This document shows, one piece after another, positions 1-64,000 of a stretch of DNA of 64,000 bases. The notes beneath the pieces were generated by a model. That model worked only from the letters and a program-made list of their open reading frames with translations. It was not told where the DNA came from and searched no databases. The position numbers and the translations under genes were made by a program. Within the stretch, counting starts at the first letter, position 1; every line of letters starts with the position of its first letter. Source of the stretch: Macrostomum lignano (Eukaryota); the NCBI GenBank assembly GCA_002269645.1, contig NIVC01001478.1, forward strand, positions 62,001 to 126,000, in the 5' to 3' direction.

Positions 1-10
1 CCCCTATGTA

Positions 11-11
11 G

Positions 12-69
<58 letters not shown>

Positions 70-79
70 GACTAACTAG

Positions 80-126
<47 letters not shown>

Positions 127-127
127 G

Positions 128-201
<74 letters not shown>

Positions 202-211
202 GACTAACTAG

Positions 212-246
<35 letters not shown>

Positions 247-247
247 G

Positions 248-282
<35 letters not shown>

Positions 283-395
283 GCTAACTAACTAACTAAC
301 TAGCTAACTGGTTAACTAACTAACTAGCTAACTAACTAACTAACTAACTAGCTAACTAACTAACTAACTGACTAACTAACTAACTAACTAACTAG

Positions 396-426
<31 letters not shown>

Positions 427-446
427 GCTAGCTAGCTGACTGACTA
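11..446. repeat. (CTAA)n / (TTAG)n tetranucleotide microsatellite
   Basis: Directly visible CTAA reiteration with CTAG/CTGA variants; the same motif occurs on the opposite strand at 51995-52770. Confidence 0.97.
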
Positions 447-726
447 ATTATGTTGATCGGGAGTGAGTCTTGAATGCATTAAGAGTGACGAGAGTGCATC
501 GAAAAGGAAATATTGAGATTTTCACCCCTATCACCCATAGACATTTTGTGCAATAAGGATATTTTCGACCGAGACAAGTATAGAGGTCATGAGAAGTCAA
601 TTCATAAGCGGACCAAGTTTCTGGGCACGCGAGGCAACATCAACGCGGGTCCGGGACGATATTAAAGCAACACGGCAGTGCCAACAAGAGCATCACGGAG
701 TCAGCTAGTCCGGCACTCACTGCAGC

Positions 727-1025
727 ATGGCCTGCTACAAGGCTGCTAACCTCCGCCTGCCCTGTTGTCCGGACTTTCGCAACTTGTCGCCCGGTCACGT
801 GGCCGGCTGTCACGAACGAACTTCGACCGAGCAGCTTCAGCAACTGCAGGAGCAGCAGCAGCAGCATTGCAAGCGGTGCAGGAAATACCTGCGACTGCTG
901 ATGGCGCTCAAACAGCAGCGGGCGTCAATCAGCTCCTGTTGTTGCTGCCGCGAGGAGCAGCTGGCGCAGAAGCAGCAAAAGGCGGAGCTGAAGCAGGCGC
1001 AAGCTGGAGACGAATCAGACCACAA

Positions 1026-1061
<36 letters not shown>

Positions 1062-1098
1062 GTCTGGCGAAAGTGGCCACTCGTGCGTTTTGATGTGA
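727..1098 (+). CDS. Possible terminal exon or small ORF, Gln/Cys-rich, ending in a CaaX motif (CVLM)
   Basis: GC-rich island, in-frame CAG runs, C-terminus SGHSCVLM-stop fits a prenylation CaaX box. No recognisable domain; an in-frame TAG at 706-708 could also be a splice acceptor. Confidence 0.3.
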
Positions 1099-1689
1099 CC
1101 GCCCGACCACAGCACCGCCGCCTTGTACGCCGCCTCCCTTCGGGCAAATACAAAAGACTAAGTCTCCCCTGCAAGCCAGCTGGCATCTTCAATGTGCCAA
1201 CGATCGGCATCAACCTTTTTGGGGGCATAATTTTTCTTCCTGATAAAATAATTTTGTCTCAATTGTCTCTTGCGCACGTCAATTGTCTTCAATTTGGCGA
1301 TGTCAGCAGCAGCATGTAGCGTCTGGGTTATGCAGACTCATATTTTCAGTTAATTTTTTGCTTTCCCCACCTCAGACACGCCAGAGGTCTCCACCAGCTG
1401 ATTGCCCAAGCAGTCAGCCTAGTTTTGCATTTTAAACTCCTTTCCCGTACATTGCAAAGTCAGTCAAAATAGACAGGTATAAATTCCACAGCATTTCCTT
1501 AATGAAACTCTTCGTATGCATTCGATGGCGTCGCCGGAGTTAATATTTTATTGATGAAAGTTCTTCGATGCCTACTAGCAGTACCATTGTGCGTAAAATG
1601 CTAGAACTTCTAATGAAATTTAAAATAGAATGAATCGATGTCATGCTGGGAATGAATCAAATCCGATTCATTCCAATAAAAATGTTGCC

Positions 1690-2425
1690 AATCAGGCCCA
1701 CAGCGATAAAGGAATAGAATGCATTGCTAATCTAGCTCACAGCACCCAAGTAATAGAATGGATTGCTAATCTAGCTCACAGCACCCAAGTAATAGAATGG
1801 ATTGCTAATCTAGCTCACAGCACCCAAGTAATAGAATGGATTGCTAATCTAGCTCACATCACCCAAGTAATAGAATGGATTGCTAATCTAGCTCACAGCA
1901 CCCAAGTAATAGAATGGATTGCTAATCTAGCTCACATCACCCAAGTAATAGAATGGATTGCTAATCTAGCTCACAGCACCCATGTAATAGAATGGATTGC
2001 TAATCTAGCTCACAGCACCCAAGTAATAGAATGGATTGCTAATCTAGCTCACAGCACCCAAGTAATAGAATGGATTGCTAATCTAGCTCACATCACCCAA
2101 GTAATAGAATGGATTGCTAATCTAGCTCACAGCACCCAAGTAATAGAATGGATTGCTAATCTAGCTCACATCACCCAAGTAATAGAATGGATTGCTAATC
2201 TAGCTCACATCACCCAAGTAATAGAATGGATTGCTAATCTAGCTCACAGCACCCAAGTAATAGAATGGATTGCTAATCTAGCTCACATCACCCAAGTAAT
2301 AGAATGGATTGCTAATCTAGCTCACATCACCCAAGTAATAGAATGGATTGCTAATCTAGCTCACATCACCCAAGTAATAGAATGGATTGCTAATCTAGCT
2401 CACATCACCCAAGTAATAGAATGGA
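1690..2425. repeat. 39-bp satellite, left part (TTGCTAATCTAGCTCACA[G/T]CACCCAAGTAATAGAATGGA), about 18 units
   Basis: Visible tandem units, degenerate at the left edge; ends ...AATAGAATGGA exactly at the Helitron 3' CTAG (2426). Confidence 0.97.
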
Positions 2426-2739
2426 CTAGCAATCTTCGCCCCCCGTTGGGGGACATCTGTATAGAATCTCTGTTCTCTACAAGTAACAAAAAGACAGCCA
2501 AATAAAGCCTTCACAAAGACAACAGACAAACTGCTCAAATAAAGTGTAATGCAAAAAGAAAACATCCCAAGACAGCAAGCATCCCCCAGATTGCAAGCAT
2601 CCCCCAGATAGCAAGCATCCCCAAATAGTAAGCATCCACCAGACAATAAGTAGCTAGTGCTGCAATTTCCTTAGCTCTATAGTGGCTCCTTTAAAATTGG
2701 CATGACGCTTACTTTTACGTTTGAAATTGTGTATCTTTT

Positions 2740-3410
2740 ATGTTTGACATGGTGGCTCTTTTATGTTTGACATGGTGGCTCTTTTATGTTTGACATAGTG
2801 GCTCTTTAGTGTTTGACATGATGGCTCTTTAATGTTCGACATGGTGGCTCTTTAATGTTAGACATGGTGGCTATTTAATGTTTGACATGGAGTCACATAT
2901 ATGTTGGACATGGTGGCTCTTTTATGATTGACATGGTGGCTCTTTAATGTTTGACCTGGTGGCACCTCAATGTAATGATGGCTCTTTAATGTTAGACATG
3001 GTGGCTCTTTAATGTTAGACATGGTGGCTCTTTAATGTTAGACATGGTGGCTCTTTAATGCTCGACATGGTGGTCCTTTTATGCTTCACATGGTGGCTCT
3101 TAAATGTTTGACATGTTGGTCCTTTTATGTTTGACATGGTGGCTCTTTAATGTTTGACATGGTGGCTCTTTTATGTTTGACATAATGGCTCTTTAATGTT
3201 CTACATGGTGGCTTTTTTATTTTTGACATGGTGGCTCTTTAATGTTCGATATGGTGGTCCTTTTATGCTTGACATTGTGGCTCTTTAATGTTTGACATGT
3301 TGGTCCTATTATGTTTGACATGGTGGCTCTTTAATGTTTGGCATGGTGGCTCTTTGATGTTTGACATGGTGGCTCTTTAATGTTAGACATGGTGGCTCTT
3401 TAATTTTTAA
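2740..3410. repeat. 23-bp minisatellite (GACATGGTGGCTCTTTAATGTTT) in the E1 3' region
   Basis: Directly visible diverged tandem units. Confidence 0.93.
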
Positions 3411-6400
3411 CGTTTGTTAAACGTTTTGTTAAACGTTTTTGACGTTTGTAACGCAAGAATTTTTTGTATTTTTTCGCGAATAAACTTGAAAAGTACAAAG
3501 TGAAACTTATGAACATGGCATTAAAAGTACAACCGATATGTCACGTATACATAGCGTGTGCAATGGCTGCATGTGACCAGATGAGTTCCTTTAATACTCT
3601 ACGTTAGTCTATAGTCGCAGCCCTCGGATTCGCTCATTCCTGCCCTCAAATCCATAGTCAGAACAATCAGTTCGGCTCTATTTCCTTAGCCTTTGCGCTT
3701 TGCCACAGACTATTCATATTTGTTTCGCCAAAGATTAAGAAATGAAGTAAGACAAAAGCTTCATTCAGGGCCTTCGCCTTAGTTAAAATTGACATCTTGT
3801 GAGTTTCGTATATTATTCAACTTTCAATATATGGAAGACGAAGGCCCCGTCGCAAGTTGATGCAAATCGTTTTTTATAAGCTTACAGTTACAGGTGACTT
3901 GAGATATTTTTGATTTTTGAAAAAAAGACTGTCACTCGTAGTTTGCGTAAAAATCCATATACTAAAATTCACTCTAATGTTAAGTTTTTGCGAACCTTGG
4001 AAAACTAAAAACAAAATTGTTTCGTCTTTTGCATAAATTTGCGATATAAAATAAGTAAAGTTTTTACACGAATTATAATGAAATTTCAGGTGAAAAATAA
4101 AAGACAAAATTAACTGCTCATCAAAGATTGAATTCATTAAAAGCAGTGCAAAAGAAGGTTTGTTTCAAAAGTTACTTTCGGCTAATATGAAATTGCCTTA
4201 AAATACAAATTAACTGTAAAGTGCAAATTGACTGTAAAAATTAATACAATGAATAAAATAAGCCTAATTGAGCTTCAACATAAAGTTCATCAGCTATTAG
4301 CTCGTACTCACTGCCATGCAATATCTAAGCTTCGTTAGAAATGAGGTTGGGGCAATAAGTTTCCTGCGATTCTTTTAGGAATGAGAGCTATTGACAGCTA
4401 TTGCTTTAGAGAATGAGAGCTATTACTTAAGAGATATGGGGAAATAATTATTCTATTTTTCCTTAAAAATAAATGAATATAATTTCTAGCCTTTTGCATA
4501 AGGAAAATTATTGCTCACCCCTCATTTTTTGCGATAAATAAATTACTCTTCAGTGAGAACTTCTGGAAACACAACGTTTCTGGTCCTTGTTCCCGGAATC
4601 CGGACGCGAACATTTGCCGCGTTCTTTGCTCGTGACAGCGCCGTGTACAGCTGGCCATGCGTGAAGCAACCGACTGACAGGTCAATGCCAACTGTGTCCA
4701 GAGACTGTCCCTGCGACTTGTGAATCGTCAGGCAGAAACTCGGCTTCACAGGGAACTGCAGCCGCTTAAAACTGACGGGGAGGTCCGCATTGCTAGGAAT
4801 CAGCGGGATTCGCGGCAGAAGAATCTCGTCTCCCGTGAACTGGCCGGCGGCAATCTTGCATCTAAGCACGTTCTCGCCCATTGCGAGTATGATGAGCCGC
4901 GTACCATTGCACAATCGTGGCGGGTTGATGTTCCTGAGAAGAACTACTGGCATACCCACTTTTAGCCTCAGCAAGTGAATCGGAAAGTTCGGGGCATCCA
5001 GCTGGTTGAGCAACTCAGGCGGGAAGTGCGTAGCGGCATCCTCATCGGCCACACTGTCTATTGAGCGGTACTCCCGCAGGCTGCCGGGAAACATGCCCAG
5101 GCACGTCTCGTTGATGGCATCCACTGAGTCATTGTACGGCGCCAGGATCGCTCGGCTTGCAAAGTAGCCGTCCCTCTCCACTGACGCCTCAAACGATGGG
5201 TACACAAAATTTATCAGATCATTGAGCGGCGCCTCCGCAGAAATGATGATCTCAGCAGGAAGAGACACTTTCTCCTCTGCATCCTGCTCAATTGTTCCGG
5301 ATCCGATCTGGGGGAGTTAAAAGTCAAATATTTAAAACGCTAGACAGACTTTAAGCTAGGCATTCTTGAATAAGCCACAATTTTTTAAATGGAGCTCTCA
5401 ACACGAAAGAAACCGAATATCCTTAAATCTTCCAATAAATAAACTGATGAAAACAAACTTACCTGCTTGAGTAGCTCGGTGTATCTCAAATACGTTGCAG
5501 AATCGGAACTGCTCAGCAATCGGATGTTTCTTGTAAGGCGATGCCGCCGGAAAAATTTCCACAGTGGGGATCTGCTGACACACGCCATGACGCTGTTGGC
5601 TCGAGTCCCATGCACCACAACGGGCAGCAGCTGGCGAAAGTCCCCAGCGCAAACGAAAACCACTCCGCCGAATGGCACGTCCTGCTTCCGCACGTCTCGC
5701 AAGCACCGGTCGACGGCCTCCAAATCCTTCGGTTTGTCATAGAAATCTCGTCCCAGACAATTAGACGCACTGTCCGAAATACAGCGGCCTGTTTGGACTG
5801 CGCTCCAACAGCGCACACGTCTTTGCTCGAACGGATCGCCCGAATTGGTATCTTGAACCTGGCATAGACAAATAGTTTCACCATGCCTAACATATTTACA
5901 GCACACGAAATATTTACAACTGCTTTTTGAAATATTGACAATAAATTACTCACGTTGAATGCGCCGTCTGTCCACCTGGCAAAAGAGTCGCTGCGATTCC
6001 AGAAGCCGCAACGGCGAGGGCGACTTCACCCCGGCTGCGCACGAAGGCTAGCAGAACCTCTAGCAGGAAGGTCTTGCCAGTGCCAGCAGGTGCGTCCAGG
6101 AAGTGCAAGCCGCTGGTGCCGTCCACAAGATTCTGAGTCACGGACTCGTACACCGCTTTCTGCTCATCTGTCAGCATTGGTAAGCGCGCCTCAGTAATCA
6201 GTGCTTGCTCAACCGTATCAAACTGCATTGGTCCATCTTGAGGTGTCACGGAGGCCGCAGGCAGGCCGTACTCTGGCAGGCTTCTCCCGCCCATGGAGAT
6301 CAGCATGCTCTGAAGCTCACGCAGCGCCAGGTCAGTAATCTCCTCGGTGCTCAAGTCTCGGTGGTGGAACCGCAGGTCCTCGCTGAGATCCTCGGCAAAA

Positions 6401-9400
6401 CTGCACCAGAGGTCGCTGCCATCCTCAGGCTCACCCCATATGAGAATTACGGCCAGAAGATGTCTCAGGGCTCTTGGCATTCTTGACTGAACGGCCTCAG
6501 CTAGACACCGCCGCCAGTGATCATCTCGCTGCAGCAGGCCAAGGGCCATGCAAGCAGCCTTGGCGCTCGGATGCACAACGCCGTCCACGGTCTGCAGCGC
6601 CTCGAAGCTAGTCGGTCCCCTAACATTCAAAAGGAGCATTCGAACATAAAATAAATCACCTGCTCTTGGACTCACCGTGTACATGCGTGCAACGTTTTTG
6701 TTCCGCACTACACCCGGATGGCCATCGACTCGCACACCCTGCTTGGCCCGCCGCCACTCTCTTTCGCTGGAGTGCCACACAAAGTAGGACGGCACCTCCG
6801 TGTAGAGCAAGGACCCAGCAAATTCGTCAATACGGCACAGCTTGAAAAATGCCGTCAACGTCGAATCCTTCGGCGTTCTCGCTTTTGCTCTTGCGGTCCC
6901 CTCGTTGAAATACACGAGCTGCTCTTCCGACTTGTGAACGCAGAGTCGGATGACCGCCGGAAACCTGTTGTGCACCTGATCAGAAAGTGGAAGGAAAATA
7001 TACAGCCTTTAAGTTTCGATGGAAATTCAATTTATACTATGACGAGGTTTCACAGCTCTGGTTAAAATGAGCCAATAATAATTAGAATGCGAATTACTTC
7101 AAAGCCCAAGATGGTATTCACGGCTTCCATTGGACCAATGTAGCGCGCGGACAGGTACTCCTTAATCTCATCACGCCGCGGCTCATTTCGTGTCGTTTGC
7201 GTCGGCTGCTGGTTACCCACTGCCTGCTCTCTCGGTTCAGTAGAATTCCTATTGGCATCGACTTTGAACGTCGCCATGTCGCCACCCTTTAACAGGTACT
7301 TGATCACGTACTTGACCGACTTCACAGTGGCGCAAACTTCGACGTTCAAGTGGCACGCAAACTGGAGCAACAGGTCAGGGCTGTACGGAACGACCCACCT
7401 GTTTTAATGAAAAAATAATATCATTAACTTTCAGAAACAAAAGCTGCAATGCACAACTAAGCAATATATTAGCGTTTGAACTTCCCTGTTGTCCATGCGA
7501 ATGCTCCGGCCTTTGAACAGTTTGTCCACTGTAAATCCGCCCATCTCAGGCGATAGTCTGCGGTACAGTGGGTAGCCAGTATCGCTGGTCAGCGTCACCT
7601 GCTGGAACTCTTTCGGAAAGCCCTTGCTGCATTCGCCATTCTCCATGCAAGGACACGCCGGATTCTCCTTGCCGCAGGGGCCATGGATCATGTGCGTCTT
7701 CACCAGCTCATACAGCACAGGCTGCTGCTCTGGGTCCGGAATCTCGGCAGACACGATGTCATCGTATCGGTCCGGAGTCACTCGCTGACCGCTCACGAGC
7801 CACAGCAGAAAGTGCACATGAGGAAGACCTGGAGCGTCAAAAAAGTATTAAAAAATATCACAAAACCTTTGTAAATCTAAATTGTAATAAATCTTAAAAC
7901 TTTGATTCTTGCAAGTCAGAATTTTTACTCACCACGCTTCTGGTACTCCAGTGAGCAAACGTGAGCGGCCTCTTTCCCATAGCGCTTGGTCAACTGGGCC
8001 AGAAGAGCTTTCTTCTTCATTTCAAAGACTCGGCTAACAATGTCCGGCCGGTCTTCTGCCCGCTGTCCAGGCAGCAGCTGAGCGCTGATCTCCGGCCATT
8101 TCGGATTGCACGTTGCGGTGACAAACAGGTCCGGCTTACCGAACTTGTGAACATAGGTCATAGCGTCCTGTAGCCTCTCCATCAGGTACCTTGGCCCGCC
8201 AACGAAGCTCGAAGACAGAAGCACATGCGCGGGCTTGCCTATGTCACTCGGATCTCTGTCGGTAGACCTGCCATCAGCTGCAAACAGAGCGTCCCGCAGA
8301 CCGCTGTATGTCTCGCTGCGCAGGTCCTGCTGATGGGTCCGCAAATACAGCAGCCTCTCTGCCTCAATCTTGGCACACATGTCCACCAAGTACTGCTGAA
8401 ATAATCTTCGGCCATAGTGCAGCACACTGAACTGGCCCGCTCGCACCATGATTTCGCTCGCATAGTATTTCATGGGCGTCAATTTCTTGCCATTACTCAT
8501 CAGCAACTCTGGGTGCCAGCCATCTTCGCCATTCGGGAACAGCAGCACATACTCCAGCGGGTCATATGAGCGGTGCGTCTCGCTGATTCTCTGGGAACCG
8601 CCACCACGCAGTTGAATCACGACGTCCCGACTGGCCGGTGTGTTCTCATTGTCCTCCACAATCAGGATACCGACCTCGTTCGCCGTAGGCAAGTTGTAGC
8701 GCCTGATTTTGAACGGAGTTTGTGGGATACAGAGTCTGTACAAATTGGATAATTGGATAATTTATTACGCAAAATATCTTATTAGAATGTCTTGCAGACA
8801 TACCGAATGTGTTCCCCAGATGGTCGACGGTCAGGGTGAATTACGATTCGCGCATCTCCCAACTCCGGATCTTGACTGATTCGATGAGCGACTGCCCTCA
8901 GGCTGCGGACATAGCCGTTGCACTCGTGAAGCAGCGTCTGCAATAGCTCCAGTAGCTCCGGCTTCACCTTCTGGCTGAGACTCTGGCGGCTTTCAAGTTC
9001 GCGATCATTGAAATACACCTGCCAGCCATGGGGCTCAGCTGAATCCTCTGCAAACAGCGGCGCCGTGTTGTGATGCAGCCTGGCACCAACCGCAGTTTGG
9101 CACCCAGCGATGTCAGGTGCAGCGCCGAGTTGTAACTCCGAATGTTGGTCAGGAACTCGGCACTCATTCTGTGCCGCCCCAGGTACAGATCTGCCAGCAC
9201 TTGAGGCACGGTGCGGCTGGGCAGCTTCACCTTGCCTTTGGCGCAGCAGAAATTCCTCGTCTCAGAGCACCAAAGTAATGCACCGCATTGGTCGCATGCT
9301 CTGTCCATTGGGCCACAGTTATGGGCTGGCGCTTCAGGCCTGATAATCCGTTCTGGCCTGTGATTAGAAGGATTAGGATTAGGAAGGATTAATGGCAAAC

Positions 9401-9505
9401 AGTTTTCCCAGTTAATCTTTCAGTTTACAAAAAAATTTATTGGAATAAAACAACTTGAGTTCGATGACAAATAAATTATGATGACCAGTCACACCAATGA
9501 CCTAC

Positions 9506-10036
9506 CTCTCTTGAGCAGGTCTTGCGCCAAAATGACCTGCACTCTGCTGAGTTAATCTTGGCTCCTCTGCATCTACAATGGGCTCAGAAACTGGAATCGG
9601 ATTAGCAAATCGCAATGACTCATAATGCTCATGACGCAAAAGAATTCGGACGATTGCAATCGGTGGCTGCAAAGGGGACATACAGTACTGCAGTACAGTG
9701 CCGTTTTCTTGATAAATCACCAGATCAACATTAAAACAACGGCTTAAAAGCGGAACAACTTCATCAGGCACATATGTGCCTTCAGAAAAAGAGGAATCAA
9801 CAATGAAATCAGCATTTTCTGGCAAAACAAAGCCTTGTTCAATCAATTCTGGCATAATCTGCACTACACGGCTCGTCAGCTCGTGTCTTAAAGATGCCGC
9901 ATCGGTCTCAAGTGGAGTGCCCTGCAACTGATCACAGACTGCATAAAAAAAACAGTTCCCATCACCAGGAATGCGAATTATGCGCAACGCATCAAAAGGT
10001 ACCACAGACGGTGTGGCCAACTCACTACTATCAAAC
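9506..10036 (-). CDS. RepHel exon 2: OTU-like cysteine protease domain
   Basis: IPGDGNCFFYAV catalytic Cys box and HEHYESL His box; both flanking introns are phase 2 with GT-AG. Confidence 0.85.
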
Positions 10037-10322
10037 CTGGAATATAGGAAAAAAATTATACACAACTTCATTTGCCGGTAATTAAAGTAGTGACGAATAA
10101 ATTTTATGCTATTCTATACTGATCTCTTAAATAAAACTCTTGGAAAGCAATCGACTTGAAAAGATGAGAAAAAATGCACGAAACAGATTCCAGTTTTTAA
10201 TTATATGCCCAAGTACCAATAAAACATCAGCTAAGATAGAAAATACCCCGAATTAGGCACAAAGGGCACTTGGATTTTATATAGCTATAAAATATATAGC
10301 TCCAATTAAAATGTCATCCTAC

Positions 10323-10813
10323 CTGCCAGCCGACACTCCTCGACGGCGAATTTGCTCGGCTTCCACTCGAGCTCTTCGTTGCTCTTCGGTTTCTGAAGCG
10401 CGTCGCTTCTCCGCACGAGTTCTGTCTCCAGATCTACGCTCTTCTCGCTGAGCGTCTGTTTCCGTTGCCCTTCGCTCAGCATTTTCCTGCCGGAGTCTCG
10501 TCAGGCGCTCTTCTCGCTGAGCGTCGGTTTCAGTTGCCCTTCGCTCAGCATTTTCCTGCCGGAGTCTCGTCAGGCGCTCTTCTCGCTGAGCGTCGGTTTC
10601 AGTTGCCCTTCGCTCAGCCTCCTGCTGCCGGTGTCCAGCCAACCGCTCTTCTCGCTGCGCGTCAGTCTCCATGGCCGTTCGCTCATTCTTCTGCTGCCGC
10701 AGTTCAGCCAGCCGCTCCTCTCGCTGAACGGCACTCTCTTGCTGACGCTTCTTCTTGGCATCTCTGCTCTTCTTCAATGCGCTGGTGCCACGTCGAGCCA
10801 TATTGGAATTCAA
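10323..10813 (-). CDS. RepHel exon 1: basic N-terminus with 23-aa STPR-like repeats (ETDAQREERLTRLRQENAERRAT)
   Basis: Repeat period is 23 aa / 69 bp with an ET..QRE.RL pattern, matching the STPR DNA-binding repeat type. Confidence 0.75.
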
Positions 10814-12599
10814 ATTGAAAGATAAGAATTTTGAGTGATAATGAAAAGAAAGGATAGTAAGGGTTGTGTGCGAGAAAAGAGAAAGGTATGAAGTCTATAA
10901 TGTCACGCGTTTTAAACTCAGCAACCACCCAATCCCAAAAAGCTGGACACCATTTGTACACTGTTAGACTGTCAGTGTGTACAGCAAGCCTAAATTCTCT
11001 CCAATACCCGCCTGCTAATTGGTCAGGACTCTTTTTATTATTCAATACTCTCTCTCAAACACCTAACTCTAACTCTCCTATGTGAAAGGATTCAGATAAA
11101 TTTTCTGAAGGAGGCGCAAGCCTCAGTAGCCAATGTACATCTATCTCTGTGGCACTTTTGGACTTTTTTATAATCAGACGGTTTTATTACATTTTGGAGG
11201 GTCAGTCTCAAACATGGTTCGTATATTGTGAATCAATTAGATACTGTATATATGTGCATGTATTTCACTCTCTCACTCTCCCTCTCTCCAGCATTTAAAG
11301 TTAGTTTGTCAATTGTGCACGGGAAGATTTTATAATGTACAATCTTTTCTCGCAGTCTACATTTATAGTTCTCTAGCCTGGCGACAAAAAAATACTACTT
11401 TACTGGGCGCTGCAAAGTTTAATTCCAATCAGAATGGCTCACAGTAGGAAGTTCTGCTTGACCCTTGCAGAAAGGCATGTGTGTTATTCGAATATTCGCG
11501 CTTCTTCTATGCTTTACAGGAACTTTTCATGCTTAAAATGACACTTCTTTTACGATTTTTATGACACTTGTGGTTCTGAATTAGTAAGCCTCGACGCTAG
11601 CATTTTTTAGGTTTTTCATGACGCTTCTTTTATGTTTAACAAAAATTACACTATAAGATGAGCACGAAGCAGTTATGACATAATCAATTTTTCAATCGGT
11701 CAGTATGGTTACGCAGTCTAAATCAAGTCTCGTAATATGCTTCTACACAGTGTTTTCAACACTGTGACGCAATTCAAGGCGGAGGTACAATTCAGCTGTT
11801 ATGCAATCTTTATCACAATCAGAATTCAGTCAGTCAGTTTTTTCTCTAGCATTTTTACAATGCATTTCAGGTCGAAAGAGCTGCTTGACCTTTGCAAAAA
11901 AGCATGTTTTTCGAATATTTAATCCCTTTAAAATTGAGCAATTTCTTAGCCAAGATGCATGTACCGTCCCAGGAAAATTTCTGATCGAATGGTGCAAGTT
12001 GGAAGAAAATCGGTTGAGCCATTTTTTCTGAAATCTATCGCATACCTACCCACATACATACAGACAACTCATTTTTAGTATATTGGACTAGCCATTTAGC
12101 CCCCCGCTGGGGAGCCCTAAAATGACACCAATTGGTTTTTATTTTGACACAAGAGTAACCTTACTATAATTATCCAAAATGTTGATTTCCATTAATCAAA
12201 AAATTACCTTTTCTCATTTTGGCAAAAATAAATTGCCATGAATCAGAACTTTTATCAGCCAAAAAAGTTTCCTTCATCAGCCCAAAACCCTTTCTCAATC
12301 AGCAAATAGTGCTGATCCTTTCAAGCACAAACTCTTAGTGCATATCGTCGCTGGCCGGGGGCATATTCTTATCCGCAGCAAATATGCAAATCATTGACGG
12401 CCTTAGACCCTCTCTTTTAATTAGCCTAAATCAAAGAATGAAACCTTTAATAAATGCGCTGGTATTTCCTATTAGCAGAAATCAGCATCACTTGTGTGTA
12501 CTATTTCAATATCTGAACTACATGAGCTACTTCAGCCGTACTACCTGACTATCTGACAATCGCCCAACAACCTAACACCCCCAATAATTCAGCCATCGT

Positions 12600-14720
12600 C
12601 CATGAGCCTTGTCATCTTAGCAATTCCCCTCAGTAAGCCTTGTCATCTTAGCAATTCCCCCCAGTAAGCCTTGAAATCTCAGCAATTCCCCAAGTAAGCC
12701 TTGACAAGAATTGCTAAGAATTTCTAAGAATACTTAGCTAACAATTGCTAATACTTGCTAAGAATTGCTGAGAAGCCTCGAGATCTCAGCAATTCCCCCA
12801 GTAAGCATTGACATCTCAGCGATTCTCCCAGTAAGCCTTGAAATCTTAGCAATTCCCCCAGAAAGAATTCACATCTTAGCAATTGCCACAGTAAGCCTTG
12901 AAATCGCTGCAATTCCCCCAGTAAGCCCTAACATCTCAGCAATTCCCCCAATAAGCCTTGACATCTGAGGAATTCCCCCAGTAAGCCTTGAAATCTAAGC
13001 ATTTCCCTAGTAAGCCTTGAAATCTCAGCATTCCCCCAGAAAGCCTTCACATTTTAGCAATTCCCAGTAAGACTTGACATCTTAGCAATTCCCAGTAAGA
13101 CTTGACATCTCAGCAGTTCCCCCATTAAGCATCGACATCGCAGCAATTAAACTCGAGCCTTGACATCTACGCAGTTCTCTCAGCTGAGTAAGCCTTGACA
13201 TCCCAACAACCCAACTCCCCTCCCCAAGAATTCAGCAATCCCCTTATGAGCCTTGATATCTCTGCAATTTCTTCATAAGCCTTGTCAACTCAGCGATTCC
13301 ATTCATGAGCTTTGATATCTTAGCAACTCCCATCTTAGCAAGTCTTTAGTTGATGGTTAACAGAGTGGTTATTCTATGATTGAACCAAAACTGACCCTAA
13401 GCCCCTAACCCTAACCCATAAGTGAGTCTTGGCATGTTAGCAATCTCCCCCGTGAGCCTTGAGCCTGAGCATTTAAGTAACTTCCTCATAAGCTTTGAAA
13501 TCTAAATTTCACCGAAAGCCTTGAACTGTCAGCAATTCCCTAAGAGCCAAAGCATATAACTAATTCGCCCCTTTAATCTTTGAAATTCCTTGATGAATCA
13601 TTTATGATTGACACGACGATCGCTCTATAATTAAACTCAAATCCTAACCCTTAACCTGCAGCCGAGTCACAGCATTTCAGCAACTCCCCCTCTCAGCCCA
13701 AGAATTTCAGCAATTCCCCAATGAGCTTTTGAAATCTTAGCAATTTTCCCATGAGCATGAAACTTTAGCGACTAACCTTTTGATATCTTGGCACTTTCAC
13801 ATGAGTCTTATGGTTGAAAACTAACCCTGCCAAGTCACAGCATTTCAGCAATTCCCACCGTAAACCACAGCATTTCAACAAATACCCAATGAACCTTGAC
13901 ATTTCGTGAATTTCAGCTATTCGCTTTAGGAGCCTTTGAAATCTCAGTCATTCCCCCGTGAACCTTAGCATCTCAGCAATACCCAAGAGTCACAGCCTAC
14001 AGCATTACAGGGATCCCCCGTGAGCTTTGAAATCTCAGCTATTCCCCAATGAGCCTTGATATCTCAGCAACTCCTATTTGAGCCACAAAATTTCGGCATT
14101 ATGAGCAGGTACTGCAATCACAACAATCCCCCTGAGCATTGAGCCACTTTATAATTCGGATATCCCCCCACGAGCCTTTACAACTTAGCAATTCCCCAAT
14201 GAGTATTTAATGTTAGACAGGCCTATTCATTTATATGGTTTACGTCTTACTCCTGCCCTAACAATGTCGGCAATTCCCTCAAGAGCCACAGCATTCCAGA
14301 AATTATTTCCATGAGCCTTGACAGCAAATAATTTTAATGAGCCTTGATACCTCAGAAATTTCTCAAATGGAATTTGAAATCAAAGCAATTCTGCCCAGAA
14401 TCACATCAGTATAGGAATTTCCCTCTGAGACTTGACAAGACATCTCAGAATTTCTCTCATGGGCCTTGATCTGGCCCATGGCCCAGTAAGCCTTGAAATC
14501 TCAATAATTCCCCAGTAAGCCTTGACATCTCAGAAATTCCCTCATTAAGATCGACATCGCAGCAATTGAACTTAAGCTTTGAAATCAAAGAAATTCTCCC
14601 CAGAATCACATCATTATAGCAATTACCGCTGAGCCTTGAGATCTTAGAAATTCTCCCATGAGTCTTGATATCACAGAAATTTTCCATACCAGCCTTGACA
14701 TCTTAGCAATTCACATTGAG
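12600..14720. repeat. Degenerate ~30-bp repeat (GCCTTGACATCTCAGCAATTCCCCCAGTAA) inside E2
   Basis: Many diverged copies of the AGCCTTGA(C/A)ATCT(C/T)AGCAATTCCCC motif. Confidence 0.85.
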
Positions 14721-15939
14721 TATTTATTCTCGACAGACCGCTTCTTTTATGGTTGACATGATGATTCTTTTGTCGCTTTTTCTTGTGTTGAGTTTTCTTC
14801 TGTTTAAAGTAGCATTTATTAAAAACTTACAGTGGTTTACCATCACTTTAGCAATGGTTTACCATCACTTTAGCAATGGTTCACCAGCAGTTTAGCAATG
14901 GTTCACCAGCAGTTTAGCAATGGTTCACCGGCACTGTTCCGCAAAATCTGGGAGCAGATGGCTACTGATCTCCATATGCTTCTCAATAATCGAAACCATT
15001 TGAAATGTTTGCAACTTGCAGTTTAAAATTGATTTGCAATTCTCTTGCATATTTATTAATTCATTGTACGTCAGATTAGCACTGCTCACCCAGATTAGAC
15101 CCTTTGAAAATTAGTACTTACAGCAGATTAGCACTGCTCTAGAAGACTAACGCAGCCCCAGCAAAAGTATCTTTAAATTTAAGTGTTTAACATCTCCATG
15201 AATCTGCATAGGATGCAATCATTATTGTCACAGGTCACAAAGATAAATTCGCTGCTTCAATGCAGGCTCGAACTGCTGACATCAAAGCATTCTGTTTGCT
15301 TCTGCTTGATACTGCCTGCCTACTGCGGCTATTGTGCCTATTGACATGTGGTCGAAATAATCTAGTTTAGCAACTTCAGCCGTTTGAAGTTAACCCCCGG
15401 AAATCGGCATTTATCCCCACAACAACCTGAAATTATCCCTTCATCTAATCCCGCAAAAAGACTGCAGTTATTTCTTAGCAGCCGGCATTTATCATCCACT
15501 TTGCATTTTAAAACTTTTATTAAAATTAAGAATGCATACCCTCAGCGGCATAGAATAGTCCCCTTAGCCAAAAATATTTCACTTAGCAGCCGCAGAAATC
15601 CCCTAAACAACTTGTACTTAATCTTCCACAGTAAATATCCACTCAAAACTCAATAGTTAGTTATAAGCCTCAGAAGTCTGCCACTATCCTCTAATTAGTC
15701 CGCAGTTTTCCCTCTCAGCAGTCTGCAGCTATACGCTCATACGTCTGGAGGAACTACCTCAGCAGTTTGCAGTTGTTTCCCCTTTGCAATCTGCAATGAT
15801 CCCTTCGACAGTCTGCAGTTCCCCTCAGCAGTCTGCAGTCATTTCATTTTCAGTCTACAACTGTACCATTAACGATTTTCATTCATTCTCTCAGCAGCCT
15901 GCAGTTCTCCTCTCGGCCGGCTCCTCAGTCTCCTCTGCA

Positions 15940-17110
15940 AACTGCAATTTTCTCAGCATTTTACGGCTCACTAATAAATTTTCGATACATATCGGCAGTT
16001 TTGAAAAGCTCAGCATTTAGCAATACCTTCAGCAGTTTTTTTCAGAATCGTCTGCAGTTTAGCAATTTCATACTTTCATGGAGCTAGGCAATATACCCAT
16101 TGATGGGATCAGTACGCTCGTAATACATGTACTTGAAGCAGTTTCTACAAATCAAATTTGCTTATCGACTTGTGCCAAACAGCAAAAATACATGTAGTTC
16201 ATTTAGTGTGCCTTGTTAATTAAGCATAAAAGTTTCAATTAGTCGAAGCACAAGCTAAAATAAATAATTAGTTCAATTTTAATTGTCCGCTGCGAGGTAG
16301 ACTCGAACCTGGGACCTTACGCCTATCCTAAAACTGGTCCTAGTGCCTACAGTGCGGCTACTCCGCCTATTGATCGGAGGGCGACAGAATCAGCCATATA
16401 TGCTTTGGCACTGCAGTCAAATACACAGCAGTGATAGGCTGCTCAGTGCACGGGTTGTATGCAGGCAGAGCCAATGCGCAGTTAAGTGAAATCTATAAAT
16501 TAGATTTAAGTCTGGAGGAGCTAATTCACAGTCTGCAGTTCTTCTGTGGCCGGCACCTCAGTCCCCTCAGAAAACTGCAATTTGCTCAGAATTGTACGGC
16601 TCACTAATCAATTTTCGATACATATCGGCAGTCTTGAAAAGCTCAGCATTTAGCAGCATTTTCTGCAGTTTAGTAATTTCGTACTTTTATGGTGCTAGAC
16701 AATACCCATTGATGGGATCAGTTATACTCGAAGCAGTTTTTACAAATCAAATTTGATTTGTGGCTTGTGCCGAGTAGCAAAAAATGAATTGCTAATTAAT
16801 AAAAAAATGTTTCAATTGAAATTAAATAAAAAATGTTTCAATTAGTCCAGGCACAAGCTATAAATTATTGAATTATTTGAATTTTTATTATCCGCCGGGG
16901 AGGCAGACTCGAACCTTGGACCTTACGTCTAGCCTAAACCTAGTCCTAAGTGCCTACACTGCGGCTACTCCGCCTATTGATGGGAGGACAACAAAATCAG
17001 CCATATATGCTTCAGAACTGCAGTTAAAATACATAGCAGTGATAGGCTGCTCAGTGTGTAGGCGTGCAGGCGGAGCCAATGCACAGTTGATTGAGTGAAA
17101 TCTATAAATA
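15940..17110. repeat. Diverged ~630-bp tandem duplication inside E2
   Basis: CTGCAATTT.CTCAG.ATT.TACGGCTCACTAAT...GAAAAGCTCAGCATTTAGC starts at about 15940 and about 16574, with colinear similarity downstream. Confidence 0.85.
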
Positions 17111-17911
17111 GCAATTTTCTATGGAGTCCGCCAGTCAGAGCCAGGGTCAGAATGTACACACGCAGCCACTGAGCATTTTTTCTCCTTGCACACTGCAACC
17201 AGTATTGAAGCTTACACAGTGGAGAGAGAAAAGTGATGGCGCAATCATAATTGGAATTGTAATTCAGCCAGTCCAGTCAAGAATTCAACCTAGTTTGCCC
17301 TACCATTAAAAGCATTGGGAAAACTCGTTTTTCGAATATTTAATACCTTTAGCATTAAAGCCAATTAAAGAAATTTTAACTGTCTTCTTTCCAGATAATT
17401 ACAAATCTTTTGGCAAAAACGCGATTAAAATTGGTCAATCGGTTCGATCTCTAGAACGTTACACGAATACTAACACAAATTCTCTTCGAGTGAAAGTCAC
17501 ACGAAGCAGCTATGACATAATCAAATACTCAGGCAGTCAGCATCAGTCTCAATTTAAGTTAGCAATATGGTTACGCAATTTCTGTCTTTCAACTTGGCAC
17601 AGTGTTTTCAACTTGTTGTGATGCAATCTTTATCAAAATCAGAATTCAGTCAGTCGGTTTTTTCTCTAGCATTCTTACAGCGCATTTCAAGTCGAAAGAG
17701 CTGCTTGACCTTTGCAAAAAAGCATGTTTTTCGAATATTTAATCCCTTTAGCATTGAAGCAGATACAAGAAATTTTAACCGTCTTCTTTCCAGACAATTT
17801 TGAATCTTTTGGCGAAAACACGATCAAAATCGGTGAAGAATTGCGATCTCTAGAGCGTTATGGACAAGCATTCAAACATACAAACCTTAGAGATTTAGTA
17901 TATTTAGAAGA

Positions 17912-18260
17912 CTAGCTAATTAGAGCTGGCTGCCAGCAGCCAGAATAATTTTTTATTGCCCCCCTTTAGGTGGAGCGGAGTGAGTTTTCTTATCAGTTGG
18001 CTCTGGCGCAATCAATTAAAATTGGCAGTGAAGTTTCTGGCTGATAAAATTTGCATTGAAAAAGGCCATTTAAAACAGTTTTTCGAATATTTAATCCCTT
18101 TAGCATTGAAGCAGAATAAAGAAATTTTAACCGTCTTCTTTCCAGACAATTTTGAATCTTTTGGCGAAAACACGATCAAAATCGGTGAAGAATTGCGATC
18201 TCTAGAGCGTTATGGACAAGCATTCAAACATACAAACCTTAGAGATTTAGTATATTTAGA
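17912..18260 (-). mobile_element. Helitron E3, 349-bp miniature element
   Basis: 5' TCTAAATATACT at 18260; perfect 8-bp hairpin CTGGCTGC-TG-GCAGCCAG, then 10 nt, then CTAG ending at 17912. Confidence 0.85.
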
Positions 18261-21200
18261 CTAGCAATCTACGCCCCCCGTTGAGGAGCCAAAGAAATGC
18301 AATACACGTTTTTTTAATAAGCTACATGTATCCTTGAAATCTTAAAAAATCTCCTGTCAAACCTTGTAAATATTATTATTATATCAGCGATCCCTCCCCT
18401 GACGAGGCATCAAATAATGTAATAAAAAGTTTTCAATAAACTACATGTAGCTTCTGACTTTAGCCTTGAAATCTCATTTATACCCCCGTGAGCCTTGACA
18501 TCTCAGCTATTCCCCCCGTAAGCCTTGACATGTCAGCGATGGCCCCCAAAAAACCTTGACATCTAAAAAACCCCCTGTTAAACTTGAAACCCGATAAAAT
18601 ATAACCCTCAACCCACACCTGACCTAAACCTAACTTTAACCCAACCTAAAGTCTTGAAATCTCAGCAATTCTTCTCCCCTAAGCCTTGACATTTTAGTGA
18701 TTCCTTCTTTAAGAATCACAGCACTAACGATTTCCACCAAGCTTTGACATTGTAAGCAATTCCCAAATGAATCTTTTAACTTCGACATGACTTTTCTTTT
18801 ATGTATACATAGTGCCACTTTTATTTTTTACATGACTCTTCTTCTATCAGCGCCTCCACCCGTGGCGAGCCAACAAAGAATGCAATAAAAAAATTGAGTA
18901 AAGTACATGAACTTTGAAGTAGCTTCTGATTTTTGCTTTGACATCTCAGAAACCCCCCCCCGTAATCTCAGTTATTCTCTGAGAGCCTTTACGTCTGTTT
19001 TTCTCCCCAGCACAGCATTATAGCTGCATTTAATTTTTACATGAACCCTTCATGTCTGACATGACGCTTCTTTTATTCTACCATGATGCTTCCTTATTTT
19101 TTAAATGACGCTTCTATGATTTTTTACATGACGCTTCTATGATTTTTTCATGACGCTTCTATGCCTTTTACATGACGCTTCTATGATTTTTTACATGACG
19201 CTTCTATGATTGTTTACATGACGCTTCTATGATTTTTTCATGACGCTTCTATGCCTTTTACATGATGCTTTCATGATTTTTACATGACGCTTCTATGATT
19301 TTTACATGACGCTTTAATGATTTTTTCATGACGCTTCCATGATTTTTTACATGACGCTTCTATGATTTTTTACTTGACGCTTCTATGATTTTTTACTTGA
19401 CGCTTCTATGATTTTTTACATGACGCTTCTATGATTTTTTCATGACGCTTCCATGATTTTTACATGACGCTTCTATGATTTTTTACATGACGCTTCTATG
19501 ATTTTTTACATGACGCTTCTATGATTTTTTTACATGACGCTTCTATGATCTTTACATGACGCTTCTTTGCTTTTACATTACGCTTCTATGATTGTTTACA
19601 TGACGCTTCTATGATTTTTACATGACGCTTCAATGATTTTTACATGACGCTTCAATGATTGTTTACATGACGCTTCTATGAATTTTATATGACGCTTCTA
19701 TGATTTTTACATGACACTTCTATGATTGTTTACATGACGCTTCTATGATTGTTTACATGACGCTTCTATGATTTTTTACATGACGCTTCTACGATTTTTT
19801 ACATGACGCTTCTATGATTTTTTACATGACGCTTCTATGATTTTTTATGACGCTTCTATGATTGTTTACATGACGCTTCTATGATTGTTTACATGACGCT
19901 TCTATGATTTTTACATGACGCTTCAATGATTTTTACATGACGCTTCAATGATTGTTTACATGACGCTTCTATGATTTTTTATGACGCTTCTATGATTGTT
20001 TACATGACGCTTCTATGATTGTTTACATGACGCTTCTATGATTTTTACATGACGCTTCAATGATTTTTACATGACGCTTCAATGATTGTTTACATGACGG
20101 TTCTATGATTTTTTACATGACGCTTCTATGATTTTTACATGACACTTCTATGATTTTTTACTTGACGCTTCTATGATTTTTTACATTACGCTTCTATGAT
20201 TTTTTCATGACGCTTCCATGATTTTTACATGACGCTTCTATGATTTTTTACATGACGCTTCTATGATTTTTACATGACGCTTTAATGATTTTTACTTGAC
20301 GCTTCTATGATTTTTTCATGACGCTTCTATGCCTTTTACATGATGCTTTCATGATTTTTACATGACGCTTCTATGATTTTTACATGACGCTTTAATGATT
20401 TTTTCATGACTCTTCTATGATTTTTTACATGACGCTTCTATGATTTTTTACTTGACGCTTCTATGATTTTTTACTTGACGCTTCTATGATTTTTTACATT
20501 ACGCTTCTATGATTTTTTCATGACGCTTCCATGATTTTTACATGACGCTTCTATGATTTTTTACATGACGCTTCTATGATTTTTTACATGACGCTTCTAT
20601 GATTTTTTTACATGACGCTTCAAGATCTTTACATGACGCTTCTTTGCTTTTACATTACGCTTCTATGATTGTTTACATGACGCTTCTATGATTTTTTACA
20701 TGACGCTTCTATGATTGTTTACATGACGCTTCTATGATTTTGTCATGACGCTTCTACGATTTTTTACATGACGCTTCTATGATTGTTTACATGACGCTTC
20801 TATGATTTTTTACATGACGCTTCTATGATTTTTTATGACGCTTCAATGATTGTTTACATGACGCTTCTATGATTGTTTACATGACGCTTCAATGATTTTT
20901 TACATGACGCTTCTATGATTTTTACTTGACGCTTCTATGATTTTTTACATGACGCTTCTATGATTTTTTCATGACGCTTCCATGATTTTTACATGACGCT
21001 TCTATGATTTTTTTACATGACGCTTCTATGATTTTTTACATGACGCTTCTATGATTTTTTACATGACGCTTCTATGATCTTTACATGACGCTTCTTTGCT
21101 TTTACATTACGCTTCTATGATTGTTTACATGACGCTTCTATGATTTTTACATGACGCTTCAATGATTTTTACATGACGCTTCAATGATTGTTTACATGAC

Positions 21201-23988
21201 GCTTCTATGATTTTTATATGACGCTTCTATGATTTTTACATGACACTTCTATGATTGTTTACATGACGCTTCTATGATTGTTTACATGACGCTTCTATGA
21301 TTTTTTACATGACGCTTCTACGATTTTTTACATGACGCTTCTATGATTTTTTACATGACGCTTCTATGATTTTTTATGACGCTTCTATGATTGTTTACAT
21401 GACGCTTCTATGATTGTTTACATGACGCTTCTATGATTTTTACATGACGCTTCAATGATTTTTACATGACGCTTCAATGATTGTTTACATGACGCTTCTA
21501 TGATTTTTTATGACGCTTCTATGATTGTTTACATGACGCTTCTATGATTGTTTACATGACGCTTCTATGATTTTTACATGACGCTTCAATGATTTTTACA
21601 TGACGCTTCAATGATTGTTTACATGACGGTTCTATGATTTTTTACATGACGCTTCTATGATTGTTTACATGACACTTCTATGATTTTTTACTTGACGCTT
21701 CCATGATTTTTACATGACGCTTTAATGATTTTTACTTGACGCTTCTATGATTTTTTCATGACGCTTCTATGCCTTTTACATGATGCTTTCATGATTTTTA
21801 CATGACGCTTCTATGATTTTTACATGACGCTTTAATGATTTTTTCATGACGCTTCTATGATTTTTTACATGACGCTTCTATGATTTTTTACTTGACGCTT
21901 CTATGATTTTTTACTTGACGCTTCTATGATTTTTTACATTACGCTTCTATGATTTTTTCATGACGCTTCCATGATTTTTACATGACGCTTCTATGATTTT
22001 TTACATGACGCTTCTATGATTTTTTACATGACGCTTCTATGATTTTTTTACATGACGCTTCAAGATCTTTACATGACGCTTCTTTGCTTTTACATTACGC
22101 TTCTATGATTGTTTACATGACGCTTCTATGATTTTTTACATGACGCTTCTATGATTGTTTACATGACGCTTCTATGATTTTGTCATGACGCTTCTACGAT
22201 TTTTTACATGACGCTTCTATGATTGTTTACATGACGCTTCTATGATTTTTTACATGACGCTTCTATGATTTTTTATGACGCTTCAATGATTGTTTACATG
22301 ACGCTTCTATGATTGTTTACATGACGCTTCAATGATTTTTTACATGACGCTTCTATGATTTTTTACTTGACGCTTCTATGATTTTTTACATGACGCTTCT
22401 ATGATTTTTTCATGACGCTTCCATGATTTTTACATGACGCTTCTATGATTTTTTTACATGACGCTTCTATGATTTTTTACATGACGCTTCTATGATTTTT
22501 TACATGACGCTTCTATGATCTTTACATGACGCTTCTTTGCTTTTACATTACGCTTCTATGATTGTTTACATGACGCTTCTATGATTTTTACATGACGCTT
22601 CAATGATTTTTACATGACGCTTCAATGATTGTTTACATGACGCTTCTATGATTTTTATATGACGCTTCTATGATTTTTACATGACACTTCTATGATTGTT
22701 TACATGACGCTTCTATGATTGTTTACATGACGCTTCTATGATTTTTTACATGACGCTTCTACGATTTTTTACATGACGCTTCTATGATTTTTTACATGAC
22801 GCTTCTATGATTTTTTATGACGCTTCTATGATTGTTTACATGACGCTTCTATGATTGTTTACATGACGCTTCTATGATTTTTACATGACGCTTCAATGAT
22901 TTTTACATGACGCTTCAATGATTGTTTACATGACGCTTCTATGATTTTTTATGACGCTTCTATGATTGTTTACATGACGCTTCTATGATTGTTTACATGA
23001 CGCTTCTATGATTTTTACATGACGCTTCAATGATTTTTACATGACGCTTCAATGATTGTTTACATGACGGTTCTATGATTTTTTACATGACGCTTCTATG
23101 ATTGTTTACATGACACTTCTATGATTTTTTACTTGACGCTTCCATGATTTTTACATGACGCTTCTATGATTTTTTACATGACGCTTCTATGATTTTTACA
23201 TGACGCTTTAATGATTTTTACTTGACGCTTCTATGATTTTTTCATGACGCTTCTATGCCTTTTACATGATGCTTTCATGATTTTTACATGACGCTTCTAT
23301 GATTTTTACATGACGCTTTAATGATTTTTTCATGACGCTTCTATGATTTTTTACATGACGCTTCTATGATTTTTTACTTGACGCTTCTATGATTTTTTAC
23401 TTGACGCTTCTATGATTTTTTACATTACGCTTCTATGATTTTTTCATGACGCTTCCATGATTTTTACATGACGCTTCTATGATTTTTTCATGACGCTTCT
23501 ATGATTTTTTACATGACGCTTCTATGATTTTTTACTTGACGCTTCTATGATTTTTTACTTGACGCTTCTATGATTTTTTACATTACGCTTCTATGATTTT
23601 TTCATGACGCTTCCATGATTTTTACATGACGCTTCTATGATTTTTTACATGACGCTTCTATGATTTTTTACATGAGGCTTCTATGATTTTTTTACATGAA
23701 GCTTCTATGATCTTTACATGACGCTTCTTTGCTTTTACATTACGCTTCTATGATTGTTTACATGACGCTTCTATGATTTTTTACATTTTACATGAAATGC
23801 AATACACGTTTTTTTAATAAGCTACATGTATCCTTGAAATCTTAAAAAATCTCCTGTCAAACCTTGTAAGCCTTGACATGTCAGTAATTCCCCCCCACAA
23901 GCTTTAACATATCAACTCCCCCCCTTGACATCTCAGCAATGCCCCCAATAAGCCTTGGAAATCTAAAAATATCTGTCAATCAACCTTC

Positions 23989-24068
23989 TAACCCTAACCC
24001 TAACCCTAAACCTAACCCTAACCCTAACCATAACCCTAACCTAACCCTAACCCTAACCCTAACCCTAA
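23989..24068. repeat. Interstitial (CCCTAA)n / TTAGGG telomere-like tract, copy 1
   Basis: About 13 CCCTAA units with variants. Confidence 0.85.
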
Positions 24069-27000
24069 AGCATTGAAATTTCAGTAATTCTCTCTAAGAG
24101 TCATTATAGCACTACTACAGCATTATAGCGATTCCCTGCAAGCCTCGACATCGTAGGGATTCCCAAATGAATCTCTTAACTTCGACATGAAGCTTTTTTT
24201 ATTTTTATCAGCGATCCCTCCCCTGACGAGGCATCAAATAATGTAATAAAAAGTTTTCAATAAACTACATGTAGCTTCTGACTTTAGCCTTGAAATCTCA
24301 TTTATACCCCCATGAGCCTTGACATCTCAGCTATTCCCCCGTAAGCCTTGACATGTCAGCGATGGCCCCCAAAAAACCTTGACATCTAAAAAACCCCCTG
24401 TTAAACTTGAAACCCGATAAAATATAACCCTCAACCCACACCTGACCTAAACCTAACTTTAACCCAACCTAAAGTCTTGAAATCTCAGCAATTCTTCTCC
24501 CTAAGCCTTGACATTTTAGTGATTCCTTCTTTAAGAATCACAGCACTATAACGATTTCCACCAAGCTTTGACATTGTAAGCAATTCCCAAATGAATCTTT
24601 TAACTTCGACATGACTTTTCTTTTATGTATACATAGTGCCACTTTTATTTTTTACATGACTCTTCTTCTATCAGCGCCTCCCCCCGTGGCGAGCCAACAA
24701 AGAATGCAATAAAAAAATTGAGTAAAGTACATGAACTTTGAAGTAGCTTCTGATTTTTGCTTTGACATCTCAGAAACCCCCCCCCGTAATCTCAGTTATT
24801 CTCTGAGAGCCTTTACGTCTGTTTTTCTCCCCAGCACAGCATTATAGCTGCATTTAATTTTTACATGAACCCTTCATGTCTGACATGACGCTTCTTTTAT
24901 TCTACCATGATGCTTCCTTATTTTTTAAATGACGCTTCTATGATTTTTTACATGACGCTTCTATGATTTTTTCATGACGCTTCTATGCCTTTTACATGAC
25001 GCTTCTATGATTTTTTACATGACGCTTCTATGATTGTTTACATGACGCTTCTATGATTTTTCATGACGCTTCTATGCCTTTTACATGATGCTTTCATGAT
25101 TTTTACATGACGCTTCTATGATTTTTACATGACGCTTTAATGATTTTTTCATGACGCTTCCATGATTTTTTACATGACGCTTCTATGATTTTTTACTTGA
25201 CGCTTCTATGATTTTTTACTTGACGCTTCTATGATTTTTTACATGACGCTTCTATGATTTTTTCATGACGCTTCCATGATTTTTACATGACGCTTCTATG
25301 ATTTTTTACATGACGCTTCTATGATTTTTTACATGACGCTTCTATGATTTTTTTACATGACGCTTCTATGATCTTTACATGACGCTTCTTTGCTTTTACA
25401 TTACGCTTCTATGATTGTTTACATGACGCTTCTATGATTTTTACATGACGCTTCAATGATTTTTACATGACGCTTCAATGATTGTTTACATGACGCTTCT
25501 ATGAATTTTATATGACGCTTCTATGATTTTTACATGACACTTCTATGATTGTTTACATGACGCTTCTATGATTGTTTACATGACGCTTCTATGATTTTTT
25601 ACATGACGCTTCTACGATTTTTTACATGACGCTTCTATGATTTTTTACATGACGCTTCTATGATTTTTTATGACGCTTCTATGATTGTTTACATGACGCT
25701 TCTATGATTGTTTACATGACGCTTCTATGATTTTTACATGACGCTTCAATGATTTTTACATGACGCTTCAATGATTGTTTACATGACGCTTCTATGATTT
25801 TTTATGACGCTTCTATGATTGTTTACATGACGCTTCTATGATTGTTTACATGACGCTTCTATGATTTTTACATGACGCTTCAATGATTTTTACATGACGC
25901 TTCAATGATTGTTTACATGACGGTTCTATGATTTTTTACATGACGCTTCTATGATTTTTACATGACACTTCTATGATTTTTTACTTGACGCTTCTATGAT
26001 TTTTTACATTACGCTTCTATGATTTTTTCATGACGCTTCCATGATTTTTACATGACGCTTCTATGATTTTTTACATGACGCTTCTATGATTTTTACATGA
26101 CGCTTTAATGATTTTTACTTGACGCTTCTATGATTTTTTCATGACGCTTCTATGCCTTTTACATGATGCTTTCATGATTTTTACATGACGCTTCTATGAT
26201 TTTTACATGACGCTTTAATGATTTTTTCATGACTCTTCTATGATTTTTTACATGACGCTTCTATGATTTTTTACTTGACGCTTCTATGATTTTTTACTTG
26301 ACGCTTCTATGATTTTTTACATTACGCTTCTATGATTTTTTCATGACGCTTCCATGATTTTTACATGACGCTTCTATGATTTTTTACATGACGCTTCTAT
26401 GATTTTTTACATGACGCTTCTATGATTTTTTTACATGACGCTTCAAGATCTTTACATGACGCTTCTTTGCTTTTACATTACGCTTCTATGATTGTTTACA
26501 TGACGCTTCTATGATTTTTTACATGACGCTTCTATGATTGTTTACATGACGCTTCTATGATTTTGTCATGACGCTTCAATGATTGTTTACATTACGCTTC
26601 TATGATTTTTTCATGACGCTTCCATGATTTTTACATGACGCTTCTATGATTTTTTCATGACGCTTCTATGATTTTTTACATGACGCTTCTATGATTTTTT
26701 ACTTGACGCTTCTATGATTTTTTACTTGACGCTTCTATGATTTTTTACATTACGCTTCTATGATTTTTTCATGACGCTTCCATGATTTTTACATGACGCT
26801 TCTATGATTTTTTACATGACGCTTCTATGATTTTTTACATGAGGCTTCTATGATTTTTTTACATGAAGCTTCTATGATCTTTACATGACGCTTCTTTGCT
26901 TTTACATTACGCTTCTATGATTGTTTACATGACGCTTCTATGATTTTTTACATTTTACATGAAATGCAATACACGTTTTTTTAATAAGCTACATGTATCC

Positions 27001-27156
27001 TTGAAATCTTAAAAAATCTCCTGTCAAACCTTGTAAGCCTTGACATGTCAGTAATTCCCCCCCCACAAGCTTTAACATATCAACTTCCCCCCTTGACATC
27101 TCAGCAATGCCCCCAATAAGCCTTGGAAATCTAAAAATATCTGTCAATCAACCTTC

Positions 27157-27236
27157 TAACCCTAACCCTAACCCTAAACCTAACCCTAACCCTAACCATA
27201 ACCCTAACCTAACCCTAACCCTAACCCTAACCCTAA
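27157..27236. repeat. Interstitial (CCCTAA)n / TTAGGG telomere-like tract, copy 2
   Basis: Same sequence as copy 1, about 3.17 kb away, part of the module duplication. Confidence 0.85.
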
Positions 27237-29764
27237 AGCATTGAAATTTCAGTAATTCTCTCTAAGAGTCATTATAGCACTACTACAGCATTATAGCGAT
27301 TCCCTGCAAGCCTCGACATCGTAGGGATTCCCAAATGAATCTCTTAACTTCGACATGAAGCTTTTTTTATTTTTATCAGCGATCCCTCCCCTGACGAGGC
27401 ATCAAATAATGTAATAAAAAGTTTTCAATAAACTACATGTAGCTTCTGACTTTAGCCTTGAAATCTCATTTATACCCCCATGAGCCTTGACATCTCAGCT
27501 ATTCCCCCCGTAAGCCTTGACATGTCAGCGATGGCCCCCAAAAAACCTTGACATCTAAAAAACCCCCTGTTAAACTTGAAACCCGATAAAATATAACCCT
27601 CAACCCACACCTGACCTAAACCTAACTTTAACCCAACCTAAAGTCTTGAAATCTCAGCAATTCTTCTCCCCTAAGCCTTGACATTTTAGTGATTCCTTCT
27701 TTAAGAATCACAGCACTATAACGATTTCCACCAAGCTTTGACATTGTAAGCAATTCCCAAATGAATCTTTTAACTTCGACATGACTTTTCTTTTATGTAT
27801 ACATAGTGCCACTTTTATTTTTTACATGACTCTTCTTCTATCAGCGCCTCCACCCGTGGCGAGCCAACAAAGAATGCAATAAAAAAATTGAGTAAAGTAC
27901 ATGAACTTTGAAGTAGCTTCCGGCTTTTGCTTTGACATCTCAGAAACCCCCCCCCCCCGTAATCTCAGTTATTCTCTGAGAGCCTTTACGTCTGTTTTTC
28001 TCCCCAGCACAGCATTATAGCTGCATTTAATTTTTACATGAACCCTTCATGTCTGACATGACGCTTCTTTTATTCTACCATGATGCTTCCTTATTTTTTA
28101 AATGACGCTTCTATGATTTTTTCATGACGCTTCCATGATTTTTACATGACGCTTCTATGATTTTTACATGACGCTTTAATGATTTTTACTTGACGCTTCT
28201 ATGATTTTTTACTTGACGCTTCTATGATTTTTTCATGACGCTTCTATGCCTTTTACATGACGCTTTCATGATTTTTACATGACGCTTCTATGATTTTTAC
28301 ATGACGCTTTAATGATTTTTTCATGACGCTTCTATGATTTTTTACATGACGCTTCTATGATTTTTTACTTGACGCTTCTATGATTTTTACTTGACGCTTC
28401 TATGATTTTTTACATTACGCTTCTATGATTTTTTCATGACGCTTCCATGATTTTTACATGACGCTTCTATGACTTTTTACATGACGCTTCTATGATTTTT
28501 TACATGACGCTTCTATGATTTTTTTACATGACGCTTCTATGATCTTTACGTGACGCTTCTTTGCTTTTACATTACGCTTCTATGATTGTTTACATGACGC
28601 TTCTATGATATTTACATGACGCTTAAATGATTGTTTACATGACGCTTCTATGATTTTTACATGACGCTTCAATGATTGTTTACATGACGCTTCTATGATT
28701 GTTTACATGACGCTTCTATGATTTTTACATGACACTTCTATGATTGTTTACATTACGCTTCTATGATTTTTTACATGACGCTTCTATGATTTTTTACATG
28801 ACGCTTCTATGATTGTTTACATGACGCTTCTATGATTTTGTCATGACGCTTCTACGATTTTTTACATGACGCTTCTATGATTGTTTACATGACGCTTCTA
28901 TGATTTTTTACATGACGCTTCTATGATTTTTTATGACGCTTCTATGATTGTTTACATGACGCTTCTATGATTGTTTACATGACGCTTCAATGATTGTTTA
29001 CATGACGCTTCTATGATTTTTTATGACGCTTCTATGATTGTTTACATGACGCTTCTATGATTGTTTACATGACGCTTCTATGATTTTTACATGACGCTTC
29101 AATGATTTTTACATGACGCTTCAATGATTGTTTACATGACGCTTCAATGATTTTTACATGACGCTTCAATGATTGTTTACATGACGCTTCTATGATTTTT
29201 TACATGACGCTTCTATGATTTTTACATGACACTTCTATGATTGTTTACATTACGCTTCTATGATTGTTTACATGACGCTTCTATGATTTTTACATGACGC
29301 TTCTATGATTGTTTACATGACGCTTCTATGATTTTTTCATGACGCTTCTACGATTTTTTACATGACGCTTCTATGATTGTTTACATGACGCTTCTATGAT
29401 TTTTTACATGACGCTTCTATGATTTTTATGACGCTTCTATGATTGTTTACATGACGCTTCTATGATTTTTTATGACGCTTCCATGATTTTTACATGACGC
29501 TTTAATGATTTTTACATGACGCTTCTATGATTTTTTACATGACGCTTCTATGATTTTTTACATGACGCTTCTATGATTTTTTACATGACGCTTCTATGAT
29601 TGTTTACATGACGCTTCTATGATTGTTTACATGACGCTTCTATGATTGTTTACATGACGCTTCTATGATTTTTCGCATGACTATTCTATGATTTTTTACA
29701 TGACGCCTTTAGTCCTTTAATTTATTATTTTTTAATAAAAGCTTTTAATAAAAAAATTTACTAC

Positions 29765-29820
29765 TAAGATTCGAACCCAGGTCGCTGCATTAGCAGTCCA
29801 GTCTGTTAACTTCTAGGCTA
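29765..29820 (-). ncRNA. tRNA-derived remnant (A box, anticodon-like arm with GCT, B box) in the Helitron 5' region
   Basis: Minus strand TAGCCTAGAAG (A box) ... CTGGA-CTGCTAA-TGCAG ... CTGGG-TTCGAAT-CTTAG. A more degenerate copy lies at ~33548-33602; related B boxes at ~16300 and ~16910. No acceptor stem seen. Confidence 0.5.
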
Positions 29821-30279
29821 GATCTTATCGAATTTATAAGTGAAATTGTAGCACTTATATAATTCAACACTCACTCACGAAGCAGTTATGACATAATCAA
29901 TTTCCCAGGCAAGTCAGTATCAGTCTCAATTAAAGTTGACAATATGGTTACGCAATCTAAATCAAGTCTGGTGCTACGCTTCCACACTGCATTTTCAATA
30001 CTGTGACGCAATTCAAGTTGGAGTTACAATTCAGTTATGATGCAATCTATTTCAGAATCAGAATCAACCAGTCAATTTTTTCTCTAGCATTCTTACAATG
30101 CATTTCAAGTCGAAAAGTTTGCTTGAACTTTGCAAAAAAGCATGTTTTTCGAATATTTAATGCCTTTAGCATCGAGCAATTTCTTAGCCACGATGCATGT
30201 ACCGTCACGGGAAAATTTCTGATCGAACAGTGCAAGTCTCATGAAAATCGGTTAAGCCATTTTTTCTCTAATCGATCAC

Positions 30280-30312
<33 letters not shown>

Positions 30313-30599
30313 CACAGACAGACCATTTTTAGTATATAGGAAGCAATCTAGTGCGGCCCCCCTTCGGGGCGCCCAATAAGAAAGGAGCAAAAATAGTTCA
30401 TGGAAAACAATAAAAAAACACATTTTCTTAAACACTAATTCCTTCTTCACATTTTAAAAATCACCTTATTCGTGTAAAATTGTCACGGACTAAGATGTTT
30501 GCAAAATTAAAAAATCACTTTTTCTCTAAAATTAACAAACAGTCAACAAAATATCGTTTCCCTAAATAGAAAATATTCCCAAGACAGCAAGCAACCCCC

Positions 30600-31090
30600 T
30601 CCAAAAGTGAACAATCGCAGATAGCAAGCATCCTCTAATGCTCATAGCAAGAATCACCACAGATAGCAAGCATCTGCAGATTAGCAAGCACCCCCCAGAT
30701 ATTATAGAAGCATCCACCCAGATAGCAAGCATCCACTCAGATAGCAAGCATTCTGCAGATATCAAGCACCCCCAGATATTATAGAAGCATCCTGCAGATA
30801 GCAAGCACCCCCCAGATATTATAGAAGCATCCACCCAGATAGCAAGCATCCACTCAGATAGCAAGCATCCTGCAGATAGCAAGCACCCCCAGATATTATA
30901 GAAGCATCCACCCAGATAGCAAGCATCCTGCAGATAGCAAGAATCCCTAAATAGCAAGCATCCTGCAGATAGCAAGAATCCCTGAATAGCAAGCATCCCT
31001 GGATAGAAAGAATCCCATGCATGTAGCCAGTACCCCCTCTCCCAAATAGCAAGTATCCCCCCTCGAGAGCAAGCATCCACGAGACAGCAA
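30600..31090. repeat. Degenerate GATAGCAAGCATCC repeat in the E5 3' region
   Basis: Visible; short homologous copies at 2570-2645 in E1. Confidence 0.85.
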
Positions 31091-31214
31091 GTAGCTAGTG
31101 CAAATGTTACTTCCGCTAATGCAATAATCGCTTTCTCAGGTTGTGCAACAATCCACGTCTCAGCGAGCGCAATAATCTCTTTTTTAGACAGCGCAGTAAT
31201 CAGCTTCTCAGCTA

Positions 31215-33475
31215 GTGCAATAATCCTTGGTTTATTAATAGCAATAATCCTTGATTAATCAAGTGCAATAATCCTTGGTTTATCAAGTGCAATAATCCTT
31301 GGTTTATCAAGTGCAGTAATCTTTGGCTTATCAAGTGCAATAATCCTTGGTTTATCAAGTGCAATAATCCTTTGTTTATCAAGTGCAATAATCCTTGGTT
31401 TATCAAGTGCAATAATCCTTGGTTTATTAAGTGCAATAATCCTTGGTTTATCAAGTGCAATAATCCTTGGTTTATCTAGCGCAGTAATCCTTGGCTTATC
31501 AGGTGCAATAATCCTTGGTTTATCAAGTGCAATATTTGTTTATCAAGTGCAATAATCCTTGGTTTATCAAGTGAAATAATCCTTGGTTTATCAAGTGCAA
31601 TAATCCTTGGCTTATCAACTGCAATAATCCTTGGTTTATCAAGCGCAGTAATCTTTGGCCTATCAAGTGCAATAATCCTTGGTTTATCAAGTGCAGTAAT
31701 CCTTGGCCTATCAAGTGCAATAATCCTTGGTTTATCAAGTGCAATAATCCTTGGTTTATCAAGTGCAATAATCCTTGGTTTATCAAGTGCAATAATCCTT
31801 GGCTTATCAACTGCAATAATCCTTGGTTTATCAAGTGCAATAGTCCTTGGTTTATCAAGCGCAGTAATCCTTGGCCTATCAAGTGCAATAATCCTTGGCT
31901 TATCAAGTGCAATAATCCTTGGTTTATCAAGTGCAATAATCCTTGGTTTATCAAGTGCAGTAATCCTTGGCCTATCAAGTGCAATAATCCTTGGTTTGCC
32001 AAGAGCAATAATCCTTAGTTTATCGAGTGCAGTAATCCTTAGTTTTCCAAGTGCAGTAATCCTTGGTTTATTAAGAGCAATAATCCTTGGCTTATCGAGT
32101 GCAGTAATCCTTGGTTTGCCAAGAGCAATAATCCTTGGTTTATCAAGTGCAATAATCCTTGGTTTATCAAGTGCAATAATCCTTGGTTTATCAAGTGCAA
32201 TAATCCTTGGTTTATCAGATGCAATAATCCTTGGCTTATCAACTGCAATAATCCTTGGTTTATCAGATGCAATAATCCTTGGCTTATCAACTGCAATAAT
32301 CCTTGGTTTATCAAGTGCAATAATCCTTGGTTTATCAAGCGCAGTAATCTTTGGCCTATCAAGTGCAATAATCCTTGGTTTATCAAGTGCAATAATCCTT
32401 GGTTTATCAAGTGCAATAATCTTTGGTTTATCAGATGCAATAATCCTTGGCTTATCAACTGCAATAATCCTTGGTTTATCAAGTGCAATAATCCTTGGCT
32501 TATCAAGTGCAATAATCCTTGGTTTATCAAGCGCAGTAATCTTTGGCCTATCAAGTGCAATAATCCTTGGTTTATCAAGTGCAGTAATCCTTGGCCTATC
32601 AAGTGCAATAATCCTTGGTTTATCAAGTGCAATAGTCTTTGGTTTATCGAGTGCAGTAATCCTTAGTTTTCCAAGTGCATTAATCCTTGGTTTATTAAGA
32701 GCAATAATCCTTGGTTTATCGAGTGCAGTAGTCCTTGGTTTATTAATATCAATAATCCTTGAATAATCCAGTGCATTAATCCTTGGCTTATCAAGTGCAA
32801 CATTCTTTACTATCAAGTGCAATAATCCATGGCTTATCAAGTGCAATAATCCTTGGCTTATCAAGTGCAATAATCCTTGGTTTATCAAGTGCAATAATCC
32901 TTTGTTTATCAAGTGCAATAATCCTTTGTTTATCAAGTGCAATAATCCTTTGTTTATCAAGTGCAATAATCCTTGGTTTATCAAGCGCAGTAATCCTTGG
33001 CTTATCAAGTGCAATAATCCTTGGTTTATCAAGTGCAATAATCCTTGGTTTATCAAGCGCAGTAATCTTTGGCCTATCAAGTGCAATAGTCCTTGGTTTA
33101 TCGAGTGCAGTAATCCTTGGTTTTCCAAGTGCAATAATCCTTGGCTTCTTGAGTGCAGTAATCCTTGGTTTGCCAAGAGCAATAGTCCTTGGTTTATCGA
33201 GTGCATTAATCCTTGGTTTTCCAAGTGCAATAATTCTTGGCTTCTTGAGTGCAGTAATCCTTGGTTTGCCAAGAGCAATAGTCCTTGGTTTATCGAGTGC
33301 AGTAATCCTTGGTTTTCCAAGTGCCGTAATCCTTGGTTTATTAATAGCAATAATCCTTGATTAATCAAGTGCAGTAATCTTTGGTTTGCCAAGAGCAATA
33401 GTCCTTGGTTTATCGAGTGCAGTAGTCCTTGGTTTATTAATAGCAATAATCCTTGGCTTATCGAGTGCAGTAATT
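31215..33475. repeat. 24-bp minisatellite (TTTATCAAGTGCAATAATCCTTGG) inside E5
   Basis: Directly visible; explains the 8-aa periodic ORFs. Confidence 0.97.
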
Positions 33476-34160
33476 TAAGTGTTTTTATTTAGTCCTTTAA
33501 TAAAACCTTTTAATAAAAAATTTTACACTACTACTTTTAAACTACTTAGATTCGAACCTAGGTCGCTGCATTAGCAGTCTGGTCTGTTCAGCTCTAGGCT
33601 AGCTCTCATCGAAGTTATCAGTGATGTTGTACCACTTATATAATTCAACACTCACACCAAGTCAGGTAGAGTAAAAAGTCTCACGAAGCAGTTATGACAT
33701 AATCAATTTCTTAGGCAAGTCAGTACCAGTGTCTATGAAAGTTTACAATATGGTTACGTAATATAAATTCAGTACTGCGCTATGCTTTCACACTCAAAGC
33801 TGTGACGCAATTCAATTGAGTGTCAAATTCAGCCAGTACACAGACGATAAATAAAGTGTATTGTGATGCAATCTATTTCAGAATCAGAATTCAACCAGTC
33901 AGTTTTTCTGCTAGCATTCTTACGATGCATTTCAAGTCGAAAGAGCTGCTTGACCTTTGCAAAAAAGCATGTTTTTCGAATATTTAATCCCTTTAGCATC
34001 AAGCAATTTCTTAGCCACGATGCATGTACTGTCACGGGAAAATTTCTGATCGAACAGTGCAAGTTCGAAGAAAATCGGTTGAGCCGTTTTTGCTAAAATC
34101 GATCACACACACACACATACACACACACACATACCGACAGACCATTTTTAGTATATTGGA

Positions 34161-36050
34161 TTGCTAATCTAGCTCACATCACCCAAGTAATAGAATGGAT
34201 TGCTAATCTAGCTCACAGCAGCCAAGTAATAGAATGGATTGCTAATCTAGCTCACATCACCCAAGTAATAGAATGGATTGCTAATCTAGCTCACATCACC
34301 CAAGTAATAGAATGGATTGCTAATCTAGCTCACATCACCCAAGTAATAGAATGGATTGCTAATCTAGCTCACATCACCCAAGTAATAGAATGGATTGCTA
34401 ATCTAGCTCACATCACCCAAGTAATAGAATGGATTGCTAATCTAGCTCACATCACCCAAGTAATAGAATGGATTGCTAATCTAGCTCACAGCACCCAAGT
34501 AATAGAATGGATTGCTAATCTAGCTCACATCACCCAAGTAATAGAATGGATTGCTAATCTAGCTCACATCACCCAAGTAATAGAATGGATTGCTAATCTA
34601 GCTCACAGCACCCAAGTAATAGAATGGATTGCTAATCTAGCTCACATCACCCAAGTAATAGAATGGATTGCTAATCTAGCTCACAGCACCCAAGTAATAG
34701 AATGGATTGCTAATCTAGCTCACATCACCCAAGTAATAGAATGGATTGCTAATCTAGCTCACATCACCCAAGTAATAGAATGGATTGCTAATCTAGCTCA
34801 CATCACCCAAGTAATAGAATGGATTGCTAATCTAGCTCACAGCACCCATGTAATAGAATGGATTGCTAATCTAGCTCACAGCACCCAAGTAATAGAATGG
34901 ATTGCTAATCTAGCTCACATCACCCAAGTAATAGAATGGATTGCTAATCTAGCTCACAGCACCCAAGTAATAGAATGGATTGCTAATCTAGCTCACATCA
35001 CCCAAGTAATAGAATGGATTGCTAATCTAGCTCACATCACCCAAGTAATAGAATGGATTGCTAATCTAGCTCACATCACCCAAGTAATAGAATGGATTGC
35101 TAATCTAGCTCACATCACCCAAGTAATAGAATGGATTGCTAATCTAGCTCACATCACCCAAGTAATAGAATGGATTGCTAATCTAGCTCACAGCACCCAA
35201 GTAATAGAATGGATTGCTAATCTAGCTCACATCACCCAAGTAATAGAATGGATTGCTAATCTAGCTCACAGCACCCAAGTAATAGAATGGATTGCTAATC
35301 TAGCTCACATCACCCAAGTAATAGAATGGATTGCTAATCTAGCTCACATCACCCAAGTAATAGAATGGATTGCTAATCTAGCTCACAGCACCCAAGTAAT
35401 AGAATGGATTGCTAATCTAGCTCACATCACCCAAGTAATAGAATGGATTGCTAATCTAGCTCACATCACCCAAGTAATAGAATGGATTGCTAATCTAGCT
35501 CACAGCACCCAAGTAATAGAATGGATTGCTAATCTAGCTCACAGCACCCAAGTAATAGAATGGATTGCTAATCTAGCTCACATCACCCAAGTAATAGAAT
35601 GGATTGCTAATCTAGCTCACAGCACCCAAGTAATAGAATGGATTGCTAATCTAGCTCACATCACCCAAGTAATAGAATGGATTGCTAATCTAGCTCACAT
35701 CACCCAAGTAATAGAATGGATTGCTAATCTAGCTCACAGCACCCAAGTAATAGAATGGATTGCTAATCTAGCTCACATCACCCAAGTAATAGAATGGATT
35801 GCTAATCTAGCTCACATCACCCAAGTAATAGAATGGATTGCTAATCTAGCTCACATCACCCAAGTGATAGAATGGATTGCTAATCTAGCTCACATCACCC
35901 AAGTAATAGAATGGATTGCTAATCTAGCTCACAGCACCCAAGTAATAGAATGGATTGCTAATCTAGCTCACAGCACCCAAGTAATAGAATGGATTGCTAA
36001 TCTAGCTCACATCACCCAAGTAATAGAATGGATTGCTAATCTAGCTCACA
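34161..36050. repeat. 39-bp satellite, right part, about 48 units
   Basis: Same unit as 1690-2425; begins TTGCTAATCTAG immediately after the Helitron 5' end. Confidence 0.97.
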
Positions 36051-36113
36051 TCAATAGGATCGATGAATTGTTAATCTAGCATAAATTATAGAATGGATTT
36101 TTAGTATATTGGA

Positions 36114-38426
36114 CAGGGACTACTTAAACTAGGGATGGGAAACTGGCCAAATCATACAGAAAATAGTTGAAGGCAGGTTTTTTTCTAGCGCTCCCTAAAA
36201 TTTATTATTGAACGTATAAGGCAGATTTCTTCGCCATCCTGCACAGAATTTATCCCTCTACAAGATGCACAACTTAGTTTTTGTCAAGATTCATTTTGAA
36301 AGTAGCAGTGAGCTTTTTTGTACAGTACCCCCTTTTTCACAGTGTTTTATATAGAGAATGCCTTTTAAAAATCTGCAATCAGACGGCTTTTTGTCTATGG
36401 TATAAAACGAATCACTTATACATGTAACACTTGTGTATCAAATGAGTATGAAACGAGCATGGCTTTAGTCTGTCTGAAGACTAATAGAGCCTTGTATGTA
36501 TATATGAATGAAGAGCTTAGCTAAAGGCGAAAGAAACAAGAAAGCACGCTAGCAAGCCAACGTTTTTCGAGCCAAGCTCACGAGACCCCCATCGGGTGGA
36601 AAATGAACGTAGAGCTACCCGGACCGGATGTAGCGAGGCTGCGGCAGCTGCTAGAGCGCAACGAGAACTTGTTCGCCAAGCCCGAGTTCGACCTGGGGCA
36701 CTACGGAGCTGCTACAGCCCAGGTCGAACTGGAAACGGGAACGCAGCCGCACCGGCAAATCCAAGCAGCGCCGTCTGCCTCTGTCTGTGCGAAACCAGGT
36801 GGATAAAAAGATCTTACAGATGCTGGACAGCGGCATCATCGAGCCGTCGTCGTCGCCATGGGCGAGCAACCTGCTGGTGGTCCACAAAAACGTAAAAATG
36901 CACGGACTGGCGGCAGCTGAATGCCTGCACGGTCAAGGACCGGTTTAAAACTGCCTTCTATTCGACCCGTGGCCTGACGCAGTTCCGCAAGACGGGCTTT
37001 GGAATTTGCAATGCCCAGCGACGTTCCAGCGGCTGATGGAGTTGGTGATTTCCGGTCTGTCCTGGGACTCCGTGCTGACTTACATCAACGACATCATCGT
37101 CTTCAGCAGGACCTTTGACGAGCATCTAGTGAGATTTGAGCGCGTTTTTTAACGGCTACGAGATGCGGGTCTCAAACTGCACAATGCGAAGAGCGTGTTC
37201 GGCCATCGCCGGGTGCTGTACCTGGGACACCTGATCAGCTAGCAGGAGGATATTGCACCGGACCCTAGCAAGTTTGAGGTCATTCGCAGCATCCCTAGTC
37301 CAAAGTCGGTCAAAGAGGTGAAGCAGTTCCTCGGCATGCTGGGGTTCTACCGCCGATTCATCGAAGGGTTCAGCTAGACGGCGAGACAGTGGACAGCCGA
37401 CAGTGGACGTAGCCAGACGTCCTGCACGATGCGTGAAATCGAGAGACTTCGCATGAACCGGCGACTACGAGCAAGCTCACAGTAAAGGAAAATTGACCGC
37501 AAGAAGCAGGCGCAGGGAGTTCTGATTCCTCCGATTTCCTGGAGTTGGTTTCCAGGGGAAGCTGGCATACCGGCCTGAGTGGCTGCTTCCATTTTCTCGA
37601 CTATGCTCCGCCAGCCTTACACTGCAGTCTCCAAGCTGTGCCTCCCGTGTTCATAACTGTTTTCTGACCATTGCCGAATACTTCTTTCCTGCAGGTCACG
37701 ACTTTCCAGCAACTGCTGTCTCATGCCGACTGTCGAATTACTTTTTTGAAGACCTTGTCCAGCGCTACAAGACCAAAGACCAAAGTCGGCTGTCCACTGT
37801 TGAATGTGCCATGAGTCGAGACTGACTGACACGCGACACCATGTAGAGGTTTATAATACATATTTGTGAAATTTTGAATGCCAATATGTCCACAAAATAT
37901 ACCTAGCAATACGTACGTACAGTCACCGACTGCGACTCTGTGAAAAAAATCGTCTTCTGCTTTCCCTTTGCTCTATTTCCATTGCCCCCCCCCTCCGAAT
38001 TCACGTGGCTCGGTTTCAGAGTAATTGCAGTGCAACTTTTAGAGTAATGACAAGGAAAATTTCATTTTTTATTCAGTTATTCAAGGCTAATTTTTAGACG
38101 ACGCAGCAGAAGCGGCTACAAGCTTAACTGAATATAGCGATTATGCTTGTGCAGAAACCCTCGACATTTCAATCAGGCGTTTGCTGTGTAAAATTCCCAA
38201 GAAAAAAGGGGGGTCCTGTACAAAAAAGATCACTGCTACTTTCAAAATGAAGCTTGACAAAAACTAAGTTGTGCATCTTGTAGAGGGATAAATTCTGTGC
38301 AGGATGGCGAAAAAACCGGCTTTCTACGTTCAATAATAAATTCTAAGGAACACTAGAAAAAACCAGGCTCCAACTATTTTCTGCACGATTTGGCCAGTTT
38401 CCCATCCCTAGTTCAAGTAGTCCCTG
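36114..38426. mobile_element. Non-autonomous TIR DNA transposon (hAT-like), 2,313 bp, ~225-bp imperfect TIRs, 8-bp TSD ATATTGGA
   Basis: Left end CAGGGACTACTTAAACTAGGGATGGGAAACTGGCCAAATC matches the reverse complement of the right end at 39/40; inverted similarity extends to ~36338 and ~38201; ATATTGGA at 36106-36113 and 38427-38434. No transposase ORF seen. Confidence 0.9.
36603..37378 (+). pseudogene. Ty3/Gypsy pol fragment (reverse transcriptase), decayed
   Basis: Across frameshifts: LDSGIIEPSSSPWASNLLVV, DWRQLN, KTAF, FGICNA, TFQRLM, YINDII (YxDD with D>N), [25 protein letters not shown]; stops present, no LTRs seen. Confidence 0.9.
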
Positions 38427-38984
38427 ATATTGGATTGCTAATCTAGCATAAATTATAGACTGGAGTGCTAATCTATATCACATGTTTTGAGTTTAAAACA
38501 CTTGGCATTTTCGCTGTTCGCCATCGGATCTGGTTGGGCAACTCATGCGATCGATTTCTGTCAAAGAATCAGTCCTGCCCAATCCATTAGTATAATTGGG
38601 ATGGATGAGCTGTGAAAAATCTGTCGCAGAGCCCCCAGCTGCAGGGGAATTTTCAACTGCGGCTTCCCAGCCTCGCCATGCGGTAATTTAAACGACAATT
38701 ATTGACAATTTTTCTCCCAATTCATCCCCACCGCGAGAGTGACAATTTTGAGTTTCAAAAACCCTTTCCAGTGGGATCCCGCCACCAACAGCTGCTCAGG
38801 AATCTGCTTTTATGACCGGAAGCGGCTCTGACAAACTTTGCTGTCGCCGGATGCGGCTTGCCTGCTTCTAAAAATGATTGAGCAGCGCTGAGTCTTATTC
38901 GTCGCTTCACAGAGCTCAGAAAATGGTTTAGCACTTGCTGCTTTAGGAATATGTGTATAGGGATTCCTGTCCGTGACAATGTAC

Positions 38985-40640
38985 ACTAGAGTCCGACCTG
39001 ATACAATGTACATTGGATTCCAACCCGAGACAATGTACATTGGATTTTTTACCCAAGACAATGTACATTAGATTCCAACCCGAGACAATGTACATTAGAT
39101 TCCAGCACGAGACAATGTACATTGGATTCCAACCCGAGACAATGTACATTGGATTCCAACCCGAGACAATGTACATTAGATTCCAACCCGATACAATGTA
39201 CATTAGATTCCAACCCGAGACAATGTACATTAGATTCCAACCCGAGACAATGTACATTGGATTCCAACCCGAGACAATGTACATTAGATTCCAGCACGAG
39301 ACAATGTACATTGGATTCCAACCCGAGACAATGTACATTGGATTCCAACCCGAGACAATGTACATTGGATTCCAACCCGAGACAATGTACATTGGATTCC
39401 AACCCGAGACAATGTACATTAGATTCCAGCACGAGATAATGTACATTAGATTCCAACCCGAGACAATGTACATTGGATTCCAACCCGAGACAATGTACAT
39501 TAGATTCCAACCCGAGACAATGTACATTAGATTCCAACCCGAGACAATGTACATTAGATTCTAACCCGAGACAATGTACATTAGATTCCAACACGAGACA
39601 ATGTAAATTAGATTCCAACCCGGGACAATGTACATTGGATTCCAACCCGAGACAATGTACATTAGATTCCAACCCGAGACAATGTACATTGGATTCCAAC
39701 ACGAGACAATGTACATTAGATTCCAACACGAGACAATGTAAATTAGATTCCAGCACGAGATAATGTACATTAGATTCCAACCCGAGACAATGTACATTAG
39801 ATTCCAACACGAGACAATGTAAATTAGATTCCAACCCGAGACAATGTACATTGGATTCCAACCCGAGACAATGTACATTAGATTCTAACCCGAGACAATG
39901 TAAATTAGATTCCAACACGAGACAATGTAAATTAGATTCCAGCACGAGACAATGTACATTAGATTCCAACCCGAGACAATGTACATTAGATTCCAACCCG
40001 AGACAATGTACATTAGATTCCAACCCGAGATAATGTACATTTAGATTCCAACCCGAGACAATGTACATTAGATTCCAACCCGAGACAATGTACATTAGAT
40101 TCCAGCACGAGACAATGTACATTAGATTCTAACCCGAGACAATGTACATTAGATTCCAACACGAGACAATGTAAATTAGATTCCAACCCGGGACAATGTA
40201 CATTGGATTCCAACCCGAGACAATGTACATTAGATTCCAACCCGAGACAATGTACATTGGATTCCAACACGAGACAATGTACATTAGATTCCAACACGAG
40301 ACAATGTAAATTAGATTCCAGCACGAGATAATGTACATTAGATTCCAACCCGAGACAATGTACATTAGATTCCAACACGAGACAATGTAAATTAGATTCC
40401 AACCCGAGACAATGTACATTGGATTCCAACCCGAGACAATGTACATTAGATTCTAACCCGAGACAATGTAAATTAGATTCCAACACGAGACAATGTAAAT
40501 TAGATTCCAGCACGAGACAATGTACATTAGATTCCAACCCGAGACAATGTACATTAGATTCCAACCCGAGACAATGTACATTAGATTCCAACCCGAGATA
40601 ATGTACATTTAGATTCCAACACGAGACAATGTACATTAGA
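38985..40640. repeat. 27-bp minisatellite (GACAATGTACATTAGATTCCAACCCGA)
   Basis: Directly visible; includes a 568-bp internal duplication (identical ORFs 39561-39878 and 40129-40446). Confidence 0.97.
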
Positions 40641-40952
40641 TTTCAGTCCATGACGATGCACATTAGAATCCATCCGAGACAATGTACATTAGATTTCAGT
40701 CCATGACGATGCACATTAGAGTCCACCCGAGACAATGTACATTAGATTTCAGTCCATGACGATGCACATTAGAGTCCACCCGAGACAATGTACATTAGAT
40801 TTCAGTCCATGACGATGCACATTAGAGTCCATCCGAGACAGTGTACATTAGATTTCAGTCCATGACGATGCACATTAGAGTCCATCCGAGACAATGTACA
40901 TTAGATTTCAGTCCATGACGATGCACATTAGAGTCCACCCGAGACAATGTAC
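40625..40952. repeat. 53-bp dimeric derivative of the 27-bp minisatellite
   Basis: GACAATGTACATTAGATTTCAGTCCAT-GACGATGCACATTAGAGTCCACCCGA; period 53 (AATGTAC at 40681 and 40734). Confidence 0.9.
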
Positions 40953-41547
40953 GAGCATATATATTCAACTGCAGCAAAATTTAGGCAGAAAGTTTTTTTA
41001 CGCAATTTCCAAAACTGAAGAAAATTCCAGATAGATAAATTAATGCTATTCTTACAAGCGTAGCTCTGAGACTCACTCTTCAGCCCCTGATAAAATGCCT
41101 CCCGGGTGCTATGTCCTCCTTGAGGCTTCTTTGCATATGCATGAGTTGAATCAGACAGCTTGGAAAGACCATAACGGCATTATGGATATTGCAGCTTAGT
41201 GATAGTTGGCATGTAAGCCGCAAATCTGCTGCCAAAATTACATTGTCAGCCGTCCACCAGCAGCCATTGGTTGATGCTCCTTGCTAGAACTACAATCTCT
41301 CTCTCTCTGCTTGTTTTCCCACTGTTTATATTCCCCTGCACCAGCAGGCGCCCGCCTGAACTTTATTCCCCAGTCAACCCAATCGCTGGCCAACTTTTTG
41401 GCTGAAGGCTGTCGGCACTGGCGCCCTGATAACACAGAGGACCTTTCCAAAACGTTTATATTTCCCATATTTTAACTTGGTGCCTGCTTTGAAAAAATAA
41501 ACTTTAGAAGTCATCGAGCTTCCAGAATCTGCGGGAGACACGCAGAA

Positions 41548-43614
41548 ATGGCTACTGCATCGCAAGCGCCGAGAACCAAGCAAGAGCAGCAACAGCAGCA
41601 GCAGCGGCGGGAGCAGGAGCGCAGAAACACCCTGCGGTTTATAATTAACGAGTTCAATGACTACGGGCACCGGACTACAGTGCACGGCCTAGGCCACATG
41701 TACCAGTCAACCGACACCCGCAGGAAGCTGTTCTGGCTCTGCATCACCCTAGTCAGCTGCGGAGCCTGCGCCGTTCACATCTACTTCATCGTGGCCAACT
41801 ACATGGAGACACCGGTGAACTCCGTCATCTTGCAGGGCCGCATCCGGCAGGAGTTTCCGGACGTGACTTTCTGTAACATGTACCCGATCTCCGAGTCGGT
41901 GCAGTACCACGCAGCCAAGGAGATCCACGGGCACATCAGCAACCGATGGAAATACTTCAGCGGCTTCATTCGGGCTGGCAATTTCTCCGCCAATGACAAA
42001 GTTGGCCGACTGAAAGTGGCCAGGACCTTCATGCAGATCTTCTGGGCCTCGGAGGACACCAGGGACCTGGCTCATGATGACGATCTGTTTATAGTGCAGT
42101 GCAGCTACAAGAACCGACAATGCTCCAACAAGCAGTTCAAGATGGTGCAGAACCTGCGCTACTGGAATTGCTACACATTTGCGCCAAAATTCGATGGAGG
42201 CCACGAGGACCGGCAGGTCTACTCCAGTAACGAAGACGAAGGCCTGAGCCTGATTCTCTACACGAATTCGCACCTGCGCAATGTGCATCCCAAGAACGGC
42301 CTCACCACGATTCGAGACGTTTACTACGACTACGAGGACGAAATCCTGAACCACCTGGGCGACCAGTCCAACTTCCTGGAGCGCTACCTGGAGAATTACA
42401 ATCTGTCGCTCAATCAGCTGCTGGCCGGAGACAAGCTGGAGCCGGACGGCATGCGGGTGATCCTGCACGAGAAGGACACCTACCCGCACATGGACATGAA
42501 CAGCGTCATTGTTGGCAATGGCGACTTCTCTAATATCAACTTCTACATGGAGCGGAAGCTGTCTAAGAACCGACCGGAGCACCCCTGCCGGGTGGAGACC
42601 AGCGGCACGGAGGACCGGATGGAGTACATGGCGTACTATCCTGGCAGCAACATCCGCTATCCGGGACCCAGGCCGCCGCCAAACTTCAAGAAGTTCAAAC
42701 GAGCCCGCCTAGACTACATAGTGGATAAGAGCCAGGCCTTGTTCTGGTCGGCCTGCCATTGCTACACTCACATAATGCCGTTTCAGTGCTTCAACACCGA
42801 GCTGTGCTATCACTGCCGCGACGGGACCGACCCGGCCGAGATCGAGCGCACACTGAGGCACATCTGGTGTCACGACCGGGTCTACGAGCACCGACTGAAG
42901 CACAAGATCTTCGACTACTTCCGCGATTCGCAGAACTTCCAGCCGTGCAGCGTGAACAACTACAACGTGAAGATGGGCAGCTCGGCTTGGCCTAGCCAGA
43001 GGGACATCCAGTTCCTCATCAACCAGTACGTGCTTCCCGCATTCCAGAAGGAGACAGTCGGCGCCAGGAGCTACAACCACATCCTGAAGAACACCAGCGT
43101 GGCGCCAATTCACGACATCATCAGTCAGGAGAGCTCCGGCCACGGCGTCAACTGGACAGCTGCGGAGTTCCTGGTGCGCAAGAACTTCCTGAAGGTGGCC
43201 ATCCACGCCGACAGTCCCACTGGCACGCTGCACGAGGAGGTCGAAAGCTACTCGTTCGCCGAGGCCTTGTCGGAGATCGGCGGGATTTTCGGCCTGTACG
43301 CGGGCGTGTCAATTCTGTCCTTCTTTGAGTTTGTGGAGCTCGTCTACCTGATGAGCACCAAGCCGAAGGAGGCGAGGCCGCTGCGGTGTCAGCAGCACCA
43401 GTTGCCGGGCTCCTTGGACCGGCGCAGGTCGCCGCTGCGGCCTTCGTCTTCTTCAATGATGCACGCAGCGGCCTCGATTTTTCTAAAGGAGGCGGCCGAG
43501 TCGGGCGAACTCGCGCCGGATGAGCTGGACGGCTGCCGACACCTGTTGGGGCTTCCCGCTGCTGACGCGCCAGCTGCTGCTGCCGACGCCCAGGAGGCAG
43601 CGACGTTGGCCTAG
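41548..43614 (+). CDS. DEG/ENaC (amiloride-sensitive sodium channel superfamily) subunit, 688 aa, no intron in the CDS
   Basis: Pre-TM1 RTTVHGL (HG motif), TM1, FPDVTFCN, QCSY...C, YWNCYTF, GLSLIL, GMRVILH, Cys-rich thumb, TM2 ALSEIGGIFGLYAGVSILSFFEFVE with a GxS filter (GVS). Confidence 0.93.
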   Translation: MATASQAPRTKQEQQQQQQRREQERRNTLRFIINEFNDYGHRTTVHGLGHMYQSTDTRRKLFWLCITLVSCGACAVHIYFIVANYMETPVNSVILQGRIRQEFPDVTFCNMYPISESVQYHAAKEIHGHISNRWKYFSGFIRAGNFSANDKVGRLKVARTFMQIFWASEDTRDLAHDDDLFIVQCSYKNRQCSNKQFKMVQNLRYWNCYTFAPKFDGGHEDRQVYSSNEDEGLSLILYTNSHLRNVHPKNGLTTIRDVYYDYEDEILNHLGDQSNFLERYLENYNLSLNQLLAGDKLEPDGMRVILHEKDTYPHMDMNSVIVGNGDFSNINFYMERKLSKNRPEHPCRVETSGTEDRMEYMAYYPGSNIRYPGPRPPPNFKKFKRARLDYIVDKSQALFWSACHCYTHIMPFQCFNTELCYHCRDGTDPAEIERTLRHIWCHDRVYEHRLKHKIFDYFRDSQNFQPCSVNNYNVKMGSSAWPSQRDIQFLINQYVLPAFQKETVGARSYNHILKNTSVAPIHDIISQESSGHGVNWTAAEFLVRKNFLKVAIHADSPTGTLHEEVESYSFAEALSEIGGIFGLYAGVSILSFFEFVELVYLMSTKPKEARPLRCQQHQLPGSLDRRRSPLRPSSSSMMHAAASIFLKEAAESGELAPDELDGCRHLLGLPAADAPAAAADAQEAATLA

Positions 43615-43664
43615 CGTTTCCCGTTAGCTCGGCCTGGTAAAGTGAACAGTGTGATTAGTGATTA

Positions 43665-44420
43665 GACATTGTCCAGCTGGATGTGTGTTGGCTGACAATT
43701 TTGCTTCCATGTACATTGTCCAGCTGGATGTGTGTTGGCTGACAATGTTGCTTCCATGTACATTGTCCAGCTGGATGTGTGTTGGCTGACAATGTTGCTT
43801 CCATGTACATTGTCCAGCTGGATGTGTGTTGGCTGACAATGTTGCTTCCATGTACATTGTCCAGCTGGACTCCTGGATGTGTGTTGGCTGACAATTTTGC
43901 TTCCATGTACATTGTCCAGCTGGATGTGTGTTGGCTGACAATTTTGCTTCCATGTACATTGTCCAGCTGGATGTGTGTTGGCTGACAATTTTGCTTCCAT
44001 GTACATTGTCCAGCTGGATGTGTGTTAGCTGACAATTTTGCTTCCATGTACATTGTCCAGCTGGATGTGTGTTAGCTGACAATTTTGCTTCCATGTACAT
44101 TGTCCAGCTGGATGTGTGTTGGCTGACAATGTTGCTTCCATTTACATTGTCCAGCTGGATGTGTGTTGGCTGACAATGTTGCTTCCATGTACATTGTCCA
44201 GCTGGATGTGTGTTGGCTGACAATGTTGCTTCCATGTACATTGTCCAGCTGGATGTGTGTTGGCTGACAATTTTGCTTCCATGTACATTGTCCAGCTGGA
44301 TGTGTGTTGGCTGACAATGTTGCTTCCATTTACATTGTCCAGCTGGATGTGTGTTGGCTGACAATGTTGCTTCCATGTACATTGTCCAGCTGGACTCCTG
44401 GATGAGTGTTGGCTGACATT
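43665..44420. repeat. 47-bp minisatellite (CCAGCTGGATGTGTGTTGGCTGACAATGTTGCTTCCATGTACATTGT) just after the channel stop codon
   Basis: Period 47 (CCAGCTGG at 43673 and 43720). Confidence 0.96.
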
Positions 44421-45287
44421 TTTGCTATCGTTCATTTTTTAACTGGCAACCAACTATTTAGACTCTTTTCGGAGCCCATTCTATTTGTTCTCTGAATACG
44501 AGAATTCGTAGTTTAACTGTGTCCATTTCATCTGTTCTTAGAATTCATTGCATCAATTGTGGGTCGTATCAATCTGAGACAGTTTCGTTTAAAAATGCGT
44601 TAAAAATACGATGAGGCGATGGACACAAAGCTGGAATTTTGGTGAACTTCGCGATGCGATTTCAGCTGCGCCAACCAAAATGATGGTTTTTCGCACCTGA
44701 AATTCCTAGTACGAGTAGGCTCACCAATATATTTGGTATGTGATCTAACTCCCAGCAGCACTGCAGGGTGGACCCTCGGTACCTTTACTGCTTGAAACGA
44801 GCCTAAAAACATTTTTTAAGCGAATCCAACACCAACTGTAAAAATTCATGCCCAACTCCTAAGCCAAGCGTCCTAGCGCGCGTCAAAAACTGCATGCATA
44901 ACTTCGATCATTTTGATAGTCTATTTAAGCTCGTAAGTACTTTCTAAAAGCCCAAACATCGTTTTTTTCTGTTTCAGTTGTAGAAATTTGCAGCGCAGAG
45001 TTCCCGCGTTCGCGAATGCGTAACTTTTTTCTAGGAAATGCGAAAAATATTCCAGCACTGGATAGAATCTGTTCACATGGTGGACGCCAATTATTGCTTT
45101 GATTCACTGTCTCTGTGCAGAAGCAAATTCTGAACCTTTCTCATCTATTCAATGCGACCGAACTGCACTACTGTAATCTGAGCAACAAGATATTTTCTTT
45201 ACGATGAGCAAGGACTCATAATTTGGCGAAGTATGTTGTGCCATTAATTTTTTGTTTTCTTAATCAATTGTTATCACTCTGACCCTT

Positions 45288-46278
45288 CCATTTCTCTCTA
45301 TCCTTCCCATTGTCTCTCTCTATCCTTCCCATTGTCTCCCTCTATCCTTCCCATTGTCTCCCTCTATACTTCCCATTGTCTCCCTCTATCCTTCCCATTG
45401 TCTCTCTCTATCCTTCCCATTGTCTCCCTCTATACTTCCCATTGTCTCCCTCTATCCTTCCCATTGTCTCCCTCTATACTTCCCATTGTCTCTCTCTATC
45501 CTTCCCATTGTCTCTCTCCATCCTTCCCATTGTCTCTCTCTATACTTCCCATTGTCTCTATACTTCCCATTGTCTCTATACTTCCCATTGTCTCTCTCTA
45601 TCCTTCCCATTGTCTCCCTCTATACTTCCCATTGTCTCTCTCTATCCTTCCCATTGTCTCCCTCTATCCTTCCCATTGTCTCCCTCTATCCTTCTCATTG
45701 TCTCCCTCTATCTTTCCCATTGTCTCTATACTTCCCATTGTCTCCCTCTATCCTTCCCATTGTCTCCCTCTATACTTCCCATTGTCTCTCTCTATCCTTC
45801 CCATTGTCTCTCTCTATCCTTCCCATTGTCTCCCTCTATACTTCCCATTGTCTCCCTCTATACTTCCCATTGTCTCTCTCTCTATTCTTCCCATTGTCTC
45901 TCTCTCTATTCTCCCCATTGTCTCCCTCTATCCTTCCCATTGTCTCCCTCTATACTTCCCATTGTCTCCCTCTATACTTCCCATTGTCTCTCTCTATCCT
46001 TCCCATTGTCTCTCTCTATCCTTCCCATTGTCTCTCTCTATCCTTCCCATTGTCTCTCTCTATCCTTCCCATTGTCTCCCTCTATACTTCCCATTGTCAC
46101 CCTCTATCCTTCCCATTGTCTCCCTCTATACTTCCCATTGTCTCTCTCTCTCTATTGTCTCTCTCTATCCTTCCCATTGTCTCCCTCTATACTTCCCATT
46201 GTCTCCCTCTATACTTCCCATTGTCTCTCTCCATCCTTCCCGTTGTCTTTCTATATCCATCCCATTGTCTCTCTATCC
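45288..46278. repeat. ~22-bp pyrimidine-rich minisatellite (TATCCTTCCCATTGTCTCCCTC)
   Basis: Directly visible; strong strand purine/pyrimidine asymmetry. Confidence 0.96.
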
Positions 46279-47506
46279 TCTTGTTGTAACCCGGGTCGGT
46301 TTGGGTGCCCAGTCCCGAGTACAATATATATTATACGTAATATACACGCGTAGTGACGCTCTGTCTGTACTTTTATGGATACGAGCAGGCGTGACGACGC
46401 TCTGCAATAATAGTTCGATCTCTCTGGTGTTGTGACACTCAGAGTTCACGCTGCGGCTTGAGGTGTGGTGACACTCTCGAGTGCTTTTAGTCTCGATACT
46501 GTAGGTTGTACATACTATATAGAGTAGCCGGTACAGTACTACAATAAGCTATATGCTCTCCCGGCGTTATGACGCTCTGGCAAGAAGAACCCCCTGCAGC
46601 CTAACAAGCTCCCCAGAAAAGAATGAACTCAAGCAGCAGGCGGCTTACCAGTGGCCAAATTGCCGTTCGTATGTTTATTGCTCGTAGGTCTCAAGCGCAG
46701 GTTCGCACGTTTGTTGATTGGCTCGTAGGTCTCAAGCGCGGCTTCTAATTTCTTCTCAATTCTCAAAGACTCTTTTCAAAGACTGACTTCTCAACTGGGC
46801 TCTGTTATCGTAGGTAGCTAATGTCGCTGTTTCTTACTCAAGTCAAGTCTCGCGCTTGCTGTCTCGGAGCACACCAAAACACAAAAAGCACACAGGGAGT
46901 GGGCAAGACCCAGAGCCGCACCATAAATAACACACAAACCCTGGGGCAGACGGCCCCACCGGCTAAGCCCAACAAAACAAACAAACTACCCAAAAAAATA
47001 GACTGGCCGCGCCGGCCAGCCAATCAAAACCCCGCCTAGGGGGGAGGGGCTGCACCCGCGCCAAAGCTGGCCCGGCCGCAGCCAACCAGCACTGAGCACG
47101 GGGTAGGGGCACGGCTGGGGAGGGGCACGCACAAAGCCCGGCCGGCGGCCAGACCCTGCCACGCCCGCCAACCCCCCCCCCAGCCAGCCCCAAAGTGCAA
47201 CGCGCCCTGCCAACCGACAAGGGCGCATGCAGTACACTCTCAATGCCATTTTGCTTGAACTTGAAGAACTTGAGAAACACATGCAATGTAAAATCGCTGA
47301 GAATGTACACGCCTAAATTTAGCACTGCTGTTATCAAACAGAGCACTCTCTACACGTATTTATATTTAAATAAAAATGTTTGTCTTCCCGAATATGTCTA
47401 TGGAACAAGAAGCTCTTAGAATACGTTTTTAAATGAAAAGAGCATGATCGAACATCCCGAGTCCATTGGCGCACTGCACATTGGACAAGCAAAGCCCTCA
47501 TGAGCC

Positions 47507-53491
<5,985 letters not shown>

Positions 53492-53804
53492 ACTTTTCAC
53501 CAATGGTATAATTAATAATACAGCAATTTTGTTATATTTATAACTCGTTTAATCTAACGAAAACTCTTTGCGCCAACCTCTTGTGTTAAATTGATTTTCA
53601 GTCAGAATCGGAGCTCACAACGGGAACGAAATTAAATTTTGTTTACTTTTTGTTTTTAAACAGTACTGTATGTCCAACTCGTAATACATGATTGGCGATA
53701 TTTTTGCACAACTACTAAATAAAATAGCTGTTATGTTGGCGGAAAAACCTGCTTGAGCCTTATTTAAAGTTTCTTTTACTCTTTTGTTTGTTTAATCACA
53801 GTTT

Positions 53805-54140
53805 TGGAAATCTCAGAACCAAAGTGTCGTTTGGATCCAACAGTTTCTAAGAAAACTCTCAGACCCCAAAGTGCCGTTTGGATCCAACAGTTTCTAAGAA
53901 AACTGAATCTCCGAAGTGCCAGTTGGCATCCAACAGTTTCTAAGAAAACTCTCAGAACCCAAAGTGCCAGTTGGCATCCAACAGTTTCTAAGAAAACTCT
54001 CAGAGCCCAAAGTGCCAGTTGGCATCCAACAGTTTCTAAGAAAACTCTCAGACCCCAAAGTGCCATTTGGCATCCAACAGTTTCTAAGAAAACTCTCAGA
54101 CCCCAAAGTGCCAGTTGGCAGCAATCAGCTTCTAAGAAAA
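53805..54140. repeat. 48-bp minisatellite
   Basis: TTGGCATCCAACAGTTTCTAAGAAAACTCTCAGA..CCAAAGTGCCAG units; 16-aa periodic ORFs. Confidence 0.92.
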
Positions 54141-54764
54141 CTGTAAATTTCTGGTTCAAGTCTAAATAAACTGTCAAAGACGAAAAAAGCACTTTACTTT
54201 TACGAACCTGTTAAGCCAAGCAAATGAACTATTAGCCCCCCCATCAGCTTTAATTTGTTATAACGTAACTAGTTGGAACTTGCTTGAAATTGGAACTGCA
54301 GGAGGGCCCCACGGGGGTAGGTTTAGAGAGAAGCAGAGCAACAGTGGCCATCCTAGACTGCACTGTGCACTAACCCTTGCTGCCCGAAGCTGTCAGTCAA
54401 GCCATCCGCGTCATTGCGCAAAGTTTATGATGGTGCTAAAAGTGCACTTGGCTTAGCTAGCCATGCAACTTAACTGGCTCTTACTCGTAGTTCCACTGGC
54501 TGCTGCTGCTGCCAAAACTGACATTTGCTCCACGGGGGGATTTTTCTGCGAAATGTAAAATCTATGAAGAAGTAAGTGACTCGAATGGGGGAGCAAAATT
54601 ATTGTACATGTAAGAATATGATGACCATTTCAGGTTAATACGAGGCTTAACAACGGAGATCGATTGTAGGTTGTGTGGTGCTCCTGTCCTGTTCTAGTAA
54701 AGTTTTAAGCGTATTGTAGTCGTGGATTAACGTTTATGGTATACAGGTTCTTAGGTTTTTTCAG

Positions 54765-55182
54765 GGTTCCGAGGTGGTCGATAGGAGTCCCAGGTATTTA
54801 TCTGGTCTCCGAGGTGGTCGATAGGGGTCCCAGGTATTTATCTGGTCTCCGAGGTGGTCGATAGGGGTCTTAGGTGTTTATCTGGGTTCCGAGGTGGTAG
54901 ATTGAGGTCCTAGGTGTTTATCTGGGTTCCGAGGTGGTCGATTGGGGTCCCAGGTGTTTATCTGGGTTCTGAGATAGTAGATTGGGGTCCTAGGTGTTTA
55001 TCTGGGTTCCGAGGTGGTAGATTGGGGTCCCAGGTGTTTATCTGGGTTCCGAGGTGGTCGGTAGGGGTCCCAGGTGTTTATCTGGGTTTCGAGGTGGTAG
55101 ATTGGGGTCCCAGGTGTTTATCTGGGTTCCGAGGTGGTAGATTGGGGTCCCAGGTGTTTATCTGGGTTCTGAGGTGGTCGGA
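54765..55182. repeat. 40-bp minisatellite
   Basis: GGGTTCCGAGGTGGTCGATTGGGGTCCCAGGTGTTTATCT units. Confidence 0.93.
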
Positions 55183-55438
55183 TTAAAAGTGGATTAAAAT
55201 CATGGTGCGGTCACAAGAATTCAGGAAGTCAAGAAATTATAAGTGACGGTCAACTGAGAGGTCAAGTAGGTAGATTCCTCCGAGTGAGGCGGGCTTAAAG
55301 ATATCCAGGTTGATGTAAATGCTCCAAAAAAGAAGCCAAAAGGCAAACGACATGGCGAACGGACATAGCAGTCGCTGCGGTTCCAGCAAAAATGACAAAA
55401 AGCTCATTAAGATGAAGAGTCCATTGAGCTCGCTGAGG

Positions 55439-56422
55439 TCACTCGAACTCCAGCTCCAGCCCGGTGCCGGCCATCTCAGCCTGGTAGATCCGGTCGAACT
55501 GTTCGCTCTGGCTGACGGTGAAGAACCGCTTCCAGTCTCCCACCTTGCCGCTGCGCATGAAGCTGAACGAGTCCAGCATGCCCGGCACCCCGCTGTAGTT
55601 GGTCGCCGGGTTTTCCTTCATCGCGTCGAAGCTCAGCGCATTGGCCAGCCGTTTGACGTCGTCCTGACCGACTTCAACGCCCAGAAATTCGGCCACCCGG
55701 GGAATTTCTAGGGCCGGCCGGCGCACCAGGTCCTCGAACTTGACCAGCAGCAAGTCCGGCCGGTCGCGCTGCGCCCACCAGGCCTTGGCCACGCGGAACC
55801 AGTCCCCGGCCACGATCCAGCCGTCCATCCACATGTCGAAGAAGCTGGAGAAATCCCACGGCCAGGGCCCGTAGTCCACGACGCCCTTGTAGAAGTGATA
55901 ATATGACACCAGGACGTCCTTGGGATTGCGCAGGACGTAGATTGTCTTGAAGCCGGGGCCCGGGGCTGCCTCGATGCGCGGCCCGATGATGTGGTAGGGC
56001 AGGTGCGTCTTGATGATGCGCGGCCGCGGCATCTCGGGCAGGTACTGCATGGGGTAGCAGCCCTCGGGGTGGCCGGGAAACTGCGAAGTCCAATTCTCCT
56101 CGAGGAACGGGACTCGTTCGAACACGCGGCTGGCCTTGGCGCCGGCGAAGTCCAGGTTGTGACGCAGCAGCCAGGCGAGCTCCTGCATCAGCGTGGTGCC
56201 GCTCTTCGGGAATGTCGCGATGAGCAGGTCGTCGGGCAGGAATTCGAACTCCTGCTCGACCAGCTCGATGTTGCGTCGTGTGGTCCAGTGCACGAAGAGG
56301 ACGTCTTTGTAGACGAACTCGTTCATCATCTTCGGATACTTCGGATTGAGCTGGCTCATCTCCACGGGAGCCGCCTTGGTGTCCACGGCGTCTGTCTTGG
56401 AGTCCTCGGTTGTCTTCTGCAT
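55439..56422 (-). CDS. Cytosolic sulfotransferase (Sulfotransfer_1 / SULT family), single coding exon
   Basis: 5'-PSB loop ATFPKSGTT, catalytic His in KTHLP, 3'-PB motif YVLRNPKDVLVSYYHF, C-terminal FMRSGKVGDWK. First ATG at 56422; the frame stays open to 56485. Confidence 0.95.
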   Translation of the reverse strand: MQKTTEDSKTDAVDTKAAPVEMSQLNPKYPKMMNEFVYKDVLFVHWTTRRNIELVEQEFEFLPDDLLIATFPKSGTTLMQELAWLLRHNLDFAGAKASRVFERVPFLEENWTSQFPGHPEGCYPMQYLPEMPRPRIIKTHLPYHIIGPRIEAAPGPGFKTIYVLRNPKDVLVSYYHFYKGVVDYGPWPWDFSSFFDMWMDGWIVAGDWFRVAKAWWAQRDRPDLLLVKFEDLVRRPALEIPRVAEFLGVEVGQDDVKRLANALSFDAMKENPATNYSGVPGMLDSFSFMRSGKVGDWKRFFTVSQSEQFDRIYQAEMAGTGLELEFE

Positions 56423-57499
56423 CTCTTCAGTCTGCTGCTTGATGGACAATTGGCGAAAGAAACGGTTAAACGAAAAGTTACTCAACTTTATCTGATCTCA
56501 TTGTTTTGAAGGGCTACTTTTCGTGAGAAAGCACTGAGTGCAATTACCCAGCCACATGAGATTTTTTTGATAAAAATTAAGCCCAGATATTTTCGACAGG
56601 CTAGAGCTCTGAGGCTTCTCATGCCACTCCAGTTACAACTGAACTGCAGAAGTCACAGCTTAATTCAGTCCTGTCCAAGCCCTGTGGTACTCAAGCCAAG
56701 CTCAGTGCGCTCATAAATGAAAAAAATTTGAGTTGTAACGCATTCTGCACAGCTAGCTAGTTGTGACTAGTGTTGCTCCTCGTGAATGAAGTCGATTCAC
56801 GTTAGTGAGCCAGCCATGGAATTCCTCACGGCAGATCTGGAGTGAGAAACTACCGCCTGAGTCTACATGTAGATTTCTTTTTAGCGTAGAGTCGCATAGT
56901 GTACTAAAGAGAATCAGCACGACAGTTTCCACTCCAGATACCATGTCTAGAAAACCATGGTTAATTTATAGTTATTCAGAACTCAAGATCGGCATCGATT
57001 CCCTAAACTCTAGGCCCAATGCACAGCAGTTCCTTGTTCAGCATGAAAGGTACAGAACGCCATGGTTTTTACGGCAATATCAAATCCAGTTTCAGGGACA
57101 CTCGATACTCCATAGTTTCCAATCCAGATCATAGGTCTAAATTCCATGGCCCATGGGCTGGCGCACAAACAGCTGCTCAAGGCTCCGCAACAAGCCCCGC
57201 TCGGCAGGGGAAACTTATGGGAGGGGGTGGTAGGGGGCTGGGGTTGGCGCACCTCCAGCGTGGCAAGTCAGCCTCGTGTTGCACGGAGTTCAACTCTCAA
57301 CTTAGTGCCTGTTTTTTCCTCCCATTCCTTCCCGCAATAAACTTGACTCAACTGTGCGAATCTCGATTCGCCTTCGTCAAATTTTTGCGCACGCGCTGGG
57401 AGGGGAGGAGGGATTGGCGAAGCTCCGTCTGCCTTTGGGGTCATAAAACTACTCGTAAGCACGTGTGGTCTGGCTGCTCAACCAGAACCTCAGATCAAA

Positions 57500-57932
57500 T
57501 CGGAGACCAGAGACTAGAGACCGGAGAACAGAGACCGGAGACCAGAGACAAGAGACCAGAGATCAGAGATCAGAGACCAGAGACCAGAGATCAGAGACCA
57601 GAGACCAGAGACCAGAGATCAGAGACCAGAGACCAAAGACCAGAGACCAGAGACCAGAGACCAGAGACCAGAGATCAGAGATCAGAGACCAGAGACCAGA
57701 GATCAGAGACCAGAGACCAGAGACCAGAGATCAGAGACCAGAGACCAAAGACCAGAGACCAGAGACCAGAGACCAGAGACCAGAGATCAGAGATCAGAGA
57801 CCAGAGACCAGAGATCAGAGACCAGAGACCAGAGATCAGAGACCAGAGACCAGAGACCAGAGAACAGAGACCAGAGACCAGAGACCAGAGACCGGAGACC
57901 AGAGACCAGAGACCAGAGACCAGAGACCGAAG
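57500..57932. repeat. (ACCAGAG)n heptanucleotide repeat
   Basis: Directly visible with ATCAGAG variants. Confidence 0.96.
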
Positions 57933-58393
57933 ACTCAAGCATCAAGAAGAAGTGCGTCTCATAGGAGAACATGTCTTATTCTAGGTAAATACTATTTTTT
58001 GTTTTACAAAATCGCCTTGCATTTTGATTGACTACGTTCCTTCTTTTAGATGAATTCTAGAGAAGGAATGATATTTAATCCAAAAACTTACCCTCAAGAA
58101 ACGAATTGAAAGTACAGAAATCTTCGTCGTGTTTTATCGCTCGTTTCTTAAGCTCCTTCTGGTCGATAGAATTATCTGGATTTATACCGTACTCGCTAAG
58201 TGTGAGTCGTGACTGGCTATTCAGGTTGGGTCGGATGTGCCGTCAAACCAGTGTGCGTCAAGATGAATGGGAGATTTGACTCTGGTCTGCGCGGGATCTG
58301 CGTTCAGGAAATGCCCCGTCTTGAGCGCTGGGGTTTCCAGTTTGTGCTTCGCGGACACGGGCTAGAAGTACAGTAAGGAGTTCAGTAGCCACC

Positions 58394-58535
58394 ACAGAAT
58401 GGGATAGATTCAGATGAGTTTACAACAGAATGGGATAGATTCAGATGAGTTTACAACAGAATGGGATAGATTCAGGTGAGTTCACAGAATGGGATAGATT
58501 CAGGTGAACTCACTGACACAGAATGGGTTAGATTG
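58394..58535. repeat. Short ~30-bp tandem repeat (ACAGAATGGGATAGATTCAGATGAGTTTACA)
   Basis: About 4 copies visible. Confidence 0.8.
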
Positions 58536-59225
58536 CTTGAGCTTTTCATTCCAATCAGATGTGAGGGTGCAATTACATATTAGTTGCCCAGCTGCAAGGG
58601 TCAGGGTTCTTGGCCTTTTGTCAAACACCGTGCTCAAGCAGGGTATTCGTCACTACTCACAGTGACGCTATAACAAGCTCAGTTGTGGTAAACAGGGAGA
58701 GCGTACGACTTACTTCACTGATTTAAGCGAGACCATTTGTGAGTTTCGTGATCCTAATAGAGTTCTTTAAAACCGGAGTCAGCCAGAGCATGACCACCTG
58801 CTGATTTCTTAGCGACTGTTGGCGACTTGGCTTGGCAAACTGGAAAATTGCGGCTCAACCCCTTTGGGGAGTCATTGATCTTCGCCCCTCCACCCACACT
58901 CTCGCTCTGCTTCTACTCGGCAAGGCTGAATGCTGCAGACCAAGCAACCTCCATTATGGGGGGGGAGACTCTGGTAACAGAGGGATAGGGTTGAGAAGAC
59001 AGCTTAAAATGAGACGTTGAACTCTATACTGTAGAAGAGCAACGTAGGGACAGCCGATCGGAGGTCTCCCAGTCTTGGCAGCTGACTCTGCTGATCGACC
59101 GTGAGGTGAAAAATACTGCTTTAGGATTGACTGAACAGCATGGCACTGACGGCGGAAGAGGAAAGCCATCCTGTGTAAGAGTGGGAGTGTCTAACGTAAC
59201 TTTGAGCACGAAAACCTACGTCTGG

Positions 59226-60329
59226 GTTGGTCCTGGCATTCCCTTGACCAGCCACCGGTTTACTGACTGGTTTGGTCCTGCCATTCCCTTGACCAGCCAC
59301 CGGTTTACTGACTGGTTTGGTCCTGGCATTCCCTTGACCAGCCACCGGTTTACTGACTGGTTTGGTCCTGCCATTCCCTTGACCAGCCACCGGTTTACTG
59401 ACTGGTTTGGTCCTGCCATTCCCTTGACCAGCCACCGGTTTACTGACTGGTTTGGTCCTGTCATTCCCTTGACCAGCCACCGGTTTACTGACTGGTTTGG
59501 TCCTGCCTTTCCTTTGACCAGCCACCGGTTTACTGACTGGTTTGGTCCTGTCATTCCCTTGACCAGCCACCGGTTTACTGACTGGTTTGGTCCTGGCATT
59601 CCCTTGACCAGCCACTGGTTTACTGACTGGTTTGGTCCTGCCATTCCCTTGACCAGCCACCGGTTTACTGACTGGTTTGGTCCTGCCTTTCCTTTGACCA
59701 GCCACCGTTTACTGACTGGTTTGGTCCTGGCATTCCCTTGACCAGCCACTGGTTTACTGACTGGTTTGGTCCTGCCATTCCTTGACCAGCCACCGGTTTA
59801 CTGACTGGTTTGGTCCTGCCTTTCCTTTGACCAGCCACCGGTTTACTGACTGGTTTGGTCCTGTCATTCCCTTGACCAGTCACCGGTTTACTGACTGGTT
59901 TGGTCCTGGCATTCCCTTGACCAGCCACTGGTTTACTGACTGGTTTGGTCCTGCCATTCCCTTGACCAGCCACCGGTTTACTGACTGGTTTGGTCCTGCC
60001 TTTCCTTTGACCAGCCACCGTTTACTGACTGGTTTGGTCCTGGCATTCCCTTGACCAGCCACTGGTTTACTGACTGGTTTGGTCCTGCCATTCCCTTGAC
60101 CAGCCACCGGTTTACTGACTGGTTTGGTCCTGCCTTTCCTTTGACCAGCCACCGGTTTACTGACTGGTTTGGTCCTGTCATTCCCTTGACCAGTCACCGG
60201 TTTACTGACTGGTTTGGTCCTGGCATTCCCTTGACCAGCCACCGGTTTACTGACTGGTTTGGTCCTGCCTTTCCTTTGACCAGCCACCGGTTTACTGACT
60301 GGTTTGGTCCTGCCATTCCCTTGACCAGC
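59226..60329. repeat. 45-bp minisatellite upstream of the transporter exon
   Basis: TGGTTTGGTCCTGGCATTCCCTTGACCAGCCACCGGTTTACTGAC units; 15-aa periodic ORFs. Confidence 0.97.
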
Positions 60330-60387
60330 AAATTGTCACCAAGCTGGTTGGTTCTGCAGAAAGCCCCAACCCCCCCCCCGCAATTGA

Positions 60388-61788
60388 AGCCCAGCCCAGC
60401 AGCACAGGCGAAGGGAGCTCTGGGCCTGGCTGATCCTGGGCTGCGCAGCCACCAACGTCATCTTCCTCGGCGGCAAGCGACGCGCATTCGGCGTCTTTGT
60501 TGCCCAACTGCACGCCGAGTTCAACGGGACGATCTCCCTCGCCGAGCTCAACTGGATTGGCGACTCCTACGCCGCCGTAGGCTACATGACCACAACGCTG
60601 AGCACCTCCGTTATCCTGAGCAGTGGCCGGCGCTTCCAGTTCTTCCAGATGCTGGGCACCCTGGCCATCCTGCTCGCCTGCATCACTAGTGCGTTCGTGC
60701 CGAACCCGCACTGGCTGTTCCTGACGCACACCGTCTTCCACGGCGTCGGCAGCTCGCTGATCCTCAGCACAGTCGGCCTGGTAGTCAACGAGCACTTCGA
60801 CAAGCAGCATCCGTACCACATCCTTGCTACGACTCTCGTGTCTGGCGGTTCAATCGCCTCCATCCTGTTCGTGCAGCTGTACGCTTACTTGATCGAACTG
60901 TACACCTGGCGAAACGCCTTCATCATTCTTGGCGTCATTTACTTTTTCGTCAACATTTCTGGCAGCATTTTCTTCACTAAACGCGAAGAACTGCCGCCCT
61001 ATTCCAGCAACAAGCAGTGCTTCGGCGCCTTCTGGGAGGTGGAACGCTCCAAGGTGCCCTACCTGCTGTTGTGGTTCCTCGACCGCGTCATGACCAGCAT
61101 CGTGACGTACGGCATGTTGCTGAACCTGGCCGACTACGTGCGCAGGCGGGAGTCGTCGCTGACTAAAAGCTCGCACCTGACTTTGCTATTCGCTTCCGGA
61201 GAGGCTTCGACCTACGCCATCGCAGCCGTGCTGGCCATCGCTACGAAAGACTTTCTCAAAGGCCGGCTAAAGTACATCCTCAGCGTCACTACCTTCATCA
61301 TGGCCTGCAGCCTTGTCTACTGGGAGGTGGTGGCTTCTAACAAGACTCTGAGCTACATCCTGGCCTACATCTCCGGCTTCTGCATGGGACCCAGCATTAC
61401 ATTTTTGTTCCCGGCTGGCGAGGAGATGACCACCTTGCCCGGACACCTGGCCTACCCGTTCAGCCTGGCCGGCATGGGGGTCGGCATGGCGCTGTCGCCC
61501 TCGGTCACTGCCATGATCGCCGAGCGCTACGAATATCGATACTTCTTCGTCATCCAGGGCTTCCTGATATTCATCAAGTTCCTGGCACTACTGCTCATCA
61601 TCATCATGCTCAAGGCGGCCAGTCGCAGGGACCGTTACGAGCTGCTCAAGCAACTCGACGTGGAGACCGCGACCCAGCAGCAGCAGCAGCTGGAGCACGA
61701 TCCCGAGGCCTACTCGGAGCTGGAGCGTGGCGACATCGCCGTTGGACGCCGGACTGCAGCGACCATCGTGAATAGCAAAATCAACTAA
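60388..61788 (+). CDS. MFS transporter, SLC16/monocarboxylate-transporter-like; 5' end unresolved
   Basis: The frame is open from 60388, upstream of the Met at 60586, and encodes WAWLILGCAATNVIFLGG..RAFGVF (TM1-like), HGVGSSLIL...VVNEHFDK...ATTLVSGGS and YTWRNAFIILG, with about 12 hydrophobic segments. Confidence 0.8.
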   Translation, partial: SPAQQHRRRELWAWLILGCAATNVIFLGGKRRAFGVFVAQLHAEFNGTISLAELNWIGDSYAAVGYMTTTLSTSVILSSGRRFQFFQMLGTLAILLACITSAFVPNPHWLFLTHTVFHGVGSSLILSTVGLVVNEHFDKQHPYHILATTLVSGGSIASILFVQLYAYLIELYTWRNAFIILGVIYFFVNISGSIFFTKREELPPYSSNKQCFGAFWEVERSKVPYLLLWFLDRVMTSIVTYGMLLNLADYVRRRESSLTKSSHLTLLFASGEASTYAIAAVLAIATKDFLKGRLKYILSVTTFIMACSLVYWEVVASNKTLSYILAYISGFCMGPSITFLFPAGEEMTTLPGHLAYPFSLAGMGVGMALSPSVTAMIAERYEYRYFFVIQGFLIFIKFLALLLIIIMLKAASRRDRYELLKQLDVETATQQQQQLEHDPEAYSELERGDIAVGRRTAATIVNSKIN

Positions 61789-61794
61789 ACTGAT

Positions 61795-62166
61795 CGGGAT
61801 GGAGTGAGGTGAACGGCAGCACTCAAAGTACAGGGATGGAGTGAGGTGGGTGGCAGCACTCAAAGTACAGGGATGGAATGAGGTGGGTGGCAGCACTCAA
61901 AGTACAGGGATGGAGTGAGGTGGGTGGCAGCACTCAAAGTACAGGGGTGGAGTGAGGTGGGTGGTAGCACTCAAAGTACAGGGATGGAGTGAGGTGGGTG
62001 GCAGCACTCAAAGTACAGGGATGGAATGAGGTGGACGGCAGCACTCAAAGTACAGGGATGAAGTGAGGTGGGTGGTAGCACTCAAAGTACAGGGATGGAG
62101 TGAGGTGGGTGGCAGCACTCAAAGTACAGGGATGGAGTGAGGTGGGTGGCAGCACTCAAAGTACAG
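61795..62166. repeat. 37-38-bp minisatellite immediately after the transporter stop codon
   Basis: GGGATGGAGTGAGGTGGGTGGCAGCACTCAAAGTACA units. Confidence 0.95.
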
Positions 62167-63764
62167 GATTGCTTCAGTTCACCCAGCTGTAAAATGGGTG
62201 CCAGCATTAGCTGGGGTAATTGAGGGTGTGTGTGGCGACCCCCCAGTCTTGGACTGAACAGCCGTGCCGTACGCAACCTTCAGATGCGCCGCGCAATAGC
62301 TGCGGCTGAGCTGTCGGTTGCACATCTGCCCATTACGGCAGGTGCAATCAATTCTTATTATTACTTCTGCTTGCTCGGATTTGTCTTTACTAGAGAAATC
62401 ATCCCTGCCCAGAAGTTCAAGCATGTTTTCTATTTAGCGTATAAAAAACTTCAATTTTAATTTGTTATTCAGCATTTTAACTAAGCTGTTCATAAACTCT
62501 CCAATATTTTATGAAGACGTTTCAGTCCTAAACGTAATTTCAGAACGAGTTGGAAAGATTTAGAAAGGAAACTGAGGCCTTTGATGCTCCATCTGATTTC
62601 ACCCCCCCCCCCAATTTCGAGTGCTTTTGAATTGCTTTTCTTCCAAATTTGGTGCAAGTCTGACTTATTTTGCTTCCTCCGTGCGAATTTAGAATTTTAA
62701 AATTACGTGAACTCGTTTCTGGCATTTTAATTAATCGTACGCTCTAATAAACATGCAATATAATGTTGAATATAAATATTTGCAAACACAAACGTATTTA
62801 AAGCAGGCAAGCGAGACCGTAAAAAACACGGGCAAAAATGAGACGCATTCTTTAAAAAGCTTTCAAAAAGAGTTACTTTTTCTTCGAAATAAAACATCGC
62901 TTTCATTCATCTGTTGAACAAATACACACAAACACTACTGCCCACTAGCCTAGTAGTAGTTGAGTGCAAGCATGACAATTATAAATTTACAAAAAACGTG
63001 AGAAAATATAAGAGCATTTTAATAAAGCGTCTACAAAAAGCAAATGTGAAGTAAATAAGCAATCAAGCTTGCGTACCTGCAGCAGGTGTGCGAGAACTGT
63101 GTTTCACTAGCTGTGCTAAGAATAAGCACTACACACATTCGAACACTGCTTTACACAAGCAAAATATTAAACAGAAATCAAAATAGTGAGAACAGTTAAA
63201 CAGACATTTATTTCACGAATAGCCTTGAAGCGACGCAAAGCATTGAATTTTAAAATCACAAATTTGTACTTTTAGCAAAAAAGCACACTGCAGCTACAAC
63301 TGGACACTGGAGACGGCTACGGATAAGCAGCAAAAAAGCAACAAAAACATTTCTGCAACTGGGGCGGAGGTGCGCCTTTCTTTACAAGGATCAACAAGAC
63401 GTGTTGAAACGGAGCAACAGGGTGCGGGCGGCTATGACTCTCTAATCATGAATTATTAATCGAGACATGACTCAAAATATATTGATATAATAAGATAGAA
63501 AAGTGTGTTTCAAACTGCATGCATCGAATTTAAAAGCTTGTTCAACATCAGATAAGAATGTCCTTCTTGCCGAACGCGTCATAGTGAAGGGGCGCAACCG
63601 AGCTGAGCGCGGCGGCATGCAGCGAGTCATAATTGGCTCCCGGCAGCATTAGGGAGGCCAAGCTCGACTGGGGGAGCGAGTCCACGTAGCCTAGCAACGG
63701 GGGTTGGCGAGCTGGCGAGTTAATGACGGCTCATCAAAGCCATGTTCTTCTATGGACAGTTGCA

Positions 63765-64000
63765 CGGTCACTCATGGATCACTCATGGGTCACTCATTGG
63801 CTCATGGGTCACTCATTGGCTCATGGGTCACTCATTGGCTCATGGGTCACTCATTGGCTCATGGGTCACTCATTGGCTCATGGGTCACTCATTGGCTCAT
63901 GGGTCACTCATTGGCTCATGGGTCACTCATTGGCTCATGGGTCACTCATTGGCTCATGGGTCACTCATTGGCTCATGGGTCACTCATTGGCTCATGGGTC
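63765..64000. repeat. 19-bp minisatellite (GGGTCACTCATTGGCTCAT), runs off the window end
   Basis: Directly visible. Confidence 0.95.

What the first reader, a model, noticed from the sequence alone, without database searches (positions are those of the whole stretch)
2426..34160. Five different Helitrons stacked head-to-tail as a 31.7-kb chain with base-precise CTAG|TC junctions
Seen: on the minus strand a hairpin+CTAG 3' end abuts a TC 5' end with no intervening base at 12088|12087, 17912|17911 and 18261|18260; 30342|30341 is the same but lacks the final AG. Removing 2426-34160 fuses ...GTAATAGAATGGA to TTGCTAATCTAGC..., an intact 39-bp unit, so the chain sits at an A|T with no TSD. Established: Helitrons insert between A and T without a TSD, and rolling-circle replication of one donor gives concatemers of identical copies. 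Here the members differ in size (9,662, 5,824, 349, 12,081 and 3,819 bp) and content. Inference: each new element inserted at the A|TC formed by the 5' end of a resident element, i.e. self-targeting that builds a safe-haven chain. The alternative is read-through mobilisation of a composite.
Basis: partly seen in the sequence, partly recalled or inferred. Interest (0 to 1): 0.85.

Follow-up and report, generated by a model that had tools for sequence, protein, structure and literature searches.

The report
Five different Helitrons joined head-to-tail
In one copy of a flatworm (Macrostomum lignano) chromosome region, five different rolling-circle transposons sit end to start with base-level precision in a site that is empty in two near-identical sister copies; this is a long example of a pattern already seen as a pair in maize.

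Summary
On the minus strand five canonical Helitrons (3,819, 12,081, 349, 5,824 and 9,662 bp) abut 3' end to 5' end with no host base between them. The window is Macrostomum lignano contig NIVC01001478.1. Two other contigs of the same assembly carry the same flanks (98.4-99.8% identical) with an uninterrupted 39-bp array. The 31.7-kb block is therefore a recent insertion between A and T, with no duplication.

New points:
- The landing site, A|TCCATTCTATTA, matches the Helitron 5' end at 9 of 12 bases. Only 0.5% of A|T sites in a control stretch do as well.
- 64 equivalent repeat units in the window are unoccupied.
- Three of the four internal 3' ends are intact.
- The array starts right after a 16-nt 5'-end stub.

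Only the last member encodes the transposase, and its reading frame may be broken.

The best reading is that incoming elements were joined at the cleavable 5' boundary of a resident element. A single arrival of a ready-made composite is not excluded, because the genome-wide test could not be run here.

The model is not new. Du et al. 2008 described two unlike head-to-tail maize Helitrons and proposed the same explanation. Interest is moderate.

The parts
30342..34160 (-). E1, non-autonomous Helitron, 3,819 bp. 5' end TCCAATATACTAAAAATGG. Carries a 24-bp minisatellite (31214-33474) and 18-bp repeats. Has a 3' hairpin, but the end is ...CTAGATTGCT, lacking the final AG.
18261..30341 (-). E2, non-autonomous Helitron, 12,081 bp. 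5' end TCCTATATACTAAAAATGG. Contains about 10.6 kb of 23-bp satellite, with 3.2/5.8-kb internal segmental repeats each carrying about 13 TTAGGG units. 3' end: hairpin then GTAGATTGCTAG.
17912..18260 (-). E3, 349-bp mini-Helitron. Its first about 190 bp are 97.9% identical to E4's 5' end. Its own 3' end is GGCTGCTGGCAGCCAGC hairpin, then TCTAATTAGCTAG.
12088..17911 (-). E4, non-autonomous Helitron, 5,824 bp. 5' end TCT+TCTAAATATACTAAATCTC. Carries 29-31-bp minisatellites and has no ORF of 100 aa or more. 3' end: hairpin then CTAAATGGCTAG.
2426..12087 (-). E5, autonomous-type Helitron, 9,662 bp. 5' end TCCAATATACTAAAAATGAG. 3' end: CCCCCAACGGGGGG hairpin then CGAAGATTGCTAG. Has a 23-bp array in its 3' part.
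4546..8761 (-). RepHel transposase gene of E5, in several exon-like ORFs. Present: Helitron_like_N, HUH motif (PHVHF), two-tyrosine motif (KYVIKY), Walker A (GTGKT), PIF1 helicase, Pif1 2B and UvrD_C. Compared with the closest relative there is an 86-nt gap at 5952-5867 and a frame change near 5727.
9505..10894 (-). Upstream ORFs of E5. One has a weak OTU cysteine-protease match (9505-10113) and is conserved in the related Logan contigs. The other is an STPR-repeat ORF (10322-10894).
1709..2425 (.). 39-bp minisatellite, the part on the chain's 3' side (18.4 units).
34161..36053 (.). 39-bp minisatellite, the part on the chain's 5' side (about 48.5 units). The unit boundary A|TCCATTCTATTAC is the target and matches the 5' end TCCAATATACTA at 9 of 12 positions.
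36098..36113 (-). 16-nt Helitron 5'-end stub, TCCAATATACTAAAAA. It is identical to the start of E1 and E5 and is joined directly to the first (degenerate) 39-bp unit in the same phase as the insertion site. Present in all three paralogous contigs.
11797..11940 (-). About 145-bp 5' subterminal module shared by E1, E2, E4 and E5 at 88-93% identity. The other copies are at 33861-34005, 30034-30178 and 17616-17761. E3 shares only about 42 bp of it (18072-18113).

Best explanation
The block is a chain of five canonical (Helitron1-type) rolling-circle transposons of one family group in Macrostomum lignano. One is an autonomous-type element (E5). The other four are satellite-filled non-autonomous relatives.

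The most likely mode of formation is as follows:
1. A first element landed between A and T at a repeat-unit boundary that mimics a Helitron 5' end.
2. Later incoming elements were then joined at the 5' boundary of a resident element.
3. That boundary (host A | TC...) is the site the RepHel transposase itself nicks to start transposition. The same nick can serve as a target.
4. The free 3'-OH of the host A is joined to the incoming 5' TC, and the incoming CTAG-3'-OH is joined to the resident 5' TC.
5. This gives CTAG|TC with no host base and no duplication. Repeating the event gives a chain that grows at its 5' side, so E5 would be oldest and E1 youngest. E1+E2 possibly arrived as one unit, because E1 lacks a proper terminator.

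Shown: the anatomy, the precise junctions, the empty sites and the 5'-end-like target.
Inferred: the chemistry at the target, the in-situ stepwise build-up and the order of arrival.
For: - Termini, hairpins and junctions are base-precise.
- The members differ in content. They share only an about 145-bp 5' module and their terminal motifs, so they are not concatemers of one donor.
- Two paralogous contigs have intact 39-bp units at the site. The flanks are 99.7-99.8% identical on the left and 98.4-99.1% on the right.
- The target 12-mer matches the 5' end at 9/12 positions. The other A|T sites of the unit reach 6/12 or less, and only 0.54% of 3,127 control A|T sites reach 9/12.
- 64 intact copies of the same target motif in the two array parts are unoccupied, while one position holds five elements. 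That is hard to explain by the host motif alone.
- Three of the four internal 3' ends keep hairpin plus CTAG. In maize composites that moved as one unit, 99/100 internal 3' ends had lost CTAG (PMC3288121).
- The Helraiser transposase both forms and precisely cleaves RTS-LTS junctions in vitro (PMC5876387).
- The same model was proposed for a polymorphic maize pair in which single-occupancy alleles exist (PMC2267711).
Against: - The flanks differ from the empty copies by only about 0.2-1.6%. Five (or four) independent hits at one nucleotide would have to be very recent, whereas one arrival of a ready-made composite needs a single event.
- No intermediate allele (for example E5 alone) was seen. 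Only three copies of the locus exist in the accessible data.
- No other copy of the family could be retrieved, so there is no genome-wide excess to point to.
- A perfect 16-nt 5'-end stub 1.9 kb away has attracted nothing, although it is preceded by G rather than A.
- The 5'-end-likeness of the target is a single post-hoc observation.
- E5's transposase frame may be broken.
Confidence: 0.5

Rival explanations
1. A single composite arrived once. The chain was already assembled at a donor locus elsewhere. It was mobilised from E1's 5' end to E5's 3' end by reading through the internal terminators, then inserted once at this A|T. Chain formation itself would still need end-to-end joining at the donor.
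For: - The chain is absent from two copies of the locus that are 98.4-99.8% identical in the flanks, so one recent event is the most economical history here.
- E1's 3' end lacks the final AG, so at least E1 would read through into E2.
- Helitrons with multiple internal termini are common in maize (28.7% of helA elements; PMC3288121).
Against: - E2, E3 and E4 have intact hairpin+CTAG terminators. Three consecutive bypasses are unlikely, and maize composites almost always have damaged internal CTAG.
- No second copy of E5's transposase above 89% identity was found in the protein collection. The value of this is weak, because the window's own gene product was not returned either.
Confidence: 0.27
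2. The chain was imported by recombination rather than transposition. A chain lying in a long 39-bp array at another locus was copied here by ectopic recombination or gene conversion between arrays.
For: The occupied copy has about 67 array units. The empty copies have about 4 and about 14. The array here is therefore unusual and could have come along with the chain.
Against: - The unique flanks outside the array are collinear and nearly identical in all three contigs.
- Array length varies freely among copies anyway.
- No other 39-bp array locus was available to compare.
- This does not explain how the chain formed.
Confidence: 0.1
3. Assembly artefact. The long-read assembler joined separate Helitron copies through shared repeats.
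For: The region is extremely repetitive, with a 10.6-kb satellite inside E2 and many minisatellites. The genome is a neopolyploid with near-identical copies.
Against: - Misjoins occur inside shared sequence, not exactly at element termini. The junctions lie between unlike sequences and are base-precise four times in one orientation.
- The outer flanks restore an intact repeat unit.
Confidence: 0.05

Closest known systems
[quoted passage not shown] 2008, BMC Genomics 9:51; PMC2267711)
   Same: - Unlike elements in the same orientation.
- The CTAG of one is directly followed by the TC of the next, with no host A between.
[quoted passage not shown]
- Occupied and empty alleles exist.
   Different: - Maize has two members; here there are five.
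- Maize lines with a single occupant were found; here only full and empty copies are available.
- Here the first landing site resembles a 5' end and lies in a minisatellite next to a 5'-end stub.
- The host is a flatworm rather than a plant.
Tandem arrays of HeliBat in Myotis lucifugus (Pritham and Feschotte 2007, as cited in PMC2267711 and PMC5876387) and Helitron-derived tandem arrays in plants and Xenopus (PMC12001565)
   Same: Perfect head-to-tail RTS-LTS junctions in the genome.
   Different: Those are repeats of the same element and are explained by rolling-circle replication of one donor. Here the neighbours differ in size and content.
Maize Helitrons with multiple termini (Du et al. 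2009; Dong et al. 2011, PMC3288121)
   Same: - Several 5' and 3' ends lie inside one large block.
- There is a preference of Helitrons to insert near or in other Helitrons.
- A damaged internal CTAG (as in E1) lets transposition run on.
   Different: In maize 99/100 internal 3' ends have lost CTAG. Here three of four are intact and each is followed at once by a 5' end.
Helraiser circle junction (Grabundzija et al. 2016, 2018; PMC5876387)
   Same: The same covalent junction, CTAG joined to TC. The transposase makes it and cuts it precisely. It shows that the chemistry needed for end-to-end joining exists.
   Different: That junction joins the two ends of one element in an episomal circle. It does not join two different elements in a chromosome.
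IS608/IS91-type HUH transposons (from general knowledge and the introduction of PMC5876387)
   Same: These are single-strand HUH transposases without target duplication. In IS608 the target tetranucleotide is the same sequence that flanks, and is cleaved at, the left end. A resident left-end boundary is therefore itself a target.
   Different: They are prokaryotic, have no helicase domain and use defined tetranucleotide targets. They are an analogy only; nothing here tests homology of mechanism.

Membership tests
Canonical Helitron (Helitron1 type) | 5' terminus TC | tested here: met
   All five members start with TC: TCCA, TCCT, TCTAA, TCTTCTAA and TCCA, each before the ATATACTAAA core.
Canonical Helitron (Helitron1 type) | 3' terminus CTRR | tested here: met
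   E2-E5 end in CTAG. E1 ends in ...CTAGATTGCT without the final AG, so one of the five is an exception.
Canonical Helitron (Helitron1 type) | Short hairpin about 10-15 nt before the 3' end | tested here: met
   All five 3' ends fold into a 4-8-bp G+C-rich stem that ends 11-14 nt from the terminus. Energy z-scores are modest (-0.9 to -1.4), as expected for such short stems.
Canonical Helitron (Helitron1 type) | Insertion between host A and T without target-site duplication | tested here: met
   Met for the chain as a whole. The empty sites in L008 and L009 have an intact unit, GCAA|TCCATT. For the four internal members the original target cannot be tested.
Canonical Helitron (Helitron1 type) | RepHel protein with HUH motif, two catalytic tyrosines and a Pif1-like SF1B helicase | tested here: met
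   - E5 only: Pfam Helitron_like_N 3e-46, PIF1 1e-20, Pif1_2B 1e-16.
- The motifs PHVHF, KYVIKY and GTGKT are present.
- The reading frame is possibly broken at about 5950 and about 5727 relative to an 82-88% identical relative.
Helitron2 / Helentron | Short asymmetric terminal inverted repeats; insertion at TT or T(T/C); an endonuclease domain in Helentrons | tested here: not met
   - No significant inverted match between the first 40 nt and the last 80 nt (p = 0.05-1.0).
- The target is A|T.
- No endonuclease domain was found.
Rolling-circle concatemer of one donor (homogeneous tandem array) | Neighbouring units are copies of the same element | tested here: not met
   The members share only the 5' module and terminal motifs (80-93% identity). 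E3 and E4 share about 190 bp at 98%. Sizes and internal satellites differ.
Composite 'multiple-termini' Helitron that moves as one unit | Internal 3' ends have a damaged CTAG | tested here: not met
   Only 1 of 4 internal 3' ends (E1) is damaged. In maize the figure was 99/100.
Composite 'multiple-termini' Helitron that moves as one unit | The same ordered composite is present at several loci | not testable with these tools
   No tool here searches the M. lignano genome by DNA. Protein-based look-ups returned no further copy.
Heterologous head-to-tail Helitron pair (maize r1 type) | Unlike elements in the same orientation, with a CTAG|TC junction and no host base | tested here: met
   Four consecutive junctions of this type: two exact, one with three extra bases (TCT), and one lacking AG.

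The most novel reading that the evidence does not exclude
This Helitron family has programmed self-targeting. Its transposase prefers as integration target the very boundary it cleaves at a resident 5' end, or a sequence that mimics it. Copies therefore pile up as growing 'trains' in already occupied, harmless places. The satellite next to a 5'-end stub acts as the first landing pad. If general, this would give the first sequence-level target rule for a eukaryotic rolling-circle transposon beyond 'AT'.
Probability: 0.25. Interest if true: 0.7.

Novelty: new member of a known kind. Interest (0 to 1): 0.45.

Why it matters
How Helitrons choose their targets is poorly understood beyond the AT dinucleotide. 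A five-member chain was added very recently to one of three near-identical copies of a locus, and it sits at a site that looks like a Helitron 5' end. That makes a natural test case for the idea that the donor-end nick doubles as a target.

If the genome-wide test holds, three things would follow:
- It would explain why Helitrons cluster and why elements with multiple termini arise.
- It would show how large composite elements that shuffle sequence are seeded.
- It would suggest a simple assay: an LTS placed on a target plasmid.

If the test fails, the locus is still a clean example of a composite Helitron with empty-site proof in a flatworm whose Helitrons have not been described in the searchable literature.

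Tried and rejected
1. The 39-bp unit as a relic of a 3'-end|5'-end junction. Local alignment of the unit dimer against the four internal junctions is not better than shuffles (p = 0.11-0.69). Rejected.
2. Hidden termini inside the 12-kb E2. The 3.2/5.8-kb internal repeats carry TTAGGG runs but no hairpin+CTAG and no 5' motif. E2 is one element.
3. A nested plus-strand Helitron starting at 3953 (TCCATATACTAAAAT). No matching 3' end lies downstream. It is treated as an isolated 5'-end-like 15-mer.
4. The 39-bp array as the interior of a sixth full Helitron starting at the stub. There is no shared 5' module and no canonical 3' end. The only candidate is an A+T-rich 10-bp hairpin 48 nt before a CTAG that is followed by C. 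Not supported.
5. Finding other copies of the family:
   - Three protein searches and six contig look-ups gave only a 61%-identity M. lignano Helitron of another family (L002), 82-89% relatives without loci, and Logan contigs of 7.2 kb or less that do not reach the termini.
   - A metagenome scan with the 17-nt 5' end gave 120 chance hits, none preceded by CTRR.
6. Rebuilding the 859-aa annotated gene model by enumerating GT-AG introns. The aim was to look up identical copies. It found no solution with four introns, and the open search timed out.
7. tRNA and Rfam scans of the window found nothing.
8. Terminal inverted repeats: none.
Full report
**Source.** The 688-aa ORF at 41548-43614 (an amiloride-sensitive sodium channel) is encoded on NIVC01001478.1 of assembly GCA_002269645.1. 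Papers identify that assembly as Macrostomum lignano, and cluster members carry M. lignano names. The window corresponds to bases 62001-126000 of that 163-kb contig. The organism is a free-living, recently polyploid flatworm with a long-read assembly.

**Check of the observation.**
- The 5' core TATACTAAA occurs six times on the minus strand. Five are the starts of the five members and one is a stub at 36113.
- A strict 3'-end pattern (G6[CG]N3-14CTAG) occurs four times in both strands of the window. All four are 3' ends of chain members (E1, E2, E4, E5).
- E3 has a different hairpin (GGCTGCTGGCAGCCAGC), followed by TCTAATTAGCTAG.
- All five 3' ends fold into a short G+C-rich stem ending 11-14 nt before the terminus.
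- The sizes are 3,819, 12,081, 349, 5,824 and 9,662 bp.

Three nuances apply:
- E4's 5' end carries three extra bases (TCT) relative to E3's otherwise 97.9% identical 5' 190 bp.
- E1 ends in GATTGCT where E2 and E5 end in GATTGCTAG.
- The host T-flank TCCA equals E1's first four bases, so the outer boundary is ambiguous by up to 4 nt.

**What the members are.**
- E5 carries a RepHel gene. Pfam matches are Helitron_like_N (3e-46), PIF1, Pif1_2B and UvrD_C, plus a weak OTU match (E = 0.007, below Pfam's cut-off) and an STPR ORF upstream.
- The HUH motif (PHVHF), the two-tyrosine motif (KYVIKY) and Walker A are present. An 859-aa gene is annotated there.
- The ORF breaks largely coincide with those in 82-88% identical relatives from Logan assemblies, so they look like short introns. 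However, E5 has an extra 86-nt gap at 5952-5867 and a frame change near 5727. These may be real defects or assembly indels.
- E1-E4 have no coding capacity and are filled with minisatellites.
- E1, E2 and E5 share one 5' end type. E3 and E4 share another. E1, E2, E4 and E5 share an about 145-bp subterminal module at 88-93% identity, and E3 carries only a 42-bp piece of it. Otherwise the members are unlike.
- There are no terminal inverted repeats. These are canonical Helitrons of one family group and not concatemers of a single donor.

**Empty sites.** The channel protein and a 123-aa protein encoded at 727-1098 each lead to two further contigs of the same assembly, NIVC01001503.1 (L008/L011) and NIVC01002932.1 (L009/L012).
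- Both are collinear with the window on either side of the chain. Both lack the 31.7 kb.
- Both carry an uninterrupted 39-bp array, of about 14 and about 4 units, between the same flanks.
- The unique left flank (1,261 bp) differs by 1-3 substitutions. The right flank is 98.4-99.1% identical.
- The 39-mer obtained by fusing the two window flanks occurs in both empty copies.

The block is therefore a recent insertion between A and T without duplication, specific to one haplotype or homeologue.

**New features of the target.**
- The unit boundary used, A|TCCATTCTATTA, matches the family's 5' end TCCAATATACTA at 9 of 12 positions. The other nine A|T sites of the unit (both strands) match at 3-6 positions. 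Only 0.54% of 3,127 A|T sites in 36200-64000 reach 9.
- The window's arrays contain 64 further intact copies of this site, all unoccupied.
- The array starts immediately after a 16-nt stub identical to the first 16 nt of E1 and E5. The stub is joined to the first unit in the same phase (AAAAA|TCCATTCTAT) and is conserved in all three contigs.
- The idea that the 39-mer itself descends from a 3'-end|5'-end junction was tested and is not supported.

**Mechanism.** Three facts constrain it:
- Five elements sit at one nucleotide while 64 equivalent sites are empty. Either one event brought them all, or a resident Helitron end attracted the later ones. The host motif alone cannot explain it.
- Three of the four internal terminators are intact. 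In maize, composites that moved as a unit have lost CTAG at 99 of 100 internal 3' ends (PMC3288121). A transposase would have to ignore three good terminators to move this block from E1's 5' end to E5's 3' end.
- The flanks are nearly identical to the empty copies, so whatever happened was recent. That favours few events.

The chemistry for end-to-end joining is established. The Helraiser transposase forms precise CTAG-TC junctions and cleaves them precisely in vitro, and circles with this junction are transposition donors (PMC5876387).

I therefore favour insertion of incoming elements at the nick the transposase makes at a resident's 5' boundary (host A | TC). This keeps the canonical A|T target and yields CTAG|TC with no host base. 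I give this about 0.5. E1+E2 may have come as one unit because E1 lacks its terminator. Rivals are a ready-made composite arriving once (about 0.27), import by recombination between arrays (about 0.1) and misassembly (about 0.05).

**Comparison with what is known.** Du et al. 2008 found two unlike head-to-tail Helitrons in maize with the same G|T junction. They showed lines with both, one or neither element. [quoted passage not shown] Homogeneous tandem arrays are known from bats, plants and frogs. Helitrons with multiple termini, and a preference for inserting near or in other Helitrons, are known from maize. No paper in the searchable library describes Helitrons of M. lignano, or a chain of more than two unlike members. 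That library is incomplete, however. The finding is thus a long and unusually clean example of a known kind. The 5'-end-like landing site and the adjacent stub are its most interesting additions.

**Limits.** No tool here searches the flatworm genome by DNA. Protein-based look-ups gave no further copy of this family with its termini. The metagenome scan returned only chance hits. The genome-wide enrichment test, the search for intermediate alleles, the search for chains in other orders, and read-level validation all remain to be done. They are listed as next steps.

Noticed in passing
window 23988-24068 and 27156-27236 (minus strand reads TTAGGG): Two interstitial runs of about 13 vertebrate-type telomere repeats lie inside E2. 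Each is part of a 3.2/5.8-kb internal segmental repeat (18373-21130 matches 24199-26953 at 98% and 27367-29706 at 94%). The repeat also holds 30-bp repeats and the 23-bp satellite.
   Followed up: partly
window 36098-36119 (minus strand); also L008 ~4773-4794 and L009 ~4800-4821: A 16-nt Helitron 5'-end stub (TCCAATATACTAAAAA) is preceded by TCCCTG and AAGTAG. It is joined in phase to the first degenerate 39-bp unit and is conserved in all three paralogous contigs. It could be the footprint of an earlier element or the seed of the array. Unexplained.
   Followed up: partly
window 3953-3967 (+ strand): An isolated 5'-end-like 15-mer (A|TCCATATACTAAAAT) lies in inverted orientation inside the 3' part of E5, with no matching 3' end downstream.
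   Followed up: partly
window 5952-5867 and ~5727 (minus strand): E5's helicase region has an 86-nt gap and a frame change relative to the uninterrupted 486-aa exon of the closest relative (L003 3092-4552). The annotated gene (859 aa, window 5513-8500) stops early at 5513.
   Followed up: partly
window 12-447 and 51995-52769: Long (CTAA)n and (AGTT)n microsatellites are reverse complements of each other and lie about 51 kb apart. Both are also present in the paralogous contigs.
   Followed up: no
window 36000-64000: This gene-bearing stretch is unusually dense in minisatellite arrays: periods of 27, 47, 22, 161, 46, 48, 40, 7, 45, 37 and 19 bp, each 0.2-2 kb long. It holds the sodium channel gene, a sulfotransferase and an MFS transporter. 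None of the arrays is flanked by this Helitron family's termini.
   Followed up: no
window 41548-43614 vs L008 10001-11710 and L009 10001-10801: The sodium-channel gene is an intact 688-aa ORF in the window. It is annotated as 565 aa and 266 aa in the two paralogous contigs, although the DNA is 99.2-99.4% identical. L008 lacks a counterpart of window 43137-43305.
   Followed up: no
L008 5167-6327: The paralogous contig NIVC01001503.1 has about 1.2 kb not collinear with the window between 36493 and 36498, including an inverted match to window 38203-38426. This is a further structural difference between the copies.
   Followed up: no
L003-L007 (Logan runs SRR316284xx): An intact-looking relative of E5's RepHel (82-88% protein identity) is present in several independent sequencing runs of unknown species. 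It has the same exon-like ORF pattern plus a downstream ORF with a weak OB-fold match (Pfam REPA_OB_2, as in RPA) that E5 lacks.
   Followed up: partly
window 31476-33446 (minus strand): A 656-aa 'ORF' lies entirely within the 24-bp minisatellite of E1. It is an open frame created by the repeat, not a gene, and no gene is called there in the public annotation.
   Followed up: yes
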